A DNA stretch of 64,000 nucleotides from an uncultured Planctomycetia bacterium (lineage in GTDB: Bacteria; Omnitrophota; Gorgyraeia; 2-02-FULL-51-18), in contig CAZXLF010000002.1 of NCBI GenBank assembly GCA_964642015.1, positions 95,678 to 159,677 on the forward strand, in the 5' to 3' direction. Both the position numbers and the translations under genes were made by a program. Below, one piece after another: positions 1-64,000 of this stretch (positions within the stretch are counted from its first letter, which is position 1; each line of letters begins with the position of its first letter). The notes under the pieces were generated by a model. That model ran no database searches and was not told where the DNA came from. It was given only the letters and a program-made list of their open reading frames with translations.

Positions 1-259
1 GAAGAAGAAAATCCTGGCAGTCGTTTCGAAGGGCGCGATGAAGGACATGGTTGATCGATCTGGTTTAGGTTTGATTGTAGATCCGGACGATGTCAACGCT
101 GTAGCTGGCGCGATCAAGCGTCTTGTGGTTAAGAATGGATTTATCCCGTTATGGGATGAATCAAGGGAAAAGTTCGTCGAATCTTTAAACGCTAAGAGCA
201 CTGCGCAGCAAATGTCAGCTGAACTGCAATTCGCAGTTAACGAAGGTTATAGGAGATGA
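1..259 (+). CDS. 5'-truncated CDS, C-terminal fragment of a glycosyltransferase-like protein (reading frame open from window start)
   Basis: ORF track 38..259 continues in frame to position 2 (KKKILAVVSKGAMKDM...); C-terminal region resembles GT-B fold glycosyltransferase tails; RBS-less because start is outside window. Confidence 0.35.
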   Translation, partial: KKKILAVVSKGAMKDMVDRSGLGLIVDPDDVNAVAGAIKRLVVKNGFIPLWDESREKFVESLNAKSTAQQMSAELQFAVNEGYRR

Positions 260-266
260 TCTCAAT

Positions 267-1361
267 TTGAAACCGAAAATCATAGTAGTAATCGGTGCTC
301 GTCCTAACTTCATGAAAGCAGCGCCTGTATTGTTCGAATTGCGAAGGCGCGGTATTAAACCGGTCTTAGTTCATACTGGGCAGCATTATGATGCTCGAAT
401 GTCGCAAGTATTTATGGACGAGCTTGGATTGCCGGAACCTGATATACATCTTGGCGCGGGAAGCGATGCGGGTATTCAACAGATCGCGACGATCATGGTT
501 TCTTTCGAAAAAGTCTGTTTGGATCAAAAACCGGATCTTATTATTGTCGTTGGAGATGTCAATTCGACGCTGGCGGCTTCACTTGTGGCCGCAAGAAAAG
601 AAATCCCGTTGGCGCATATTGAAGCGGGTCTTCGTTCATTTGACCGTGCGATGCCAGAAGAAACGAACCGCGTTTTAACGGACCATCTATCGGACTTGCT
701 TTTTACTACGGAAGAGAGCGGTAATCATAATTTATTTCGTGAAGGAATTTCTAAAAAAGCGATCCATTTTGTAGGCAACTGCATGATTGATACTCTTCTA
801 AAGCATAGGAAAGCCGCTGTGAAAAAGGCGCCATGGAAAGACCTTGGCCTTAAGCCCGGACATTACGCCTTGATCACGCTGCATCGTCCTTCCAACGTGG
901 ATGACAAGAGGAACCTGGCGGCCTGGGTGGATATCATTAATGAAATCTCCGTATATCTGCCCGTGATTTTTCCTGTTCATCCGCGGACGCGTCAGCGTTT
1001 GACGGATAATGGATTGTCGTGCTCATCTTCCGTGATCTTGGCGGAGCCATTGCCATACCTTTCCTTTTTGGGACTCATGTCAAAAGCAAAGTGCGTTCTT
1101 ACAGATTCAGGCGGTATCCAAGAGGAAACGACGGTTTTAGGCGTGCCGTGTTTAACATTACGGGAGAATACCGAGCGCCCGGTGACAGTGAAATGCGGAA
1201 CAAATGAGATCGTCGGGACGAGCCATTCTAAAATTTTGCAAGTGTTCAAAAAGGTTTTGCGCGGGAAGTGGAAGAAAGCCAAGACGCCCCCGCTATGGGA
1301 TGGAGCGGCGGCTAAGAGGATCGCCGATGTTTTACAGCGATATTTAGCCTTAAGAAAATGA
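267..1361 (+). CDS. wecB: UDP-N-acetylglucosamine 2-epimerase (non-hydrolysing)
   Basis: 364 aa; N-terminus KIIVVIGARPNFMKAAPV, HTGQHYD, and DSGGIQEE motifs typical of WecB/MnaA family; TTG start at 267 preceded by AGGAG (251-255); stop overlaps next gene (ATGA at 1358). Confidence 0.85.
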   Translation: MKPKIIVVIGARPNFMKAAPVLFELRRRGIKPVLVHTGQHYDARMSQVFMDELGLPEPDIHLGAGSDAGIQQIATIMVSFEKVCLDQKPDLIIVVGDVNSTLAASLVAARKEIPLAHIEAGLRSFDRAMPEETNRVLTDHLSDLLFTTEESGNHNLFREGISKKAIHFVGNCMIDTLLKHRKAAVKKAPWKDLGLKPGHYALITLHRPSNVDDKRNLAAWVDIINEISVYLPVIFPVHPRTRQRLTDNGLSCSSSVILAEPLPYLSFLGLMSKAKCVLTDSGGIQEETTVLGVPCLTLRENTERPVTVKCGTNEIVGTSHSKILQVFKKVLRGKWKKAKTPPLWDGAAAKRIADVLQRYLALRK

Positions 1362-2632
1362 CAGATCGCCCAAGAAAATCATCACAAGAGGGTAATTATG
1401 GCATGATCGTCAAAAATAAAATCGGTAATTTTTTGTTCCTATTCGTATTAAATATCGTTGTCATTGAGTTCCTTTTGCAGGGACTTTCGTTGGCGTCCCC
1501 CCGCTTACACAATATTTTGACTTTGCCGGAGGTGACCGAGACGCCTTTTACTGTCCCTGACGATCAACTAGTCGTGCGGGGAAATCCAAAATATCCAGAG
1601 TTGGATGGTAATGGATTTCATAACAGAAAACTTCCTATAAAAGGGAATGTTGCCATAGTCACCTTAGGAGATTCGCAGACCTACGGGACAGAAAACTATG
1701 CTGATTGGCCTGAATTCTTGTCTCAAAAGTTAAACGCTAATGTCTATAACATGAGTTTTCCCGGGTATGGCCCTTTCCAAAGTTTGGTTTTGATGGATAA
1801 AGCAATTGAATTGCATCCGCGAGCGATCATAGAAGCTTTATACACGGGCAATGATCTCGCTGACAGCTACTTTTATTTTTATGATTTTAAAAAAAGATCT
1901 TTCGAAGGTTTCAGGCCGGCGAATGCGGAACAGGCACAGCTTATTGCTGACGCTGAAAAGAAAGGAAAGATCTCTGATTTGGCGGAACAAGAAGGGCATC
2001 TTGCATACAAAGACGATCGTATTAGGGCCCATTCGTTTTTTAGAAAACTTCTGTCGCGTTATTCCAGAATTTACGGTTTGATCCGTGCTATTAGGCATTT
2101 GCCGCTGTTTAAATTCGATGATGTTCTCTGGCAGCAGATCAAAAAAGAAGCATCCTCAACCTCCTCCAAGCGTGAGATTTTTGAGTCCAGGAATATACGC
2201 ACGGTATTCACAGCGCGTTATCGTCTCATTGCGCTAGACAAAAAAGACCCGAGGATTACAGAGGGACTCCGATTGTCTTTGGAAGCTATCAAACAAATGA
2301 ATTCGAAGGCCAACAAAGCGGGTATTCAGTATTGGGTGATTATAATCCCGACAAAGGAGTATGTTTTTCGGGATATGGTCATGAAGAAAGCAGAAAGCGC
2401 TTCAGAAAATTATAAGGATCTCGTCGACAGCGAAGGGTCTTATCTTAAAAAAATAGAAGATTTTTTGACCGAACAGAAGATACATTACGTTAATGTAGGG
2501 CCTTGTTTGAGTCAAGCCTTGAATAAGAATATTTCCGTTTATTCGATGACCTGGGACGGACATCCTACTGCGAAAGGTCAACAAGTGATCGCCGATTTTC
2601 TCGGCCAAACCTTTCAGAAAATAGCTTCGTGA
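1358..2632 (+). CDS. SGNH/GDSL-type hydrolase-like protein with N-terminal membrane anchor (possible polysaccharide O-acyl esterase/transferase)
   Basis: 424 aa; N-terminal hydrophobic segment FLFLFVLNIVVIEFLL; block I LGDSQTYG, block III YTGNDL, C-terminal WDGHP resembling GDSL block V. Confidence 0.5.
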   Translation: MTDRPRKSSQEGNYGMIVKNKIGNFLFLFVLNIVVIEFLLQGLSLASPRLHNILTLPEVTETPFTVPDDQLVVRGNPKYPELDGNGFHNRKLPIKGNVAIVTLGDSQTYGTENYADWPEFLSQKLNANVYNMSFPGYGPFQSLVLMDKAIELHPRAIIEALYTGNDLADSYFYFYDFKKRSFEGFRPANAEQAQLIADAEKKGKISDLAEQEGHLAYKDDRIRAHSFFRKLLSRYSRIYGLIRAIRHLPLFKFDDVLWQQIKKEASSTSSKREIFESRNIRTVFTARYRLIALDKKDPRITEGLRLSLEAIKQMNSKANKAGIQYWVIIIPTKEYVFRDMVMKKAESASENYKDLVDSEGSYLKKIEDFLTEQKIHYVNVGPCLSQALNKNISVYSMTWDGHPTAKGQQVIADFLGQTFQKIAS

Positions 2633-2635
2633 TTC

Positions 2636-3874
2636 ATGCGCGTTTGCTGCATAACGGCATGTCATTTGATCGACAATCCCCGCCTTTTTAGGGAGGCGGA
2701 CGCTTTGAACGATGCTGGACATGAAGTTAGGGTGATCAGTGTACGTATGGAACCGAGTAAGTCAGTCCAGGAAGCGAAATTCATGGAAGGTCGTTCATGG
2801 GAACACCGGACCATCAACATTGAAAAAACAGGAGGTAGTTGGTCGAATTGGTTCGTGACGGGTGTCAGAAAGAAGTTGGCCAAAAAAATCTGGAATTTGG
2901 GATTAAGAGGAGACGGGTTGGCCGGTTTGGCCTATACGAGGGTTTATTCGGAGATAATAAAGGAAATTTTGTCTAAACCGGCAGATTTGATCATCGCTCA
3001 CACACAACTTGCGCTGGCTCCAGCCTTTTTTGCGGCAAAACGCTCAGGATGTCGCTGGGGGTTTGATTGCGAAGATGTTCTGAGTGAAGAGTACGGTGAA
3101 GGGATCCAGGATCTGAATCACAAATCTCTTGTACAGTACGTGGAGAAAAGATTCATTCCGAAAGCCGATTATGTGACGGTGGCTTCGAAGTGTTATTCAG
3201 ACTGGCTAAGAGAAAATTTAAACAGGACAGATGCCGTTTTGATACAAAATGTCCCGTCTATCAGCGGATTGTCAAAACTTCCGACAGGGTTTCCTGCAGG
3301 GCGTAACTATATTTCGCTTTATTGGTTTTCGCAGACCATCGGGCCTTTGCGCGGCATTGAAGATGTGCTTCGGGCCATTGCCCATATAAAAGTTCCGGTG
3401 AAACTCCATTTACGCGGACAGATTTTGCCTGATTTTGAGGAAGATCTTCTGAAATTGATAAAGGAGCTGCGAATCGAGAATAAAGTCTTTTTTCATGATC
3501 GGATTCTTCCAGGCGAGCTCCCGAAAGCCGCTCAAGTTCACGATGTAGGTTTAGCCTTGATGCAGCCATGTTGTCTCAATCATGAATTGGCCGTTCCAAA
3601 TAAGATTTTTGCTTATATGATGGCAGGTTTAGCGGTGATCGCCACAGAAACCAAAGGCCATCGAAGTGTTTTTGAAAACGCGGAAGGGATCGGTTTTCTA
3701 TATGAACCTGGAAATTTTCTCGAACTTGCCGAAAAGATCGAACGGTTTGCCGTGGATCCGGAAAAACTTTTGAACTGCAGAAAACGTTCATTGGAACTCG
3801 CTGAGCAGGTTTTTAACTGGGAGATTGAACAAAAAAAGTTAATTGATCTTGTGCAACGGGTTGGGGCTGGATGA
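2636..3874 (+). CDS. glycosyltransferase, GT4-like (GT-B fold)
   Basis: 412 aa; C-terminal half has the GT4-type E-x7-E region (HELAVPNKIFAYMMAGLAVIATE); ATG at 2636 four nt after upstream stop. Confidence 0.6.
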   Translation: MRVCCITACHLIDNPRLFREADALNDAGHEVRVISVRMEPSKSVQEAKFMEGRSWEHRTINIEKTGGSWSNWFVTGVRKKLAKKIWNLGLRGDGLAGLAYTRVYSEIIKEILSKPADLIIAHTQLALAPAFFAAKRSGCRWGFDCEDVLSEEYGEGIQDLNHKSLVQYVEKRFIPKADYVTVASKCYSDWLRENLNRTDAVLIQNVPSISGLSKLPTGFPAGRNYISLYWFSQTIGPLRGIEDVLRAIAHIKVPVKLHLRGQILPDFEEDLLKLIKELRIENKVFFHDRILPGELPKAAQVHDVGLALMQPCCLNHELAVPNKIFAYMMAGLAVIATETKGHRSVFENAEGIGFLYEPGNFLELAEKIERFAVDPEKLLNCRKRSLELAEQVFNWEIEQKKLIDLVQRVGAG

Positions 3875-4030
3875 GATTGAAATTGTCAAAAAAGAGCTTT
3901 TCTGGCAATCTTAAAGACATCATGGCCAAAATTTTTATGACTCAGGATGCTCTAGCTGCTGAGGGCATGGCTTTTTTGTCCAAAATCCGGATATACGTTC
4001 AATGATTCTGTCAGATAATATGGAAAAAAG

Positions 4031-5056
4031 ATGAGCGTAGCCAAAATGCTCAATATAGGTGTGATTGGTCTCGGGCACATAGGTCCAAATCATGTCCGAG
4101 TATTCTCTCAATGCGAGAATGCGCGGGTTTTATTTTGCGCGGATCTCGATGCAAAGCGACGGGAACATATTAAAAAGTTATATCCATCCATCGAGGTTTT
4201 AGAAAATTCCGAAGAAATTTTGCAAGAAAAAAGCGTTGAGGCTGTTGTCATTGCCACACCGACCCATACACATCACGCCCTTACCAAGCATGCGTTGGAA
4301 TCGGGGAAGCATGTTTTTTTGGAAAAACCGATGTGTTTGAAATATTCGCAAGCGTTGGAACTTGTCGAGCTTGCTAAAAAAAATGGTCGAGCGCTTGTGA
4401 ATGGACATATTCTTTTATATAACCAGGCATTGATGCACATACGGCAAAGCATTTTGCGGGGTGATTACGGGAATATCCAATATCTGGATACGACACGCAC
4501 AAATCTTGGCCCAATCCGTGATGATATCAATGTGATCTTCGATTTAGCCACGCATGAGTTCGCAACGTTTGATTTTATTTTTGGAACTTTGCCCGAATGG
4601 ATCTCAGTTTCGGCCAGCCGGATCTTGGGAACGCCGCGTGAAGATGTGGCTTTCATTTCCATGCAGTTTCCTAGACACATTCTCGCGCATACGCATGTGA
4701 GCTGGCTTCATCCTCAAAAAAACCGGCAATTTACTTTGGTTGGAGATAAAAAGATGGTCGTGTGGAACGACATGGACATCGCCGAGCCGGTCAAAGTGTA
4801 TGACAAAGGCATTGCCGAAGAGCCATATTACGATTCTTTTAGCCATTTTCAGATGTGTTTAAGAGACGCGGATCTTCATGTGCCGAAGATTAATTTATCC
4901 GAACCTTTGCTTTTGCAGGCCCAGAGTTTTGTGCGGCGTGTCTTAGATGGGGACCCTACGCCCGCAGAAGCTGAAAGCGGTCTTCGTGTGATGAAATATA
5001 TCGAGAGCTGTATGGAGTCATTGAAAAATGATGGAAAGAGAGTGTATCTGAAATGA
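4031..5056 (+). CDS. Gfo/Idh/MocA-family NAD-dependent oxidoreductase (WbpB-like UDP-sugar 3-dehydrogenase candidate)
   Basis: 341 aa; Rossmann N-terminus IGVIGLGHIGPNH, VVIATPTHTHH, EKPM motif characteristic of the family. Confidence 0.75.
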   Translation: MSVAKMLNIGVIGLGHIGPNHVRVFSQCENARVLFCADLDAKRREHIKKLYPSIEVLENSEEILQEKSVEAVVIATPTHTHHALTKHALESGKHVFLEKPMCLKYSQALELVELAKKNGRALVNGHILLYNQALMHIRQSILRGDYGNIQYLDTTRTNLGPIRDDINVIFDLATHEFATFDFIFGTLPEWISVSASRILGTPREDVAFISMQFPRHILAHTHVSWLHPQKNRQFTLVGDKKMVVWNDMDIAEPVKVYDKGIAEEPYYDSFSHFQMCLRDADLHVPKINLSEPLLLQAQSFVRRVLDGDPTPAEAESGLRVMKYIESCMESLKNDGKRVYLK

Positions 5057-5538
5057 AGCGGGTCAAAGGCCGTCGTTATGTCAATATAGCCGATGATGTA
5101 AAGTTGGGCAAGAATGTCGCGATATTTGAATTTGTTAATCTTTACGGATGCCGGATCGGTGACGAGAGCAGGATAGGTGCATTCGTGGAAATCACAAGAG
5201 ATGCGGTCATTGGCAAACGTGTGCGGGTGCAAAGTCATGCCTCGATCTGTTCAGGCGTAGTGATAGAGGACGATGTATTCGTCGGCCACAACGTTGTTTT
5301 CATTAACGACCGTTATCCGACTGCCAAAAAATCCCGTGAAAAAACATGGACAATGGAAAATACTCATGTCAAAAAAGGAGCTACGATAGGTTCGGGATCC
5401 ACGATCTTGTGCGGCGTCACTATAGGAAAGTATGCAATGGTCGGCGCTGGAAGTGTTGTTACTCGTGACGTCCCAGACATGACGATCGTGGCCGGCAACC
5501 CTGCAAAAGTTATCCGTAAACTAAAAAAACCTCTATGA
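5053..5538 (+). CDS. hexapeptide-repeat (left-handed beta-helix) acyl/acetyltransferase (WbpD-like sugar N-acetyltransferase candidate)
   Basis: 161 aa with repeated [LIV]-G-x-x-x-x hexapeptides (IGDESRIGAFVEI, IGKRVRVQSHASI, VGHNVVFIND); ATGA overlap with upstream gene. Confidence 0.75.
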   Translation: MKRVKGRRYVNIADDVKLGKNVAIFEFVNLYGCRIGDESRIGAFVEITRDAVIGKRVRVQSHASICSGVVIEDDVFVGHNVVFINDRYPTAKKSREKTWTMENTHVKKGATIGSGSTILCGVTIGKYAMVGAGSVVTRDVPDMTIVAGNPAKVIRKLKKPL

Positions 5539-6521
5539 ACCGGAACATCCTTATCACTGGCGGAGCGGGATTTATAGGAAGCCATCTGGCGGATTATCAC
5601 ATCCAAAAAGGTGACCGCGTACACATCATGGATGATCTTTCAACCGGAAGTTTTAAGAACGTGGAGCATCTAAAAGAACACGAGCATTTCGGCTACACAT
5701 TGGAATCGATCACAAATCGTCAGGTTGCGGCGGAGCTAGTGGACAACGCGGATTTTGTTTATCATCTGGCCGCGGCTGTCGGCGTGAAATTAATAGTCGA
5801 GTCGCCCGTGCGCACGATCGAAGCAAACATTGGCGGCACTCAGATCATTTTGGATCTATGTGTTAAAAAGAAAAAGAAGCTTTTGGTAGCGAGCACCAGC
5901 GAGGTTTACGGAAAATCGAAGGATATTCCATTTAAAGAAGATGGTGACATTGTGATCGGTCCGACAAGCATTGGGAGGTGGGCATATGCATCAAGCAAAG
6001 CCATTGATGAATTCTTGTCAATTGCTTATTTTCGAGAAAAAGGTTGCCCGGTCGTTGTGGCTCGTTTCTTCAACACCGTGGGCCCCCGTCAAAGTAGCAC
6101 TTATGGTATGGTCGTGCCGCGTTTTGTCGAAGCTGCATTGAGCGGTAAAGATCTTTTAGTGTATGGAGATGGCAATCAATCCAGATGTTTTACTCATGTG
6201 AAAGATGTTGTCTTGGCGGTATCAAAGCTAATGGAAAATGACAAAGCTTATGGGCAGGTTTTTAATGTTGGTTCAAACGAAGAGGTGACGATCGCAGAAC
6301 TTGCCGAAAAGATCATTAAACTCAGTCATTCTTCAAGTCGGATACGCAAGATTTCTTACGAAGAAGTTTATGGAAAAGGATTTGAAGATATGGACCGTCG
6401 GGTGCCGTCTCAGGAAAAACTCAAAGCACACATAGGTGTATATCCACAGACTCCGCTAGAAGAAATTCTAAAAGACGTGATCGCATACCATACGCTGCAT
6501 AGGCTGTCTACGAATGCGTAA
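5535..6521 (+). CDS. NAD-dependent epimerase/dehydratase (extended SDR; UDP-sugar 4-epimerase / decarboxylase class)
   Basis: 328 aa; ILITGGAGFIGSHL glycine-rich NAD motif, YASSK catalytic Tyr-x3-Lys region. Confidence 0.8.
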   Translation: MNRNILITGGAGFIGSHLADYHIQKGDRVHIMDDLSTGSFKNVEHLKEHEHFGYTLESITNRQVAAELVDNADFVYHLAAAVGVKLIVESPVRTIEANIGGTQIILDLCVKKKKKLLVASTSEVYGKSKDIPFKEDGDIVIGPTSIGRWAYASSKAIDEFLSIAYFREKGCPVVVARFFNTVGPRQSSTYGMVVPRFVEAALSGKDLLVYGDGNQSRCFTHVKDVVLAVSKLMENDKAYGQVFNVGSNEEVTIAELAEKIIKLSHSSSRIRKISYEEVYGKGFEDMDRRVPSQEKLKAHIGVYPQTPLEEILKDVIAYHTLHRLSTNA

Positions 6522-7782
6522 TGCACTTTTCATAGCACCGTGTTTTTCCCCCTCAAGTTACCCTCCGGCGCTTCGGAACCGGATCTTTGCGATGCATTTG
6601 GAGACTTTTGGTTGGACGCCTTTGATACTTACTGTTGAGTCTCAGTTTATGGAAGAGCCGGCGGACCCCGCGTTCGAAAAAATGATACCTAAGGATCTTG
6701 AAGTGATAAGAGCCAGAGCGATTCCTTATCAGTGGACTAGGAAAATAGGCTTTGGAAATTTGGGCCTGCGTTCTTTCTACCATATTTATATTAAGGCAAA
6801 GGCCTTGATAAAGGAAAAAAAAATTGATCTGATTTTTGTTTCGAGTCCACCATGGTATACGTTCCTAGTCGGAAGTCTTTTAAAGAAGAAGTTCAAAATA
6901 CCTTTTGTGATTGATTACATTGATCCGTGGATTTGCGCCGAAGATCGGAAAGCCCCGTTTTTCAGCAAAAGATTCTGGTCGGCTCAATTGGCACGGGTCC
7001 TTGACATGATAGCTGTACGCAATGCGGATGCGGTGATCTCTGTATCGGATAAGATCAATGAGACTTTAAAAAGTCTTTATCCTGCACAGACACGTAAGAT
7101 TAAACCCGCCATTCCTTATGGGATCGAACCCTCGGATATGGAATTTGCAAAGAATCATCCGGAAAAAATATCTTACTTTGATCCCGACGATGGTTTTTGT
7201 CATGTGAGTTATTTAGGAGTGATATGGGCCAAGGTCATGCCTACGGTTGAAGCTCTGTTCAAAGCATTGGCCGCTTTTAAAAGGAAAAGCCCCGGCGATT
7301 ATCAACGTATCCGTTGGCACTTTTTAGGGACTTCATACGCGTTGAATGCGCCAAAACAGGTGCTTCCGATCGCAGAAAAGTACGGGATCGAGGAAGTGGT
7401 GCAGGAAGAGAGCGGGCGAGTTTCATATCCGATGACATTGAACATTCTTTCAAGATCACAGGTCCTTTTGGCTTTGGGGTCGCAAGACGCTCATTATGCT
7501 TCATCCAAAATTTTTGCATGCATCGCCGCCAGACGCCCCATATTCGGCATCTATTATGACCAGAGTTCGTCCGCCGATCTTTTAAAAGGATCGAAAAACG
7601 CCCGGTTGATCACTTTTTCCGATGTGCAGCCGGTTGAAACAAAAATACCGGAGATAGAAACGGTATTAGAAAATTTTAAGGATCTGTCAAAAAGCGCCAT
7701 TGCTGATGATACAGCGCTTTTACAAGAGTGCTCGGCTTTGCGCATGACAGAGAGACTGGCCCATGTTTTCAACGCTGTTTGA
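6514..7782 (+). CDS. glycosyltransferase-like protein (GT-B, GT4-like, divergent)
   Basis: 422 aa; overall two-Rossmann-like layout, C-terminal region with conserved acidic/Gly pattern; weaker match than neighbours. Confidence 0.45.
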   Translation: MRNALFIAPCFSPSSYPPALRNRIFAMHLETFGWTPLILTVESQFMEEPADPAFEKMIPKDLEVIRARAIPYQWTRKIGFGNLGLRSFYHIYIKAKALIKEKKIDLIFVSSPPWYTFLVGSLLKKKFKIPFVIDYIDPWICAEDRKAPFFSKRFWSAQLARVLDMIAVRNADAVISVSDKINETLKSLYPAQTRKIKPAIPYGIEPSDMEFAKNHPEKISYFDPDDGFCHVSYLGVIWAKVMPTVEALFKALAAFKRKSPGDYQRIRWHFLGTSYALNAPKQVLPIAEKYGIEEVVQEESGRVSYPMTLNILSRSQVLLALGSQDAHYASSKIFACIAARRPIFGIYYDQSSSADLLKGSKNARLITFSDVQPVETKIPEIETVLENFKDLSKSAIADDTALLQECSALRMTERLAHVFNAV

Positions 7783-7807
7783 CGCACCCGTTTGCAGACG
7801 GTGATAT

Positions 7808-8998
7808 TTGAAAAATGTTTCGGACATTAAGATCGGGATTTTATCAACGCACCCGATCCAATATTACGCTCCTATCTTTGAGCTGCTTGCAAAGAAGGCG
7901 GATCTTTCGGTCTACTATTGCCATAAACCCGATAATTTTCAGCAGGGAACCGGTTTTGGAGTGCCTTTCAAATGGGATGTGGATCTGTTGTCGGGTTATA
8001 GATATCATTGGCTCCAAAATATTTCTAAAAAACCTGGCCTAGATCATTTTTCTGGTCTTGATACGCCGCAAATACAAGAAATTATTGCTAAAGATAGGTT
8101 TGATTCATTTCTTGTCTTTGGATGGAATTTTAAAAGCTATTGGCAGGCTATGAGGACGTGTTGGCGTTTAAAGGTCCCCTTGCTTGTCAGAGGCGATTCA
8201 CGGCTTAGCAGGTCCGGAAACCCTTTCAGAAATATGTACCGAGAATGTACGCACAGATTTTTTATACCTAAATTTTCGGCGTGTTTGGCAACGGGCAAGC
8301 TTTCGGAGGAATATTTTAGACATTTTGGCGCGAAACGTATTTACATGAGCCCTCATTGCGTTAATAACGAGTTTTTCGACACAGAGACGATGAGAGCAAA
8401 AACGCTCAAAACGGATCTTCAGAAGAGGTGGAATATTCCTGAGGACTGTTTTGTTTTTTTGTTCGTCGGTAAGTTTGAGGAAAAAAAGCGTCCAATGGAT
8501 ATACTGCTTGCTGTCAAAAGAATAGGTCAAGTCTCGACTAGAAAGCGGTATCATGTTCTGATGATCGGCGATGGAGAGTTAAGGGCTATTTGCGAAGATT
8601 TCTCAAGGAAACATTCTTTGCCCGTTTCATTCGGCGGATTCTTAAATCAAAGCGAAATGCCTTCAGCCTATGCTGTGTCAGACGTGCTTGTTTTGCCGTC
8701 GGATTACAGAGAAACTTGGGGGCTGGTTGTGAATGAGGCCATGTCTTCAGGAATGTCCGTGATAGTTTCAGATGAAGTGGGTTGCGCTCAAGATCTTGTT
8801 GTGGAGAACGAGACTGGGTTCATATATCCCTGCCGTGATAGCCAGGCTCTTGCGGAAAAGATGCGCCAGTTTGTACAGCGTGAAAGTCTATCGCTTTCAA
8901 TGGGCCCCACTGTTCGGCGCCGTATTGATTTATATTCTCGGGAAAATGCTGTTCAAGGCATCGTGAAAGCAATTGAAGAGGTTAAGAATGCTATATAA
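7808..8998 (+). CDS. glycosyltransferase family 4
   Basis: 396 aa; FVGKFEEKKRP and VLPSDYRETWGLVVNEAMSSGMSVIVSDEVG (E-x7-E) motifs; TTG start at 7808 (no in-frame ATG nearby). Confidence 0.75.
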   Translation: MKNVSDIKIGILSTHPIQYYAPIFELLAKKADLSVYYCHKPDNFQQGTGFGVPFKWDVDLLSGYRYHWLQNISKKPGLDHFSGLDTPQIQEIIAKDRFDSFLVFGWNFKSYWQAMRTCWRLKVPLLVRGDSRLSRSGNPFRNMYRECTHRFFIPKFSACLATGKLSEEYFRHFGAKRIYMSPHCVNNEFFDTETMRAKTLKTDLQKRWNIPEDCFVFLFVGKFEEKKRPMDILLAVKRIGQVSTRKRYHVLMIGDGELRAICEDFSRKHSLPVSFGGFLNQSEMPSAYAVSDVLVLPSDYRETWGLVVNEAMSSGMSVIVSDEVGCAQDLVVENETGFIYPCRDSQALAEKMRQFVQRESLSLSMGPTVRRRIDLYSRENAVQGIVKAIEEVKNAI

Positions 8999-10436
8999 AG
9001 GAGCATATTTTTTCGGTCTCAAAACGAATGAGTTCGCTCTTCTTGCGGCTCTTTCGTTCATCGCGATGTGGATCATATCGATCTATTATCCGGACCAGTC
9101 TTTGTGGGTTTATTTTGGTCTAGCGTTCACCACATTTGTTCTTGGAAATGTCTGCCTCGCAGCAAATCAATTTATCATTTTACCTGAACTGATCTCATTT
9201 ATAAGCTGCGTTAACTGGATCGTCGCGCCGTGGATATCCTACCTTTACCCGCCGCACTTTCAGCTTTATAAAATGTCCGTAAGACCGGAAGAATATTTTT
9301 CATATATCGTTCCGTGTGCGGTAGCTCTTTGGCTGGGCGTGCATCTCCCATTAAGAGCCGCCAAACACAGGACGGAGACAATAGCGGTGCCGTTGAATAA
9401 AAAGGAACGTCAAATGATGGATGCGTTGATCATCTTCGGCCTCATTGTTTCCTATGCCAGCGCTTTTTTGCCAAAGACATTGAACTTCTTGTATTACATC
9501 TTAGCCGAGTTACGTTTTGTTGGCGCCCTATGTTATTTATTTACCCGCACTAAAGGGTGGCTTATCAGGATCATTATTGTTTACGCCACTCTCTTTCTTG
9601 TAACGGTCCAAGGCGGAGTTTTTTATGAAATTATCCTTTGGTCGGGCTATCTTTTTATTAGCTTGGCTTATCTCTATAAATGGAAATGGAGAATGCCATT
9701 TTATCTCATCATCGGGTTCATTATCTTAAATACGTTCAATCTCTCCAAGCCTGAATATAGGGCGTATATTCTTAAATATCCCGAAACGTCGCTTACCAAA
9801 AAAATCGGGTTGTTCTCTGACATTTATTTAAAAGTCCTGACCCATAAGAACAGGGATACTGCAGAGGTGAGTGAGCAAATGGTCCGCTGGAATCAAGGGT
9901 GGATCATTTCGCGATTGATGTTCATGGTGCCCGCATACGAACCGTTTGCTCAAGGAGAAACAATCGTTACGGCCATTGTCGCTTCGGTTGTACCTCGGAT
10001 ATTTTTTCCAAATAAATTAGGATCTGGTTCAAGGGAGGTTTTTTTCAAATACACGGGCATATCTCTCGGTTCCTCTACTTCCATGGCTTTCGGTACAGCC
10101 GGAGAAATGTATATAAATTTCGGAAGGTTAGGTGGTGTCTTGTGCATGTTGTGTTATGGTCTCATGGTGGGCTTTATCTACTCAAGATTTGCGAGATTGG
10201 CTAAAAAGGAGGTGCTGTGGTGGGCGTGGGTACCCTTGGTATTGCTAACAACGATCGAAGCGGAGTGGAACCTCGTTGATGTTCTGAATCATATCGTGAA
10301 ATCTCTCGCCGTCATGATAGCTTTTATTTATTTCTTCCCCGTGTACAAGAATAAACTGTCGAAAAATATCCGGTTTCGCCGAAAATTTGTTTTCAGACAC
10401 CGTCATGGAGCTATTGAGCGCCCTCCGATCGGTTGA
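8988..10436 (+). CDS. polytopic membrane protein, Wzy-like O-antigen polymerase/ligase candidate
   Basis: ~480 aa with >=10 hydrophobic helices and a large loop; sits inside glycan cluster; ATG 8988 preceded by GAGG (8978-8981); track start 8973 is TTG. Confidence 0.5.
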   Translation: MLYKGAYFFGLKTNEFALLAALSFIAMWIISIYYPDQSLWVYFGLAFTTFVLGNVCLAANQFIILPELISFISCVNWIVAPWISYLYPPHFQLYKMSVRPEEYFSYIVPCAVALWLGVHLPLRAAKHRTETIAVPLNKKERQMMDALIIFGLIVSYASAFLPKTLNFLYYILAELRFVGALCYLFTRTKGWLIRIIIVYATLFLVTVQGGVFYEIILWSGYLFISLAYLYKWKWRMPFYLIIGFIILNTFNLSKPEYRAYILKYPETSLTKKIGLFSDIYLKVLTHKNRDTAEVSEQMVRWNQGWIISRLMFMVPAYEPFAQGETIVTAIVASVVPRIFFPNKLGSGSREVFFKYTGISLGSSTSMAFGTAGEMYINFGRLGGVLCMLCYGLMVGFIYSRFARLAKKEVLWWAWVPLVLLTTIEAEWNLVDVLNHIVKSLAVMIAFIYFFPVYKNKLSKNIRFRRKFVFRHRHGAIERPPIG

Positions 10437-11223
10437 TTTTCCAAAAAAGCTCGGCATCTGCGATCGTTTATTTAGGCGCAGTCTTGAACGGCGCGGCATC
10501 GCAGTGATAGAGACCGGAGCAGGCATTTCGTGGAAGCTGGATCTTAGAAATCCTACCCATCGCTGGTTAGTTTACGGTTATTATGACCCCCCGTTTTTAA
10601 AATGGGCTAAAAAGTTTCTTCCGCCGGATGGAGTAGTTGTTGATGCGGGAGCCAATATTGGTCAGACGGCGATCTATCTTGCTCAATATGTGAACCGAGG
10701 CAGATTATTCGCGTTCGAACCGGGGAGAGAGCAAGCTCAATGGCTTGAAGATGGGGTCAAAAAAAACGTCAAAGAGCTGAACTCGGTCAAAGTCTTCCGT
10801 TTGGCGCTAGGAGAGCAGGAGGATAATTTATTCCTTGAGGACACATGGAAAAGCGAAAGATTTCATGGGGGCTCCAGCCAGATATCGGCTGTTCGCGGTG
10901 AACCTGTAAAAGTAGTTCGATTAAAAGATATTCTTAGAGATCAAAATATCACATATGTAGATTTATGGAAATTGGATGTTGAAGGATACGAGATCCCCGC
11001 TTTGAGGGGCGCGGAAGAATTTTTGGTCGAAAAAAGGATCAAAGCCTTATACGTCGAGCTTTATAGGCAAGAAGGCGATGAGTATAAACAAAATGGTCTG
11101 CGCATTCGCGAATATCTTTCAAAATTTGGTTATCGATGTTATTTGTTTAACCGCTGGACCGGCCGTGTTCTTCGAGAAAAAAAACTTACGGATTCCGTGA
11201 ACGGCTTGTTCCTGACCGAATAA
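10405..11223 (+). CDS. FkbM-family SAM-dependent methyltransferase
   Basis: VVVDAGANIGQTAIYL motif and FkbM-like C-terminal half; ATG 10405 chosen over TTG 10387; overlaps upstream gene end. Confidence 0.7.
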   Translation: MELLSALRSVDFPKKLGICDRLFRRSLERRGIAVIETGAGISWKLDLRNPTHRWLVYGYYDPPFLKWAKKFLPPDGVVVDAGANIGQTAIYLAQYVNRGRLFAFEPGREQAQWLEDGVKKNVKELNSVKVFRLALGEQEDNLFLEDTWKSERFHGGSSQISAVRGEPVKVVRLKDILRDQNITYVDLWKLDVEGYEIPALRGAEEFLVEKRIKALYVELYRQEGDEYKQNGLRIREYLSKFGYRCYLFNRWTGRVLREKKLTDSVNGLFLTE

Positions 11224-11227
11224 GGCT

Positions 11228-12034
11228 ATGAATAGGGCGCTTGAACGTATAAGTCGTAAAATAGATGTATTCAGAGATATTATGATTTTTTCCAACGCAA
11301 TCCAGATTATATTTCTCAAATTGTTCAAGATTAACTGCAATGTTGTTGTTTACCAATATAAGAAATACCGTTTGATATCGTACGAGTCTTATGCCGACGG
11401 AGTGAGCATTCAAGAATGTTTAGCCAAGAAAGTCTATGCAGAGGCCCTTCGGCAGTCAAAACCGGAAAAGAGGGCAGGGTCATACATCAATATAGGCGCA
11501 AATATAGGCGCATTTGATATAGCGATCTTTGACGCTTGGGGGCCTGATACCCGAGGCATTACCATTGAAATGAACCCATGGACGTTCGCAAGATTATCTT
11601 CCAACGTTTTTTACAATAAACTTTCAACCAGATTGATCAATGCGGCTGTTACTGATAGGAATGAAATTTTGAATGTCCCGATAGATCAGACCAGTTGTTC
11701 GCAATCCCTTTATCACTCCGGACCCTCTGATCAACAAAGCCAGATAAAGACATTAACATTGTTTCAAATACCAGAACCTGTTGAGGGTGTGCCAGTCGAT
11801 CTTTTAAAAGTAGACTGCGAAGGATCAGAGTATCCGATATTTTCTTCTGTTTCCAGAGAGGAGCTACAGAGGTTTAGGAATGTAGTTGTAGAGATCCATA
11901 CGCCGCCGACAGGATTTTCTATGGAAACTTTGATCGAGGACATAAAATCAAAAGGCAAATACGAAGCCACACTCTTATCTGAGACCGACGACGCAAAGCT
12001 GATATTTTTCCAGCGATCCGAAAAATCGAAGTGA
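11228..12034 (+). CDS. FkbM-family SAM-dependent methyltransferase (second, tandem paralogue)
   Basis: 268 aa; YINIGANIGAFDIAIF motif; VDCEGSEYPI resembles first copy's LDVEGYEIPAL. Confidence 0.65.
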   Translation: MNRALERISRKIDVFRDIMIFSNAIQIIFLKLFKINCNVVVYQYKKYRLISYESYADGVSIQECLAKKVYAEALRQSKPEKRAGSYINIGANIGAFDIAIFDAWGPDTRGITIEMNPWTFARLSSNVFYNKLSTRLINAAVTDRNEILNVPIDQTSCSQSLYHSGPSDQQSQIKTLTLFQIPEPVEGVPVDLLKVDCEGSEYPIFSSVSREELQRFRNVVVEIHTPPTGFSMETLIEDIKSKGKYEATLLSETDDAKLIFFQRSEKSK

Positions 12035-12044
12035 TTATTTTTTT

Positions 12045-13106
12045 ATGAAAGTAATGATTTTCAGGATGGGTTATCTGGGCGATACGATACTCGCTCTGCC
12101 GGCTTTTTACGCGATCCGGCGGCACTACTCTCAAGACCAAATATTTATTTTAAGCCCTAGAAATCCAGATGCTCTTGTTAATCCATCCGATGTGCTCGCG
12201 GGCACAGGTCTGATTGATGGTGCGATCGAATACAATCTTAAGGCTAAAGGTTTTGAAAGAATGAAGGAAATATTTTTTTTGAGGAGCAAGATCAAAAAAC
12301 TTGCAGCGGATATCTTAATCTATCTTCCGCCGAGTTTAAGAAAAAGATCTCAAGTACAAAGAGACAAGAGATTTTTTAGGTTTTGTGGCGTCAAGAAAAC
12401 GCTCGGATTAGAAGACTTCCCCGAAGTAAAAACTAGAGACGATGAAGGGAAGGTCAAAAGATTGATAAGTGAGTCCAAATTTTTGTCGGGACGTCTGGAA
12501 AAAATGGGAATTCACACGACCGAATTTACGGGCGAATTGTTCCCCTTATTGGTGCATGAAAAAGAAAAACATGCGGTAGACCGAGTTTTTTTTGATATTG
12601 ATCAAAAAGAAGCGGTCGCTTTTTGTGTTTCGGCCAAAACATCCGCACAGCGTTGGCCTATTGAAAGATACGAAGAACTTGGCAAACGACTGATCGATCG
12701 ATACGGTATTCATCCTGTGATTTTTGGAGCTCCAAACGATTCGGTTCAGGCGCAAAAGCTTATTTCTTCTTGGGAGCGCGGTCTTGATCTATGCGGAAAG
12801 TTAACTATACCTGAGTCGGCCGAAGCTCTAAGGCGTTGTGTCTTGTACGTAGGTAACGATACGGGCCCGATGCATTTGGCGGCATTCGCCGGAACTCCGT
12901 GTGTCGCTGTATTTTCTGCAAGGAACAATCCCGGCATTTGGGAGCCTGTGGGTAAAGATCATACGGTCATACGCAAAGAAGTCCCATGCGCATGTTGCGA
13001 ATTAGATGTCTGCAATGTGTCCGGTCACCCTTGCCTGAATTCTATTACGGTGGAAGAAGTTTTCGATGCGGTAAGCAGGCACTTGGAGAAATCCGCGCGC
13101 AGATGA
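12045..13106 (+). CDS. glycosyltransferase family 9 (heptosyltransferase-like)
   Basis: 353 aa; N-terminal KVMIFRMGYLGDTILALPA and C-terminal GNDTGPMHLAAFAGTPCVAVF are hallmark GT9 (WaaC/WaaF/RfaQ) motifs. Confidence 0.8.
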   Translation: MKVMIFRMGYLGDTILALPAFYAIRRHYSQDQIFILSPRNPDALVNPSDVLAGTGLIDGAIEYNLKAKGFERMKEIFFLRSKIKKLAADILIYLPPSLRKRSQVQRDKRFFRFCGVKKTLGLEDFPEVKTRDDEGKVKRLISESKFLSGRLEKMGIHTTEFTGELFPLLVHEKEKHAVDRVFFDIDQKEAVAFCVSAKTSAQRWPIERYEELGKRLIDRYGIHPVIFGAPNDSVQAQKLISSWERGLDLCGKLTIPESAEALRRCVLYVGNDTGPMHLAAFAGTPCVAVFSARNNPGIWEPVGKDHTVIRKEVPCACCELDVCNVSGHPCLNSITVEEVFDAVSRHLEKSARR

Positions 13107-14257
13107 AAATACTGCACGTTGTTAGAGATCTTGACCCAGAATCAGGAGGGCTGGTCTCTTCGGTGCTTGGTATGGCGACGGCGCAATCGGAATTGGGGCA
13201 TGAAGTTAAGATCGCCGCGACTGATTATGGCCGCGAAAAACCTCGCGCAATTCCGCACGTCTCGTTTTTTTTATTCCATTCCAATTTTGATGAATGGCGA
13301 TGGTCTGCGGAAATGGTCAAACGGTTGCCGTTCCTGATCAAAGAAGCTCATATTGTCCATATACACGGTTTATGGGATTTCCCGGTATTATTGGCCGCGA
13401 TGTTATGCAAAAAAATGCGGAAAACAAACATTCTGACCCCTCACGGCATGTTGCACAAGACATCATTATCCAAAAGCGCATTAAAAAAGAAGGCCTACCT
13501 TAAATTTTTTGGAGACTCCGTTTTAGGACAGCCCAATGCGATCCATTTTACATCCGAGCTTGAACGTCAAAATTCGAAATTGCCTGATGTTTATCGTAAA
13601 AGTTTTGTGGCGCCGTTGGGTATACGCCGTTTGGATTATTATATATTGCCCAATGCCAACGCGTTTAGGCGTAGGTTTCCTGAATTGAAAAGGAGCCGTT
13701 TCATCCTTTATCTTGGCCGGCTTCATCCCAAGAAACATCCTGAAATGCTTATTCAGGCGTTTCATCGGTCGCTTGCTTTGAAAACGAAGATCCTTCTTGT
13801 TATGGCCGGCTCAGGCGAACCGTCTTATGTTCGGGATTTGAAGAAAATGGTCTTGAAATTGCATATGGATCGGAAAGTCGTTTTTACGGGGATGCTTCAT
13901 CACAAAGCTGTCGTGGAAGCGTATTGTGCCGCCGAGATGTTCGTTTTGCCAAGTTCGCAGGAAAATTTTGGAATGTCTGTCATTGAAGCAATGGCGGCTG
14001 GATGCCCGGTCGTTATTAGCGATCTGCTTGATCTGGCATGGGATATTCGGAAAAAGAACGCAGGTATTGTGCACGCGTTGTCTACGGAATCTTTGGCGAG
14101 GGCGATTTTGCAATTAACCAATAACCAAAAACTTTGCAAGCAAATGGGAAAAAATGGCCGCCGGCTTGTTTTAGAAAAGTTTACGTGGGACAAGACGATC
14201 CGCAAGCTGATGATCAACTATTATAAGGTCCTAAAAAAAAGTCCTTATGGCCGTTAA
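13103..14257 (+). CDS. glycosyltransferase family 4
   Basis: MKILHVVRDL... N-terminus; FVLPSSQENFGMSVIEAMAAGCPVVISD E-x7-E region; ATG 13103 overlaps upstream stop (ATGA); track ORF 12986 start judged too early. Confidence 0.7.
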   Translation: MKILHVVRDLDPESGGLVSSVLGMATAQSELGHEVKIAATDYGREKPRAIPHVSFFLFHSNFDEWRWSAEMVKRLPFLIKEAHIVHIHGLWDFPVLLAAMLCKKMRKTNILTPHGMLHKTSLSKSALKKKAYLKFFGDSVLGQPNAIHFTSELERQNSKLPDVYRKSFVAPLGIRRLDYYILPNANAFRRRFPELKRSRFILYLGRLHPKKHPEMLIQAFHRSLALKTKILLVMAGSGEPSYVRDLKKMVLKLHMDRKVVFTGMLHHKAVVEAYCAAEMFVLPSSQENFGMSVIEAMAAGCPVVISDLLDLAWDIRKKNAGIVHALSTESLARAILQLTNNQKLCKQMGKNGRRLVLEKFTWDKTIRKLMINYYKVLKKSPYGR

Positions 14258-15479
14258 GACGCCGGTCGACCGCGGTGTCATGGTTATCCACTCCGGCGTG
14301 CAACATTCGTATCAAACAGCGCTGGCTATGCAAGAGGCCGGGTTATTACAAAAATATATCACGGGTTTTTACTATAAAGATTCAGGTTTACTTTCTCGGC
14401 TGATCAATAGATTGCCGTCCGGCAACGGGATGCGGTGGAAACAAGAACTGTCAAAAAGGAATATGCCAGGTCTCGACCCTCATCGAATCACCAGTTTTAT
14501 GCTCCGGGATCTGATTAACAGCGCTTTTTCGAAGATAAAATTTTTTGAAAAAGCAGTCAAACGTTTTGGCCCATATCATGATTATGTCGATTATTTTCAG
14601 AAGAAAGCGGCCGCGATGGTTCTTCGAAACAGTCCGTCGGCTGTGATTTGCTATGATACCTGCTGTATAAAAGTGTTCGAGGCCGCCGAAAAAGTAGGAG
14701 CCGTCCGTGTATTGGACCAGACTATAGGCCATCTTACATCGGCTATTAAAGTCTTTCGCGAATGCGGTGTTCCTTATGATCTCCCAGAATTTTTATTGGA
14801 ACGTTCAATTCAGGAAATAAAAATGGCTGATCATATATTAGCGGGGTCCGAATACGTACGAAACACTTTGTTATCAGCGGACGTTGATGCGGACAAGATC
14901 ACTGTGTTGCCTTACGGCGTAGACACCGATCAGTTTAAACCTTCTCAAAAGATCCGATCCGAGGATTTCCGTATTTTATTTGTGGGAAGGGTTAATCATA
15001 GGAAAGGAATACAGTACTTGTTCGATGCGTTTGACCGTTTAGATCTCCCCAATTTAAAACTTTTACTTGTAGGACCTATTTGGGGAGGAACGAAATGGCT
15101 TGAACCCTACAAAGGAAGAGTGTTCTATTCATCTCAACTGCCACATAACCAGATCCATGAGGTGTTTCAAAAGGCCGACATTTTTATATTTCCGTCGATC
15201 CATGAAGGATCCTCTCTTACTATATATGAAGCATTAGCTTCCGGGCTTCCAGTGATCACGACGCCCAATGCCGGTTCTGTGATCACGGACGGCCAGGAAG
15301 GTTTCATCGTTCCTGTCGGCGATGTGAATAGCCTCGTAGACAAGATCACTGTTTTGTATCACGATCAAGCGCTGAGAGAAACGATGAGCCGTAAAGCCAG
15401 AGAATGCGCTGAGCGCTTTACATGGAGCCGTTATAGGCAACGTTTGGGCCAGCTTGTCGGGGAGTGGATAAAGAAGTGA
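14247..15479 (+). CDS. glycosyltransferase family 4
   Basis: 410 aa; ILFVGRVNHRKG and FIFPSIHEGSSLTIYEALASGLPVITT motifs. Confidence 0.75.
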   Translation: MAVKTPVDRGVMVIHSGVQHSYQTALAMQEAGLLQKYITGFYYKDSGLLSRLINRLPSGNGMRWKQELSKRNMPGLDPHRITSFMLRDLINSAFSKIKFFEKAVKRFGPYHDYVDYFQKKAAAMVLRNSPSAVICYDTCCIKVFEAAEKVGAVRVLDQTIGHLTSAIKVFRECGVPYDLPEFLLERSIQEIKMADHILAGSEYVRNTLLSADVDADKITVLPYGVDTDQFKPSQKIRSEDFRILFVGRVNHRKGIQYLFDAFDRLDLPNLKLLLVGPIWGGTKWLEPYKGRVFYSSQLPHNQIHEVFQKADIFIFPSIHEGSSLTIYEALASGLPVITTPNAGSVITDGQEGFIVPVGDVNSLVDKITVLYHDQALRETMSRKARECAERFTWSRYRQRLGQLVGEWIKK

Positions 15480-17248
15480 ATATATTGGGCGTTAATGCTT
15501 ATCACGGGGATTCTTCAGCTTGCTTGGTTGTTGATGGACAGCTTGTAGCTGCTGTGGAGGAAGAGCGTTTTCGCAGGGTAAAACATTGGGCAGGTTTTCC
15601 GAGCGAATCGATAAAATACTGTCTCAACTCAACCGGATGCGCGATCGATCAAGTTGATCATATCGCTTTCAACCGCGATCCTAAAGCGAATTTGATGAAA
15701 AAAGTGTTATTTGCCTTTTCGAAGAGACCAAATATGAGTGCGGTTCGGGACCGTATCAAAAATGCTGCCAAGATCCGCGATGCCAAATCAGCGTTTGCGG
15801 ACACTTTGAAGATCAATGCTTCCCGTATTCATGCCAAGTTCCATATGGTCGAACATCACCATACGCATATGAGCAGCGCTTTTCACGTGTCTCCGTTCAA
15901 AAATGCCGCCGTAGTGTCTGTGGACGGATTTGGGGACTTTGTTAGTATGATGTGGGGGATCGGGGATCGAGAAAATATCACGGTCAAAGACCAGGTGATT
16001 TTCCCTCATTCGTTGGGGCTTTTTTATCTTGCGATGACCCAATTTCTGGGATTTCCGAACTACGGAGATGAATACAAACTGATGGGGCTCGCTGCTTACG
16101 GCAAACCCAAATGTTTGAACGGGATGAGGCAAATAGTTCGTTTGATTTCCAGAGGCCGATTTGAGCTGGATCTCGATTTCTTTTTGCATCACTCGGAAGG
16201 AGTTTCGATGATCTGGGAAGATGGCGAGCCGAAGATCGGAAAAGCTTATTCTTTGAAGCTGGAGAAGCTTTTTGGTGTTCCAAGAAAGCCGAATGAGGAG
16301 ATAACACAAGAGCATAAAGATCTCGCCGCTTCTACGCAGCAGATGTATGAAGAGGCTTTCTTTCACATATTGGATCATGTCCAGAGGACTTCTAAGAAGG
16401 AAAAACTATGTTTGGCAGGCGGCTGCGCGATGAACAGCGTGGCTAACGGAAAAATATTTAAAAAAACCAAATTTCGAGACCTCTATGTTCAGCCGGCTGC
16501 CGGTGATGCCGGCGGTGCGATCGGTGCTGCGTTCAGCGTATGGCATGGTAAGCTCAAAAAGCCTCGATCATTCCAGATGAAGCACGCTTATTGGGGGCCA
16601 AGTTTTCTTGATGAGCAGATTAACGAACGGTTGATTGCCAGAGAAAAAGAGCTGAAAGCCGAAAAATGCGAAGTAACGAACATCGATGATATGTCTAAAC
16701 TATGTGAGATTACCGCTAAAGCGATCGCTGATGGAAAAGTGATCGGCTGGTTCCAGGGAAGAATGGAATGGGGGCCTCGCGCGCTCGGAAATCGCAGCAT
16801 CCTTTGTGATCCCCGCCGAGCTGACATGAAACATATTTTGAATTTAAAAATAAAAAGGCGCGAATCATTCCGCCCTTTTGCGCCGTCGATCCTTAGAGAG
16901 AGGGTAGATGAATGGTTCGAGACGGATTATGATGTGCCATTTATGCTTCAGGTCTATATGATCCGCCCGGAAAAAAGAGATCAGATACCGGCTGTTTGCC
17001 ATGTGGACGGTTCGGGTAGATTGCAAACGATCACCGAGGATGAAAATCCAAGGTACTATGCGCTTATTTCGCGGTTTTATAAATTAACAAGAGTTCCGAT
17101 GCTGCTTAATACTTCTTTCAATGAGAACGAGCCCATTGTTTGCAGGCCCGAAGAGGCGCTTGATTGTTTCTTAAGAACAAAAATGGATGTTTTGGTAGTC
17201 GGTAATTATTTTATTTGTAGGAATGAGTCCGTTAAAAAAGTAGAATGA
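15476..17248 (+). CDS. carbamoyltransferase (NodU/CmcH family)
   Basis: NILGVNAYHGDSSACLVVDGQLVAAVEEERFRRVKH N-terminus and HHHTHM/ C-terminal domain typical of NodU-type O-carbamoyltransferases; GTG start 15476 preceded by GGAG, overlapping upstream stop (GTGA). Confidence 0.8.
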   Translation: MNILGVNAYHGDSSACLVVDGQLVAAVEEERFRRVKHWAGFPSESIKYCLNSTGCAIDQVDHIAFNRDPKANLMKKVLFAFSKRPNMSAVRDRIKNAAKIRDAKSAFADTLKINASRIHAKFHMVEHHHTHMSSAFHVSPFKNAAVVSVDGFGDFVSMMWGIGDRENITVKDQVIFPHSLGLFYLAMTQFLGFPNYGDEYKLMGLAAYGKPKCLNGMRQIVRLISRGRFELDLDFFLHHSEGVSMIWEDGEPKIGKAYSLKLEKLFGVPRKPNEEITQEHKDLAASTQQMYEEAFFHILDHVQRTSKKEKLCLAGGCAMNSVANGKIFKKTKFRDLYVQPAAGDAGGAIGAAFSVWHGKLKKPRSFQMKHAYWGPSFLDEQINERLIAREKELKAEKCEVTNIDDMSKLCEITAKAIADGKVIGWFQGRMEWGPRALGNRSILCDPRRADMKHILNLKIKRRESFRPFAPSILRERVDEWFETDYDVPFMLQVYMIRPEKRDQIPAVCHVDGSGRLQTITEDENPRYYALISRFYKLTRVPMLLNTSFNENEPIVCRPEEALDCFLRTKMDVLVVGNYFICRNESVKKVE

Positions 17249-17265
17249 CGCAAAAAGGAGACCAT

Positions 17266-18282
17266 ATGTTCTGGAATAATAAAAAAGTCCTTGTTACCGG
17301 CGGCGCTTCGTTCATCGGTTCTCATTTGGTGGACCTTTTGATCGCCAATGGAGCGAAAGTTCGCGTTGTTGACGATCTGTCGAGTGGTAAATTAAGCAAT
17401 ATTCAGCATTATTTGGATAGCGGGCAATTAGAATTCATTAAAATGGATCTTTTGGAAGCTGGCCAGTGCCACAAAGCGGTAAAAGATATGCAGATTGTTT
17501 TTCATCTGGCTGCAATTCATGGCGGTCGCGGTTATGTGGATCTGCATCAGGCGCTATGTGCGCAAAATTTGGCCATGGATGGCATGCTTTTCAAAGCAGC
17601 CCATGAAAGTGGCGTTGAAAAGGTCGTGTTCGCATCTTCGGGGTGCGTTTATCCAAATCATCTACAGACAGATCCAAGACAGATTCTATATCTTACAGAG
17701 GACATGGTGGGTCCGCCATATGATGCCGATAATATGTATGGCTGGGCCAAGCTGATGGCTGAGATGACGCTCAAGTCATACACGAAGGATTTCGGCATGA
17801 AGTCGGCTTCTTTACGATTTTTCACAGTTTATGGCGAGCGTGGCCATGAAAATCACGCTGTGATCGCGATGATCGCAAAAGCTTTCATTAAAATGGACCC
17901 TTATCCGGTGTGGGGGACTGGGCAGCAGGTCAGAAATTGGACTTATGTCAAAGATATTGTGCGTGGAATGGTGCTTGCCGGCGAAAAGATCAATGACGGA
18001 ACCGCGGTCAATCTTGGCACCATGGAACGCACCAAAGTCGTCGAATGCGCCGAAGAAGTGCTGAGGTATACCAAACATAAAGCGCGCATCCAATTTCAGC
18101 CAGATAAGCCGGTTGGGCCGTTGAACAGAGTAGCCGATAACCACTTGGCCAAGAAACTGCTGGGATGGGAACCCGAAGTTAAATTTATGGACGGATTGAG
18201 GTCTACCATTGATTGGTATTTCAAAACGAAAGATCGCGCGAAGGTCGAGCAAATCTTGGAGAAAATGCTTACCGAGCGGTAG
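17266..18282 (+). CDS. NAD-dependent epimerase/dehydratase (extended SDR)
   Basis: KVLVTGGASFIGSHLVDLL; YGWAK catalytic motif; ATG 17266 with AAAGGAG 6 nt upstream preferred over 17245. Confidence 0.75.
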   Translation: MFWNNKKVLVTGGASFIGSHLVDLLIANGAKVRVVDDLSSGKLSNIQHYLDSGQLEFIKMDLLEAGQCHKAVKDMQIVFHLAAIHGGRGYVDLHQALCAQNLAMDGMLFKAAHESGVEKVVFASSGCVYPNHLQTDPRQILYLTEDMVGPPYDADNMYGWAKLMAEMTLKSYTKDFGMKSASLRFFTVYGERGHENHAVIAMIAKAFIKMDPYPVWGTGQQVRNWTYVKDIVRGMVLAGEKINDGTAVNLGTMERTKVVECAEEVLRYTKHKARIQFQPDKPVGPLNRVADNHLAKKLLGWEPEVKFMDGLRSTIDWYFKTKDRAKVEQILEKMLTER

Positions 18283-18305
18283 ACGGCCTTTTATTCAAAT
18301 TTCCT

Positions 18306-19529
18306 TTGAAGATCCTTCTCATTAACCAGACGTTTTATCCTGACTCAGTTTCGACGAGCCAGCATTTAACCGATCTCGCCGAATGCTTTGTTTCACAGGG
18401 CCACAGCGTCACCGTTATCGCAGGGAGTCATGGCTATGATGATCCTTCGCAGCGTTATCCAAAATTTGAAGAATATCATGGAATCAAGATCTTTCGTCTA
18501 TCCTATACTTGTCTGGGGAAATCTTCCCGCTGGAGAAGGGCTGTTGATTTCTTATCGTTCAATTTGTCTTTATTGATCAAGCTCATATTTGTGCCGTCTC
18601 AGGATATTGTCGTGGGGCTCACATCGCCTCCGCTTGTTGCGGTCTTTGGGAATTTATTTTGCCGTATAAAAGGCGGCTGCTTTGTGTATTGGGTGATGGA
18701 TCTGAATCCGGACGAAGCGATTGCGGCAGGATGGCTCAAAGAACGTTCTTTGTCCGCGAGATTTTTGAAGAGTTTATCGCGTTGGACCTTTCGTCACAGC
18801 AGATTGATCATCGCGCTTGACCGATTTATGAAAAAAAATATTCAGGACAGATACGGGGCCAATGAGGAAAAAATAACCGTGATGCCTCCGTGGGCTCATG
18901 ATGAACATATTCATCCTGTAACGCACGAGAAAAATCCTTTCAGGCATGAACAGGAATTGGGTGATAAATTTGTCGTGATGTATTCGGGGAATCACAGCCC
19001 ATGCCATCCTCTAAAAACTTTATTGGAAAGCAGCGGTTACTATGATCGATTTGATCAGAATGTGCTTTTTTATTTTATCGGCGGAGGAAGCCGTGTTAAA
19101 GAGGTCACGGAATATAAGGAAAGCTGGCAGTTAAAAAACATTGTCCAAATGGGTTATCAGCCCTTGAACACGCTTTCGTTTTCTTTATCCGCGGCTGACG
19201 TGCATGTAGTGGTTATGGGAGAGCCGTTTGTCGGCATAGTTCACCCTTGCAAGTTGTACGGAGTTCTTTCAACGGGAAGGCCGTTCATATTCATCGGGCC
19301 AAAACGCAGCGCCATTGGTGATATTATAAAGGAATCAGGTTTGGGAATTCAGGTTGATCACGGCAATATCGATGATCTTATAAAAGCCATCGAGATGATC
19401 AGGCGCTTGACGGCGATCGAAAAAGAAAACATTCAGGACAAGAGCATAACACTAAAAAATCAACACTTTGGCCACGAATATTTATGCAAAAAACTGGCCC
19501 AAACGATTACGGGTGCATATGGAGCATAG
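18306..19529 (+). CDS. glycosyltransferase family 4 (WcaI-like)
   Basis: N-terminal KILLINQTFYPDSVSTSQHLTDLAECF typical of WcaI-type GT4; start uncertain (TTG 18306 just after upstream stop, or TTG 18213 as in ORF track). Confidence 0.6.
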   Translation: MKILLINQTFYPDSVSTSQHLTDLAECFVSQGHSVTVIAGSHGYDDPSQRYPKFEEYHGIKIFRLSYTCLGKSSRWRRAVDFLSFNLSLLIKLIFVPSQDIVVGLTSPPLVAVFGNLFCRIKGGCFVYWVMDLNPDEAIAAGWLKERSLSARFLKSLSRWTFRHSRLIIALDRFMKKNIQDRYGANEEKITVMPPWAHDEHIHPVTHEKNPFRHEQELGDKFVVMYSGNHSPCHPLKTLLESSGYYDRFDQNVLFYFIGGGSRVKEVTEYKESWQLKNIVQMGYQPLNTLSFSLSAADVHVVVMGEPFVGIVHPCKLYGVLSTGRPFIFIGPKRSAIGDIIKESGLGIQVDHGNIDDLIKAIEMIRRLTAIEKENIQDKSITLKNQHFGHEYLCKKLAQTITGAYGA

Positions 19530-19578
19530 CGAAATGATCAAAAATAAGGTAATATTCTTAATATAATGATAGGTGTCT

Positions 19579-20748
19579 ATGTATATTAGCGAGTATAAAC
19601 TTCTTTTATTGTACGGCGCCGTATTTGCGGTTGCCATTCTATGCAGTTTTGTCCTCTCGGGGATTTTTATAAACCTTTCAAAAAAATATAATTTTATTGA
19701 TTATCCCACCGAAAGAAAAGCGCATCTGAAACCTACGCCTTTACTAGGCGGCGTATCGATATTCTGTTCATTTTGGATCGTGGTGTTGCTGGGAGTTTTA
19801 TCCGCTCAATTTCCGGGTCGCGAGCTTTTAGCTTCATCGTCAGCGCAAAGACTGATCGCCGGAGTCGTTTCCATGTCCAGTAAGATCTTGGGGATATTTG
19901 CCGGCAGTATTGTGATATTGATCGTCGGTCTCATCGATGATCGATTAGATCTCATGCCAATTAAAAAATTTTTTGGCCAATTTCTTGCGGCGCTGATCTT
20001 AATGAAATTAGGCCTGACGATCAGCCTTTTCTATGAATTGGGTATTCTAGGGTACGTCGTGACATTTATTTGGATACTTCTGATCATCAATTCCTTCAAT
20101 TTTATTGATTCATTGGACGGACATTGCGCCGGTGTTGCGCTGATTTCGTCCATCATGTTCTTCTGGATCACACAGATCATCAACCAGCCGATGGTCGGGT
20201 TTTTTCTCATTACTTTTATCGGCGTTTTGATCGGTTTTATGCCGCATAATTTTAAACCGGCCAAAATATTTCTGGGGGACAATGGCAGTTTATTTTTGGG
20301 TTATATGATGGCCTCATTCACGTTGCTCTGCAAGTATCAAGGGCCGCGTTTTTCGCCCGTTACTTTTTTTATCCCGGTATTGATATTTGCGGTGCCTATC
20401 TATGACACTTTATCTGTTGTGGTGGTTCGTACGATCCGCGGCATTCCGTTCTGGACGGGAGACCGTAATCATTTTGCTCATCGACTGGTTAAATTGGGCA
20501 TGAGCGAGCGGGTTGCGGTGATATTTTCATATTTTGTCGAATTGACGATCGGATTGATCGCCTTACTGACGACTCAGGTGACTTATTTTGGCGCCATCCT
20601 GATCGGTTTTGTCGCAGCGTGCATCATCGGCGTGATTGCTTTTCTTGAATATTATGCTTCGCGCAGGATCCGGTTGACCGAACAGCTGGCTACATTGCAT
20701 AGACGTCGGAAAGAAGATATTCAGAAAGAAGAGGAGAAGAAATACTGA
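19579..20748 (+). CDS. MraY/WecA-family polyprenyl-phosphate sugar-1-phosphate transferase (initiating glycosyltransferase)
   Basis: ~390 aa, 10-11 TM; DDRLDL and NSFNFIDSLDG motifs of the MraY/WecA/WbpL superfamily; ATG 19579 with AGGTG RBS. Confidence 0.8.
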   Translation: MYISEYKLLLLYGAVFAVAILCSFVLSGIFINLSKKYNFIDYPTERKAHLKPTPLLGGVSIFCSFWIVVLLGVLSAQFPGRELLASSSAQRLIAGVVSMSSKILGIFAGSIVILIVGLIDDRLDLMPIKKFFGQFLAALILMKLGLTISLFYELGILGYVVTFIWILLIINSFNFIDSLDGHCAGVALISSIMFFWITQIINQPMVGFFLITFIGVLIGFMPHNFKPAKIFLGDNGSLFLGYMMASFTLLCKYQGPRFSPVTFFIPVLIFAVPIYDTLSVVVVRTIRGIPFWTGDRNHFAHRLVKLGMSERVAVIFSYFVELTIGLIALLTTQVTYFGAILIGFVAACIIGVIAFLEYYASRRIRLTEQLATLHRRRKEDIQKEEEKKY

Positions 20749-21092
20749 TGAATTACGAAAAAAAACCTTGGGGCAATTATTTAGTGCTTCATAAAGAAGA
20801 AGGTATCCAAGTCAAACGCATTGAAATAAATCCGGGATGCCGGCTTAGTTTGCAGACGCATTCACGGAGGTCTGAGAAATGGACCATCGTTTCAGGCACT
20901 GGCACGGTCACTTTGGGGAATAAGGAATATCCCGTATCCAAAGGTTCTTATATTGATGTGGCGGTGGGAGAACCTCACCGGATTCATAATACCGGCAAAG
21001 ATCTTTTAGTGTTCATTGAGATCCAGTTTGGAGATTATTTGGGTGAGGATGATATCATCCGGTTGCAGGATGATTTCGGCAGGATCTCTTGA
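20748..21092 (+). CDS. cupin-domain protein (mannose-6-phosphate isomerase type II C-terminal-like)
   Basis: 114 aa; KPWGNYLVL ... H-x-H ... EPHRIHN two-motif cupin signature; RBS GAGGAG upstream. Confidence 0.6.
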   Translation: MNYEKKPWGNYLVLHKEEGIQVKRIEINPGCRLSLQTHSRRSEKWTIVSGTGTVTLGNKEYPVSKGSYIDVAVGEPHRIHNTGKDLLVFIEIQFGDYLGEDDIIRLQDDFGRIS

Positions 21093-21095
21093 TTG

Positions 21096-21665
21096 ATGAA
21101 AAAAGGATCATGGTTTTTTCTGGGGTTCGGAGCCGTTATTTTTGTGACGGCTATTTTTTTATATAACAGGCATTTAGAAAAACCGCGAACAACCCAACCC
21201 GTAGCGTTTCTCAACGCGCACTGGGGTATGAACCGCAGACAAGTCGAACGGGCCAATCAGAAAAGACTTCATCCGGTCGCCAGCCAGAGGAAATTTTACA
21301 ACGTAAAACCGGGTGTTAAAGAACGCTCAAGATACCAGGCGTTGGAAGAATCTTCTTCTCGGCAGGTACTCGGATATGACGCGACGATCACTTATCTATT
21401 TTTTGACGGCAAACTTTTTGCTTATTATGTTTTTATTCAGGACCGGGACACCGTCCTGGACCAGGACATGAGAAAATATCTGATAGACCAGTTCGGCGGA
21501 AATTATGCTACCTCTGAAGAAGCGCAATCGCCCAAGATGGTTTGGAGCCGGAAAGACGTTTTTGTAAATTACTGGTTCTTTCAAGATGAACTTAGCCTCA
21601 GCGGCAAGTACACGGCCGGTTACGGCGTTGTTTACCGGCCCCTGGAAGAAGCTGCCCGCAGTTAA
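21096..21665 (+). CDS. hypothetical membrane-anchored protein
   Basis: N-terminal hydrophobic helix WFFLGFGAVIFVTAIFLY; no recognisable domain. Confidence 0.4.
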   Translation: MKKGSWFFLGFGAVIFVTAIFLYNRHLEKPRTTQPVAFLNAHWGMNRRQVERANQKRLHPVASQRKFYNVKPGVKERSRYQALEESSSRQVLGYDATITYLFFDGKLFAYYVFIQDRDTVLDQDMRKYLIDQFGGNYATSEEAQSPKMVWSRKDVFVNYWFFQDELSLSGKYTAGYGVVYRPLEEAARS

Positions 21666-21724
21666 AAGCCCTACCTCCTCGTTCTCCGCAACCCTTCTCA
21701 AAAATTAACAACCTTAGTTTTTTA

Positions 21725-21752
21725 TTGACAAAATAGGTCTATGTGATACAAT
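21725..21752 (+). promoter_or_regulatory. sigma70-like promoter: TTGACA (21725-21730) - 16 nt - TGaTACAAT (extended -10, 21744-21752)
   Basis: near-consensus hexamers read directly in the 175-nt intergenic region upstream of the MerR-like/ExeA/secretin gene array. Confidence 0.45.
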
Positions 21753-21846
21753 TCTTAGACCTATAGCACTTACAGTACTTACTGGAAGTGCTTTATTTTT
21801 CTAGAGATGATTTACAATAAGCCAAACGCTGGAAGGGTAATTGCTT

Positions 21847-22095
21847 ATGTCCGAAAAGAGTAATCATCTGGTGACCGCAAAAGACATTTCCAAGAAGTAC
21901 AAAGTTCCTTATCCCACCATTAATCATTATACTGATCTGGGTTTCTTGCCGATCATCAAACGTGAAGGCAACAAGCGAATGTATGACGACAAACAGGTCC
22001 GCAACCGCCTGAGCATTATTTCAAAAATGATGAATGAAGGTTATCCGCTTCGGTTGATACGCCGAAAGATCGTCACCAAAGAGGGAGGAGTATGA
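21847..22095 (+). CDS. MerR-family HTH DNA-binding protein (short, no effector domain)
   Basis: 83 aa; VTAKDISKKYKVPYPTINHYTDLGFL ... NKRMYDDKQVRNRLSIISKMMNEGYPL matches MerR N-terminal HTH pattern. Confidence 0.55.
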   Translation: MSEKSNHLVTAKDISKKYKVPYPTINHYTDLGFLPIIKREGNKRMYDDKQVRNRLSIISKMMNEGYPLRLIRRKIVTKEGGV

Positions 22096-22096
22096 G

Positions 22097-22975
22097 ATGA
22101 GCTATTATCGCGTGCTCGGGTTTCAAAAGGAACCGTTTTCTACCAGCCCTGATCCTGAATTCTTTTATTCCTCCCGCGAACACGAGCGGGCACTGACTAA
22201 CGTGCTGATTGAGTTAAGGCTGAAGCGCGGTCTCAGTGTCGTATTAGGCGATGTCGGCACCGGCAAAACAACACTTTCCAGAAAATTGATACAAGATCTT
22301 AAAAATCGTGAGGATTGTCTTTTTCATATCATGCTGGATCCTACCTTTGAAAATAATGTGCTTTTCATACAGTCGCTGGTGAGGAATTTCGGCATGCTTC
22401 CTGAGGCCAACGGAAATGCGCCGATACCTTCAATGACCGATCTGCGTGAACGCTTGGAGCGGTTTTTATTCCAGAAAGGTGTTGTTGAAAATAAAACCGT
22501 GATCCTGATCATCGATGAAGCCCAGAAACTCAGCGAAACCTCTTTAGAGGCATTGAGGGTTTTATTGAATTATGAAACCAATCAATTCAAATTGCTTCAA
22601 CTTGTCTTGCTGGGTCAGATCGAACTTTTATCGACGCTTAAAAGCATCTCTAATTTTCTAGACCGCATCAGTTTTAAGACGCTTTTAAATCCGTTGGATT
22701 ACGCGGAAATGAAAGAGATGATTTATTTTCGCATAGGCCAAGCGGGATATAACTCCAGGATGGATCTTTTTCTGGAAGAGGCGTTGAAAGAGATCTACCA
22801 TTATACGAATGGTTATCCCCGGAAAGTTACTATGCTTTGTCACCGCGCTCTCAAAGAAATGTTAATGCGGAATAAACCGATCGTGGATCGCAGCATTATT
22901 GAGTCCCTGATACAAGATGAGGTGCATGCCGGATGGCAGATGACAGACAGGTTACTCCAGAAAAACAGCTATTAA
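22097..22975 (+). CDS. ExeA/GspA-like AAA+ ATPase (secretion-system associated)
   Basis: LGFQKEPFSTSPDPEFFYSSREHERAL N-terminus and GDVGTGKTTL Walker A, IIDEAQ Walker B - classic ExeA family; strong GGAGG RBS. Confidence 0.75.
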   Translation: MSYYRVLGFQKEPFSTSPDPEFFYSSREHERALTNVLIELRLKRGLSVVLGDVGTGKTTLSRKLIQDLKNREDCLFHIMLDPTFENNVLFIQSLVRNFGMLPEANGNAPIPSMTDLRERLERFLFQKGVVENKTVILIIDEAQKLSETSLEALRVLLNYETNQFKLLQLVLLGQIELLSTLKSISNFLDRISFKTLLNPLDYAEMKEMIYFRIGQAGYNSRMDLFLEEALKEIYHYTNGYPRKVTMLCHRALKEMLMRNKPIVDRSIIESLIQDEVHAGWQMTDRLLQKNSY

Positions 22976-23610
22976 ACCTGATCGAAGGTTCTGAGCAGGG
23001 CGCTTCGGGGCCTTTAGAAAAAGCGCGTATGAAGCGCAGCGCTCTTAGCGCGCTTTCTTTTGGTTCGATCTTCGGACGTTTTGCGTTTTTCAAACGGACG
23101 ACCCAAAAGAAGATCAGCAGTTCAAAGAAATTTTCGATCAGTTTCACAATTGTTAACCGACTGTTGTTCTTAGCGGTGGTCATTTTATTGGCTTATGTGG
23201 TCAGCGATTCGATCGCGTCCGCATTAAACCTGACGCATTTGCCAAATTTAGTGCCTCCAAGAGAAAAGGGAGCGTCGAATCTTGACAATAAAGCTTCCCC
23301 GCTGAAAGAAGAGAGCTATTATCTGCAGAAAGTGAATTCTCGGGATATATTCAAAGAATATAAGGAAGCCGAAACCAAGCAGGAAAAAAAAGAGGTGAGA
23401 CCTGTTGAAGAAAGCGATGCGGTTAAGAACTTATCATTGGTCGGTATTTCTTGGTCCGCTGATCCCGATGTGATCATTGAAGACAAGTCGGCGCAAAGAA
23501 CTTATTTTGTGAAGCGTGGACAGATCGTGGGTAATAATGTGAAAGTGGAGGCTGTATTTAAGGATAAGGTCGTGTTGAGTTATGAAGGGCAGGAGTTTGA
23601 GTTGAGATGA
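22933..23610 (+). CDS. PilP/GspC-like secretin-associated protein (TM anchor + C-terminal beta domain)
   Basis: TM helix LLFLAVVILLAYVV; C-terminal LSLVGISWSADPDVIIEDKSAQRTYFVKRGQIVGNNVKVEAVFKDKVVLSYEGQEFEL resembles PilP/GspC HR domain; start uncertain (overlaps ExeA 3' end). Confidence 0.4.
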   Translation: MADDRQVTPEKQLLNLIEGSEQGASGPLEKARMKRSALSALSFGSIFGRFAFFKRTTQKKISSSKKFSISFTIVNRLLFLAVVILLAYVVSDSIASALNLTHLPNLVPPREKGASNLDNKASPLKEESYYLQKVNSRDIFKEYKEAETKQEKKEVRPVEESDAVKNLSLVGISWSADPDVIIEDKSAQRTYFVKRGQIVGNNVKVEAVFKDKVVLSYEGQEFELR

Positions 23611-25562
23611 TCAAAAATAGAGGTTTCAAAATAGCAACCTTTATCATAATTGCCTTGATGGTTTTGGACCATTCCTTGGTATCCGCCAAAGACGACAAGA
23701 TTGTCATTCCACCGTCGACAACAGACTCTGCCGCACAGAAGAGTCCCGCGAGTGACGAAGGCAATGCCTCCTCCGCCCTCACCTCCAAAGAGGATGTTAA
23801 GGAAGACGTTAAATCTTCTGATAATAATTCAGTCAATAATTCGGTGAGTTCCGCAAATCCGAACGTTACCGCTTCTCAAGACAGCGATAATTCTACTTCC
23901 CCTGAGCCACAAGGTCATTTCACCAGCTTATCAAGCACCACCACGCCTCCTGCTCCATCACAGGAAATACAAGCAGGGAGCCAAGGTTTAGACGAGAAAG
24001 TTTCACTTGATTTACGGAACATCGAAGTCTCGGATGCAATACGTTTTATTGCGCAAAAAGGAGGCCTAAATTTAGCGGTTTCGAAAAATGTTTCAGGCCG
24101 TGTTCAGCTTCTTTTAAATAATGTTCCGGTAAGAGATATTCTGGATATTATCCTGATCACGAATCAACTCGCTTACGAAAAAAGAGGCGACATTTATTAC
24201 ATTATGACGGAAGCGGAGTATAAGGAGAGGTTTGGAAGAAAATTTTCTGACACAAGAAAAATCAAAGTGTTTCGTCTGAAGTATGCGATACCCGATCAGG
24301 CGTTCGCGCTTTTTGAAGTTCTGAAAAGTGAAATAGGGCGCCTTCTTGTAGACCCGGAGTCTGGCACAGTGCTTGTGATGGATTCGCAGGAAAATATCGA
24401 TCGCATGCAAATGGCGCTCGATGGACTCGAGCAAAAAAGAAATATCAAAGTTTACTCATTGAAATATGCGAAAGCCCTTGATATTGAGACCCGGCTCAAA
24501 GCCCAGCTTGATAGTAAAAAGGTCGGATTGATAAGCGCCGATGAGCGTACCAACCAGGTGATTGTAGAAACGCTATCTACGAGAATGGAAGACATTGATA
24601 TGCTGATCGAATCTCTTGATAAAAAGACCAAGGAGGTCTTGATAGAGTCCAAGATCGTCAAGGTTACGTTCAACAATAATTTTGACGCCGAGATCAAGTG
24701 GGATGGGATGGTTTCAAAACTTGCTAAATATGGAACTCAATTCATCGGCAATCATCCTTATGATGCATTGTTCAGAACGGGACAAAGTTTCATCGATAAC
24801 AACAACTACGTCAAGATAACGCCTACAGCTACACCGTCAGCCGGCGCGATGAGTGTGGCAACCAGCAATCTTTTTCTTGGCACGATCACTCCGGGAGGAG
24901 ACGCCTTTGAAACCATGATCAATTTTTTAAAAACAATAGGCGATACTAAAGTTTTATCTACTCCCAGACTTGCTGTCATAAACAATCAGGAGGCTAAGAT
25001 CCACGTGGGCGCAAAAGAAGCTTATGTGACCACGACCACAACTACGGGTCAGACTACGACAACGACCGCTGAAGCCGTTACCTTCGTGGATGTTGGTATA
25101 CAGCTTGCTGTTACTCCAACGATCAATGATGATGGCTTTGTGACAATGAAGATCAAACCTGAGATTTCAAGTGTAGTTGATACGCTTGTCACGCCTAGCG
25201 GCAACAAGATCCCAATTATTGATAGTTCATTGGCCGAAACATCGGTCATGGTTAAAGATGGTGTATCGATTTTGATCGGTGGCTTAAGAAGAGAAGATGT
25301 TGTTGAGACAAAGCAAAGCGTCCCATTTTTAGGTGATCTGCCGATCATTGGAAAACCGTTCACTTCCTCTTCTTCCCAGAAAACGCGCTCAGAGCTATTG
25401 ATTTTGATTACCCCGCACATCATTTACGGTGATGATTTTGTCACTGGAAGCAAAAAGGCCGTGGATAAACCCTATATGAGTTATTCGGATTACGAGTCCG
25501 TAAATCCGATCAATGTCCATAAAGCGCCCGCTGTAAAAGCAACACCTGTGGTGCATACATGA
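23607..25562 (+). CDS. secretin (GspD/PilQ family outer-membrane channel)
   Basis: C-terminal secretin domain VLSTPRLAVINNQEAKIHVG ... VMVKDGVSILIGGL ... SVPFLGDLPIIGKPF ... ELLILITPHII; N-terminal signal peptide; unusual long S/T/N-rich low-complexity N-region and poly-Thr insert. Confidence 0.85.
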   Translation: MIKNRGFKIATFIIIALMVLDHSLVSAKDDKIVIPPSTTDSAAQKSPASDEGNASSALTSKEDVKEDVKSSDNNSVNNSVSSANPNVTASQDSDNSTSPEPQGHFTSLSSTTTPPAPSQEIQAGSQGLDEKVSLDLRNIEVSDAIRFIAQKGGLNLAVSKNVSGRVQLLLNNVPVRDILDIILITNQLAYEKRGDIYYIMTEAEYKERFGRKFSDTRKIKVFRLKYAIPDQAFALFEVLKSEIGRLLVDPESGTVLVMDSQENIDRMQMALDGLEQKRNIKVYSLKYAKALDIETRLKAQLDSKKVGLISADERTNQVIVETLSTRMEDIDMLIESLDKKTKEVLIESKIVKVTFNNNFDAEIKWDGMVSKLAKYGTQFIGNHPYDALFRTGQSFIDNNNYVKITPTATPSAGAMSVATSNLFLGTITPGGDAFETMINFLKTIGDTKVLSTPRLAVINNQEAKIHVGAKEAYVTTTTTTGQTTTTTAEAVTFVDVGIQLAVTPTINDDGFVTMKIKPEISSVVDTLVTPSGNKIPIIDSSLAETSVMVKDGVSILIGGLRREDVVETKQSVPFLGDLPIIGKPFTSSSSQKTRSELLILITPHIIYGDDFVTGSKKAVDKPYMSYSDYESVNPINVHKAPAVKATPVVHT

Positions 25563-26659
25563 TACCGCCTATTTTTGCCAACGTTTTGCAGAAGATAAAA
25601 TGGCGGATGCTGTTGCCTATTGTTTTTTTTGTGATAATCATGCCAACCGTGTCTTTGGTCGGGGCTAATTTTTATAGTCGGTCGAGGGAAAAAAACCTTA
25701 ATTTAAAATATCGTCAGCTTGTAAATAAATACAATAATGTTGCAAAGGTTTATTTAGCTCTTAAAAAGAAATACGAAGATCTGCAGCTTGATAGGGACAA
25801 TGTGCTGAATCAGACAAAAAATCTTCTTTCAGAAAAATCCAAATTTGACGAGATAAAACAAAATGCGGAAGATCTCGAGAAAGCCAACGGAATTTTGACT
25901 ACTCAAAAAGATAAGCTTCACCAGGAGAGCGAGAAGCTTCGTGCGGAACGTCAAATGTTAGCCGAAAATTATAATCGTTTGAAAAAAGAATATGACGAGG
26001 ACATTAATAAGCAAGCTGCGCTGATGACGGAAAATGAAAATTTAAGAGCTGCCTTCCAAAAACAAGTGGAGAGCAGTCCTCAGTATCAGAAAGTGGATGC
26101 GGAAAATAAAGCTCTGAAAACTGATAACCAGACTCTGAAAGATACGATCAAGCGCCTTACGGATAGGCTGAATAAGGCCAATGATCGTATCAAGAAGATC
26201 AACGGCAGAGATTTGAAATTTGGTAAACAGATCGAAGGATACAAAAAGAATCTGAACCATCTGCTTCAGGAAAAGGCGCAGCTCGAGGAAACCAATAAAG
26301 CAATGAATAAGGCGGTCGAGGAGGCGCCGGACAAATTCAGGGATATGGCCGAAGAAAACAAGAGGCTGCTCAGGGAAACGGCAGAAATGCATTATAACTT
26401 AGGAGTTTTTTATACGGAAAATAAGAACTATACGTTAGCTGTTAAGGAATTCCAAAGGGCTTTAGATTTTAATCCGAATAACGCGAAGGTGCACTACAAT
26501 CTGGGGTATTTGCTTTCTGAAGAATTTGATAGGCATGAGGAGGCGATGGCTCATTTCAAGCGCTATTTGGAAATAAACCCGAATTCTAAAGAATCTGATG
26601 AGGTCAGAAATTATATGCTGGTTAGACAGGCTTACGGCGACAAAATCGGTAAGAATTGA
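25559..26659 (+). CDS. coiled-coil protein with C-terminal TPR repeats (pilus/secretion accessory candidate)
   Basis: N-terminal TM; ~250 aa heptad-rich K/E/L/Q sequence; C-terminal YNLGVFY.../AKVHYNLGYLL TPR-like repeats; ATGA overlap with secretin. Confidence 0.55.
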   Translation: MIPPIFANVLQKIKWRMLLPIVFFVIIMPTVSLVGANFYSRSREKNLNLKYRQLVNKYNNVAKVYLALKKKYEDLQLDRDNVLNQTKNLLSEKSKFDEIKQNAEDLEKANGILTTQKDKLHQESEKLRAERQMLAENYNRLKKEYDEDINKQAALMTENENLRAAFQKQVESSPQYQKVDAENKALKTDNQTLKDTIKRLTDRLNKANDRIKKINGRDLKFGKQIEGYKKNLNHLLQEKAQLEETNKAMNKAVEEAPDKFRDMAEENKRLLRETAEMHYNLGVFYTENKNYTLAVKEFQRALDFNPNNAKVHYNLGYLLSEEFDRHEEAMAHFKRYLEINPNSKESDEVRNYMLVRQAYGDKIGKN

Positions 26660-26665
26660 GTTTCC

Positions 26666-26694
26666 TTGCAATCACGCATCGAATGAGGTATCTT
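26666..26694 (+). promoter_or_regulatory. candidate promoter TTGCAA - 17 nt - TATCTT
   Basis: read in the AT-rich 105-nt gap upstream of 26765 CDS; same unusual -10 (TATCTT) as candidate promoter at 27494. Confidence 0.3.
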
Positions 26695-26764
26695 ATTTAA
26701 AAGAATAATAAGTTTTATTAATAACCGTTTATCATATTTAACACATTTATAAGATGGAGGCCGT

Positions 26765-27439
26765 ATGAAAAAGTTCTTTTGGGTGATCGTCCTTGTCGGT
26801 TTTTCTATGATGTCGACGGCCCATGCTGATGAGAAAGTCTTAAGTACGGTAACAGCTCCGTCAGCCAAAAAAGATCCGGCCGCTGATGCCAAGCGAGAAG
26901 AAATGATAAAAATGATCGAGAAAAAGAAAGTGGATCTTAACGGTACAGAGTGGAAGGTGACTCTGACACCCGCGGATCACAAGGAAAAAGCAGAAGAAGA
27001 TGTGCTTACTTTTCAGAATGGACAAGTTGTGTCAAAGAACTTTTTAGAACGTGGTTTTACGGCCACTAATTATACGATATCTATTCCGGAAGGTAGTGAC
27101 ATAGGTGTTTGGGAAACGATGCAAACGAGTTCTAATTCGAAAGAGGGTGTCATATTTATTCGCGGTGAATGGAAGGATGACCAAATGCGAGGCATAGTTA
27201 GTCAGCAAGTAGAAGGCGGCAAATCAAGCAAGGATTATAATTTTAAGACAACTTCTAAAGCAAAGGTTTCGCCCTCGACAACCAAGTCTGAAGATAAGAA
27301 AACTGAGACTGGGCAGAGTAACGCTGCAGAAGGAGATGTTCAAGAGGACACCCAAAAGACAGCCGCTTCTACAAATGCGCTAGTCAGTTTAGAGTCATCT
27401 TCGGATGCAAAGAAACCGTCCAAAAATACTCATAAATAG
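26765..27439 (+). CDS. secreted hypothetical protein (signal peptide; ~110-aa domain shared with C-terminus of 27774..28994 product)
   Basis: N-terminal signal peptide FFWVIVLVGFSMMSTAHA; GGAGG RBS; internal paralogy to downstream gene. Confidence 0.5.
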   Translation: MKKFFWVIVLVGFSMMSTAHADEKVLSTVTAPSAKKDPAADAKREEMIKMIEKKKVDLNGTEWKVTLTPADHKEKAEEDVLTFQNGQVVSKNFLERGFTATNYTISIPEGSDIGVWETMQTSSNSKEGVIFIRGEWKDDQMRGIVSQQVEGGKSSKDYNFKTTSKAKVSPSTTKSEDKKTETGQSNAAEGDVQEDTQKTAASTNALVSLESSSDAKKPSKNTHK

Positions 27440-27493
27440 TTAAATAATTCATAATATATTGATTTTATTATACTTATGATTTAAATAGGTCTA

Positions 27494-27522
27494 TTGACAA
27501 AGGAGTAAATATCAGGTATCTT
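27494..27522 (+). promoter_or_regulatory. candidate promoter TTGACA (27494-27499) - 17 nt - TATCTT (27517-27522)
   Basis: consensus -35 with correct spacing; preceded by AAATAGGTCTAT motif also found in promoter at 21.7 kb. Confidence 0.4.
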
Positions 27523-27528
27523 TGAATA

Positions 27529-27685
27529 GGATATTTGAATCTTTGATAGATTTGTTTAATCAGTCGAAAAGAGCAAACCTAAGGAAACTTAGGGACGCAA
27601 AGCCGTGCGTCCGCCGAAGATTTTGGCGGATTGGCAGGTTGCCGCGAAAATTGATCCAGGCACGGTTGGTTGCCTGGTTTTTTTT
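27529..27685 (+). ncRNA. candidate small structured RNA / attenuator leader (promoter-to-terminator unit, ~155 nt)
   Basis: series of perfect hairpins: CCTAAG-gaaa-CTTAGG (27577-27594), GGACGCA-aagcc-GTGCGTCC (27594-27613), CCGCC-n9-GGCGG (27610-27630), ending in terminator hairpin + U8. Confidence 0.3.
27656..27685 (+). terminator. rho-independent terminator: CCAGGCA-cggttggt-TGCCTGG followed by T8
   Basis: 7-bp GC-rich perfect stem and 8-T run read directly at 27656-27685. Confidence 0.5.
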
Positions 27686-27773
27686 GTTTAAACGCAAAAG
27701 TGCCAGGCACGAAGGGCTTGGAAATAAGGTTAGTACCTGGCACTTTGACATAAATGGGGCTGTAAATCAGTAA

Positions 27774-28994
27774 ATGCCGAGGTTACCAAGGATCCACGTA
27801 GAATCAGCGATCTATTACGTAACTTCGCGGGCCCTGCGCGACCAGGAAATATTTAAGGAAAAGGCGGATTATCAAATGTATATTGAGCTTCTGAGCAAAT
27901 ATAAAAGCCAGCATAAATTCCTGCTTTATTCCTTTTGCTTATTGCCCGACCGCTTGAGCCTGCTGATAGAAACCAGCGATGATGCCACAATATCTGAGAT
28001 CATGCATGACTTGAACTCTCTTTACACGAAATATTTCAATGGGCGATATCAAAAGAGGGGGCATCTTTTTGAATCACGTTTCCGATCGGTCCTAGTGGAA
28101 AAACAGAATTTCCTTTTAAAAATGACACGCTTCATCCACCAATTACCCGGCGATTCTTTTAAAAATTATCCTTACACGAGCTACCATTTTTACGTTCAAC
28201 GCCCCGAAAGCGTGCCCGCGATCGATCTGACAGCGGAAGTCAGAACAGTCAAGGAATTCTTGGTCCAGTTGAGCGATCCTGATGCTTACGAAAAATATTG
28301 CCTCCAGGGCGATAAGAGCGAGATAGAAGAGTTAGCCAAAAGTCTAAAGCGCGGATCCGTGCTGGGATCCGACACATTTACCGCAGAAGTCCGCAATCGG
28401 ATCAAAGTGCATACCGAAAGCCAAAAGGAAACATCGGCCGGTGTTCAAGGATTAGGAAGATCTCAAAGAGTCGTTATTATGATGATCGGAGCCTTAGTGC
28501 TTGTTGCCACAGCTTCCTCGATCTACCTCTATATAAGCAAGACGTCGTTGGAAAATAAATATGCGCAGCTTCTGTCACAGAAAGAAGCCGAGTTCAAAGA
28601 GAAGATAAAATTTGAAAATCGAAATCCATTAGCGCCGACAGATCTTGAAGGGACCGAATGGATGATTGACCTGGTTCCTTTAAACGGGGATAAGAAAGAA
28701 ACTATTAAAGATAAAATATCTTTTAAACTGAGACACGTCACATCAGAACATTTCTCCTCCTTGGGTTTCAGCGGCACTAATTATTCTGTAACTTCAAATT
28801 CAAAAGGACTTGTTGTTTGGGAAACGATCCAATCGACGCCTAACGGTGACAGCCTCAGTTGGCGAGGTGACTGGGAGGGGGATGCAATGAAGGGAATTTT
28901 AAGTGTGCATTCTGCCGGCAAAGAAGCACAAGATTTTTCGTTTTTCAGCGTGAAATGGAGCTATCTGCATGAAGCTAAACAGTCAGAAAAATAA
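27774..28994 (+). CDS. fusion protein: N-terminal degenerate IS200/IS605-like (HUH/Y1 transposase-fold) domain + TM helix + periplasmic domain paralogous to 26765..27439 product
   Basis: PRIHVESAIYYVTSRALRD ... YQKRGHLFESRF resemble IS200 TnpA/RAYT, but HUH position reads DRLSLL (His lost) and catalytic Tyr region is GHLFESRF; TM VVIMMIGALVLVATASSIYLYI; C-terminal GTEW...GFSGTNY...VWETIQ...RGDWEGDAMKGILS aligns with upstream protein. Confidence 0.55.
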   Translation: MPRLPRIHVESAIYYVTSRALRDQEIFKEKADYQMYIELLSKYKSQHKFLLYSFCLLPDRLSLLIETSDDATISEIMHDLNSLYTKYFNGRYQKRGHLFESRFRSVLVEKQNFLLKMTRFIHQLPGDSFKNYPYTSYHFYVQRPESVPAIDLTAEVRTVKEFLVQLSDPDAYEKYCLQGDKSEIEELAKSLKRGSVLGSDTFTAEVRNRIKVHTESQKETSAGVQGLGRSQRVVIMMIGALVLVATASSIYLYISKTSLENKYAQLLSQKEAEFKEKIKFENRNPLAPTDLEGTEWMIDLVPLNGDKKETIKDKISFKLRHVTSEHFSSLGFSGTNYSVTSNSKGLVVWETIQSTPNGDSLSWRGDWEGDAMKGILSVHSAGKEAQDFSFFSVKWSYLHEAKQSEK

Positions 28995-29799
28995 GAAAGA
29001 GCATTTAGAGTTGCTGAAATTTTTATCAGGGCAAAGAAAAGAAATTTTGCCGTTCTGGCGTATCGTTGACTTTCAGCCTAATGATCTTTCTGTTTTGGAA
29101 TCCATGCATCGTGTTTCATGGAGACGCTATGTCTCTTCGATAGCTATGATCTTTCTGATCAGTGGATCGTGCGTTTTTATCGGGTTGATGAAGGGTCGGC
29201 CCGCTTGGGCATCCACAACAAAAGAGGATAGCGGTCTTGCCAGTAATGAAGGAGAGTTAAAGATTGAAGATATCAAACCGCTGAATGAGGACGGAGAAGA
29301 ACTTAAAGAAGATGCGGCGATCGCGGCAAAAGCCAAAGAATCTCATTTTGTGAGCGTGGAAAAGAAAAGACCTGCGAAACCGGCAGCATCGGACCTTCTT
29401 GGGCCTCAGCCTAAAAAAGGTTACAAGCCGAAGATATATATGGCGCCTCTTGATCCCGATGACGCTAAGATGAAAGGCATTGTAAAAAGTGTCACCGGGA
29501 AAATGACGGTTAAAAATACCAATGGATTGGCCGTCGAATATCAGGTCGATAAAGCGACGCATACTCCTAGAGAGATGTGGCTTAATTTTGTGGGCGGTAT
29601 GGAAGTGGCTAAAGCAAAGAGCATGGATGAGATTCAGCCGGGCGATACGGTCAAGGTCACTTATAAAATGCCCAAAGATGAATCCAGGAAAATCCTAACA
29701 AAAGTGGAGTTGGTTAAGCACAAACCTGTTCAAGTTGATGAATCTACTGCTAGCGGCACCAAAGAAGCTTCTTCTTTTCTTATGGATAAAAACTTATGA
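28969..29799 (+). CDS. hypothetical membrane protein (single TM, Lys/Pro-rich linker, C-terminal beta-rich domain)
   Basis: 276 aa; TM IAMIFLISGSCVFIGL; GGAG RBS 8 nt upstream; stop overlaps giant gene start (ATGA). Confidence 0.5.
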   Translation: MKLNSQKNKKEHLELLKFLSGQRKEILPFWRIVDFQPNDLSVLESMHRVSWRRYVSSIAMIFLISGSCVFIGLMKGRPAWASTTKEDSGLASNEGELKIEDIKPLNEDGEELKEDAAIAAKAKESHFVSVEKKRPAKPAASDLLGPQPKKGYKPKIYMAPLDPDDAKMKGIVKSVTGKMTVKNTNGLAVEYQVDKATHTPREMWLNFVGGMEVAKAKSMDEIQPGDTVKVTYKMPKDESRKILTKVELVKHKPVQVDESTASGTKEASSFLMDKNL

Positions 29800-32700
29800 G
29801 CAATGGATCGGAACGCATAATAGAGAATTTTAAAAGGACAGCACACAGACAGATTAAGCCCTGTGTCTTTTTATTCTCTTTAGCATTTGTGTTCCAGCTC
29901 TTTCTTTGTTCTGATGCTTCCGCTGTGCAGATCAATAAAATTTATCGAGGTATTGTTAGTTTTGACGTAGGCGATGTCCTTCAGTCCGTTAACTTGGGTG
30001 CCAACGTTGATCCTACGAAGACCATAGTTTTAGTCAGCTCCACAGGCCGTGATTCTGTTTCAAGAACTCAAGGTGAAGGAAATTATTGGTTTGCGGGAGT
30101 TCTTGCCGGAACCGATACGGTGGTGCTGAAAAGACTGCGTTCTGATATGACCGGGTCTGTAGCTTGGCAAGTCATTGAATTTAATGATGGCGTGAAAGTC
30201 CAGTCAGGAGAAACTATTTTGGATGTTGTTGCTGGATCAGCGGGATTATCGAGACAAGTTGATCTTCCGACGCAGATCAGTGATACGACAAAAGCAGTCC
30301 CGATCATTCAATTCATGAGCTCTCTCGGAGCCGGACAAAACGTCGCCCCTCAGCCGGTTTACCAGAACACTGATCAGTATATGTTTTTTCCAACCCTTTT
30401 TCAGAACGGTAGTATCACGGAACTTCAAATAGATCGTACTCGATGCACGACGGTTAACAGGGCCCGCGCTGCCGATATTATTTGGCAGGTGATCGAATTC
30501 CAGACTGATGCGCGTGTGATCAGTGGGCAGACGATGATGTATGTGCCCGGTAGCACCGGCGGACGATCCGCGTCTAACGTTCGCCCTCAAACAGCAACGA
30601 ATGATGGGACTGCTTTCCCCGCAAATACGGTTTGCGCAAATACTGGTGGTGTTTGTTCTGCTTTTACGAATTCAAGCGCATTCAGCCCCACTTTGTCTAA
30701 TAGCGGCCAGAACGCAATGCTGTTTTTTAACGTATTACCGGGCGTTTCCACTGTGAACAACTCTCCCGTTGGATGGTCATCGACAAGCAGTAACGCAAAT
30801 ATGTCTACGAACGGATATAGCGGTGAAGATGCTTACCTTTATGTGCGTGGTACTATTACCAACAACACGACCGTAACGTTTACCCGCGCCGCAGCCCCTA
30901 GTACCGCAAACACGAATCTTCTTATAAAATATTGGGTCGTGGATTTTGTGGAAGGAGGCAGTGGTTCTTCCTATATAGGGTTGGGACAAAAAGGCAACGA
31001 TGCGGGCCAAACCACCGCTGCGCCGGCCACGGTTTCAGTCAGCAGTGAAGCCGCGGGTACTTCAGATATTATCGTGACGTGCGGTTCTAACCACGGGTTC
31101 ACACAATATAAATTGACCAATTTTTCTCCAGGCACTAATACAACTCAATGCGAAGCGAGCGGTTCTTGGATTGTGGGTACTCAAACCTGGACTGCGGCGA
31201 CTTTTAGTGAAGATGGGTCAGGAACCACCATTTCCTCAACCAATAGTGCTTCAGTGTCCCAAGGAATTGAAACTGCTTTGAATACGACCACGGCATTGGA
31301 TAGAATGATGAATGTCGGCTATGTAGCCGCTACTGTAGCAGCGCCTTCTACGGTTAACATCTCTTCGTCTGCCAATAGCGGTACCGTCAATATATCATCT
31401 TCGACAAATACCACTACCTATAATATTTCAGCGTCAACGAATAGCCCTTCGTTCAATATCGCATCTTCTACCAACGCCAATCCTATTGTGATCACGACGT
31501 CCGCCGCTCATGGTTATTCCAATGGCGATATAGTCCAGGTCATGAATCATCAGACCAACACGGCTGCCAACGGGACCTGGACAGTGGCTGGTGTGACGGC
31601 GACTACTTTTCAATTGACTGGTTCGAATGGCAATGGCGTCGGTGGTGCGACCGGCACTGTGCAAAGATGCATCAAGATCACAACCACTGCGACGAATACT
31701 TATGCGACAGGCGATCTCATTACCGTCAGCGGCCATACAATTAATACGAACGCGAACGGTACTTGGCCGATCACAGTGATTGACGGGACGCATTTTTATC
31801 TTCAGGGCGCGCTTGGCAATGGAACAGGTGGTACGACAGGCACTGTTGCCAATGCGATTAAGATCACAACCTCCGGTGCCCATGGTTTAAGTACTGGTTA
31901 TGAGGCGTATATCAGCGGCCATACAACAAATACCAACGCGAATGGTACTTGGACCGTCAATGTGCCGACTGGCAGCACGACAACATTTAATCTTGTCGGA
32001 TCTACAGGTAATGGCACCGGCGGAGCAACAGGCACTGTAGGAAGAATAGTTACTGTGACTACAGCCGCAAGCCATAACCTTGCCGTAGGCAATGAAGTTT
32101 ATATCACAGGGCATACATTGGATACCAATGCGAATGGTACCTGGACTGTTTTGACTGCTCCCACCGCGACGACTTTTACGATTGCGGCGGCAGCTAACGC
32201 GGCTGGCGGCGCAACCGGCACGATTGCGTTATATAATGAAGCGGCTCTTTCGACGACATATACCTATGTCGATGACTTGAGTTTTATAAACTATGCTTAC
32301 ACTCGTACCAATCCGTATTTGATTACATTGCGCGATTCCAATTCTAGAGGTATCGCGGCAAGTATAGATTATTTAACCTATGAATTTCCGGCAGTCACTT
32401 TAAAAGTGCCGAACGGCGGTGAAACTTGGGCAGTGGCTGACAGTAATTTTACGACCAACAATAAGATCACGTGGAAAACTTCGGTGAACAATTCCGCGCA
32501 TAACTGGAAACTTCAATACTCCACGAACGGCGGCACAAGCTGGACAGATATGGGAAGCTGGTGCGGTGGGGCAGGAACTTCCGCTTGCAGCAGCAGCTCT
32601 CATGATCTGGGAACCCAAGGCACGGCCGGCATAACTTGGCGTGTGCCGGATGCTTTGAATGATGCGGGTCCGCCGGCAAATCTTATCGGGTCAAATTTAA

Positions 32701-35700
32701 AACTCAGGATCGTGGATACAGAAGATGCTTTGTATAACGGTGGTACGGAAGGAGCACCCAACTATCCCGAACTGCGTATCAAAGACGCGTCAAACTCCGC
32801 ATTCAAAGTATACGGGACCATTACAAATGTTGTGACCAATCCGGACGCCACCGGCTCGAATTATTGGGGCTATAACGCGTCGAGCCGTCAGGTCCGCTGG
32901 AACCAAACCGGTAATGTCGGCACCGTGAGGATCAACATTGATTACAATAAGGATGGCGTTTTCGATTCTAATGATAACGGAACATTCGGCGGAGTTGCTC
33001 TCACGGGTTATCCGGCGCAGAGCGGTATTACGGTCGGAGCCGGTAATCTGGTCAGCGGTAATACGTATTATGTGAATTGGAATAACGCTTGGGATTATTC
33101 AACAACAGGATTGAAAGTTCAGATCGCGGCTGATACGGATAGTTCAGGAACGGGTAATGAACACGGTGAATCCGCCGCATTTGAAATAAGACCTACGATC
33201 ACTTTAACGGCTCCAGCTAGTTCATCCTCTGTGAACCGTGGAAAATCAACCAATATTACTTGGACATCGTCGGGACAGATCGGGAATTGCGACATATATC
33301 TTTCATACAATAACGGTGCGGACGGGTATCCTACCAAGTTGAACGGCTCAGCAGTTAATGGCGATGGTGGAACATGGGCATGGAATGTTAGCTCAACTGA
33401 AACACTCACCAGCGGTGCAAAGCTTTGTATTGTACGACAAGGTTCTACTCCGGCCAGCTTCACAGTCGGCGACACAGGTCCGCACGGAGGTACTGGCGCT
33501 TTCAGTATTTTATCATCCGTTGCTCTTACAAATCCTGTGGCAGCTCAAAATCCCCCTTGGGTGGTGAATGCGGATCAGACGATTGCTTGGACGACTTCAG
33601 GCGGCAGCGGTGTGACGAATGTAGATCTTTTGTATCGTACGGATTGTGCGGGTTCGCCTAATTGCGGAGGTACAACATCAGGTTGGACGGCTGTTCCAAG
33701 CGCGACGAATATCACGAATAACGGCTCGTTCACATGGTTTTCTTTGCCGGCAAGCTTGCAAGGAACCTCGACTGGTATCCGCGTGCAAGACCACAACAAT
33801 GCCACTACTATTTATGATCAAGTTGGTCCGTTCACGACCAAGCCCAGCGTTTCATTCGATAATGTGACGGATACTCCGAACTCATCCACGGTTTGGAGGG
33901 TAGGCGATAATCAAACGATCACATGGCATAAAAACGGCACCACAGGAAATTTAACGGTGGTTTGGGGCACTAACGGTCCCGGCGGACCATGGCCTAATAC
34001 GATCGCGACCGGAGTTACTGGCACTTCGACACCGTGGAACAATATCCCAGCTGGTGCGATCTCTAACAATGTTTCCATTAGAGTTTATGATCCAGGGGAT
34101 TCTACTTATGTTACAGGTGCTTCACAGGCTTTTTCGGTGAAAGCAAATATCACAAATGTGGTTTTAAGAAAGGGCACATTGGGCACTGACCCTATAAGCG
34201 CGTCATTCCAGATCGATGATCCAATGAGAATTGAATGGAGTGTCAGCCCTTCGAACCTCAGCGATACCGTTGATATTAAACTTGATACAAATAGCGGTAA
34301 AGGTGCTGATGGAATTGCCGGCAACGCAGATGATTTTCAAACGTACACGATCGCGAGTGTTCCTGCTTCACAGGGTTATGCGCTTTGGAATCCGATTTCG
34401 AACAATAGCGCCTACGTTTCATCTAAAGCTCGTATCCGTGTTGTTTCTCAAGTGGATTCCGCGGTCAAAGCTGATTCGGGCGGAGGCTCTTCGGATTTTG
34501 CCATTAACGGTGTGCTCTATATCACAGACCCTGTCGGTTCTCCGTGGAAGATCGGACAGGTTCAAAATATTAATTTTACCGCGAAAGGTGTTCCGAATGT
34601 AGATATCATTTATGCGCTGAATGGCATCACGTTCAATGATATTGCGACACAGACCAAAACAGTCGTGACCGGTTACGCTTCGGCTAGCGGCGTGTATCAA
34701 TGGACGATACCCAATGACGCTCTTGATATTGCTTCATCCAGCATATTCAATGACACAAAGACCACTATTAAATTCAGGGTCAAAGACCCGAATAATTCAA
34801 ATGTTTATGCGACAACCACGACTGCTCTTACGTTGCGTAAGCAATATCAGAACATCGCCGTGCCCGCTTCGGTCCTGCATGTCGACGACAACAGCGCGCA
34901 ATTAAGCAATATTACTTGGACCACAAAAGGGAACACCGACACTTCGCATCCTGTAAAACTTTATTACGATCTGACGAGCGGATCCGGCGGTTATGCAAAT
35001 ACTATTCCAGTGAGCGGAAACAATATTACCGACGTTGGTGGTTATGTTTGGCAGGTGCCGGCAAGCGCTATATCCAATAATGTCAGGATCAAAGTGGCTT
35101 CTGCCACGGATACCGGTACTGTTTATGACACAATGACGTCAGATTTTACTATTCGCGGTTGGTTTGCTTTCACTACGCCGCCTGCGAGTCCGGCGGATAT
35201 TTTGAGAATAGGCGGCAACTATACCATTCAATGGACCAATCACGGCGTGTTCCCTGACGCAGGAAATCCCAATCATCGCAATGTGTCACTCCTTTATTCA
35301 AAAGATGGCACCAACTATACAAATATCGTAACTGATGGAGCGACGTTTTATACCAATGGCAGTCAGAGTTATACGTGGTCCAACATACCTTATGCGGCGC
35401 GCGGTGCCACGTCTTTGAAAGTCCAATATGATGCGGACTCTTCGAACACTTATTTAGTGTCCCCGGCTATCAAAACAAAACCGTCAGTGAGCGTTACTTC
35501 GCCCAGCGGCGGTACTTATCATATTGGAGACGCGGTACCGATCCAGTTTACCCACACCGGCGCTACGGATGGAAGCGACGTTTATAGAGCGAGGTATTCG
35601 ATCGATGGAGGAACGACCTGGACCACGATCGGGACCATTGCGGCCAACAGCGCGAATATGACTTATTCTCCGGCGTTTACGGTTCCTAATGTTGCTAACA

Positions 35701-38700
35701 TCGTTGCCGGGAGCGGTAAATTTAAGATCAGAGTTGAGTTGGTTGGTGATGAGACCGATGTGACCTCTGATTCATCAGGAAATCAAATATTAGGTAGCTT
35801 AGGACCGATGACACCGACCGCATCAGGAATAACCTGGACAGCCGCGGATACTACACGCCAGATCACATGGACTCCACAGGGTATTACCACAGTTAAAATT
35901 GAATACGCAACCGATGGCGTAACATTTAATAACGTTATTGCAAGCTCCGCAACTGGTAATAGCTATACATGGCCGTCAATACCGGGATCTGCAGTCAGTG
36001 ATAATGTAAAGATCCGTATCACGGCCCAGGATACGAACGATAGCGTGACTTCGATCACGTCAGGGAATTCATTGACCATCGTGCCCCAATTAGTTTTGGT
36101 GGCGCCTAACGGCCCATCGACCCGCACGGTCGGCGCCGCTATGCCGATCACATGGACATCCAGCGGTGCGGGCAATATTAAATTGGAATACACGACCAAT
36201 GCCAACGCCGGATCTCCGACATGGACCACTTTGACCAATTATTCCAATTTTGACAGCACGCCTCAATCGGATAATAGCGCAACTGTTCCTGACGCGATCA
36301 GCAGTCATGTAAAATTCAGACTCTCGAATGTTACGGCAAATCCGAATCTACAAGTTTACAGTACTTCTAATACAGAATTTGCGATCCAAGGCGGATTAAC
36401 TTTGAATAATATTGCCGGACCTTTTACTTTGGGAGATACGGTTAATGTGACGTGGACTCCCAATGGATCAATGGGCAATATCACGGTCGAATATTATAAC
36501 GGTAGTTCGTGGAGCACAATGACGACTACGGCGCCGCAGGCAGGGCCATATGCGTTGGTTTTGGATACGGTCAACAGTATTAACACAGCGACTAATCTGG
36601 CCAAGGTGAGAATATCCGCGACGAACGGCTTGGCTCCTGCGACTACATCCTCAGCTTTCACGGTCAAACCGTATCTTACAGTGACGAGTCCGGCAGGCAA
36701 TGAGGCGTGGGTTGTTGATTCTTCTCAAAATATCGGATGGACGATCAAAGGGTCCAACATTTCGCAGGTTTCGATCTATTATTCAAAAGATAGCGGGACT
36801 ACATATAACAATCTGATCATTGATCCCTTGAACATCAATTTCGGCGGCGGGAATAACATGACCTATTCCTGGACGATTCCGGATGATATTCAGGCAACGA
36901 AAAATATGAAGGTGAAAGTCTCCACCCTTCCATTATCCGACCCGTGGGCAACTAGTGCTGTGTCGAATGGTCTTTTCCAGATCGTCGGGCAATTAGCGAT
37001 GAAGATACCTGATAATACGACACCGATCCAATGGCGCGTGGGATCCAACGGCAATATTATCAAGTGGACCAATGTTCATGGTTCGGTCGCAAACGTTGAA
37101 CTTGATTATTCGACGGCGGGCGATGGAGGTCCCTGGACAGCGATCACGACTTCAACAACATCGGGAGGCCCAGGAGATCACACCTTCTCCTGGGATATAG
37201 CCAATAATTTTTCTATCGTGAAAAATAATTTCCGTATTCGCGTGTTGGATGCAGCAAATAATAATGTTTCTAACGCTTCCACTGCTACAAGCTCCACTTT
37301 GGCTAACTTCACGATCACTCATCCCACAAGCGGTGATGTGTGGGTCGCTGAAACAACGAATACAATACAATGGTCCACACCCAGTGCTGGTGTTCCATCA
37401 AATGTGAAAATTGAATATTGCTTATCAAGCTGCGGAACTCCTGGGAATTGGAATCCTATCCCTGAAAATGACGGTACTCCAAACGATGGTATTGTGACAA
37501 ACTCCGGTTCTGTGAACTGGACGCTTGGCACAACACGCACTAACTCCGCTCAGATCAGAATTTCAGATCCCAATGATTCCAGCAGCATTATTACCGGAAC
37601 CGCATTCAAAATAAGGGGAGATTTTACCGTCACCTCACCCACAACTGGACTTGAGTCTTGGGATATTAACAGTACTCACGCGATCACTTGGACAAAGAAA
37701 GGCAATGTCTCAACCGTGAAATTACAGTATTCCAATAATGGCGACGCAGGACCGTTCAATGCTTTGGTGGATGGAAATTCCGCCGACACGCAGAATATTG
37801 ATGTTTCGGGTGTGGGCCCTACATATACTTTTAACTGGAAGATCCCGGATATTGCAGGACAGACTTCTGTTCATGCCAAGATCCGTGTAGTGGATACTTC
37901 TGATAGCACAGTCTATGCGACATCAGGCAACGAATTTACGATTAAGGGCCATGTGAATCTGTCTCAACCGAACGGTGGCCAGACTCTCACCGTGGGCTCT
38001 ACCTATAATATAACAGGTACTGTGGATGGTGTCGGCATCACGAATGTGCGTATGTATTATTCGACGGACGGCGCGACATTTCCGATGGGTATTAACGAAA
38101 CGTCCGGTGGTTTGGTCGTGCCGGTTTCCTCAGGCACTTTCAGTCAAGCATGGAGCATTCCTGATCATATAGGCACTAACACACTTGTCCGCGTTGAAGA
38201 TTCTACCAATTCAACCGTTAATGCTATTTCAGCATCCACATTCTCCATCAAAGGCGGTGCGACGATAACCGCACCTACCGGGACCAGTGTCTGGGTCGCA
38301 GGAACTCAACAAAATATAGTATGGGACAGGAATGGTACGATCGGTAACGTAGATCTGTATTATCAGGTGAATGGTGGAGCTTGGACCGCGATAGCGACGG
38401 GAATTAGTTCGCCCAATCCGACAGGCAACACTTTCCCCTGGACCATTCCTTCAAATAATATTGTGTCGAATAATGTAAAGATCAAGATTGACGGCACCAA
38501 TCTCGCAACTCCGGCAATTTCCTCCGCATTCACTGTGAAAGGTTCTATCGCGATTACTTATCCTGACGCTACAGGCATTGTTAAAAGTTTGGGTGATTCT
38601 CTGACAGTGACTTGGAATGTGCAAGGCGATATTGGGAATGTGCAGGTTGAATACTATAATGGCTCTGCTTGGAGCACGATCACGACGACCGCTACTCAGG

Positions 38701-41700
38701 CCGGTCCATACACTTTTACATTAGATTCGCCAAATACGACGACCGTGACAAATCTTGCCAAGGTTCGTATCAGCCAGGCCAGTGATTCGACAGTAACTTC
38801 GACATCTACCAATGCATTTATGGTCAAGCCATTTATCCAGGTTACGAGCCCTGCTGGTGGTGAAGCATGGGTAGTCGATGATACGACTCGCACGATCACA
38901 TGGAATTACAAAGGCACCAATATATCCAATGTCAAGATCGACTATGATACGCAAAGCGGCAATGGCGGATATCCAAACTCGATCACTACTTCAACGAATA
39001 ATAATGGCTCCTTTACATGGCCCAGCATTCCCGATGATATTCAAGCGACCAAGGATATGAAAGTGCGTATTTCGACTTTACCTGGGTCTGATCCCTGGGT
39101 AGTGAGTGCCGTTTCTAATGGCCTATTTCAGATCGTTGGTCAGCTGGCAATGAAGGTACCGGATAACACCACGCCGGTGCAATGGCGCATTGGATCGACC
39201 GGAAATGTTGTTAAATGGACCAATGTTCATGGCTCAATTACCAATGTGTTCCTTGAATATTCCACAGATGGTGGGACCAATTGGAATACTTTGAAAGATT
39301 CAACACCGTCAGGAATACCCGGAGACCACACTTATTCATGGGATATCCCGAATAATTTCCCGATCGTTAAGAACAATTTGCGCATACGAGTCTCAGACGC
39401 AGCAAATAATAATGTTTCTAACGCCTCCACTGCTACAAGCTCCACTTTGGCTAACTTCACGATCACTCATCCCACAAGCGGTGATGTGTGGGTCGCTGAA
39501 ACAACGAATACAATACAATGGTCCACACCCAGTGCTGGTGTTCCATCAAATGTGAAAATTGAATATTGCTTATCAAGCTGCGGAACTCCTGGGAATTGGA
39601 ATCCTATCCCTGAAAATGACGGTACTCCAAACGATGGTATTGTGACAAACTCCGGTTCTGTGAACTGGACGCTTGGCACAACACGCACTAACTCCGCTCA
39701 GATCAGAATTTCAGATCCCAATGATTCCAGCAGCGTGCTGACAGGCACAGCATTCAAGATCAGAGGTGATTTTACGGTGACCGCTCCGACCTCAGGCGCT
39801 GAGTCATGGGAAGTGAACACGTTGAACAATATCACATGGACCAAGAAAGGAAATGTTTCTTCAGTGAAGCTTCAATATTCCACGGATAGCGGAACCAATT
39901 ATAGCGCGCTCGTGGATGGCGACGGCAAAGATACTCAGAATATCGATGTCACCGGGACTGGGCCTTATACCTTTAGCTGGAGAATACCCGATGTTGTAGG
40001 CATCACTTCACAGCACGCAAGGATACGCGTTGTAGACGCTTCCGACAGCACTGTGTATGCTTCTTCCATTAATGATTTTACGGTCAGAGGTCACGTGACT
40101 TTGCTGACACCGGATGCATCGGGAGTCGTCTTGACAGTGGGCTCGACTTACGCAGTGACCGGAACGGAATACGGCAATATAGCGAATGTCAGATTGTATT
40201 ATTCAACAAATGGCGGAGCGACATATCCCAATGGCCTCAATGAAGTCTCGGGCGGCCAGCTTACCGCGACTTCCGGCGGCGCTTTTTCTCAGAACTGGAG
40301 CGTGCCTGACCATATTGGAAACAATCTTAAAGTGCGCGTCGAAGATGCGAGCAACTCATTGGTATTTGCCGAATCAACCAACGCGTTTTCTATCAAGGGC
40401 GGCGTAACGATCACAGCACCCTTAAATACCAGCGTTTGGATAGCAGGTGACCCGCAGAATATTACTTGGGACCGCAATGGTACGATCGGAAACGTGGATC
40501 TTTATTATCAGGTGAATAACGGTGTTTGGAATACGATTGCGACCAGCGTTTCCTCACCTAGTCCGACGGGCAATACATTCTCTTGGACCCTGCCGAATAC
40601 AGGGATAGTTTCTAATAATGTCAAAGTAAAGATTGATGGATCGGATTTGATCGCCCCTGCAATCTCTTCGGCTTTTACCGTGAAAGGTAAATTGACCCTG
40701 ACGTATCCTACGGCTTCAGGTATCAGTTTGAGTTTAGGCGATCCTATTACGGTTACGTGGAATACCCAGGGCGATATAGGTAATGTCAAAGTAGAATATT
40801 ATGACGGTTCTGCGTGGACGACGGTCACGACGTCAGCGCCTCAAAATGGGCCTTACCAGTTTACCTTAAATTCGCCAGTTACTACCGTGGCTACGACAGG
40901 TGCTCAAGTCCGTATATCGGCAGCTTCAGATTCTACAGTTAATTCTACTTCCGCCAACGCGTTTACCGTTAAACCGTTTGTCCAGATCACGAGTCCTGCG
41001 GGCAATGAGGCTTGGGTGGTCGCTACGCATCATAATATTACCTGGAATTATATTGGTTCCAATGTTGCGAACGTGAAGATCGAATACTCGAAAGACTCCG
41101 GTGCCAATTATAACGACACCATCACTCCAACCACGACGAACAATGGTACCTTTGATTGGACAATTCCCGACGATATTCAGGCAGTTAAGGACATGAGAAT
41201 CAAAATATCGACGCTGCCTGTGACCGATCCGTATGCGATCAGCGCTGTGTCAGGAGGTCTTTTCCAAATTGTCGGCGCGTTGCAAATGGTAGTTCCAAGC
41301 AACGCCACTGGAATCGCATGGCGCGTAGGTTCAACTAGTAATCTGATTACTTGGAATGCTACCGGTTCGATCGCCAATGTAAAGATCGACTATTCTACGG
41401 ATACCGGTAATACATGGTCGCAGCTTGTGGCGACGACGCCTTCAGGCGCTGGCAATAATAAGACATATTCGTGGGACGTGCCGAATAATACTCCGATCAT
41501 CAAAGATAACTTCAGGATCCGCGTTTCAGATGCGGCAAATACCAACGTTTATGATATGGCCACTTCCAATAGTTCAATATTAGCCAATTTTACAATTTCT
41601 CATCCGGGTGTAGGGGAAGTCTGGATAGCTGAAAATACTTATGCGATCCAATGGTCAACACCGGTTCCCGGCGTGCCTGCGAATGTAAAGATTGAATATA

Positions 41701-44700
41701 ACGTCGGCTCTGGATGGACGCTTCTTTCTGAGAACGACGGAACCCCGAACGACGGCATTGTCACAAACTCCGGTTCCGTGAACTGGACATTGCCGACGAA
41801 CCGCACTCTTTCTGCCCAGGTTAGAATATCCGATCCTAATGATTCTAACAGTGTGGTAACAGGCAACGCATTCAAGATCCGAGGCGATCTGACGGTGACC
41901 GCTCCGAACACAGGACAGGAATCCTGGGAAGTTGCGACGCTGAACAATATCACATGGACTAAGAAAGGAAATATTGCCGCTGTTAAACTTCAGATATCAA
42001 GCGATGGAGGTTCAAATTACGCCGCGCTTGTCGATGGGGACGGTAAGGACACGCAGAATATTGATGTTACCGGCGTTGGTCCGACTTATACCTTTAATTG
42101 GAAAGTGCCGGATGTTCCGGGTATTACAAGCACACAGACAAGGATACGGGCTTTGGATGCTTCCGATTCAACGGTTTACGATGACTCCAATAATAACTTT
42201 ACGATCAAAGGTCGTGTGCAATTGAGCTTACCTAATGGCGGAGAAGTGCTCACCGTCGGCACTCCGTATACGGTCAGCGGATCGGTCTTCGGTCCAATTA
42301 CAAGCGTTCGTTTGTTTTATTCAATTAACGGTGGGTCTACTTATGATTATGGTTTAAATGAAGTCTCTGGAGGTCAGCTGGTCAACGTCAACGCCGGTAC
42401 ATTTAGCCAGAATTGGAATGTGCCTGATCATATCGGCAGCAATCTTAAGGTGCGCGTTGAAGATGCTACGAACTCTCTTGTAAGCGATGAGTCTGATGCG
42501 CCATTTTCCATTAAAGGTGGTGTGACGATCACCGCGCCTACTAGCAACAGCGTTTGGATAGCCGGCGATCCTCAGAATATTGTTTGGGATCGTAACGGAA
42601 CCATTGGGAATGTTGATCTGTATTATTCAGTTAACGGAGGTGCGTGGATTTCCATTGCGACCAGCGTTGCGTCGCCGAGCTCGACTGGCAACACATTCGC
42701 CTGGACTTTACCAAATACAGGGATTGTTTCAAATAATGTTCAGGTGAAGATCGACGGTGCCACACTTGTTTCCCCTGCGGTTTCTCCAGCTTTTACGGTG
42801 AAAGGTAAATTGATCTTAACTTATCCGACCGCATCAGGTATCAGCTTGAACTTAGGCGATCCTCTTAACGTAACATGGAATACGCAGGGTGACATTGGAA
42901 ATGTGAAGGTAGAATATAACGACGGTTCCGGATGGGCGACCATCACGACGACAGCCCCTCAAGGTGGTCCTTATCAGTTCACCTTGGATGCTCCGAATAC
43001 GACTGTCGCCACGACAGGGGCCTTAGTACGCATTTCAGCGGCTTCAGATTCTACGGTTAATTCGACTTCTGCGAATGCCTTTACAGTCAAACCTTTGATT
43101 CAGGTTACAAGCCCTGCTGGTAATGAAGCTTGGGTTGTTGGTACACACCACAATATAACTTGGAATCACATTGGCTCGAATGTAGCTAATGTGAAAATTG
43201 AGTACTCAAAGGATTCAGGAGCCACTTATAACGACACGGTAAATCCGAGTGTTACTAACAACGGCACCTTTGATTGGACGATTCCTGATGATATCCAAGC
43301 AGTCAAAGATATGAGAATAAAGATCTCTACGTTACCAGTAACAGATCCGTATGCGATCAGTGCAGTTTCAGGCGGTCTTTTCCAAATTGTCGGTGCGCTG
43401 CAGATGGTAGTTCCGAGTAATTCAACAGGTATTGCATGGCGCGTAGGATCGACTGGCAATCTGATTACTTGGAACGCGACGGGCTCTATTGCCAATGTGA
43501 AGATCGACTATTCCACAGATACAGGAAGTACTTGGTCCCAATTGGTCGCCACAACGCCTTCAGGCGCAGGTGCTAATAAAACATATTCATGGAATGTTCC
43601 GAATAATACTCCGATCATCAAAGATAACTTCAGGATCCGCGTTTCAGACGCGGCAAATACCAACGTTTATGATACGGCCACTTCCAATAGCTCCATTTTG
43701 GCAAGTTTTACGATCGCGCATCCCGTGATTGGTGAAGTTTGGGCTGCAGAGACCGCTAATAATATTGTATGGAGCACGCCTGTTGCGGGAACACCGACAA
43801 GCGTCAAACTTGAATATGATCTTGGTTCCGGCTATCAAACAATCAATGCTACGGCGCCAAACTCAGGATCGTACACATGGACATTGCCTACTGGATTGTC
43901 TACGGCCGCTCATGTTCGTATTTCGGATTCGAATGATTCTTCAAGCGCCATCGTTTCTGATCCATTCAAGATCCGCGGCAGTTTAACGATTACAGCTCCG
44001 ACAGGCGGAGAAGCATGGACCTATAATACACATCACAATATTACTTGGACGAAACTGGGTAGTATTTCGACCGTGAAATTGGAATACACGACCGATGGTG
44101 TGACTTACACATCGATCGCGACAGGCGTTGATCCCGCGACGGGAACGCCTTATGACTGGACCGTGCCGGATGTAATGTCCTCTACGGTGAAGGTAAAGGT
44201 CACCGACTCCTCAGATGCGACCGTTTATTCTCAATCGAATAATTTTACGATCCAGGGCACTTTGATCTTAACTTCGCCAAATGGCTCGGAAGTTTGGACC
44301 GTTGGCAGTGTGCATAACATTACTTGGAACCGCACCGGTTCCATACAATATGTGAAACTCGATTATTCGACAAATGGAGGGGGCACTTATCCAAACTCGA
44401 TCACTGCTTCTACGGACGCTACGGTACCTTATGCGTGGACTATACCGGATCAAATAGGTACTCAGTTGCGAGTAAAAGTTACGGATGCGAACAATGCTAA
44501 TGTATCTGATACATCTGATAATAATTTTAAAGTAAATGGCGCTCTTACGATTACGGCACCGAACGGAAACGAAATTCTCTCGGTGGGCTCTCCTACGAAC
44601 ATTACTTGGACACGCACCGGTTCGATCGCGAACGTAAAACTAGAATATTCAACGGATGGTGGCAGCACTTTTCCTAACGTGATTGCAGGTGTAACGGATG

Positions 44701-47700
44701 CTTCCGCCTTAACGTATGCATGGACCGTTCCGGATGCGCTAGGAATCCAGACGAGGGTACGTATTACGGATACGACCGACAGCACTGTGACCGATATGTC
44801 AGATGGTAATTTTACGATCAAGGGCGCTTTGACATTGACGGCACCGAATGGCGGAGAGGTCTGGAAAGTGGGGCAGGTCCAGGACATCGTTTGGCAGAGA
44901 TTCGGTTCGATCCAGAATGTTGTGCTTGAATATTCAACCAACGGTGGTTCATCGTATCCAAATGTGATAAACCCTTCGGTATCCGCATCGTCTGGCGTTT
45001 ATCACTGGACCATACCTGATTCTATTACGATCCAGGCGAAAGTGCGTGTATCCGATTTGAGCGATAGCACGGTCAAAGCAGAGTCTGCTGCAAATTTTGC
45101 GATCAAAGGCACTTTGAGAGTGATCACGCCGAATGGAGGAGAGGCGTGGGGCGTTGGAACCAATCAGAATATTACTTGGGCCCGTACCGGCTCGATTGCT
45201 AATGTCAGAATAGAATATTCTACCGACGGCGGCGCGACTTATCCTGTAACGATCATCGATCCGACAGATGCTTCAACCGGAACTTATTCTTGGACCATAC
45301 CTGATAACCTATCCATTACTTGCCGTGTTAAGATCACGAACACTTCGGATGCGACAGTTTTCGATGCGACCGACGCTAATTTTAAGATCATCGGTGCGCT
45401 TCATTTGACTTCACCAGTTGGAGGCGAAGGATGGAAGGTAGGCACTCCACAAAATATAACTTGGACCCGTACAGGTTCTATCGCATCCGTTAAACTGGAA
45501 TACTCCAAAGACGGCGGCTCAACATTCCCTAACCAGATCACACCTTCTACGCCGGCCGGTGGTCTTTCCTATAACTGGACGATCCCTGATGATCTTGGAA
45601 CCAATGTTAAGGTCCGCATATCAGATGCTAGTGATGCCACTGTGAATGATGTTTCTACAAATCCTTTCAAGATTCAGGCGATTTTCACCCTCACTTCGCC
45701 TACTGGCGGTGAAGTTTGGGATGTGTCTTCCTCGCATAATATCACTTGGACCAAGGTGGGATCTGCGCCTAGTGTTAAACTGGAATATTCCACCGATAGC
45801 GGCGCCAATTTTAATAAATCTATTAATCCTTCGGTTGGTAACACGGGAACCTATGGATGGACGATCCCGGATGATATTTCCGCATCTGTCCGTGTCCGCA
45901 TCAGCGATGTGAATGATTATTCCGCGTTTGATGCAACTGCATCCGATTTGAAAATCAGAGGCGTTTTGCATTTGACGTCTCCTGTTGGTGGTGAAAACTG
46001 GGATGTGGCTAGTGTTCATAATATTACATGGACCCGCACAGGCTCTGTGTCATTCGTTAAGCTCGAATATTCAACGGACGGAGGATCGAACTATAGCAAT
46101 CTTATTACCGCGTCCGTAGCAGGTTCCAACCTGAGCTATTCTTGGACCTTGCCCGATGCCATATCGACTCAGATAAGGGTCAAGATCACTGATACATCTG
46201 ATCCGACTGTTACCGACGCCTCAGGTTCCAACTTTATCATCAAAGGCGCTTTAACTGTCACTGCTCCCAACGGCGGTGAGTCTTGGATCGTTGCGACAGG
46301 GCAGAACATCACTTGGACGCGATTTGGCTCTATCCCGTTTGTTAAGATCGAATATTCTGTAGACGGCGGAGGTACCTACCCAAATGTCATTACACCTTCG
46401 ACGGATGCTTCAGTTTTAAGCTACACATGGACTGTCCCAGATAATATTACAACACAAGCACGAGTTAAGATCACGGATACCTCAAATGCGGCGGTGTTTG
46501 ATACCTCCAATGCTAATTTTGCGATACGCGGCGCGTTTACGTTGACTTCTCCGAATGGCGGAGAACTTTGGATCGTTGGGTCTTCGCATAATATTACATG
46601 GACTCGGACCGGCTCTATTTTGAATGCGAAACTGGAATATTCAACCGACGGCGGCGTGACTTTCCCGAATTTGATCATAGGCGTTCAAGATGCGTCTACT
46701 GGTACTTATCCGTGGACGGTGCCTGATGCAATCGGCTCTCAATTACAAGTTAAAATCACTGACACGTCGAACAATACGGTGTTCGATACCTCAAACGCTA
46801 ATTTTACCGTGAAAGGCTCGCTGACCATTACTGCTCCTAACGGCGGAGAAACATGGATCGTCGGACAGACGAATAATATTACCTGGAACCGAAGCGGTAC
46901 GATCAATTCTGTGAAATTGGAATACTCTACTGACGGCGGTTCAACTTATCCAAACCTTATCAATGGCAACGCCAATGGTTTAACAGGTTCTTATCCGTGG
47001 CCAGTTCCTGATGCGATCGGTACTTCTGTTCGTGTTCGTGTTAGCGATGCTTCAGATCCGTCGGTCAACGATAACTCCGACGGAAATTTTACGGTCAAGG
47101 GCTCTATTACGGTAACATCGCCAAATGGCGGTGAGGCATGGGTGGTCAATTCTACGCACAGCATTACGTGGACTAAGACCGGCACGATGGCCAATGTTAA
47201 GATCGAATATTCTATTGATGGAGGCGTTACTTATCCGAATACGATAGCTACCACGGTCAATGCCGCATCGTTAAGCTACTCTTGGTTTATACCTGATGAT
47301 ATTCAATCGTCCGTAAGGGTCAAGATCACGAATCTTTCGGATTCCTCGGTCTTCGATGCTTCAGATACTAATTTTAAGATCACGGGCAGCTTAACACTAA
47401 CGGCTCCTAATGGCGGGGAGAACTGGAAAGTGGGCACCAATCAGAACATCACTTGGACCAAAGTTGGGTCAATCGGCTTTGTGAAACTGGAATATTCTAA
47501 CAATGGCGGAAATACTTTTCCCAACACAATTGTCGGCTCAACTCCTGCGGCGGCACTCAGTTATACATGGAATATACCAGATGATTTGACAGCTCAGGCA
47601 TTGGTAAAAATATCGGATGCTTCTGATAGCACTGTGTTCGACAAATCTGATGCGAATTTTGGCATTATCGCCTCATTCACAATCACGGCGCCTAATGGCG

Positions 47701-50700
47701 GTGAGGTATGGACTGTTGGCACTTCACAAAACATTACCTGGAACAAAGTGGGTTCTGCATCAAGCGTGAAACTTGAATATTCAACCGATAATTTTGCTAC
47801 TTCAACCACAATCACCCCGGGCACTGGAAATACCGGAACTTTTGGATGGACGATCCCTGATGCGATTAGCGCCAATGCGAAAGTAAGGATCAGCGATGCG
47901 ACTAATCCAAATGCATTCGACCTTTCCGATAACAACTTTAAGATCAGGGGTTCGCTGACTGTTACGGCTCCAAATGGTAATGAATCGTGGGGCGTTGGAA
48001 CAACGCAGGCGATTACTTGGACCAAGGTTGGCTCGATCGCCAATGTCAAGCTTGAGTACTCTACGGATCAGGGGACGACCTATCCCAATCTGATCAACGG
48101 CACAGTGACAGCGAGCGATCTATCCTATAATTGGACGATACCAGACGATATTTCTGCGAATGCCCGCGTAAAGATCACCGATGCAAGCGACTCAACTGTC
48201 TATGATGAATCTAATAATAATTTCAGGATCCGCGGTTCATTCACGCTTACCGCGCCAAATGGCGGAGAGGTTTGGGATGTTGGTACCGCCCATAATATTA
48301 CCTGGACCAAAGTCGGTTCGATTGCGAATGCGATGCTTGAATATTCCACTGATGGCGGCGGTACGTATCCCAACGTTATCGTCGGTCAGATCGATGCTTC
48401 TTCGCTTAGTTTTGGCTGGACGATTCCGGATGCAATCTCAACATTGGTGAGAGTTCGTATCAGCGATGCGTCTGATTCTGTTGTGAACGATGTGTCGAAC
48501 GCTAATTTCAAAATACGCGGCGTCTTGACCCTGACGTCTCCTATCGGAGGAGAAGTTTGGACCGTGACTTCCTCTCACAATGTCACTTGGACAAAAGCCG
48601 GATCAATTTCCAATGCCAGACTTGATTATTCTACCGATAGTGGCGCTACTTATCCGAATGTGATTACGACTTCTGTGTCAGCCGGCGCTCTAAGTTATCC
48701 ATGGACGATCCCTGATAGCATTTCTTCCACAGTCCGAGTAAAGATCACGAATTTGTCTGATGCCACGGTCAACAGCTCTTCGCCCGCTGACTTTAAGATC
48801 ACCGGATCTTTAAATATTACATCACCTGTTGGAGGCGAGGTGTGGTCCGTCGGCTCGACTCAACCGGTGTCCTGGACCCGGGTCGGTTCGATAGCAAATG
48901 TGAAGATCGACTATTCCACGGACAGCGGTGTCACCTATAACAAGTCGATCGTAGCTACTACACCGGCAGCGGCGTTGAGCTATACATGGACGATCCCCGA
49001 CGACCTATCTTTGACGGTGCGAGTCAAAGTTTCTGATGCGAACGATTCCTCAGTTTTCAGTACTTCGCCCGCCAATTTCAAGATCCGCGGTTCCTTTACG
49101 ATCACTGCGCCGAATGGCACTGAGGCATGGGTCATTGGTTCCACGCATACGGTAACATGGACAATGAACGGCTCGATCGCTAGCGCGAAACTCGAGTATT
49201 CCAAAAACGCAGGCGCTGATTCTTACCCTTATCTGATCGTAGGATCCGTACAAGCTTCAAATTTGAGCTATTCTTGGACGATTCCGGATGATGCCACGAC
49301 TCAGGCGCGGGTCAGGATCTCAAATGTTGCGGATTCCACGGTTTTTGATACTTCCGATGCGAACTTTACGATTCGTGCCGGATTTACGGTCACATCGCCT
49401 GTTGGTGGCGAATCGTGGGCCGTGGGTGACACGCAGAATATAACATGGATCACCGGTGGTACGATTGCGAATGTAAAACTTGAATACTCTTCGAATGGCG
49501 GTAATAGTTATACGACCATTATTTCTACGACACCCAATAACCAGCTCTATGCTTGGGTAGTGGCGGACGCGATCACAACTCAGGCGAGAGTCCGTGTGTC
49601 AGATGTGAATGACCCATTGGCTGCCGATATTTCACCAGCTAATTTTAAGATCCATGGCACTTTTACTTTGACTGCGCCAAATGGCGGAGAACAATGGTCA
49701 GTGGGCTCAACGCAAGCTATAACCTGGACCAAGACAGGGTCGATCGCCGCGGCCAAACTTGAATATTCCACGGATGGTGGTGCGACTTATCCCAATTTGA
49801 TCATCGGAAGTACGCAGGCAGGACCTTTGTCTTATAACTGGACAATTCCGGATGTGATAGGTAATAACCTTAAAGTGAAAATCACTGATGCCAGCGATTC
49901 TTCAGTGTACGATGTATCAAATAATGTTTTCAAAGTCAAAGGTCAATTTACCATTACTTCACCTAACGGTTCCGAAAACTGGATCGTGTCCTCATCACAT
50001 AATATTACATGGGGTACTCTGGGTACGGTTGCGAATGTTAAACTGGAATTTTCCACCGATGGTGGCGCGACTTATAATTCGATCATTAATACTACGCAGA
50101 ATACGGGTACTTACGCTTGGGCAATTCCGGATGCGATTACGACTCAGGCGCGTGTGCGTATTTCGGATGTTAATGATAGTACGGCTTATGATGTTTCTGA
50201 TAACAATTTCAAGATCCGCGGTGATTTGTTGTTAACAGCTCCGAACGGCGGAGAAAAATGGAATGTCGGAACCAGCCGCCTTATCACTTGGAACAGGACC
50301 GGATCCATCCCGAACGTTAAATTGGAGTATTCATCCAATAACGGCACTGTTTATGTGCCGATCACTACAACTGGAAATACGGGCGCCTATTCTTGGACCA
50401 TTCCGGATGCTATTACCACTCAAGCGCTGGTTAGAATATCCGATGCTAATGACAACACAGTCGTAGATACGTCAAATGCCGTGTTCAAAATAATGGGTAA
50501 TTTCACTGTGACTTCCCCGAATGGCGGTGAAGTCTGGACGGTCACGAGCTCCCAAAACATTACCTGGACTTCCAGCGGTACGATGAGTTTTGCCAAAATC
50601 GAGTATTCAACGGACGGTGGCTCTACCTATAATCTGATAAACGGTTCTACCTCGAACAACGGGTTGTATGCATGGACGGTACCGGACGCTGTTTCGGGCA

Positions 50701-53700
50701 CCGCGCTTATCCGCGTGTCAGACCCGAATGATCCTGATGCGACTGATACATCTAATGCAAATTTCCGTATTCGCGTCCAGTTTTCTTTAACCGCCCCTAA
50801 TGGTGGCCAAAAATGGACAGTTGGCCGCAGCTCTAACATTACGTGGGCGACCGTCGGGACGATACCGAATGTCAAACTCCAATATTCTAGAGACGGATTC
50901 TTGGCTGATATCAATACAATTAATGCAGCTGCGCCTAGTACGGGTACTTATAGCTGGTTGGTGCCGGATGCGATCAGCAGCACGGTGAGGGTGCGTGTTT
51001 CGGACCCGAACGATATCGGAGCTTATGATGATTCAAATGCTGATTTCAAGATCATGGGTGGTTTTGTGGTTACCTCGCCAAATGGCGGAGAAAAATGGGA
51101 TGTGGGTTCTACTCATACGATCACTTGGACTCATACGGGCTCTGTATCTGACGCCAAGGTGGAATATTCAACAGACGGCGGCGCGACCTATCCTAATGTG
51201 ATCGCTGCTACGCCTAATACGGATTCCTATGATTGGCTGGTTCCAGATACAATTTCAGCCGCATTTAAAGTGCGTATCAGTGATTTAACAGATCCGGATG
51301 CGTTTGATACGACAGATGCTAATGCCAAGATCCGTGCGAAATTCACGCTGACATCGCCAAATGGCGGAGAGATCTGGAAAGTCAGCGAAGCTAACAATAT
51401 TACCTGGACCACGGTTGGAACTGTGGCGAATGTGAAACTGGATTATTCCACTGATAGCGGAGTTACATTCCCGAATATAATCACATCGGGTATATCCAAC
51501 ACCGGCACGTATTCATGGACGGTCCCTGATGCTATATCGACCAATGTTCGTGTACGTGTGATGAGCGTGACTGACACGGATGCTTTTGATGCGTCGGATG
51601 CAGATTTCAAGATCCGCGGTAAATTCCAGATCACTTCACCCAACGGAGGAGAATTGTGGAAGATCGCGCAGAACAATAACATCACATGGGTTACAACGGG
51701 TACCATGAATAATGTAAAAATATCCTATTCGACGGATTCCGGAGCTACATTCCCCAATGTTATTACACCTACAGTCGTGAATTCCAATTCATATACTTGG
51801 AACGTGCCCGATAATCCGACGATCAATGCTCGCGTACGCGTCGAATACGTGAATGACTCGGCGGTCTATGATGATTCAGATGCCAGTTTCAGGATCCAAG
51901 GGTTCTTCTCAATCACTTCGCCAGTTGGAGGCGAAGCATGGATCGTGGGAACTCAGAACAATATCACTTGGACATGGGGCGGAACGATCCCCACCGTTAA
52001 GATTTCCTATTCGAAAGACAGCGGCGCAACCTATCCCAATGTGATCGCGGCTGCCGCGCAAAATGGAAATGGGAGCGCAGGGAGTTTTAGTTATGCATGG
52101 ACCGTTCCTGATGACATTTCCACGACGATCCGCGTAAAAGTAGAAGATCCCAATGATAATACGGTGTATAGCGCATCTCCCGCGGATTTTAAGATCCGAG
52201 GCGCTTTTGTTGTGACAGCTCCCAATGGGGGAGAACGTTGGGTTACAAATGAAAGCCGCGATATCACCTGGACCACAAGCGGTACGGTGCCGAATGTTAA
52301 ACTGGAATATTCGAATGATAATTTTGCCACGACGAATGTCATAACACCGACAACACCCAATACTGGCACATACACTTGGACGATACCCGATCCCGGCATT
52401 GCCAATGTTCCGATCGGGACAAAGGTTAGGGTCTCCGATGTAAATGACGCGACAGTTTACGACAATTCAGATGCCAGCTTTAATATTGATTATTACAATA
52501 TCACTTGGGAAGTTAGAGATCTTCTGACCAATCAGCCGTTGGCCGACCTCGTGGTTTTAGAAGTAAAGGCAACGGATATTAATTTTGTGCAATGGTCCGA
52601 AGCAGGTATTACAACCAGTCCTCCCAGAGTCCAGAAGACTCCTTACGGTACATGGGTCGCCACTTGGAAAAAGTCAGGCTATGGTGATCAGGCGGTCACC
52701 GTGGTTGCCGATCAGGACAGATCTTTTACTACAGCCAACGGCAATCCTGTTTTAATGGAAACGACCACCGTGCATATTTGGGAAGCTTTATCGCAGGTTT
52801 CTTATAATCCAACTACGGATACAGCGGATGTACTCTGCTCGTTGTCGCGTGATGGTTCGGTTGTGACCGGTGCCGTTACTGTTATTTATGACGTATATGA
52901 TGGCACCACGTTGGTCACAGAATTGACCAGTTCTAGTGTTGATTCGGTCGGTTTCTTCCATCTGACAATCGGCAGCGGTTTGCTGCAGGCCGGTAAGACA
53001 TACGGTACCATCACAAAAATTTCGAACGCCGCAGGCGGAATTTTCAAGACCCCATCTTCTTTTGAAATTACGACCCCTGAGAAATTACAGCAGATGCAGG
53101 ATAAGATCAATGCGACTCTGGATAAACCTCTTTCTCAGGTCAGCTCAGAATTACAAGCCACTTTGAATGCGCAGACGACGACGATTAACACTAAATTGGA
53201 TCAGCAGACGACAACTATTAATACCAAACTTGATGAACAGACCACGAAGATCCAGACCGCTTTGGATAATTTCCAAACCCAAGTGCATACCGCGGTAGAA
53301 GAGCTTCAATCGGGCGCTGATCAAAGTTTGGCTGCCGCTAAAACCTTGGAAGATACAGCGCTTAAATTTTCATGGAAGGCCGTTGTGGCTCCGAATCCGG
53401 CTTTGAGCGGTGATACCATTCTATTGCAGACCCAAGGTCCCAAAGGCCTTTTCCCTTATCTAAGTGTTTATAACCATAAGAATAAGCAAGTTATCGCCAA
53501 CGGTTTGATGGTAGAAGATCCTACAAGGCCGGGTAATTATTCATTCGAATTCAAAGCCGACTCCGGAAGTTTCGAAGCCGGACAAGCTTACACTTATGTG
53601 GTTACTGAAAACGTGACGGGTGGTTTGGTGGCAGGCTCAGGTTTCGTTGAAAGTATTTCACTTACAGCGGTCGCGGGTCTTGCGTCGTCAGCGCCAGCAG

Positions 53701-54086
53701 CTGAGAAGGCGGCGAAAGAAGCGGTGGATGCTATTCATGATTTGGAAGCTACCATGGCTCGCGGAGGCGATATTCGTAAAGCGCTGTTGAATTTGCAAAA
53801 TTCCGTGAATGACCTTCCTCAGCAAGTGGCCAAGATGTCGGGAGGCGATACCAAGCGCATTAAAACAGCGGTCAATGAGATCTCTGAGAGACTTCAGAAG
53901 CTCGCAGGTAATGAGGGATTAGACTTTAGTTCGCTCTTTAAGCGCGCGATCGATGAGTCTTCAACGGTCCAAGATATCCGCAGCCGGTCCGAGACCATCT
54001 CACAATCTCTTGAGCTTCTCGGCGCTGTGGTCCAGAAGCGTCTTGGAGGTACTGACGAGCCGGTCGTCGCCACTTTCCTCGAATAA
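29796..54086 (+). CDS. giant repetitive surface protein, 8,096 aa (signal/TM anchor, ~70 Ig-like beta-sandwich repeats, C-terminal coiled coil)
   Basis: uninterrupted 24,291-nt ORF; N-terminal hydrophobic segment CVFLFSLAFVFQLFLCSDASA; recurring PNGGExWxVGxxxNITWxxxGSIxNVKLEYSTDGG...WTIPD...RVRISD unit; S/T/N/G-rich, Cys-poor. Confidence 0.85.
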   Translation: MSNGSERIIENFKRTAHRQIKPCVFLFSLAFVFQLFLCSDASAVQINKIYRGIVSFDVGDVLQSVNLGANVDPTKTIVLVSSTGRDSVSRTQGEGNYWFAGVLAGTDTVVLKRLRSDMTGSVAWQVIEFNDGVKVQSGETILDVVAGSAGLSRQVDLPTQISDTTKAVPIIQFMSSLGAGQNVAPQPVYQNTDQYMFFPTLFQNGSITELQIDRTRCTTVNRARAADIIWQVIEFQTDARVISGQTMMYVPGSTGGRSASNVRPQTATNDGTAFPANTVCANTGGVCSAFTNSSAFSPTLSNSGQNAMLFFNVLPGVSTVNNSPVGWSSTSSNANMSTNGYSGEDAYLYVRGTITNNTTVTFTRAAAPSTANTNLLIKYWVVDFVEGGSGSSYIGLGQKGNDAGQTTAAPATVSVSSEAAGTSDIIVTCGSNHGFTQYKLTNFSPGTNTTQCEASGSWIVGTQTWTAATFSEDGSGTTISSTNSASVSQGIETALNTTTALDRMMNVGYVAATVAAPSTVNISSSANSGTVNISSSTNTTTYNISASTNSPSFNIASSTNANPIVITTSAAHGYSNGDIVQVMNHQTNTAANGTWTVAGVTATTFQLTGSNGNGVGGATGTVQRCIKITTTATNTYATGDLITVSGHTINTNANGTWPITVIDGTHFYLQGALGNGTGGTTGTVANAIKITTSGAHGLSTGYEAYISGHTTNTNANGTWTVNVPTGSTTTFNLVGSTGNGTGGATGTVGRIVTVTTAASHNLAVGNEVYITGHTLDTNANGTWTVLTAPTATTFTIAAAANAAGGATGTIALYNEAALSTTYTYVDDLSFINYAYTRTNPYLITLRDSNSRGIAASIDYLTYEFPAVTLKVPNGGETWAVADSNFTTNNKITWKTSVNNSAHNWKLQYSTNGGTSWTDMGSWCGGAGTSACSSSSHDLGTQGTAGITWRVPDALNDAGPPANLIGSNLKLRIVDTEDALYNGGTEGAPNYPELRIKDASNSAFKVYGTITNVVTNPDATGSNYWGYNASSRQVRWNQTGNVGTVRINIDYNKDGVFDSNDNGTFGGVALTGYPAQSGITVGAGNLVSGNTYYVNWNNAWDYSTTGLKVQIAADTDSSGTGNEHGESAAFEIRPTITLTAPASSSSVNRGKSTNITWTSSGQIGNCDIYLSYNNGADGYPTKLNGSAVNGDGGTWAWNVSSTETLTSGAKLCIVRQGSTPASFTVGDTGPHGGTGAFSILSSVALTNPVAAQNPPWVVNADQTIAWTTSGGSGVTNVDLLYRTDCAGSPNCGGTTSGWTAVPSATNITNNGSFTWFSLPASLQGTSTGIRVQDHNNATTIYDQVGPFTTKPSVSFDNVTDTPNSSTVWRVGDNQTITWHKNGTTGNLTVVWGTNGPGGPWPNTIATGVTGTSTPWNNIPAGAISNNVSIRVYDPGDSTYVTGASQAFSVKANITNVVLRKGTLGTDPISASFQIDDPMRIEWSVSPSNLSDTVDIKLDTNSGKGADGIAGNADDFQTYTIASVPASQGYALWNPISNNSAYVSSKARIRVVSQVDSAVKADSGGGSSDFAINGVLYITDPVGSPWKIGQVQNINFTAKGVPNVDIIYALNGITFNDIATQTKTVVTGYASASGVYQWTIPNDALDIASSSIFNDTKTTIKFRVKDPNNSNVYATTTTALTLRKQYQNIAVPASVLHVDDNSAQLSNITWTTKGNTDTSHPVKLYYDLTSGSGGYANTIPVSGNNITDVGGYVWQVPASAISNNVRIKVASATDTGTVYDTMTSDFTIRGWFAFTTPPASPADILRIGGNYTIQWTNHGVFPDAGNPNHRNVSLLYSKDGTNYTNIVTDGATFYTNGSQSYTWSNIPYAARGATSLKVQYDADSSNTYLVSPAIKTKPSVSVTSPSGGTYHIGDAVPIQFTHTGATDGSDVYRARYSIDGGTTWTTIGTIAANSANMTYSPAFTVPNVANIVAGSGKFKIRVELVGDETDVTSDSSGNQILGSLGPMTPTASGITWTAADTTRQITWTPQGITTVKIEYATDGVTFNNVIASSATGNSYTWPSIPGSAVSDNVKIRITAQDTNDSVTSITSGNSLTIVPQLVLVAPNGPSTRTVGAAMPITWTSSGAGNIKLEYTTNANAGSPTWTTLTNYSNFDSTPQSDNSATVPDAISSHVKFRLSNVTANPNLQVYSTSNTEFAIQGGLTLNNIAGPFTLGDTVNVTWTPNGSMGNITVEYYNGSSWSTMTTTAPQAGPYALVLDTVNSINTATNLAKVRISATNGLAPATTSSAFTVKPYLTVTSPAGNEAWVVDSSQNIGWTIKGSNISQVSIYYSKDSGTTYNNLIIDPLNINFGGGNNMTYSWTIPDDIQATKNMKVKVSTLPLSDPWATSAVSNGLFQIVGQLAMKIPDNTTPIQWRVGSNGNIIKWTNVHGSVANVELDYSTAGDGGPWTAITTSTTSGGPGDHTFSWDIANNFSIVKNNFRIRVLDAANNNVSNASTATSSTLANFTITHPTSGDVWVAETTNTIQWSTPSAGVPSNVKIEYCLSSCGTPGNWNPIPENDGTPNDGIVTNSGSVNWTLGTTRTNSAQIRISDPNDSSSIITGTAFKIRGDFTVTSPTTGLESWDINSTHAITWTKKGNVSTVKLQYSNNGDAGPFNALVDGNSADTQNIDVSGVGPTYTFNWKIPDIAGQTSVHAKIRVVDTSDSTVYATSGNEFTIKGHVNLSQPNGGQTLTVGSTYNITGTVDGVGITNVRMYYSTDGATFPMGINETSGGLVVPVSSGTFSQAWSIPDHIGTNTLVRVEDSTNSTVNAISASTFSIKGGATITAPTGTSVWVAGTQQNIVWDRNGTIGNVDLYYQVNGGAWTAIATGISSPNPTGNTFPWTIPSNNIVSNNVKIKIDGTNLATPAISSAFTVKGSIAITYPDATGIVKSLGDSLTVTWNVQGDIGNVQVEYYNGSAWSTITTTATQAGPYTFTLDSPNTTTVTNLAKVRISQASDSTVTSTSTNAFMVKPFIQVTSPAGGEAWVVDDTTRTITWNYKGTNISNVKIDYDTQSGNGGYPNSITTSTNNNGSFTWPSIPDDIQATKDMKVRISTLPGSDPWVVSAVSNGLFQIVGQLAMKVPDNTTPVQWRIGSTGNVVKWTNVHGSITNVFLEYSTDGGTNWNTLKDSTPSGIPGDHTYSWDIPNNFPIVKNNLRIRVSDAANNNVSNASTATSSTLANFTITHPTSGDVWVAETTNTIQWSTPSAGVPSNVKIEYCLSSCGTPGNWNPIPENDGTPNDGIVTNSGSVNWTLGTTRTNSAQIRISDPNDSSSVLTGTAFKIRGDFTVTAPTSGAESWEVNTLNNITWTKKGNVSSVKLQYSTDSGTNYSALVDGDGKDTQNIDVTGTGPYTFSWRIPDVVGITSQHARIRVVDASDSTVYASSINDFTVRGHVTLLTPDASGVVLTVGSTYAVTGTEYGNIANVRLYYSTNGGATYPNGLNEVSGGQLTATSGGAFSQNWSVPDHIGNNLKVRVEDASNSLVFAESTNAFSIKGGVTITAPLNTSVWIAGDPQNITWDRNGTIGNVDLYYQVNNGVWNTIATSVSSPSPTGNTFSWTLPNTGIVSNNVKVKIDGSDLIAPAISSAFTVKGKLTLTYPTASGISLSLGDPITVTWNTQGDIGNVKVEYYDGSAWTTVTTSAPQNGPYQFTLNSPVTTVATTGAQVRISAASDSTVNSTSANAFTVKPFVQITSPAGNEAWVVATHHNITWNYIGSNVANVKIEYSKDSGANYNDTITPTTTNNGTFDWTIPDDIQAVKDMRIKISTLPVTDPYAISAVSGGLFQIVGALQMVVPSNATGIAWRVGSTSNLITWNATGSIANVKIDYSTDTGNTWSQLVATTPSGAGNNKTYSWDVPNNTPIIKDNFRIRVSDAANTNVYDMATSNSSILANFTISHPGVGEVWIAENTYAIQWSTPVPGVPANVKIEYNVGSGWTLLSENDGTPNDGIVTNSGSVNWTLPTNRTLSAQVRISDPNDSNSVVTGNAFKIRGDLTVTAPNTGQESWEVATLNNITWTKKGNIAAVKLQISSDGGSNYAALVDGDGKDTQNIDVTGVGPTYTFNWKVPDVPGITSTQTRIRALDASDSTVYDDSNNNFTIKGRVQLSLPNGGEVLTVGTPYTVSGSVFGPITSVRLFYSINGGSTYDYGLNEVSGGQLVNVNAGTFSQNWNVPDHIGSNLKVRVEDATNSLVSDESDAPFSIKGGVTITAPTSNSVWIAGDPQNIVWDRNGTIGNVDLYYSVNGGAWISIATSVASPSSTGNTFAWTLPNTGIVSNNVQVKIDGATLVSPAVSPAFTVKGKLILTYPTASGISLNLGDPLNVTWNTQGDIGNVKVEYNDGSGWATITTTAPQGGPYQFTLDAPNTTVATTGALVRISAASDSTVNSTSANAFTVKPLIQVTSPAGNEAWVVGTHHNITWNHIGSNVANVKIEYSKDSGATYNDTVNPSVTNNGTFDWTIPDDIQAVKDMRIKISTLPVTDPYAISAVSGGLFQIVGALQMVVPSNSTGIAWRVGSTGNLITWNATGSIANVKIDYSTDTGSTWSQLVATTPSGAGANKTYSWNVPNNTPIIKDNFRIRVSDAANTNVYDTATSNSSILASFTIAHPVIGEVWAAETANNIVWSTPVAGTPTSVKLEYDLGSGYQTINATAPNSGSYTWTLPTGLSTAAHVRISDSNDSSSAIVSDPFKIRGSLTITAPTGGEAWTYNTHHNITWTKLGSISTVKLEYTTDGVTYTSIATGVDPATGTPYDWTVPDVMSSTVKVKVTDSSDATVYSQSNNFTIQGTLILTSPNGSEVWTVGSVHNITWNRTGSIQYVKLDYSTNGGGTYPNSITASTDATVPYAWTIPDQIGTQLRVKVTDANNANVSDTSDNNFKVNGALTITAPNGNEILSVGSPTNITWTRTGSIANVKLEYSTDGGSTFPNVIAGVTDASALTYAWTVPDALGIQTRVRITDTTDSTVTDMSDGNFTIKGALTLTAPNGGEVWKVGQVQDIVWQRFGSIQNVVLEYSTNGGSSYPNVINPSVSASSGVYHWTIPDSITIQAKVRVSDLSDSTVKAESAANFAIKGTLRVITPNGGEAWGVGTNQNITWARTGSIANVRIEYSTDGGATYPVTIIDPTDASTGTYSWTIPDNLSITCRVKITNTSDATVFDATDANFKIIGALHLTSPVGGEGWKVGTPQNITWTRTGSIASVKLEYSKDGGSTFPNQITPSTPAGGLSYNWTIPDDLGTNVKVRISDASDATVNDVSTNPFKIQAIFTLTSPTGGEVWDVSSSHNITWTKVGSAPSVKLEYSTDSGANFNKSINPSVGNTGTYGWTIPDDISASVRVRISDVNDYSAFDATASDLKIRGVLHLTSPVGGENWDVASVHNITWTRTGSVSFVKLEYSTDGGSNYSNLITASVAGSNLSYSWTLPDAISTQIRVKITDTSDPTVTDASGSNFIIKGALTVTAPNGGESWIVATGQNITWTRFGSIPFVKIEYSVDGGGTYPNVITPSTDASVLSYTWTVPDNITTQARVKITDTSNAAVFDTSNANFAIRGAFTLTSPNGGELWIVGSSHNITWTRTGSILNAKLEYSTDGGVTFPNLIIGVQDASTGTYPWTVPDAIGSQLQVKITDTSNNTVFDTSNANFTVKGSLTITAPNGGETWIVGQTNNITWNRSGTINSVKLEYSTDGGSTYPNLINGNANGLTGSYPWPVPDAIGTSVRVRVSDASDPSVNDNSDGNFTVKGSITVTSPNGGEAWVVNSTHSITWTKTGTMANVKIEYSIDGGVTYPNTIATTVNAASLSYSWFIPDDIQSSVRVKITNLSDSSVFDASDTNFKITGSLTLTAPNGGENWKVGTNQNITWTKVGSIGFVKLEYSNNGGNTFPNTIVGSTPAAALSYTWNIPDDLTAQALVKISDASDSTVFDKSDANFGIIASFTITAPNGGEVWTVGTSQNITWNKVGSASSVKLEYSTDNFATSTTITPGTGNTGTFGWTIPDAISANAKVRISDATNPNAFDLSDNNFKIRGSLTVTAPNGNESWGVGTTQAITWTKVGSIANVKLEYSTDQGTTYPNLINGTVTASDLSYNWTIPDDISANARVKITDASDSTVYDESNNNFRIRGSFTLTAPNGGEVWDVGTAHNITWTKVGSIANAMLEYSTDGGGTYPNVIVGQIDASSLSFGWTIPDAISTLVRVRISDASDSVVNDVSNANFKIRGVLTLTSPIGGEVWTVTSSHNVTWTKAGSISNARLDYSTDSGATYPNVITTSVSAGALSYPWTIPDSISSTVRVKITNLSDATVNSSSPADFKITGSLNITSPVGGEVWSVGSTQPVSWTRVGSIANVKIDYSTDSGVTYNKSIVATTPAAALSYTWTIPDDLSLTVRVKVSDANDSSVFSTSPANFKIRGSFTITAPNGTEAWVIGSTHTVTWTMNGSIASAKLEYSKNAGADSYPYLIVGSVQASNLSYSWTIPDDATTQARVRISNVADSTVFDTSDANFTIRAGFTVTSPVGGESWAVGDTQNITWITGGTIANVKLEYSSNGGNSYTTIISTTPNNQLYAWVVADAITTQARVRVSDVNDPLAADISPANFKIHGTFTLTAPNGGEQWSVGSTQAITWTKTGSIAAAKLEYSTDGGATYPNLIIGSTQAGPLSYNWTIPDVIGNNLKVKITDASDSSVYDVSNNVFKVKGQFTITSPNGSENWIVSSSHNITWGTLGTVANVKLEFSTDGGATYNSIINTTQNTGTYAWAIPDAITTQARVRISDVNDSTAYDVSDNNFKIRGDLLLTAPNGGEKWNVGTSRLITWNRTGSIPNVKLEYSSNNGTVYVPITTTGNTGAYSWTIPDAITTQALVRISDANDNTVVDTSNAVFKIMGNFTVTSPNGGEVWTVTSSQNITWTSSGTMSFAKIEYSTDGGSTYNLINGSTSNNGLYAWTVPDAVSGTALIRVSDPNDPDATDTSNANFRIRVQFSLTAPNGGQKWTVGRSSNITWATVGTIPNVKLQYSRDGFLADINTINAAAPSTGTYSWLVPDAISSTVRVRVSDPNDIGAYDDSNADFKIMGGFVVTSPNGGEKWDVGSTHTITWTHTGSVSDAKVEYSTDGGATYPNVIAATPNTDSYDWLVPDTISAAFKVRISDLTDPDAFDTTDANAKIRAKFTLTSPNGGEIWKVSEANNITWTTVGTVANVKLDYSTDSGVTFPNIITSGISNTGTYSWTVPDAISTNVRVRVMSVTDTDAFDASDADFKIRGKFQITSPNGGELWKIAQNNNITWVTTGTMNNVKISYSTDSGATFPNVITPTVVNSNSYTWNVPDNPTINARVRVEYVNDSAVYDDSDASFRIQGFFSITSPVGGEAWIVGTQNNITWTWGGTIPTVKISYSKDSGATYPNVIAAAAQNGNGSAGSFSYAWTVPDDISTTIRVKVEDPNDNTVYSASPADFKIRGAFVVTAPNGGERWVTNESRDITWTTSGTVPNVKLEYSNDNFATTNVITPTTPNTGTYTWTIPDPGIANVPIGTKVRVSDVNDATVYDNSDASFNIDYYNITWEVRDLLTNQPLADLVVLEVKATDINFVQWSEAGITTSPPRVQKTPYGTWVATWKKSGYGDQAVTVVADQDRSFTTANGNPVLMETTTVHIWEALSQVSYNPTTDTADVLCSLSRDGSVVTGAVTVIYDVYDGTTLVTELTSSSVDSVGFFHLTIGSGLLQAGKTYGTITKISNAAGGIFKTPSSFEITTPEKLQQMQDKINATLDKPLSQVSSELQATLNAQTTTINTKLDQQTTTINTKLDEQTTKIQTALDNFQTQVHTAVEELQSGADQSLAAAKTLEDTALKFSWKAVVAPNPALSGDTILLQTQGPKGLFPYLSVYNHKNKQVIANGLMVEDPTRPGNYSFEFKADSGSFEAGQAYTYVVTENVTGGLVAGSGFVESISLTAVAGLASSAPAAEKAAKEAVDAIHDLEATMARGGDIRKALLNLQNSVNDLPQQVAKMSGGDTKRIKTAVNEISERLQKLAGNEGLDFSSLFKRAIDESSTVQDIRSRSETISQSLELLGAVVQKRLGGTDEPVVATFLE
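31485..32235 (+). repeat. 4 tandem ~187-nt (62-aa) coding repeats with HTxNTNANGTW core, inside giant gene
   Basis: IVITTSAAHGYSNGD...ANGTWTV / IKITTTATNTYATGD...ANGTWPI / IKITTSGAHGLSTGY...ANGTWTV / IVTVTTAASHNLAVGN...ANGTWTV. Confidence 0.8.
37251..37586 (+). repeat. 336-nt segment >99% identical to 39399-39734 (copy A)
   Basis: single mismatch across 336 nt; antisense ORFs 37319..37540 and 39467..39688 in track give identical 73-aa translations. Confidence 0.9.
39399..39734 (+). repeat. 336-nt segment >99% identical to 37251-37586 (copy B), offset exactly 2148 nt
   Basis: as above. Confidence 0.9.
43978..52495 (+). repeat. 30 consecutive tandem ~273-285-nt (91-95 aa) Ig-like coding units inside giant gene
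   Basis: each unit: [LF]T[LIV]T[AS]PNGGExWxVG(T/S)xxNITWT(R/K)xGSI.xVKLEYSTDGG.TYPN.I....DAS.L.Y.WT[IV]PD.I....RV[RK]I[ST]D.SD..V.D.S..NF.I.G; counted unit by unit from the translation. Confidence 0.85.
53171..53258 (+). repeat. three ~33-nt direct repeats encoding QTTTINTKLDQ / QTTTINTKLDE / QTTKIQTALDN in predicted coiled coil of giant protein C-terminus
   Basis: direct nucleotide repeat cagacgac(g/a)ac(g/t)attaa(c/t)ac(t/c)aaa(t/c)t(g/t)gat. Confidence 0.7.
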
Positions 54087-54126
54087 TAGAGTTTAATAAC
54101 GCTAAAAGATATACTATAATGACATC

Positions 54127-54975
54127 ATGTTGATAAGCTCCAAGAACGCTTCTGGTGTCTATCAAAAGATAGCGAAAATCGCTTTGATTTCGCTATTTTT
54201 TTCTTGTTTGTTCACCCATCTTTCATGGGCCGCCGGTACGGTTAAAATGCGTATCATGCTGGTGAATCCATCCACATCAAAAACCCAGACCAAATCAGTC
54301 AAAAATTACCTTCCAAAAGAAATTACTCAAAAGAATATCTTGGATGCCGGAGGCCTCGAGGTTGATTATGACCAAGAGCAAGGACTTTTTTATGTATTCA
54401 AGAATGAGGTAGAGCTTGCCCCGTCGGAGACTAAAACTTTTGAAATAGTGCTCGAGGATGTTTGGGCCATTCCCAAAGAAAAGTTGGATGAATACCGCAA
54501 TCGTACAAATGCCGTACTCGAGCGTTTAAAAAATACGGCTTATTTTAATCAGGCCGATCTGATCGGTAAGACGATCATTGGACGGCTCGACGACATTGAT
54601 AGAACCCAGAATGATCTGTCGGTCAGCAAACAACAAAAAATAGCTTATTACCGGGATAATCTCAAACTGCTAGACCAAGTGAAAGATGATCTTGAAAAAC
54701 TTGAAAAGCTCCTTGTGGCCGTGGGCGGTCCTCCGAACCTTGAATTGATCGAAAAATCAGATATTAACCTCAAGTCGCCTTCATCCAAGACAACATGGAT
54801 CGTGATCTTTATCGTTTTGATCTTCATAGGCATACTCTCGGCAACTTTCTATTTTACGTGGATGCGTCAAGCGAGTTTAACGGAAAACATTTTTACGAAA
54901 GAAAAAGAAAATTCATTCGCTGAATTTAAGCCTACACCTCCGGAAGGAGGCGGTGAAGCGGAGAAAAAGACTTAA
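54127..54975 (+). CDS. hypothetical bitopic protein (N-terminal signal/anchor, soluble coiled-coil-containing domain, C-terminal TM)
   Basis: N-terminal IAKIALISLFFSCLFTHLSWA and C-terminal TTWIVIFIVLIFIGILSATFYF hydrophobic segments; begins 41 nt after giant gene stop. Confidence 0.5.
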   Translation: MLISSKNASGVYQKIAKIALISLFFSCLFTHLSWAAGTVKMRIMLVNPSTSKTQTKSVKNYLPKEITQKNILDAGGLEVDYDQEQGLFYVFKNEVELAPSETKTFEIVLEDVWAIPKEKLDEYRNRTNAVLERLKNTAYFNQADLIGKTIIGRLDDIDRTQNDLSVSKQQKIAYYRDNLKLLDQVKDDLEKLEKLLVAVGGPPNLELIEKSDINLKSPSSKTTWIVIFIVLIFIGILSATFYFTWMRQASLTENIFTKEKENSFAEFKPTPPEGGGEAEKKT

Positions 54976-54991
54976 GCCGTAAGTTTATTTC

Positions 54992-55240
54992 ATGGATAAA
55001 CAACAACGCCTCGAACTGTTAGTTCTTAGCCCTGAGCGCCTGATTTATGAAGGGCAGGCGAGCAGTATTGTTTTGCCAGGCGAGAACGGCGTTTTTGAGA
55101 TATTGCCATTCCATAAAAGGCTTCTGTCGCGGCTTCTTGCGGGGCTCGTGATCATTGATAGAAAAGTCATGAGGATCAAACGCGGTGTTGTAAAGGTGGG
55201 ATTGAATCGCGTGACCCTCATCGTCGAGGAAGCCACATGA
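54992..55240 (+). CDS. atpC: F-type ATPase epsilon subunit, N-terminal beta-sandwich domain only (no C-terminal helical hairpin)
   Basis: 82 aa; LELLVLSPERLIYEGQASSIVLPGENGVFEILPFHKRLLSRLLAGLVII matches epsilon N-domain pattern (L.v.ivtPe...eg.v..v..pg..GefgiLp.H.pl...L..G.v). Confidence 0.6.
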   Translation: MDKQQRLELLVLSPERLIYEGQASSIVLPGENGVFEILPFHKRLLSRLLAGLVIIDRKVMRIKRGVVKVGLNRVTLIVEEAT

Positions 55241-55319
55241 ACCCAGCACTTGACATTAAAATTTTCAATGAACTTATCAAGGGTTGGGCGAATCCGGATT
55301 TGGGAGGACTTTTAACGGG

Positions 55320-55544
55320 ATGAACCGCGATGTATCCATCATTTTGATCTTTTTTTTCTGCATTTTAGGTCCGTGCGCGGTTATTGCGTCATCCGGTTTT
55401 GCCAGCATCAACGCTTTGGGCAGGAATCCTTCTTCCGCGCCCAAAATATTTACAGCGATGATCATCATGCTGATTTTTGCTTCAGCCATATCTATTGTGG
55501 CGCTACTTGTGCTTTTTCAGCTTTATGCGCCCCCAACTCGATAA
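55320..55544 (+). CDS. F-type ATPase c-subunit-like hairpin protein lacking the conserved ion-binding carboxylate
   Basis: 74 aa from ATG 55320 (GGGAGG upstream); helix1-loop-helix2 aligns with c subunits (ILGPCAVIASSGFASINALGRNP | SSAPKIFTAMIIMLIFASAISIVALLVLFQLYAPP vs ...ARQPE...TxMv.G.A.aEs.gIy.L..a..lLya.P); position of essential Glu/Asp is Ser; GxGxGxG packing motif also absent. Confidence 0.5.
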   Translation: MNRDVSIILIFFFCILGPCAVIASSGFASINALGRNPSSAPKIFTAMIIMLIFASAISIVALLVLFQLYAPPTR

Positions 55545-55600
55545 CCCCAGTTCAATAAAGAAACAGCATATATGCGGCACTTGGAATTTATATAAAAATG

Positions 55601-55629
55601 TTGAAAATATAGTTAATTTATTGTAATAT
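55601..55629 (+). promoter_or_regulatory. candidate promoter TTGAAA - 17 nt - TAATAT in AT-rich 130-nt gap
   Basis: read at 55601-55606 / 55624-55629 upstream of b/delta-alpha-gamma-beta genes. Confidence 0.3.
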
Positions 55630-55674
55630 TTGATTAAAATAATGAGTTTTTATATACCATAGAATAGGTAATTC

Positions 55675-64000: not shown

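What the first reader, a model, noticed from the sequence alone, without database searches (positions are those of the whole stretch)
21847..26659. Secretin-side module (ExeA, PilP/GspC-like, secretin, TPR) lacks pilins and is separated from the ATPase/platform genes by ~34 kb of giant-gene locus
The outer-membrane components at 22.1-26.7 kb and the inner-membrane PilB-PilZ/PilC components at 60.1-64 kb are on the same strand. In between lie only the accessory proteins, the giant gene and the F1-like set. No GspG/PilA-type prepilin, identified by a GFTLIE-like N-terminus, is seen anywhere in the window. Either the giant gene inserted into an ancestral T4P/T2SS cluster, or the whole 42 kb is one functional unit. 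If the latter, it may be a secretion/assembly system for the giant fibre, powered or augmented by the F1-like motor.
Basis: inference. Interest (0 to 1): 0.55.

Follow-up and report, generated by a model that had tools for sequence, protein, structure and literature searches.

The report
Giant-adhesin secretion locus with F-type ATPase
In this Omnitrophota genome, a type II secretion/pilus-like machine, an 8,096-residue fibre protein and a channel-less F-type ATPase form one conserved, c-di-GMP-controlled locus; the locus type was partly reported in 2023 and its mechanism is unknown.

Summary
MerR–ExeA-like–GspB/C-like–secretin–TPR (21.8–26.7 kb) and MshEN–GspE-PilZ–GspF (60.1–64 kb) lie on one strand, 33.5 kb apart. 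Between them are three accessory genes, an 8,096-aa gene and an F-type set.

The missing pilins are a window-edge artefact. An identical contig continues with GspG, two minor pseudopilins, GspK, PilM-PilN and a PilO-like gene.

Synteny supports one unit. Giant gene → p282 → ε-c-b/δ-α-γ-β → GspE-GspF-GspG recurs in Omnitrophota, Planctomycetota and Lentisphaerae MAGs. The secretin module precedes giant genes in about 14 metagenome contigs. One relative has the compact cluster without insert.

The F-type set has a catalytically intact β and no a subunit. Its c subunit lacks the ion-binding Glu. Its α subunits form a clade apart from canonical ones.

p282 is a membrane anchor, fused to the giant protein's C-terminus in relatives.

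A c-di-GMP-I riboswitch (27562–27646) leads the giant-gene operon.

F-ATPase/pilus co-location (Seymour 2023) and giant-gene/T2SS proximity (West-Roberts 2023) are published, so this is a new member of a known kind. The a-less, Glu-less Fo remnant, the p282 anchor and the riboswitch appeared in none of the papers I searched. Function is inferred.

The parts
21725..21752 (+). Promoter-like site (TTGACA-16-TACAAT with TG extension, 11/12) upstream of the secretin-side unit
   Evidence: consensus match only
21847..22095 (+). MerR-like HTH regulator (82-84 aa), first gene of the secretin-side unit
   Evidence: PF13411 on the identical product; conserved before ExeA in L007, L008 and L173
22097..22975 (+). 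ExeA/GspA/MshM-like AAA_22 ATPase
   Evidence: AAA_22 74 bits; TIGR03015 175 bits, below its cutoff
22933..23610 (+). GspC/GspB-like bitopic protein (TM 77-95, T2SSC domain)
23607..25562 (+). Secretin (STN, Secretin_N x2, Secretin); scores lie between PilQ, GspD and MshL, all below their equivalog cutoffs
25559..26659 (+). TM, long coiled coil and C-terminal TPR protein (Tgl/PilW/MshN-like, putative secretin assembly factor)
26765..27439 (+). p224: secreted protein of unknown family; shares a ~90-aa domain with the C-terminal part of the Y1_Tnp-like protein
27494..27522 (+). Promoter-like site (TTGACA-17-TATCTT) ahead of the riboswitch
   Evidence: consensus match only
27562..27646 (+). c-di-GMP-I riboswitch aptamer (RF01051), leader of the giant-gene operon
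   Evidence: 64.2 bits, gathering 35, E 2.9e-10, full model; same relative position in L093, L094, L111, L113 and L119
27656..27677 (+). Terminator-like hairpin plus T8 tract, the likely expression platform of the riboswitch
27774..28994 (+). Y1_Tnp-like N-domain, TM and periplasmic p224-like domain; reads DRLSLL where I expected the HUH motif; positionally conserved first gene of the giant operon
28969..29799 (+). p276: bitopic protein of unknown family, overlaps the giant gene start by 4 nt
29796..54086 (+). Giant protein, 8,096 aa: signal peptide, 865-aa N region, at least 66 FN3/Ig-like repeats of ~94 aa (residues 866-7557), and a 539-aa coiled-coil C tail conserved in relatives
54127..54975 (+). 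p282: N-terminal signal/TM helix, beta-sandwich, three-helix bundle and a conserved C-terminal TM helix; membrane-anchor module of giant proteins
54992..55240 (+). F-type epsilon subunit, N-terminal beta-sandwich only (82 aa)
55284..55544 (+). Divergent c-like subunit (probable start at 55320); RNP loop kept, Ser where the ion-binding Glu/Asp should be
   Evidence: (PF00137 on the L006 orthologue)
55675..56394 (+). b/delta fusion (N-terminal TM, b-like helix, OSCP C-domain): peripheral stalk
56387..57871 (+). F-type alpha subunit of the secretion-linked clade
57880..58743 (+). Divergent gamma subunit
58757..60142 (+). F-type beta subunit with intact catalytic motifs
60142..60597 (+). Stand-alone MshEN protein with the c-di-GMP-binding motif
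   Evidence: (NF053729 59 bits, cutoff 38)
60599..62791 (+). GspE/PilB-type assembly ATPase with N-terminal MshEN and C-terminal PilZ (gene callers start it at 60653)
62795..64000 (+). GspF/PilC platform protein, cut by the window end (full length 421 aa in L001)

Best explanation
The region from 21.8 kb to about 69.5 kb (5.5 kb past the window end) is one conserved envelope machine. It is a type IV filament-superfamily system closest to T2SS and MSHA, and its dedicated cargo is the giant FN3-repeat protein.

Shown:
- All parts of such a system are present: MerR, ExeA, GspB/C, secretin and TPR on one side; MshEN, GspE-PilZ, GspF, GspG, minor pseudopilins, GspK, PilMN and a PilO-like protein on the other.
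- The cargo block (Y1_Tnp-like, p276, giant, p282) and an F-type set (epsilon, c, b/delta, alpha, gamma, beta) sit between the two sides in conserved order.
- The cargo operon has a c-di-GMP-I riboswitch leader.
- The same gene string carries a MshEN c-di-GMP receptor and a PilZ domain on the assembly ATPase.
- The F-type set has no a subunit in the locus, a c subunit without the ion-binding carboxylate, a truncated epsilon and a catalytically intact beta.

Inferred mechanism:
- High c-di-GMP switches on the cargo operon and activates GspE.
- The giant protein is exported by Sec through its N-terminal signal peptide.
- It is held at the inner membrane by p282, which is separate here and fused in relatives.
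- The pseudopilus drives it through the secretin, producing a surface fibre of roughly 250-300 nm (my estimate from about 70 repeats at an assumed ~4 nm each).
- The fibre attaches the ultra-small cell to prey or host cells.
- The F-type complex cannot translocate ions. It acts as an ATP-hydrolysing mechanical or assembly device tied to this apparatus, not as an ATP synthase.
For: Completeness of the system.

Operon-like spacing: overlaps or gaps of 130 nt or less from the Y1_Tnp-like gene through GspF, and no strong + strand terminator-like site after 27677.

Synteny anchored on alpha:
- GspE follows beta in 14 of 14 secretion-linked loci long enough to show it, against 0 of about 62 canonical atp loci.
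- p282 and giant-type repeats precede epsilon/c in 16 of 17 loci.
- These loci include Planctomycetota, Lentisphaerae and Victivallales MAGs.

Synteny anchored on the secretin:
- Secretin module -> p224 -> Y1_Tnp-like -> p276 -> giant recurs in L007, L092-L094, L111-L113, L119, L130, L142 and L153.
- The pilin module lies directly upstream of the secretin module in L008, L099-L101 and L107.
- L108 is compact; L165 has the secretin module -> b/delta-alpha-gamma-beta -> PilMN.

p282:
- It is fused to the giant protein's C-terminus in L005/L006 (40% identity, E 3e-61) and in L011.
- About 30 of the best 150 family representatives are over 1,000 aa with the match at the extreme C-terminus.
- Its TM helix is strongly conserved.
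- In L173 a large protein and p282 sit next to MerR, a secretin, T2SSE and a pilin.

c-di-GMP control: riboswitch in the window and in five relatives at the same position; MshEN motif and PilZ.

F-type set:
- An a-subunit HMM finds nothing in the window or in 24 linked loci, but does hit the Omnitrophota canonical loci L046 and L052.
- The c Glu is present in 8 of 8 canonical sequences and lost in 9 of 20 linked ones, including the window.
- Beta motifs are intact: [18 protein letters not shown].
- Linked alphas form a clade separated from all canonical alphas.

Giant protein: signal peptide, FN3-like repeat model at pLDDT 95.3, conserved N and C regions.
Against: - No experiment bears on any step.
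- Passage of an 8,096-aa multidomain protein through a secretin has no precedent that I know of.
- In the V. archaeovorus MAG locus L172, a 3,180-aa protein and p282 are followed by unrelated genes.
- L173 has the cargo, p282, secretin and ATPase but no F-type ATPase. L108 has the secretion system with neither cargo nor F-ATPase. The modules can therefore function apart.
- A terminator-like hairpin and the riboswitch separate the secretin unit from the cargo unit, so there are at least two transcripts.
- Eleven of 20 linked c subunits keep the Glu. An a subunit encoded elsewhere in those genomes is not excluded.
- The alpha- and secretin-anchored surveys are biased towards loci that contain those genes.
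- No prepilin peptidase was found in the locus.
Confidence: 0.62

Rival explanations
1. Type IV-a pilus plus a separate adhesin (the published reading). The cluster builds a retractile or adhesive pilus for attachment and surface motility on host cells. The F-type ATPase powers motility as in Mycoplasma gliding. The giant ORF is an independent adhesin that is merely co-located.
For: Seymour et al. 2023 (PMC10066038) classify these clusters as T4aP and report F-ATPase co-location in 57 of 66 contigs. A PilM-PilN fusion and a PilO-like protein replace GspL/M. The secretin scores best against PilQ, and GspE scores nearly as well against PilB as against GspE.
Against: - The major pilin passes the GspG equivalog cutoff.
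- GspK-like, GspJ-like and GspC-like proteins are present, and no PilT-type retraction ATPase is in the locus.
- Beta is far closer to canonical F1 beta (497 bits) than to the M. mobile G1-ATPase beta (337 bits).
- Alpha and beta score below the cutoffs of the Mycoplasma type 2/3 models.
- The giant gene and p282 sit inside the gene string in conserved order, and p282 is fused to giant proteins.
Confidence: 0.2
2. Fortuitous insertion. The giant gene, with or without the F-type set, landed inside an ancestral T2SS/MSHA-like operon and stays there without functional coupling. The Y1 transposase-like gene beside it would be a relic of that mobility.
For: - The compact relative L108 lacks any insert.
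- A Y1_Tnp-like gene sits at the head of the cargo block.
- G+C rises from about 0.41-0.44 to about 0.47-0.49 across the giant gene.
- Module order varies between lineages.
Against: - The order giant -> p282 -> F-type set -> GspE persists down to about 47% alpha identity and across phyla.
- The Y1_Tnp-like gene is positionally conserved at 28-55% identity, carries a TM helix and a periplasmic domain, and reads DRLSLL where I expected the HUH motif.
- The cargo operon and GspE share the same second messenger.
- The higher G+C of the giant gene fits its Thr/Ser/Gly/Ala-rich repeats.
Confidence: 0.08
3. Housekeeping ATP synthase. The F-type genes are the cell's ordinary F1Fo ATP synthase or ion pump, with atpB (subunit a) encoded elsewhere. 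They sit beside the secretion genes by chance or for co-regulation.
For: - Alpha and beta pass the NCBIfam atpA and atpD equivalog cutoffs.
- Beta's catalytic motifs are intact.
- Eleven of 20 linked c subunits keep the Glu.
- The rest of this genome could not be searched for a second atp operon.
Against: - The window's c subunit has Ser at the carboxylate position, and helix 1 lacks the Gly-rich packing motif.
- No a subunit occurs in 24 linked loci, whereas the Omnitrophota canonical loci L046 and L052 have a next to c/b.
- Epsilon lacks its C-terminal domain, and gamma and c are highly divergent.
- Linked alphas form a separate clade.
- Adjacency to GspE is strict: 14 of 14 against 0 of about 62.
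- Seymour et al. call this clade non-respiratory.
Confidence: 0.07

Closest known systems
[quoted passage not shown] 2023, Nat Microbiol, PMC10066038)
   Same: Same phylum and same co-location of a non-respiratory F-type ATPase clade with type IV filament genes. Giant ORFs are reported in the same genomes.
   Different: By text search, the paper mentions neither subunit a nor the c-ring. It treats giant ORFs as a separate trait and groups the alpha with Mycoplasma type 2/3 ATPases. Here the giant gene and p282 lie inside the gene string. The set is epsilon-c-b/delta-alpha-gamma-beta without a. HMM and PDB scores place alpha and beta nearer to canonical F1 than to the Mycoplasma types. The arrangement also occurs in Planctomycetota and Lentisphaerae MAGs.
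T2SS-like loci next to Omnitrophota giant genes (West-Roberts et al. 2023, bioRxiv 10.1101/2023.11.21.568195)
   Same: Giant genes lie close to gspD/gspE/gspF-type genes, class III signal peptide genes, a Rotamase_2 PPIase and PilZ proteins. A Rotamase_2 PPIase also lies just downstream here.
   Different: Their giant proteins are over 30,000 aa with many TM segments and SecA-DEAD domains, and the secretion locus lies upstream. Here the protein is an 8,096-aa secreted FN3-repeat fibre placed between the two halves of the system. ATP synthase genes are not mentioned in that paper.
MSHA pilus and classical T2SS (type IV filament superfamily); comparison from my own knowledge of these operons
   Same: The secretin, ExeA/MshM-like ATPase, TPR (MshN-like), MshE-type ATPase with a MshEN domain and the platform protein occur in the same relative order as mshLMNEG. 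GspG, GspK and GspC are as in T2SS.
   Different: PilM-PilN and PilO-like proteins replace GspL/M. A PilZ domain is fused to the ATPase. A Peptidase_MA_2 gene sits between GspF and GspG. A giant cargo gene and an F-type ATPase are embedded. No prepilin peptidase is in the locus.
Mycoplasma mobile gliding machinery (F1-like G1-ATPase with giant leg proteins); comparison from my own knowledge
   Same: An F1-derived ATPase used for something other than ATP synthesis is encoded together with very large surface proteins.
   Different: No membership: scores fall below the MMOB1660/1670 and MSC_0618/0619 cutoffs, and PDB 9io5 G1-beta scores 337 bits against 497 bits for canonical beta. This is a diderm envelope with a secretin and pseudopilins. 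A c-like subunit and a b/delta stalk are retained.
c-di-GMP-controlled giant adhesins (for example LapA-type, secreted by T1SS) and Flavobacterium SprB with the rotary T9SS motor; comparison from my own knowledge
   Same: A giant repeat adhesin whose display is tied to c-di-GMP, and, for SprB, a giant adhesin driven by a rotary motor.
   Different: The export route is different (secretin and pseudopilus rather than T1SS or T9SS). Control is by a riboswitch, MshEN and PilZ. The candidate motor would be ATP-driven and F-type, not PMF-driven.

Membership tests
Type II secretion system (Gsp) | Major pseudopilin GspG | tested here: met
   L001 14793-15242: TIGR01710 143.2 bits, cutoff 88.85. It lies just outside the window.
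Type II secretion system (Gsp) | Secretin GspD, ATPase GspE and platform GspF | tested here: inconclusive
   The Pfam domains are met. The equivalog scores fall below their cutoffs: GspD 223.7 against 351, GspE 577.7 against 630.
Type II secretion system (Gsp) | GspC, minor pseudopilins GspH-K, and GspL/GspM | tested here: inconclusive
   T2SSC passes its Pfam cutoff. GspK scores 102 against 130 and GspJ is weak. GspL/M are not found; a PilM-PilN fusion and a PilO-like protein stand in their place.
Type II secretion system (Gsp) | Prepilin peptidase GspO/PilD | tested here: not met
   No Peptidase_A24 in the window or within 9 kb downstream of GspF. It may be encoded elsewhere in the genome.
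Type IV-a pilus | PilA-type major pilin and PilT retraction ATPase | tested here: not met
   The only major pilin is GspG-type. No PilT family gene is in the window, L001 or L169.
Type IV-a pilus | PilM/N/O alignment proteins and PilQ secretin | tested here: inconclusive
   A PilM_2 + PilN fusion is present. PilQ subfamily score is 248.7 against a cutoff of 284.
Ion-translocating F1Fo ATP synthase | Catalytic alpha3beta3 with gamma | tested here: met
   atpA 543 and 568 bits and atpD 560 bits, above cutoffs. Gamma scores 93 against 194. Beta's Walker A, catalytic Glu and Walker B are intact.
Ion-translocating F1Fo ATP synthase | Subunit a (ion half-channels) | tested here: not met
   An HMM built from 8 canonical a subunits finds no hit in the 64-kb window or in 24 linked loci. 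It hits L046 (E 1.5e-32) and L052. The rest of the genome could not be searched.
Ion-translocating F1Fo ATP synthase | c subunit with the conserved ion-binding Glu/Asp in helix 2 | tested here: not met
   The window has Ser at that position. The residue is lost in 9 of 20 linked c subunits and present in 8 of 8 canonical ones.
N-ATPase (alternate F1Fo) | Scores above the alt_F1F0 model cutoffs, with AtpQ/AtpR/a genes | tested here: not met
   Alpha 506 against 750, beta 497 against 752, gamma 26 against 282, b 62.5 against 224.7. No a subunit.
Mycoplasma type 2/3 F1-like ATPases | Membership of the MMOB1660/1670 or MSC_0618/0619 families | tested here: not met
   Scores are 400.6 against 600, 419.5 against 850, 301 against 520 and 377 against 570. 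All are lower than the scores to canonical atpA and atpD. PDB G1-beta scores 337 bits against 497 for canonical beta.
Omnitrophota 'symbiotic' F-ATPase/T4aP locus (Seymour 2023) | Alpha outside the respiratory clade, and within 10 kb of type IV filament genes | tested here: met
   An NJ tree separates the linked alphas from canonical ones. Beta abuts MshEN and GspE.
c-di-GMP-I riboswitch (RF01051) | Covariance-model score above Rfam gathering, in a 5' leader with an expression platform | tested here: met
   64.2 bits against 35, full-length match. A terminator-like hairpin with a T8 tract follows 10 nt downstream. Ligand binding is not testable here.

The most novel reading that the evidence does not exclude
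The a-less F-type complex is an ATP-driven rotary or mechanical motor with no ion channel. It keeps gamma, epsilon and a c-ring remnant without the carboxylate, held by a b/delta stalk. It would be physically coupled to the giant fibre, for example through the strongly conserved TM helix of the p282 anchor, or to the GspF platform. It would turn, tension or feed a ~0.3-micrometre FN3 fibre threaded through the secretin. That would be a new class of envelope-spanning machine for attachment to prey or for surface motility, found in Omnitrophota and some PVC bacteria.
Probability: 0.15. Interest if true: 0.9.

Novelty: new member of a known kind. Interest (0 to 1): 0.58.

Why it matters
Omnitrophota are widespread ultra-small bacteria thought to be predators or parasites, and nobody knows how they attach to prey. 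This locus links three traits that have so far been discussed separately: giant proteins, pilus/T2SS-like genes and a 'non-respiratory' F-type ATPase. It joins them in one c-di-GMP-controlled gene string with a defined membrane anchor (p282).

Three results would follow if the link is functional:
- The first case of a secretin/pseudopilus system dedicated to a giant fibre.
- A natural F-type ATPase that has lost its ion path but kept rotor and stator parts.
- A concrete parts list for cryo-ET, proteomics and heterologous reconstitution.

p282, with about 1,000 cluster representatives, would also become a useful marker for this class of giant surface proteins.

Tried and rejected
- An exact-sequence look-up of GspE-PilZ from the longest-ORF start found nothing. 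The caller's start at 60653 worked.
- P0003's contig returned gene calls but no DNA.
- PHROGs and PDB sequence searches gave nothing useful for p224, the Y1_Tnp-like protein, p276 or p282.
- A Foldseek PDB search with the confident p282 model gave no match at E <= 0.001. Only weak CBM-like hits to its beta-sandwich appeared.
- My automatic clade test in the NJ tree failed. L088 was wrongly flagged as linked because of an unrelated minus-strand GspE-like gene, so I read the tree itself instead.
- L011 seemed to lack the c gene, but the gap is a run of N in the scaffold.
- One Rfam batch exceeded the size limit.
- I considered a PEP-CTERM/XrtA reading of the ExeA-like ATPase together with the upstream glycan locus. 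I rejected it: TIGR03015 scores 175 against a cutoff of 324, and the gene is always paired with GspC and the secretin.
- I considered N-ATPase ancestry from the similar gene order. All alt_F1F0 models score below their cutoffs.
- The genome-contig scan with the alpha profile mostly returned canonical ATP synthases, because the pattern REAYPGDI is universal. They served as controls.

Full report
**What is in the window.** All genes of interest are on the + strand.
- Positions 1-21.6 kb hold a glycan-synthesis locus: epimerases, many GT1/GT4 enzymes, FkbM methyltransferases, a carbamoyltransferase and a WecA-like Glycos_transf_4.
- The finding's region starts with a MerR-like 84-aa ORF (21841/21847-22095).
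- Next come an ExeA/MshM-like AAA_22 ATPase, a GspC/GspB-like bitopic protein, a secretin, and a TM, coiled-coil and TPR protein.
- Then follow p224 (secreted, no family), a Y1_Tnp-like protein with a TM helix, and p276.
- Then comes an 8,096-aa ORF (29796-54086) and p282.
- Then an F-type set: an 82-aa epsilon, a c-like hairpin protein, a b/delta fusion with an N-terminal TM helix, alpha, gamma and beta.
- Last are a 151-aa MshEN protein, GspE/PilB with MshEN and PilZ domains, and GspF, which is cut by the window end.

**Pilins.**
- No prepilin is encoded in the window.
- A Logan contig is identical to window 50142-64000 with 0 mismatches and runs about 8.7 kb further (L001 and L169 together).
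- After GspF it carries Peptidase_MA_2, GspG (KGFTLIELM; above the GspG equivalog cutoff), two minor pseudopilins, GspK-like, a PilM-PilN fusion and a PilO-like protein.
- It then carries a TPR protein and a Rotamase_2 PPIase on the minus strand, followed by a 102-aa ORF and a LysM/Amidase_2 gene on the plus strand.
- 'Lacks pilins' is therefore a window-edge effect.
- No prepilin peptidase and no PilT-type ATPase are in the locus.

**Source organism.** The alpha and secretin homologues that carry names are almost all Candidatus Omnitrophota/Omnitrophica MAGs. The exact sequences occur in an NCBI contig of 351,750 nt and in four Logan assemblies of related runs.

**Synteny anchored on the F-type alpha.**
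- Three look-ups at 82%, 74% and 64% alpha identity all showed the same order. It is giant ORF -> (p282) -> epsilon -> c -> b/delta -> alpha -> gamma -> beta -> MshEN -> GspE-PilZ -> GspF.
- Two of the three continued with Peptidase_MA_2, GspG, minor pseudopilins, GspK and PilMN.
- A profile scan of one genome per species returned 80 loci. I mapped them with tblastn using the window's proteins.
- Every locus with alpha at or above about 47% identity (L010-L027) has the secretion-linked arrangement. These include MAGs labelled Planctomycetota, Lentisphaerae and Victivallales.
- GspE follows beta in 14 of 14 loci long enough to show it.
- p282 and giant-type repeats precede epsilon/c in 16 of 17. 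The exception is the Planctomycetota locus L019.
- None of about 62 canonical atp loci, at 41-46% identity, has this arrangement. Two of them, L046 and L052, are Omnitrophota loci with canonical operons.
- An NJ tree puts all linked alphas in one clade, separated from all canonical alphas by the midpoint root.

**Synteny anchored on the secretin.** On the same 546-kb contig as L004, the order is MerR -> ExeA -> GspC -> secretin -> 380-aa protein -> p224-like -> Y1_Tnp-like -> p276-like -> giant gene. A metagenome scan gave 79 loci in four patterns:
- A: the window's pattern, in about 14 contigs (for example L092-L094, L111-L113, L119, L130, L142, L153).
- B: the pilin module (GspF...PilO-like) followed within about 3 kb by MerR-ExeA-GspC-secretin (L008, L099-L101, L107).
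- C: a compact operon, ExeA-GspC-secretin-TPR-GspE-GspF-GspG...PilO-like, with no cargo and no F-type genes (L108).
- D: the secretin module followed directly by b/delta-alpha-gamma-beta and PilMN, with no epsilon, c, p282 or giant gene (L165).

The two halves therefore belong to one system. An ancestral contiguous cluster is plausible. The cargo and F-type blocks are modules that have been placed between or beside the halves repeatedly.

**The F-type set.**
- Alpha and beta pass the NCBIfam atpA and atpD cutoffs. They score below the cutoffs for the N-ATPase and Mycoplasma type 2/3 models.
- Beta aligns end to end with solved F1 beta chains (497 bits). Its Walker A (GGAGLGKS), catalytic Glu ([10 protein letters not shown]) and Walker B are intact. 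The M. mobile G1-ATPase beta scores only 337 bits.
- Gamma, epsilon (N-domain only) and c are divergent.
- The c-like protein keeps the RNP loop but has Ser where the ion-binding Glu/Asp sits.
- Across 20 linked c sequences the Glu is lost in 9 (replaced by S, G, Q or I) and kept in 11. All 8 canonical sequences keep it.
- An HMM of canonical a subunits finds nothing in the window or in 24 linked loci. It does find the a subunit in the Omnitrophota canonical loci.
- The complex therefore has a catalytic head, a rotor shaft, a degenerate c subunit and a membrane-anchored stalk, but no ion path in the locus. In this lineage it also has no carboxylate.
- I infer that it hydrolyses ATP for a mechanical or assembly task. 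I could not test whether another atp operon or an atpB exists elsewhere in the genome.

**The giant protein and p282.**
- The giant protein has a signal peptide and an 865-aa N region. At least 66 repeats of about 94 aa span residues 866-7557, and a 539-aa coiled-coil tail follows.
- A repeat unit, modelled with an alignment of 36 units from the window itself, is a seven-strand beta-sandwich (pLDDT 95.3). Its closest match is an FN3-like module (TM 0.64).
- Pfam sees Kre9_KNH, Reelin-B and Big_7 signals.
- The N region and the C tail are conserved in other loci, while the repeats vary.
- p282 has no Pfam family and 96 close homologues.
- Its model (pLDDT 87.6) shows an N-terminal signal/TM helix, a beta-sandwich, a three-helix bundle and a C-terminal TM helix. 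No PDB fold matches it.
- The TM segment is among the best-conserved parts of the family, which suggests specific contacts within the membrane.
- In L005/L006 and in L011 the p282 module is the C-terminal end of the giant ORF itself.
- A profile search of 1.84 billion representatives finds 1,002 members. About 30 of the best 150 are proteins of 1,000-5,013 aa with the match at the very C-terminus. Others carry two or three tandem copies.
- p282 is thus a membrane-anchor module of giant proteins, split off as a separate gene here.
- Two look-ups anchored on p282 gave mixed contexts. In L173 a large Laminin_G_3 protein and p282 are followed by MerR, a secretin, T2SSE and a pilin, without an F-ATPase. 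In L172 (a V. archaeovorus MAG) a 3,180-aa protein and p282 are followed by unrelated genes.

**Regulation.**
- Rfam finds one family in the whole window: a full-length c-di-GMP-I riboswitch at 27562-27646 (64.2 bits against gathering 35).
- It lies between a promoter-like site (27494-27522) and a hairpin with a T8 tract (27656-27677), just ahead of the Y1_Tnp-like gene.
- The same family sits at the same relative position in L093, L094, L111, L113 and L119. It was not detected in eight other pattern-A loci and in L108.
- From the Y1_Tnp-like gene to GspF, neighbouring genes overlap or are at most 130 nt apart.
- The same gene string encodes a MshEN protein that passes the c-di-GMP-motif model, and a PilZ domain with RxxxR and NxSxxG motifs on GspE.
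- Cargo transcription and the assembly ATPase thus answer to the same second messenger.
- The secretin unit (MerR to p224) looks like a separate transcript with its own promoter-like site.

**What is already known.**
- Seymour et al. 2023 describe a non-respiratory F-type ATPase next to T4aP clusters in Omnitrophota. The two were co-located within 10 kb in 57 of 66 contigs. The authors note giant ORFs separately and suggest attachment and motility on host cells.
- West-Roberts et al. 2023 describe T2SS-like loci, a Rotamase_2 PPIase and PilZ genes near much larger, multi-TM giant genes.
- A 2026 preprint repeats the flank statistics and notes that gamma is rarely detected.
- Text searches of these papers found no mention of a missing a subunit, a c-ring, ATP synthase genes beside giant genes, p282, or a riboswitch. 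Broader searches found no paper on such a machine.
- The window is therefore a new member of a published kind of locus.
- Several anatomical points were not found in the library searched. They are the a-less and Glu-less Fo remnant, the p282 anchor and its fusions, the riboswitch, the compact and permuted relatives, and the occurrence outside Omnitrophota.

**Verdict.**
- The 'one unit' interpretation is well supported by comparative evidence, though not by experiment.
- The role of the F-type complex is the open and interesting question.
- Confidence is about 0.6 that this is a dedicated, c-di-GMP-controlled secretion or display system for the giant fibre with an accessory, non-ion-translocating F-type ATPase.
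- I put the probability at about 0.15 that the ATPase is a rotary motor mechanically coupled to the fibre or platform.

Noticed in passing
window 27562-27646 (+), with hairpin 27656-27677: A full-length c-di-GMP-I riboswitch leads the Y1_Tnp-like/p276/giant operon. The same family sits at the same relative position in L093, L094, L111 (GGC variant), L113 and L119.
   Followed up: yes
window 27774-28994 and 26765-27439: The Y1 transposase-like protein is positionally conserved ahead of giant genes. It has a TM helix and reads DRLSLL where I expected the HUH motif. Its C-terminal periplasmic part shares a ~90-aa domain (GTEW...TNY...VWET...GEW) with the secreted p224. It looks like a domesticated fold, not a mobile element.
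   Followed up: partly
window 1-21665; L007 1-8073: A large glycan-synthesis locus lies directly upstream of the secretin unit: carbamoyltransferase, epimerases, many GT4/GT1 enzymes, FkbM methyltransferases and a WecA-like transferase. It is partly syntenic in L007. The giant protein is 24% Ser+Thr, so fibre glycosylation is a possibility.
   Followed up: no
L001 13919-14800 (just past the window end): A Peptidase_MA_2 (HEITH) protein with an N-terminal TM/signal sequence is conserved between GspF and GspG in most linked loci. A prepilin peptidase might be expected in a cluster like this, but none is present.
   Followed up: no
L024 10001-12870, L025 and L026: The Lentisphaerae and Victivallales versions carry two tandem alpha paralogues and a rearranged order (alpha, alpha', epsilon, c, gamma, beta).
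   Followed up: no
L111, L117, L123, L131, L134, L138-L140, L144, L145, L156, L159, L162: Many metagenome contigs carry two secretin paralogues in tandem, often with an ORF of 1,000 aa or more between them.
   Followed up: no
L165 11460-19521: A variant in which the secretin module is followed directly by b/delta-alpha-gamma-beta and then PilM-PilN. Epsilon, c, p282 and the giant gene are all absent, so epsilon/c and the cargo are missing together (one case only).
   Followed up: partly
window 55284-55544; L001 5136-5327: Gene callers on the Logan contigs missed the c-like gene and called a 63-aa ORF on the minus strand instead. The + strand protein is conserved at 44-70% identity across loci, and its L006 orthologue hits PF00137.
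   Followed up: yes
L169 18795-22139 (beyond the window): Downstream of the cluster lie a minus-strand TPR protein and a Rotamase_2/Pro_isomerase PPIase, then a LysM/Amidase_2 gene. West-Roberts et al. list a Rotamase_2 PPIase as a conserved neighbour of giant-gene secretion loci.
   Followed up: no
window 21093-21665: A 190-aa ORF with an N-terminal hydrophobic segment and no family match lies between the cupin gene and the MerR-like gene.
   Followed up: no

What the first reader, a model, noticed from the sequence alone, without database searches (positions are those of the whole stretch)
27774..28994. Degenerate IS200-like (HUH/Y1 transposase-fold) domain fused to a TM helix and a periplasmic domain
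The first ~190 aa follow the IS200 TnpA/RAYT layout, with PRIHVESAIYYVTSR at the start and YQKRGHLFESRF at the Tyr region. The His-hydrophobic-His metal-binding triad position reads DRLSLL, and the region where the catalytic Tyr would sit reads F...F. This indicates a catalytically dead, domesticated fold. It is followed by one TM helix and a ~110-aa domain. No inverted-repeat or hairpin IS ends flank the gene, so it is not a mobile element. It sits immediately upstream of and co-directional with the giant gene.
Basis: partly seen in the sequence, partly recalled or inferred. Interest (0 to 1): 0.6.

Follow-up and report, generated by a model that had tools for sequence, protein, structure and literature searches.

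The report
Membrane-anchored dead transposase-like protein, giant-gene operon
This gene encodes a former DNA-cutting "transposase" domain that has lost its cutting residues, is anchored in the inner membrane, and is a fixed, non-mobile part of the gene cluster that makes and exports a giant surface protein in Omnitrophota bacteria, where a c-di-GMP-sensing RNA switch sits directly upstream of it.

Summary
ORF 27774-28994 (406 aa) has a RAYT/IS200-type Y1 HUH domain: Pfam PF01797 scores 32.8 bits (cut-off 23), and the best structural match is E. coli TnpA-REP (4er8). The HUH motif reads R60-L-S62, the catalytic Tyr is F120, and the Tyr+4 ligand is L124. One TM helix (aa 233-255) and a confidently modelled 8-stranded lipocalin-like barrel follow.

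It is not a mobile element. It belongs to a family of about 210 clusters at 50% identity, found almost only in Omnitrophota, always in the same gene order: MerR-like, ExeA-like, GspC-like, secretin, TPR, secreted barrel paralog, this gene, small TM protein, giant protein.

The catalytic residues are intact in basal members and were lost many times independently, while the basic core is kept.

Two new points emerged. A bona fide c-di-GMP-I riboswitch with an intrinsic terminator lies just upstream here and in 46 of 54 species loci. A conserved leader element, AAAGTGCCAGGCAC, follows it.

The most likely role is a non-catalytic membrane adaptor or regulator of the giant-protein operon. The biochemical mechanism is inferred, not shown. 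This is a new variant of domesticated RAYT-type proteins.

The parts
27494..27522 (+). Sigma-70-like promoter candidate (TTGACA-17-TATCTT) upstream of the riboswitch
   Evidence: Consensus match only; no experimental support.
27562..27646 (+). c-di-GMP-I riboswitch aptamer (RF01051)
   Evidence: 64.2 bits against a gathering score of 35. The RF03167 variant scores 56.1 bits. Homologous aptamers occur in 50 of 54 related loci. Covariation: 16 of 23 pairs show compensatory changes, 95.9% of cells are paired, and 0 of 500 shuffles reach this.
27656..27685 (+). Intrinsic terminator of the expression platform: CCAGGCA-loop-TGCCTGG followed by a T-run
   Evidence: A terminator follows the aptamer in 40 of 43 loci, most with a CCAGGCA/TGCCTGG-type stem.
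27697..27746 (+). Conserved leader element AAAGTGCCAGGCAC. Here it occurs as two copies forming a 17-nt-arm hairpin (27697-27713 and 27730-27746).
   Evidence: The exact 11-mer GTGCCWGGCAC is found only at this operon leader in about 45 loci. Its function is unknown.
27774..28994 (+). The gene: a 406-aa bitopic membrane protein (RAYT-like head, TM helix, coiled helix, barrel)
27774..28163 (+). aa 1-130: Y1 HUH (RAYT-like) core. HUH = R60-L-S62 (27951-27959), Tyr = F120 (28131-28133), Tyr+4 = L124. pI 9.3.
28164..28418 (+). aa 131-215: acidic helical extension (motifs PYSSY and LGSxxF) shared with stand-alone ~220-aa Y1 proteins of other phyla
28470..28538 (+). aa 233-255: the single transmembrane helix (VVIMMIGALVLVATASSIYLYIS)
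28641..28973 (+). aa 290-400: eight-stranded lipocalin-like beta-barrel, inferred to be periplasmic
   Evidence: Domain model pLDDT 92. PDB similarity is weak and limited to lipocalins and small barrels, all with E > 1e-3. It is 35% identical to the secreted paralog.
26765..27439 (+). Secreted paralog of the barrel (224 aa, signal peptide ending AHA/DEK)
   Evidence: Present upstream of nearly all barrel-bearing fusions and absent from all six barrel-less loci with enough upstream flank.
28969..29799 (+). 276-aa single-TM protein. It overlaps the target gene by 26 nt and the giant gene by 4 nt (ATGA).
   Evidence: No family match.
29796..54086 (+). Giant gene: 8096 aa, N-terminal signal-like segment, about 95-aa Ig-like repeats
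   Evidence: A giant ORF follows the fusion gene in nearly all loci with enough flank.
21841..26659 (+). Upstream conserved block: MerR-like HTH (21841-22095), ExeA/GspA-like AAA (22097-22975), GspC/B-like (22933-23610), secretin (23607-25562), coiled-coil/TPR protein (25559-26659)

Best explanation
SHOWN:
- The gene encodes a domesticated, non-mobile derivative of a stand-alone RAYT-type (TnpA-Y1) protein.
- A whole ~215-aa Y1 protein became the cytoplasmic head of a bitopic inner-membrane protein, through addition of a TM helix, a long helix and a lipocalin-like barrel.
- The gene is a fixed member of the Omnitrophota 'secretin + giant surface protein' locus.
- It is the first gene of a riboswitch-led unit: c-di-GMP-I aptamer, terminator, conserved leader motif, this gene, small TM protein, giant protein.
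- In this window its catalytic centre is gone.

INFERRED MECHANISM:
- The protein works by binding, not cutting.
- The basic HUH-fold head keeps the ancestral ability to hold a structured single-stranded nucleic acid.
- The most likely target is the sequence-conserved leader hairpin AAAGUGCCAGGCAC of its own operon, as RNA or as non-template DNA.
- The periplasmic barrel pairs with its secreted paralog, or with the secretin/giant-protein machinery.
- The protein would therefore act in cis as a membrane-bound adaptor or regulator. It would couple expression of the giant gene at the membrane to the state of the export apparatus, downstream of the c-di-GMP decision made by the riboswitch.
For: Identity and fold.

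Dead active site.

Family:
- 220 hits (E <= 0.001), nearly all covering most of the query.
- About 210 clusters at 50% identity with E <= 1e-30.
- Found almost only in Omnitrophota MAGs and SAGs.

Synteny is conserved in both intact and degenerate clades.

Operon structure: ORFs overlap with the small TM gene and the giant gene.

Riboswitch:
- 81-430 nt upstream in 46 of 54 species loci. In 4 loci it lies between this gene and the giant gene.
- A terminator follows in 40 of 43 loci.

Relaxed catalysis with a conserved scaffold:
- H60 is present in 58 of 146 sequences, H62 in 72, Y120 in 59 and N124 in 44.
- At least 10-21 independent state changes are needed on an NJ tree rooted with intact stand-alone proteins.
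- D32, S74, M77, Y84, K86, N89, G96, R102, E109 and H122 are invariant.
- The core keeps pI ~9.4 and net charge +6 in all catalytic states, close to the stand-alone enzymes.

The cytoplasmic module is colinear with ~220-aa stand-alone proteins of Thermodesulfobacteriota and Elusimicrobia.

Candidate ligand:
- The leader element is sequence-conserved, locus-specific, and does not co-vary with the terminator stem.
- Its variant CCACGCA tracks the barrel-less protein clade.

Barrel paralogy and co-occurrence with the secreted paralog.
Against: - No binding or activity data exist. The link between the head domain and the leader motif is circumstantial.
- The motif travels with the riboswitch and giant gene rather than with this gene in L001, L018, L023, L002 and L032.
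- A conserved MerR-like HTH protein at the head of the locus is an equally good candidate for binding the palindrome.
- In three loci the motif abuts a -35 box, which looks like an ordinary dsDNA operator.
- The extension domain is acidic.
- Conserved core residues may reflect fold stability or a protein partner.
- About a quarter of the family keeps an intact HUH plus Tyr. The ancestral, and perhaps still current, function in those clades could be catalytic.
- Topology is inferred, not measured.
Confidence: 0.4

Rival explanations
1. Pure protein scaffold. The dead HUH-fold head is only a protein-protein interaction module, for example docking a cytoplasmic ATPase or chaperone. The protein would be a structural inner-membrane subunit of the secretin-based export or assembly machine for the giant protein, analogous in layout to GspL/PilN-type bitopic components. 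No nucleic acid would be involved.
For: - The gene is embedded among structural secretion genes and translationally coupled to the small TM protein and the giant protein.
- The barrel has a secreted paralog encoded next door, and the two co-occur or are both absent.
- Catalytic residues are dispensable.
- A separate MerR-like regulator exists in the locus.
- ExeA-like and MshE-type ATPases are nearby.
Against: - The core keeps the strongly basic character and all family-wide non-catalytic invariants of the DNA-binding enzymes.
- There is no similarity to known platform proteins. The only NCBIfam hit in this region is FliL at E 0.0025, over the TM/coil segment.
- The riboswitch is sometimes placed after this gene, so strict stoichiometric co-expression is not universal.
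Confidence: 0.3
2. ToxR-like one-component transmembrane signal transducer. The periplasmic lipocalin-like barrel, with its soluble paralog as a ToxS-like partner, senses a ligand or prey-contact cue. The cytoplasmic module then binds the double-stranded palindrome AAAGTGCCAGGCACTTT to switch transcription of the giant operon.
For: - The topology matches bitopic regulators: N-in nucleic-acid-binding-type head, TM helix, periplasmic ligand-binding-type fold.
- The palindromic element sits at the operon leader, and in L041, L051 and L052 it lies directly next to a TTGACA-17-TATACT promoter.
- Stand-alone relatives of subclass 2.1 carry HTH or DnaA-C-like C-terminal domains (PMC6006769).
Against: - No HTH or other dsDNA-binding domain is detected in aa 131-225, and that region is acidic.
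- Y1 HUH domains are ssDNA-hairpin binders.
- In most loci the motif lies in the transcribed leader, 20-70 nt before the start codon and after a terminator. That is an unusual place for an activator site.
- The MerR-like protein is the more conventional candidate.
Confidence: 0.15
3. Still an enzyme. This would be a membrane-tethered HUH nuclease that nicks or joins ssDNA at the leader hairpins or at REP-like sites, for example for ssDNA export or uptake through the secretin, or for phase variation of the giant gene.
For: - Basal clades keep H-x-H, Tyr and Asn across sequences only 37-47% identical, which argues for selection on those residues in those clades.
- Conserved-sequence hairpins lie 5' of the gene, reminiscent of a REPtron.
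- A secretin is present in the locus.
Against: - In the window protein every catalytic residue is replaced: R60, S62, F120, L124. F at the Tyr position is the classical dead mutant.
- 50 of 146 members lack all three residues, yet keep full length and synteny.
- No repeated REP-like elements occur in 64 kb.
- The gene is single copy.
Confidence: 0.05
4. A decaying remnant of an IS200/IS605 insertion or REPtron that landed by chance next to the giant gene. The implication would be that giant-gene loci are transposase-rich mobile cargo.
For: Databases name it 'transposase' or 'RayT'. A recent preprint counts transposase genes flanking Omnitrophota giant genes as mobile DNA (10.64898/2026.06.07.730766).
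Against: - The intact 406-aa ORF is conserved at 34-75% identity over its full length in more than 200 proteins.
- It holds the same position in the same gene order in about 50 species.
- It has no tnpB partner and no 3' end structure, and it overlaps the next gene.
- The added TM helix and barrel are under conservation: W296, D313, F317, W349, W363, G374 and F390 are invariant.
Confidence: 0.02

Closest known systems
E. coli TnpA-REP / RAYT (YafM, PDB 4er8), a REP-associated tyrosine transposase
   Same: - Best structural match (E 1.4e-6, TM 0.68 on the target), and the only PDB sequence-profile hit to the head domain (E 0.029).
- Same core layout: HUH strand, then a GHLFxxRF-type strand, then the helix carrying YIHxNP.
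- Single copy and chromosomally fixed, the hallmark of 'domesticated' RAYTs (PMC5581495).
   Different: - HUH, Tyr and Tyr+4 are replaced.
- The NCBIfam RAYT model scores below its cut-off (47.3 against 80).
- No REP or REPIN population was seen in the window.
- It carries a ~85-aa extension, a TM helix and a periplasmic barrel.
- It is embedded in a secretion operon behind a riboswitch.
Stand-alone ~220-aa TnpA-Y1 class 2 proteins not associated with REPs (classification of Quentin et al. 2018, PMC6006769), e.g. L060, L065, L068 here
   Same: - Colinear over the whole cytoplasmic module, aa 1-215, including MPR..., D-Y, GHL(F/W)xxR(F/Y)K, the downstream serine motif (PYSSY) and LGSxxF.
- Same basic core and acidic extension.
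- These are the probable ancestors of the module.
   Different: - They are soluble, keep HUH, Tyr and NP, and sit in other phyla and other contexts.
- No membrane-anchored or barrel-fused form appears in that classification: the words 'membrane' and 'transmembrane' do not occur in the paper.
IS200/IS608/ISDra2 TnpA (Y1 transposases of insertion sequences)
   Same: Same RRM-like HUH fold (ranks 2-30). Pfam PF01797 membership by score.
   Different: - No subterminal hairpins at both ends, no tnpB, not multicopy, no Y-x-x-x-Q motif, and no catalytic residues.
- It is three times longer.
- The 5' hairpins are a riboswitch terminator and a leader element conserved across the phylum.
ToxR/ToxS-type bitopic regulators (own knowledge, not tested)
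   Same: The layout is the same: a cytoplasmic nucleic-acid-binding-type head, one TM helix, a periplasmic domain, and a separately encoded periplasmic lipocalin-like partner.
   Different: The head is an HUH fold rather than a winged helix. There is no sequence or profile relationship. DNA binding is not shown.
c-di-GMP-I (GEMM-I) riboswitch-controlled adhesin and pilus operons (Rfam RF01051; examples in Vibrio and Clostridioides from own knowledge)
   Same: The aptamer passes the Rfam gathering score, shows covariation and is followed by a terminator. The regulated unit encodes a surface or adhesion system. MshEN and PilZ c-di-GMP receptors lie nearby.
   Different: The first regulated gene is a transposase-fold membrane protein, and the operon contains a 24-kb gene. 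This association was not found in the papers searched.
Other catalytically dead transposon-nuclease derivatives reused as binding modules, e.g. TnpB-derived TldR repressors (own knowledge)
   Same: A mobile-element nuclease fold is retained for binding after loss of its catalytic residues, and the gene is fixed in a host operon.
   Different: The fold is different (HUH rather than RuvC). The protein is membrane anchored. No guide RNA is involved, and the target is unknown.

Membership tests
Y1_Tnp / TnpA-Y1 HUH superfamily (PF01797) | Profile match above the curated threshold | tested here: met
   32.8 bits against a cut-off of 23, aa 22-121. Homologs score 35-45 bits.
Y1_Tnp / TnpA-Y1 HUH superfamily (PF01797) | RRM-like HUH fold with a C-terminal helix carrying the nucleophile | tested here: met
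   AF2 pLDDT 89. Foldseek matches 4er8, 2f4f, 2xma, 2vjv and others with probability 1.00.
Y1_Tnp / TnpA-Y1 HUH superfamily (PF01797) | His-hydrophobic-His metal-binding motif | tested here: not met
   R60-L61-S62, aligned to H59-M-H61 of 4er8.
Y1_Tnp / TnpA-Y1 HUH superfamily (PF01797) | Catalytic tyrosine, and a polar ligand at Tyr+4 | tested here: not met
   F120 aligns to Y115 of TnpA-REP. L124 replaces N/Q.
RAYT / REPtron (REP-associated tyrosine transposase) | NCBIfam NF047646 equivalog score | tested here: not met
   47.3 bits against a cut-off of 80.
RAYT / REPtron (REP-associated tyrosine transposase) | Gene flanked by REP/REPIN hairpins that also occur in many copies in the genome | tested here: inconclusive
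   No repeated palindromes occur outside the giant gene in 64 kb. The 5' hairpins share a CCAGGCA core, but they occur only at this leader. The whole genome was not available.
RAYT / REPtron (REP-associated tyrosine transposase) | Single copy, vertically inherited, fixed chromosomal position | tested here: met
   One copy in the window. The gene order is the same across about 50 species.
IS200/IS605 insertion sequence | Subterminal hairpins at both ends, short element, often with tnpB, multicopy | tested here: not met
   The 3' end overlaps the next gene by 26 nt. There is no tnpB. The 5' hairpins are the riboswitch terminator and leader motif. The gene is single copy.
c-di-GMP-I riboswitch (RF01051), for the upstream element | Covariance-model score at or above the gathering score | tested here: met
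   64.2 bits against 35.
c-di-GMP-I riboswitch (RF01051), for the upstream element | Helices supported by compensatory changes in homologs | tested here: met
   Across 56 sequences, 16 of 23 pairs show double changes and 95.9% of cells are paired, against 29-45% when the partner is slid. No shuffle (0 of 500) reaches this. The alignment was fitted to the model, so it leans towards the structure.
c-di-GMP-I riboswitch (RF01051), for the upstream element | Binds c-di-GMP and switches expression | not testable with these tools
   A terminator follows in 40 of 43 loci. ON/OFF polarity and ligand specificity (c-di-GMP versus the RF03167-type variant) are undetermined.
Lipocalin/calycin barrel, for the C-terminal domain | Eight-stranded up-and-down barrel with significant structural match to lipocalins | tested here: inconclusive
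ToxR-like transmembrane transcription regulators | OmpR-type winged-helix DNA-binding domain at the N-terminus | tested here: not met
   No HTH or wHTH family hit in Pfam or NCBIfam. Only the topology is alike.

The most novel reading that the evidence does not exclude
A membrane-tethered, catalytically dead HUH domain recognises the conserved leader hairpin (AAAGUGCCAGGCAC) as single-stranded non-template DNA or nascent RNA. This would pin the transcribing giant-gene operon to the inner membrane next to its dedicated secretin system. It would be an ops/RfaH-like or 'transertion' anchor that makes transcription, translation and export of a 24-100 kb gene product possible. The whole unit would be gated by a c-di-GMP riboswitch. 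It would be the first case of a transposase fold reused as a transmembrane nucleic-acid adaptor.
Probability: 0.15. Interest if true: 0.85.

Novelty: new variant of a known kind. Interest (0 to 1): 0.68.

Why it matters
1. It adds a new architecture to the HUH/Y1 superfamily: a cytoplasmic RAYT-type head, a TM helix and a periplasmic barrel. It also gives a natural series, from catalytically intact to fully dead, within one orthologous, syntenic family. That series is useful for studying how transposases are domesticated.

2. It corrects an annotation trap. These genes are labelled 'transposase/RayT' and can be read as evidence that giant-gene loci are mobile. They are instead fixed components of the locus.

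3. It gives the first concrete handle on how Omnitrophota giant genes are controlled. A c-di-GMP-I riboswitch with a terminator, followed by a conserved leader element, precedes the operon in most species. This makes 'when and how is the giant protein made' directly testable, using an in vitro riboswitch assay and binding assays with a small soluble domain.

4. It defines a conserved gene set for the proposed predatory or adhesive apparatus of these uncultured ultra-small bacteria: secreted barrel, fusion protein, small TM protein and giant protein.

Tried and rejected
- Single-sequence phmmer against PDB found no transposase. Only the family profile reached 4er8, and weakly (E 0.029). The fold search was needed to establish the relationship.
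- The search for related loci with the 52-sequence alignment failed because no stretch was conserved enough. It was repeated with a 15-sequence alignment.
- PADLOC defence models gave no hit for the gene or its neighbours.
- The listing of cluster members gave no organism or informative name. The source contig is an unnamed SRA assembly.
- REP/REPIN search: all direct-repeat families in the window lie inside the giant gene.
- A sigma-54 promoter reading of GTGCCWGGCAC (CTGGCAC resembles a -24 box) was rejected. No TTGC -12 element occurs at the right spacing, and the motif often lies only ~25 nt before the start codon.
- The idea that the motif is merely the alternative pairing partner of the terminator was weakened. 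In the L028/L029/L030/L033/L067 clade the terminator stem differs (CCAGCCAGG/GGCTGG) while the motif is kept.
- A promoter between the motif and the ATG in the window was considered. The TTGACA at 27745 has no acceptable -10 box, so this was rejected by inspection.
- The Thg1-like and anticalin hits were treated as generic RRM/palm-like and barrel similarities.
Full report
**1. The observation**

ORF 27774-28994 (+) encodes 406 aa.
- Pfam places aa 22-121 in PF01797 (Y1_Tnp) at 32.8 bits, above the cut-off of 23.
- The closest NCBIfam model is the REP-associated tyrosine transposase (RAYT) equivalog at 47.3 bits, well below its cut-off of 80.
- An AlphaFold2 model built on 52 homologs is confident (mean pLDDT 89).
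- Its best PDB match is E. coli TnpA-REP, 4er8 (E 1.4e-6, TM 0.68 on the target). IS200, IS608 and ISDra2 transposases follow.

A family-profile alignment to 4er8 fixes the motif columns.
- H59-M-H61 of TnpA-REP aligns with R60-L-S62 ('PDRLSLL').
- Y115 aligns with F120 ('TRFIHQLP'). Y115F is the published catalytic mutant (PMC8266576).
- The polar ligand at Tyr+4 is L124.

There is one hydrophobic segment (aa 233-255; Kyte-Doolittle mean 2.27). It is followed by a long helix and a ~110-aa all-beta domain.

**2. The C-terminal domain and topology**

Modelled alone, the last 122 aa form an eight-stranded up-and-down barrel (pLDDT 92, pTM 0.82). Foldseek finds only weak resemblance to lipocalins, anticalins and other small barrels (all E > 1e-3). 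I call it lipocalin-like without claiming membership.

The domain is 35% identical (E 3e-19) to the central part of the 224-aa protein encoded just upstream (26765-27439). That protein has a cleavable signal peptide.

Three facts argue for an N-in/C-out topology with the barrel in the periplasm: the secreted paralog, the absence of an N-terminal signal peptide, and the single TM helix. This is an inference.

**3. A phylum-wide family in a fixed gene order**

- The word-indexed search returned 220 relatives, nearly all covering 97-99% of the query at 34-75% identity. They are named only 'transposase' or 'RayT'.
- An exhaustive phmmer run against 1.84 billion representatives gave 210 clusters at E <= 1e-30 (the fusion family). 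It gave 16,098 clusters at E <= 1e-3 (the wider Y1 family).
- A scan of one genome per GTDB species gave 66 loci. All matches spanning head plus TM are in Omnitrophota MAGs or SAGs, or in bins labelled Planctomycetia, PVC, Eisenbacteria, plus one 'Promethearchaeota' contig. Those other bins carry the same locus and are probably mislabelled or mis-binned.
- In Thermodesulfobacteriota, Elusimicrobia, Desantisbacteria and Syntrophaceae only the head domain matches, as stand-alone 160-245-aa proteins.

The gene order is conserved in intact and degenerate clades alike: MerR-like HTH, ExeA/GspA-like AAA, GspC/B-like, secretin, coiled-coil/TPR, variable inserts, secreted barrel, this gene, small TM protein(s), and a giant ORF running off the locus.

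In the window the target overlaps the 276-aa TM gene by 26 nt. That gene overlaps the 8096-aa gene by ATGA.

The T2SS-like locus upstream of Omnitrophota giant genes has been described (bioRxiv 10.1101/2023.11.21.568195). That paper, and the Nature Microbiology survey (PMC10066038), mention neither this protein nor a riboswitch.

**4. Not mobile**

- The gene is single copy in 64 kb.
- There is no tnpB.
- There is no 3' end structure.
- The window has no REP-like repeats; all repeat families lie inside the giant gene.
- The position is fixed across about 50 species.

**5. Evolution of the active site**

The cytoplasmic module, aa 1-215, is colinear with ~220-aa stand-alone proteins. The shared features include the serine motif after the core and an LGSxxF motif. 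A complete soluble Y1 protein was therefore captured, and a TM helix and barrel were added.

Among 146 non-redundant fusions the catalytic residues are retained as follows:

| Position | Retained in |
|---|---|
| H60 | 58 |
| H62 | 72 |
| Y120 | 59 |
| N124 | 44 |
| H60 + H62 + Y120 all kept | 35 |
| None of those three kept | 50 |

- On an NJ tree rooted with the stand-alone proteins the ancestral state is intact. At least 16, 21, 20 and 10 state changes are needed for the four positions. The tree is approximate, so these counts are indicative only.
- Position 62 is highly variable (E, Y, N, S, Q and others). Position 60 is mostly R in degenerate clades.
- By contrast D32, S74, M77, Y84, K86, N89, G96, R102, E109 and H122 are invariant.
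- The core stays basic (pI ~9.4, net +6) in every catalytic class, as in the stand-alone enzymes.

This is the signature of a fold kept for binding after catalysis became dispensable. In basal clades the intact residues persist at only 37-47% identity. Activity, or a structural role for the metal site, cannot be excluded there.

**6. The riboswitch**

The 334-nt spacer upstream of the gene contains a c-di-GMP-I aptamer at 27562-27646 (RF01051, 64.2 bits against a gathering score of 35). It has the canonical GAAA tetraloop and the GCAAAC and GACGCAAAGCC blocks.

It is followed by an intrinsic terminator (CCAGGCA-loop-TGCCTGG plus T8, 27656-27685).

A covariance model built from three instances found the aptamer as follows:

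| Position of aptamer | Species loci (of 54) |
|---|---|
| 81-430 nt upstream of the fusion gene | 46 |
| Between the fusion gene and the giant gene | 4 |
| Not found | 4 |

- 16 of 23 base pairs show compensatory changes.
- A terminator follows in 40 of 43 loci examined.
- The fusion gene is thus the usual first gene of a c-di-GMP-gated transcription unit that ends in the giant gene.
- c-di-GMP receptors (MshEN and PilZ on a T2SSE ATPase) lie at 60142-62791.
- ON/OFF polarity was not resolved.

**7. A second conserved cis element**

The sequence AAAGTGCCAGGCAC, often followed by TTT, lies 12-20 nt after the terminator. It is palindromic and can fold as a 7-bp hairpin.
- The exact 11-mer GTGCCWGGCAC occurs one to three times in about 45 loci, and only at this leader.
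- In the window it occurs at 27700, with a one-mismatch copy at 27733. Together they form the 17-nt-arm hairpin seen.
- It persists where the terminator stem differs, as in the L028 clade.
- It has a clade-specific variant (CCACGCA) in the barrel-less protein clade.
- It follows the riboswitch when that lies downstream of the fusion gene.
- It is present in three loci that lack a detectable riboswitch.
- In three loci it abuts a TTGACA-17-TATACT promoter.
- It matches no Rfam family, and it is not a sigma-54 promoter.

Its binder is unknown. The candidates are the HUH-fold head (an ssDNA-hairpin binder by ancestry) and the conserved MerR-like protein.

**8. Mechanism**

Shown:
- The protein's identity, its dead active site, its membrane architecture (predicted), and its fixed place in the locus.
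- The c-di-GMP riboswitch control region, and the repeated erosion of catalytic residues with retention of the basic scaffold.

Inferred:
- The protein acts non-catalytically as a transmembrane adaptor or regulator. Its head binds a structured nucleic acid, with the leader hairpin as the best candidate.
- The barrel works with its secreted paralog or the export machinery. Barrel and paralog are present or absent together.

I rate this at 0.4. The rivals are:

| Rival | Confidence |
|---|---|
| Pure protein scaffold of the export machine | 0.3 |
| ToxR-like dsDNA-binding sensor | 0.15 |
| Residual nuclease activity (excluded for this protein by sequence) | 0.05 |
| Decaying IS remnant | 0.02 |

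**9. Comparison and novelty**

The protein works from the fold of RAYT/TnpA-REP. It fails the defining catalytic features and the RAYT equivalog threshold. It should be described as a RAYT-derived pseudo-enzyme domain, not as a transposase.

Domesticated RAYTs and REP-less Y1 subclasses with extra C-terminal domains are known (PMC5581495, PMC6006769). A membrane-anchored, barrel-fused and largely dead form inside a secretion/giant-protein operon behind a c-di-GMP riboswitch was not found in the literature searched.

Verdict: a new variant of a known kind, with interest 0.68.

Noticed in passing
window 27562-27685: A c-di-GMP-I riboswitch (RF01051, 64.2 bits) with an intrinsic terminator lies directly upstream of the gene. 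It is conserved upstream of the orthologous gene in 46 of 54 species loci, and lies between that gene and the giant gene in 4 more.
   Followed up: yes
window 27697-27746; L001-L059 leaders: A sequence-conserved leader element, AAAGTGCCAGGCAC(TTT), is specific to this operon's leader across the phylum. It is independent of the terminator stem sequence and has a CCACGCA variant in the barrel-less clade. Its binder and function are unknown.
   Followed up: partly
window 26765-27439: A secreted 224-aa protein whose core is a paralog (35% identity) of the fusion protein's barrel. It is found upstream of nearly all barrel-bearing fusions.
   Followed up: partly
L042, L043, L045, L046, L048, L053 (fusion genes of 320-345 aa): A clade of shorter fusions has the RAYT-like head and TM helix but no barrel. 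It keeps the same secretin-to-giant-gene synteny and the riboswitch. None of these loci has the secreted barrel paralog.
   Followed up: partly
window 21841-22095: An 84-aa MerR-like HTH gene lies immediately upstream of the ExeA-like gene. It is conserved in that position in at least 19 of 28 loci and is a candidate regulator of the locus.
   Followed up: partly
window 27774 vs 27876 (M35): The deposited protein for this gene (P0001, 372 aa) starts at M35. That cuts off the conserved MPRLPRI... N-terminus which all homologs keep. The 406-aa start is the supported one.
   Followed up: yes
window 29796-54086: The 8096-aa gene is built from about 95-aa (285-nt) repeats with weak Kre9/KNH Ig-like matches, plus three ~2.1-kb super-repeats (about 36.9-43.1 kb). 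It has an N-terminal signal-like segment and a C-terminal coiled region.
   Followed up: partly
window 55675-62791: F-type ATP synthase delta, alpha, gamma and beta genes are followed by an MshEN-only protein and an MshEN-T2SSE-PilZ ATPase. This matches the F-ATPase/type-4-pilus co-location reported for Omnitrophota (PMC10066038).
   Followed up: no
window 8973-20748: A long block of glycosyltransferase, methyltransferase (FkbM), carbamoyltransferase and epimerase genes (surface polysaccharide synthesis) precedes the secretin cluster. All genes in the window are on the + strand.
   Followed up: no
L013, L059 and the loci titled 'uncultured Planctomycetia/Planctomycetales': Contigs carrying the complete Omnitrophota-type locus are deposited under Eisenbacteria, Promethearchaeota (archaeon CR_4) and Planctomycetia names. 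This probably reflects mis-binning or coarse taxonomic labels rather than transfer.
   Followed up: no
literature: bioRxiv 10.64898/2026.06.07.730766: A 2026 preprint counts 'transposase' genes flanking Omnitrophota giant genes as evidence of mobile-DNA-rich neighbourhoods. Some of those may be this fixed, non-mobile family. I could not check this.
   Followed up: no
L006 and L014 (same MAG, nzgw292): One genome carries two complete copies of the whole locus (secretin block, barrel, riboswitch, fusion). The system can therefore be duplicated as a unit.
   Followed up: no

What the first reader, a model, noticed from the sequence alone, without database searches (positions are those of the whole stretch)
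29796..54086. 24.3-kb single ORF encoding an 8,096-aa modular surface protein
One uninterrupted reading frame spans 38% of the window. It has an N-terminal hydrophobic anchor or signal, a ~2-kb non-repetitive head with an internal duplication (WQVIEFNDGVKVQSGETI and WQVIEFQTDARVISGQTMM), roughly 70 Ig-like beta-sandwich modules at three levels of repeat organisation, and a C-terminal coiled-coil/globular tail. Composition is S/T/N/G-rich and almost Cys-free, as expected for an extracellular fibre. Giant genes are a known hallmark of some candidate phyla, notably Omnitrophota. This gene's position between secretin-side and ATPase-side pilus/secretion genes, and directly upstream of the odd F1-like cluster, is notable. 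It suggests the protein is a substrate or a structural part of that machinery, for example an adhesive fibre for attachment to a host or prey cell.
Basis: partly seen in the sequence, partly recalled or inferred. Interest (0 to 1): 0.75.

Follow-up and report, generated by a model that had tools for sequence, protein, structure and literature searches.

The report
Giant Ig-repeat surface fibre of Omnitrophota
This is a real 24-kb gene for an 850-kDa thread of 67 immunoglobulin-like domains, probably with a lectin-like tip and a membrane-anchored base; it sits at a fixed place inside the pilus/secretion plus F-type ATPase locus of tiny Omnitrophota bacteria and most likely serves for attachment to other cells.

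Summary
The ORF is confirmed exactly as described: 29796..54086, 8,096 aa, with no stops and no Ns.

Its layout is a cleavable Sec signal, three tandem beta-domains (the head), a Ser/Thr-rich linker with 63-aa repeats, 67 contiguous ~95-aa Ig-like modules, and a 540-aa tail.
- The modules are relatives of Kre9_KNH/Big_7 and fall into three groups: 12 divergent, 25 in a 7-module super-repeat, and 30 more uniform.
- The tail has beta-sandwiches, a ~97-residue helix and a helical bundle.

The repeats are old (61-74% nt identity, dN/dS 0.05-0.17), so repeat collapse is unlikely. The one exception is a 309-nt exact repeat.

Relatives occur in Omnitrophota MAGs and metagenomes, always in the same gene order: GspA-like/GspC-like/secretin/TPR … Y1-like … giant – 282-aa protein – F-type ATPase genes – GspE-PilZ.

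In two distant orthologues the 282-aa membrane protein is fused to the giant's C-terminus. This puts the tail at the inner membrane and the head at the far end.

The head model (low confidence) resembles lectin and phage receptor-binding domains.

Best reading: a ~0.3-µm adhesive fibre that is a structural part of the published "symbiotic F-ATPase/T4aP" locus. It is a new variant of a known kind. Function is inferred, not shown.

The parts
29796..54086 (+). Giant ORF, 8,096 aa. The mature protein is about 849 kDa with pI 4.8.
29796..29924 (+). Sec-type signal peptide, aa 1-43. Charged n-region, hydrophobic core aa 19-44, predicted cleavage ASA|VQ.
   Evidence: Kyte-Doolittle scan. The AxA|VQ(I/V)K junction is conserved in head-family relatives.
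29925..30995 (+). Head, aa 44-400. Three tandem 'WQVIEF' beta-domains, modelled as a compact all-beta unit.
30996..32384 (+). Ser/Thr-rich linker, aa 401-863, with four to five ~63-aa repeats (HG..GD...GHT.NTNANGTW.V) between aa 421 and 812.
   Evidence: No family assigned.
32385..36374 (+). Ig-like modules 1-12 (aa 864-2193), mutually divergent at 20-30% identity.
36375..43961 (+). Ig-like modules 13-37 (aa 2194-4722). A 7-module super-repeat of ~715 aa with a 2148/2118-nt period, about 3.6 copies.
   Evidence: Copies are 60-82% aa and 61-74% nt identical; dN/dS 0.05-0.17.
37278..37586 (+). Longest exact internal repeat, 309 nt. Its twin is at 39426-39734, 2148 nt downstream. This is the only place where a repeat unit could have been miscounted in assembly.
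43962..52463 (+). Ig-like modules 38-67 (aa 4723-7556). Thirty ~95-aa units with a 285-nt period, 40-60% aa identity.
   Evidence: Module 67 modelled at pLDDT 88-97.
52464..54083 (+). Tail, aa 7557-8096. A weakly modelled beta region, a confident beta-sandwich (about aa 7663-7760), a ~97-residue helix (about 7761-7857), a beta domain (about 7868-7943) and a helical bundle (about 7956-8082).
   Evidence: AF2 model. Foldseek. 35-59% identical tails in six MAG loci.
54127..54975 (+). 282-aa partner protein: signal peptide, beta/coiled-coil ectodomain, C-terminal TM helix (aa 218-247) and a short charged tail. In orthologues L006 and L007 it is fused to the giant's C-terminus.
28969..29799 (+). 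276-aa single-TM protein. Its stop overlaps the giant's start (ATGA). Conserved upstream of head-family giants.
27774..28994 (+). 406-aa protein: IS200/RayT-like Y1 domain, then a TM helix, then a periplasmic domain shared with the 26765-27439 protein. Conserved upstream partner in 14 of 16 loci.
22097..26659 (+). Secretin-side genes: ExeA/GspA-like AAA ATPase, GspC/B-like protein, PilQ/GspD-like secretin, and a TPR protein resembling a Tgl/PilW pilotin.
   Evidence: Same order upstream of the giants in L015 and L018.
54992..60142 (+). F-type ATPase genes: short epsilon, c, b/delta fusion, alpha, gamma, beta. No a-subunit gene in the window. The c-subunit has Ser where the ion-binding carboxylate normally lies.
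60142..62791 (+). MshEN-domain protein and a GspE/PilB-type ATPase with a C-terminal PilZ domain. GspF, Peptidase_MA_2 and a GspG-like pseudopilin follow (seen in L001).

Best explanation
The gene encodes a cell-attached fibre about 0.3 µm long, belonging to an uncultured Omnitrophota bacterium. I propose these steps:
1. The protein is exported by Sec, and its signal peptide is cut after ASA.
2. The C-terminal tail stays at the inner membrane. It is held by the 282-aa type-I membrane protein encoded 41 nt downstream, which is a split-off version of a C-terminal TM anchor that is still fused to the giant in distant orthologues.
3. The 67 Ig-like modules form an acidic stalk.
4. The N-terminal three-domain head is the far tip and binds a ligand, probably a glycan, on a host or prey cell or a surface.
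5. The fibre crosses the outer membrane through, or with the help of, the co-encoded PilQ/GspD-type secretin system.
6. Its deployment is co-regulated with that system's cyclic-di-GMP-responsive ATPase and with the non-canonical F-type ATPase.

Shown: the gene, its architecture, the Ig-like fold, the conserved locus and the fusion. Inferred: the topology, the route across the outer membrane, ligand binding and the biological role.
For: - **Real gene under selection.** The frame is intact. Paralogous super-repeats have dN/dS 0.05-0.17 with saturated dS. Both ends are reproduced by independent assemblies.
- **Export.** There is a single N-terminal hydrophobic segment and an AxA|VQIK junction conserved across relatives.
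- **Ig-like stalk.** PF10342 scores 58 bits on an 800-aa piece. Of 67 modules, 26 match PF10342 and 13 match Big_7 individually. The modelled module has pLDDT 88-97. Foldseek E 1e-7 to 1e-5 to macroglobulin/FN3-like domain strings and to the repeat region of a large adhesion protein, 6xi3.
- **Polarity.** In L006 and L007 the 282-aa homologue continues in frame from the tail and ends in a TM helix (Kyte-Doolittle 3.1-3.3) plus a short charged tail. The window's 282-aa protein has its own signal peptide and the same C-terminal TM.
- **Link to the machinery.** The gene order is the same in seven downstream loci at 35-59% tail identity and in 16 upstream loci. Genes are tightly spaced or overlapping on one strand. 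No terminator-like site follows the giant. In L013 a short head-bearing paralogue lies between the MshEN and GspE genes.
- **Published context.** Omnitrophota 'symbiotic' F-ATPase/T4aP loci and giant ORFs have been proposed as attachment factors (PMC10066038). Giant genes lie next to T2SS-like loci (bioRxiv 10.1101/2023.11.21.568195).
Against: - There is no experimental data of any kind.
- The head model has low confidence (pLDDT 58.5). Foldseek against the PDB gave no hit at E <= 0.001, so 'lectin-like' is only a lead.
- A protein anchored in the inner membrane and threaded through a secretin has no characterised precedent. Nothing here shows that it crosses the outer membrane.
- The fusion is seen in only two related lineages. 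The tail-to-anchor interaction in the split form is assumed.
- Conserved gene order could reflect co-regulation rather than physical association.
- The middle 15 kb of the gene lacks independent assembly support. One 309-nt exact repeat leaves the super-repeat copy number open by one unit.
Confidence: 0.5

Rival explanations
1. It is a released type II secretion substrate. The fibre is exported by Sec, folded in the periplasm, pushed out through the secretin and let go, acting as a matrix or bridging protein rather than an anchored organelle.
For: It has an N-terminal Sec signal and lacks T1SS, T5SS, T9SS, PEP-CTERM and sortase signals. GspC-, GspD-, GspE-, GspF- and GspG-like genes flank it. 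The window's giant has no TM anchor of its own.
Against: Orthologues in L006 and L007 carry a fused C-terminal TM anchor. The anchor gene is retained immediately downstream in every other locus. At 849 kDa it would be several times larger than any T2SS substrate I know of (own knowledge).
Confidence: 0.15
2. It is an independent adhesin whose position is incidental. The giant gene sits in this locus only through shared regulation or inherited gene order, and is exported and anchored without the secretin system or the ATPase.
For: No physical link has been shown. Promoter-like sites exist upstream of the Y1-like gene and in the 41-nt gap after the giant. Head-family proteins also occur in other contexts, for example P0008 next to TIR and HTH genes.
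Against: The order is kept across lineages whose tails are only 35-40% identical and in 20 or more loci. Genes overlap or are tightly spaced. In L013 a head paralogue lies inside the GspE sub-operon.
Confidence: 0.15
3. It is the external 'leg' of a motor. The fibre, through its 282-aa membrane anchor, is mechanically driven by the adjacent non-chemiosmotic F-type ATPase, in the manner of the giant Gli349/Gli521 surface proteins and the F1-like ATPase of Mycoplasma mobile gliding.
For: The giant and its anchor are always directly upstream of the epsilon-c-b/delta-alpha-gamma-beta genes. No a-subunit gene is present in the 64-kb window. The c-subunit carboxylate is replaced by S/T/A in the window's clade. 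Seymour et al. classify such loci as non-respiratory and liken them to the Mycoplasma type 2/3 ATPases (PMC10066038).
Against: - Alpha and beta pass the cut-offs for canonical atpA/atpD and fall below the cut-offs for the MMOB1660/1670 gliding families.
- The two fused-anchor lineages keep the c-ring Glu.
- The a-subunit could be encoded elsewhere in the genome.
- A diderm envelope makes force transmission harder.
- No homology to the Gli proteins was tested.
Confidence: 0.12
4. It is an assembly artefact or a pseudogene. The length is inflated or deflated by mis-joined repeats, or the frame is not really open.
For: Short-read Logan contigs break inside the array at window positions 34017 and 49455. 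A 309-nt exact repeat spaced 2148 nt apart allows a one-unit error in the count.
Against: - Repeat copies are only 61-74% identical at the nucleotide level outside that 300-nt patch.
- The selection signature is strongly purifying.
- A one-unit error of 2148 nt would stay in frame.
- Orthologous ORFs of at least 3,500-4,100 aa with 25-35 modules exist in ten or more independent contigs.
Confidence: 0.05

Closest known systems
Giant Ig-like repeat adhesins of Gram-negative bacteria (MpIBP of Marinomonas primoryensis, LapA, SiiE, and the large adhesion protein of PDB 6xi3)
   Same: It has dozens of tandem ~100-aa Ig-like domains forming an acidic stalk that is nearly free of Cys. Specialised end regions sit at both termini, one holding the protein on the cell and the other binding ligand. 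Foldseek matches 6xi3 at E 8e-6.
   Different: Those proteins are type I secretion substrates with RTX repeats, a C-terminal secretion signal and an N-terminal retention plug (own knowledge). Here there is an N-terminal Sec signal, no GGxGxD motif at all and no T1SS genes nearby. The polarity is the opposite, with the C-terminus next to the cell.
Omnitrophota giant proteins: Archaeovorins and Dockerin-type (West-Roberts et al. 2023, bioRxiv 10.1101/2023.11.21.568195) and the tandem-repeat scaffold class of Nielsen and Lui 2026 (bioRxiv 10.64898/2026.06.07.730766)
   Same: Same phylum. It lies next to T2SS/T4P-like genes, with a PilZ domain downstream. Its repeats are old and diverged at the nucleotide level. 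The proposed role is attachment to a host or prey cell.
   Different: At 8.1 kAA it falls below the size thresholds of those catalogues (10 kAA or more, and 30 kAA or more). It has one hydrophobic segment instead of many TM helices, and no SecA-DEAD, HEAT, dockerin or TSP3 content. It has its own conserved head and tail, neither of which any Pfam or NCBIfam model covers.
[quoted passage not shown] 2023, PMC10066038)
   Same: F-type ATPase genes sit directly beside pilus-type genes: beta ends at 60142 and the GspE/PilB-type gene starts at 60599. The locus type is reported in every class of the phylum.
   Different: In the parts of the paper I read, giant ORFs are treated as a separate trait. 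Here a giant gene and its anchor are fixed members of the locus, lying between the secretin/pilotin genes and the ATPase genes. I did not reproduce their alpha-subunit phylogeny. By NCBIfam, alpha and beta look canonical.
Mycoplasma mobile gliding machinery (Gli349/Gli521 legs plus the type 2 F1-like ATPase MMOB1660/1670)
   Same: Very large surface proteins are paired with an F1-type ATPase that is thought not to make ATP. The analogy was drawn for the ATPase by Seymour et al. (PMC10066038).
   Different: Alpha and beta score 401 and 422 bits against the MMOB1660 and MMOB1670 family models, below their cut-offs of 600 and 850. Similarity of the giant to the Gli proteins was not tested. The organism has an outer-membrane secretin, so it is diderm. 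In M. mobile the leg genes and the ATPase genes are not in one operon (own knowledge).
Receptor-binding tips of phage tailspikes and tail fibres, and H-type lectins (discoidin I, Helix pomatia agglutinin, SLL-2)
   Different: Sequence identity is 6-19%, the model is of low confidence, no sugar-binding residues were identified, and Foldseek found nothing at E <= 0.001.

Membership tests
Pfam PF10342 Kre9_KNH / E-set Ig-like domains | Match to the family HMM at or above the gathering score (24.6 bits) | tested here: met
   58.3 bits, E 1.3e-15, on aa 4801-5600. Single modules are weaker: 26 of 67 match at E <= 0.01, and the example module scores 18.4 bits, below the cut-off. 13 of 67 match Big_7 instead. 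The modules are therefore a divergent relative rather than a typical member.
Pfam PF10342 Kre9_KNH / E-set Ig-like domains | Beta-sandwich (Ig/FN3-like) fold | tested here: met
   Module 67 is modelled as all-beta with pLDDT 88-97. Foldseek E 1e-7 to 1e-5 to macroglobulin, FN3-like and adhesin repeat domains.
Archaeovorin-type Omnitrophota giant proteins | Numerous transmembrane regions | tested here: not met
   One strong hydrophobic segment, aa 19-44. Two marginal segments lie inside beta modules.
Archaeovorin-type Omnitrophota giant proteins | Divergent SecA DEAD-like domain and HEAT repeats | tested here: not met
   Pfam on the head, on two 800-1000-aa pieces and on the tail found neither. 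The region aa 864-7556 is tiled by Ig-like modules with gaps of 20 aa or less, leaving no room for such domains.
Dockerin-type Omnitrophota giant proteins | [quoted passage not shown] | tested here: not met
   No PF00404 or PF18884 matches.
Type I-secreted RTX adhesins (LapA/MpIBP/SiiE kind) | RTX nonapeptide repeats and a C-terminal T1SS signal, with ABC/MFP/TolC genes nearby | tested here: not met
   There are zero GGxGxD motifs. An N-terminal Sec signal is present instead. No T1SS genes were found in the 64-kb window.
Type II secretion substrate | N-terminal Sec or Tat signal peptide | tested here: met
Type II secretion substrate | Dependence on a T2SS for crossing the outer membrane | not testable with these tools
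   Only co-location with GspC-, D-, E-, F- and G-like genes is shown.
Type IV pilin / pseudopilin | Class III (prepilin) signal with the G|F/M-T-L-x-E motif | tested here: not met
   No such motif in the first 60 aa. A signal-peptidase-I type AxA site is present instead.
'Symbiotic' F-ATPase/T4aP locus (Seymour et al. 2023) | F-type ATPase genes within 10 kb of type-IV-pilus genes | tested here: met
   The beta gene ends at 60142 and the GspE/PilB-type ATPase gene starts at 60599. GspF and a pseudopilin follow.
'Symbiotic' F-ATPase/T4aP locus (Seymour et al. 2023) | Alpha subunit in the non-respiratory clade with the Mycoplasma type 2/3 ATPases | tested here: inconclusive
   No phylogeny was run. 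Alpha scores 568 bits, above the canonical cut-off of 554, and 401 bits against MMOB1660, below its cut-off of 600. Pointing towards a non-chemiosmotic role: no a-subunit gene in the window, and the c-subunit lacks the carboxylate.
Mycoplasma mobile gliding proteins | Homology of the giant to Gli349/Gli521 | not tested
   No comparison was run. Pfam and NCBIfam scans of the head, array and tail returned no Gli-family names.

The most novel reading that the evidence does not exclude
The giant fibre, its 282-aa inner-membrane anchor and the adjacent F-type ATPase form one machine. The ATPase has no a-subunit gene in the locus and, in this clade, no proton-binding carboxylate in the c-ring. In this reading the rotary ATPase moves or tensions a 0.3-µm adhesive leg that passes through a pilus-type secretin. 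That would be a diderm counterpart of the Mycoplasma mobile gliding motor and a new way of coupling an F-type ATPase to the cell surface.
Probability: 0.12. Interest if true: 0.85.

Novelty: new variant of a known kind. Interest (0 to 1): 0.5.

Why it matters
Omnitrophota are widespread, ultra-small bacteria that appear to depend on hosts, and how they attach to other cells is unknown. Two of their published hallmarks have been treated separately: giant ORFs, and the 'symbiotic' F-ATPase/pilus locus.

This gene ties the two together. One conserved family of giant fibres, together with its membrane anchor, is a fixed component of that locus. That gives a concrete and testable architecture: a lectin-like tip, an Ig-like stalk, and a split or fused inner-membrane anchor next to an F-type ATPase whose c-ring has lost its carboxylate.

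It also defines three protein modules that no current family library covers: the head, the tail and the anchor. The head family alone has more than 900 cluster representatives in metagenomes at E <= 1e-10, although part of that count comes from an unrelated domain included in the search profile.

Tried and rejected
- The word-indexed homologue search with the whole 863-aa head found nothing. Its 8,000-candidate list was probably filled by low-complexity words. A 357-aa query then found two relatives.
- The same search with the tail returned only contig-end fragments, so no full-length orthologue lengths were obtained.
- PDB sequence searches gave no matches for the head and only E > 0.5 noise for the tail.
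- The module profile against the PDB gave only weak Ig/FN3-type hits, with designer beta-propellers at the top through a short repeated motif.
- The profile of the 63-aa linker repeats hit only BurrH through summed short matches, which I judged spurious. From memory these repeats resemble SH3-like repeats of phage fibre proteins; this was not tested.
- NCBIfam gave nothing for the head, the 282-aa, 276-aa or 224-aa proteins, and only a coiled-coil-type ZorA match for the tail.
- Foldseek against the PDB for the head gave no hit at E <= 0.001.
- I could not retrieve the NCBI record that holds the window. Cluster data show a 351,750-bp NCBI contig, but the look-ups returned only Logan contigs.
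- Rejected readings: T1SS/RTX adhesin, pilin, Archaeovorin, Dockerin-type and sortase substrate. The two internal LPxTG strings lie inside repeat modules.
Full report

Yes. The ORF listing reports a single ORF at 29796..54086 on the + strand, 8,096 aa, starting with ATG. My translation shows only the terminal stop, and the window has no N. With the window's base composition about 5% of random codons are stops, so 8,096 open codons by chance is of order 1e-186 (my arithmetic).

The composition matches the description: T 13.6, S 10.6, G 9.0, N 8.5, Cys 0.25%. The start codon overlaps the stop of the upstream 276-aa gene (ATGA). The mature protein is about 849 kDa with pI 4.8.

**2. Anatomy**

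- *Signal peptide.* The only strong hydrophobic segment is aa 19-44, followed by ASA|VQ. Relatives share an AxA|VQ(I/V)K junction. This marks a cleavable Sec signal rather than an anchor.
- *Head.* Residues 44-400 hold three copies, not two, of a ~110-aa beta-domain ending in WQVIEF-like strands. They align collinearly with P0007 and P0008.
- *Linker.* Residues 401-863 are Ser/Thr-rich and contain four to five 63-aa repeats.
- *Modules.* An HMM grown from one unit finds 67 contiguous modules covering aa 864-7556 with gaps of 3-20 aa. The identity matrix shows three tiers: 12 divergent modules; 25 modules forming a 7-module super-repeat of ~715 aa (2148/2118-nt period, about 3.6 copies); and 30 units of 285 nt that are 40-60% identical.
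- *Tail.* The 540-aa tail is modelled as beta-sandwiches, a ~97-residue helix, another beta domain and a helical bundle.

**3. What the modules are**

- Scanned singly, 26 of 67 modules match it and 13 match Big_7, each below the gathering score.
- With a 47-row alignment, module 67 is modelled as an all-beta sandwich at pLDDT 88-97.
- Foldseek matches strings of macroglobulin/FN3-like domains and the repeat region of a large adhesion protein, 6xi3, at E 1e-7 to 1e-5.
- A sequence profile against the PDB gave only weak Ig/FN3-type hits.

The modules are therefore a divergent Ig-like (E-set) family.

**4. Artefact or pseudogene?**

- Super-repeat copies are 60-82% identical in protein and 61-74% in DNA. 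dS is saturated and dN/dS is 0.05-0.17. The 285-nt units are about 60-80% identical in DNA.
- Such divergence makes repeat collapse unlikely and shows long-standing purifying selection.
- The exception is a patch of exact identity, 309 nt at 37278 and 39426. There the assembly could be off by one 2148-nt unit, which would stay in frame.
- Independent Logan assemblies of two runs reproduce window 28014-34017 (one mismatch) and 49455-64000 (identical). Both break inside the array. The middle 15 kb is therefore uncorroborated.
- Cluster data place the same proteins on an NCBI contig of 351,750 bp.

**5. Surroundings**

The whole window is on one strand.
- 1-21 kb: a glycan-synthesis cluster.
- 22097-26659: an ExeA/GspA-like AAA ATPase, a GspC/B-like protein, a PilQ/GspD-like secretin and a TPR protein resembling a pilotin.
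- 26765: a 224-aa protein.
- 27656: a terminator-like hairpin.
- 27774: a protein with an IS200/RayT-like domain, a TM helix and a periplasmic domain.
- 28969: a 276-aa TM protein.
- 29796-54086: the giant.
- 54127: a 282-aa protein.
- 54992-60142: F-type ATPase genes for a short epsilon, c, a b/delta fusion, alpha, gamma and beta.
- 60142 onwards: an MshEN protein and a GspE/PilB-type ATPase with a PilZ domain. GspF, a peptidase and a GspG-like pseudopilin follow.

**6. Relatives and synteny**

- *Tail side.* A scan of species-representative genomes with the tail found six loci at 35-59% identity. All are Omnitrophota MAGs, three of them labelled 'uncultured Planctomycetia'. In each, the tail ends a very long ORF that fills the available flank (up to >=4,124 aa, with 18-35 modules of the same family). 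Each is followed by the same genes in the same order.
- *Head side.* A head profile finds 1,621 cluster representatives at E <= 0.001. Many of these matches are to the unrelated C-terminal part of P0008, which was included in the profile. Among the top 150 proteins listed, 71 carry the full head, 48 of those within the first 90 residues, and 22 are followed by the same modules. Other relatives carry beta-propeller-like repeats instead (by eye).
- *Metagenomes.* A metagenome scan gave 16 loci. Ten ORFs run off the 10-kb flank at about 3,560-3,720 aa, and seven of these carry 25-30 modules. Homologues of the Y1-like gene (14 of 16) and the 276-aa gene lie upstream. In L015 and L018 the AAA, GspC, secretin and TPR genes appear in the same order. 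In L013 a 1,000-aa head-bearing paralogue lies between the MshEN and GspE genes.

The locus is thus a conserved unit, and the giant family is a fixed part of it.

**7. Polarity: a gene fusion**

In the two most distant orthologues (L006 and L007, from different studies) the homologue of the 282-aa protein continues in frame from the tail. The ORF ends with a strong TM helix and a short charged tail.

In the window and in L002-L005 and L013, the same module is a separate gene 40-60 nt downstream. It has its own signal peptide and the same C-terminal TM.

This is the best evidence obtained on how the protein is mounted. The C-terminal end is at the inner membrane and the N-terminal head is distal.

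**8. The head**

- The AF2 model from a three-sequence alignment is weak: pLDDT 58.5, pTM 0.66.
- Foldseek gave no PDB hit at E <= 0.001. The best match is the three-module PCSK9 C-terminal domain at E 2e-3.

A pseudo-threefold, lectin-like tip is a reasonable lead, not a result.

**9. The ATPase (followed only in part)**

- Alpha and beta exceed the NCBIfam cut-offs for canonical atpA and atpD, and fall below those for the Mycoplasma gliding-ATPase families. Gamma, epsilon, c and b/delta fall below their own cut-offs.
- The c-like ORF is a genuine PF00137 member.
- No a-subunit gene is in the window.
- Seymour et al. (PMC10066038) already describe non-respiratory 'symbiotic' F-type ATPase genes beside T4aP loci across Omnitrophota and compare them with the Mycoplasma type 2/3 ATPases. 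In the sections I read they discuss giant ORFs separately.

**10. Comparison with what is known**

- Giant ORFs near T2SS-like loci, with pilZ downstream, are reported for Omnitrophota (West-Roberts et al.). A 'tandem-repeat scaffold' class is reported for proteins of 10 kAA or more (Nielsen and Lui).
- This protein is smaller than those thresholds and lacks their defining content: many TM helices, SecA-DEAD, HEAT, dockerin and TSP3.
- It works like the classical giant Ig-repeat adhesins. It differs from them in its export signal, its polarity and its neighbours: no RTX and no T1SS.
- I therefore file it as a new variant of a known kind.

**11. Verdict**

The most likely reading is an adhesive fibre anchored in the inner membrane through a split-off partner, with a possibly lectin-like tip, that belongs to the secretin/F-ATPase locus (confidence about 0.5). 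Rivals are a released T2SS substrate, an incidentally located adhesin, an ATPase-driven 'leg', and an assembly artefact.

Everything about function is inferred from sequence, models, a gene fusion and synteny.

Noticed in passing
window 54992-60142 (c-subunit at 55284-55544); loci L002-L007 and L013: F-type ATPase cluster in the order short epsilon (82 aa), c, b/delta fusion, alpha, gamma, beta, with no a-subunit gene anywhere in the window. The c-subunit residue aligned with E. coli D61 is Ser here and T/A/S in five related loci, but Glu in the two most distant loci. Gene callers missed the c gene in the Logan contig, which has a 63-aa minus-strand call there instead.
   Followed up: partly
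window 27774-28994: A 406-aa protein with an N-terminal IS200/RayT-like Y1 transposase domain whose HUH motif appears to be replaced (…LLPDRLSLLIE…, by eye). A TM helix (aa 230-255) follows, then a periplasmic domain also found in the neighbouring 224-aa protein (26765-27439). Homologues lie directly upstream of head-family giants in 14 of 16 metagenome loci, so this looks like a domesticated, membrane-bound transposase-like domain.
   Followed up: partly
L013 9845-12847: A short (1,000 aa, four-module) protein with the same signal peptide and three-domain head sits between the MshEN gene and the GspE/PilB-type ATPase gene, downstream of the F-ATPase genes. It is a second, small head-bearing paralogue inside the same locus.
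   Followed up: no
L006 53-12427 and L007 3-7544: In the loci seen here, fusion of the 282-aa anchor to the giant coincides with retention of Glu in the c-subunit. The six loci with a split anchor all lack the carboxylate. With only two lineages against six, shared ancestry may explain this.
   Followed up: no
L009 2133-2411: In GCA_964597135.1 the head orthologue P0007 stops after 325 aa. A different reading frame then continues with NHL/YVTN-like beta-propeller repeats. This is either a frameshift in that assembly or a head encoded separately from its array.
   Followed up: no
window 267-21092: A 21-kb same-strand glycan-synthesis cluster lies upstream of the secretin genes. It encodes a UDP-GlcNAc 2-epimerase, at least seven GT4/GT1-type glycosyltransferases, a heptosyltransferase-like GT9, two FkbM methyltransferases, a carbamoyltransferase, dehydratases/epimerases and a WecA-like GT4. 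The giant protein has 185 N-x-S/T sequons against about 160 ± 10 in shuffled sequence, and is 24% Ser+Thr. Glycosylation of the fibre is possible but untested.
   Followed up: no
window 60599-62791: The GspE/PilB-type ATPase carries both an N-terminal MshEN domain and a C-terminal PilZ domain, and a separate 151-aa MshEN-only protein is encoded just upstream (60142-60597). That makes three domains of types known to bind cyclic di-GMP (own knowledge) at one secretion ATPase.
   Followed up: no
L008 6227-8068 (P0008): A 613-aa protein with four WQVIEF-type domains and no signal peptide lies next to TIR-domain and HTH genes and a protein of 1,927 aa or more, on a contig unrelated to the secretin locus. 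Its C-terminal domain has hundreds of relatives of its own, so the head domain also occurs in other contexts.
   Followed up: no
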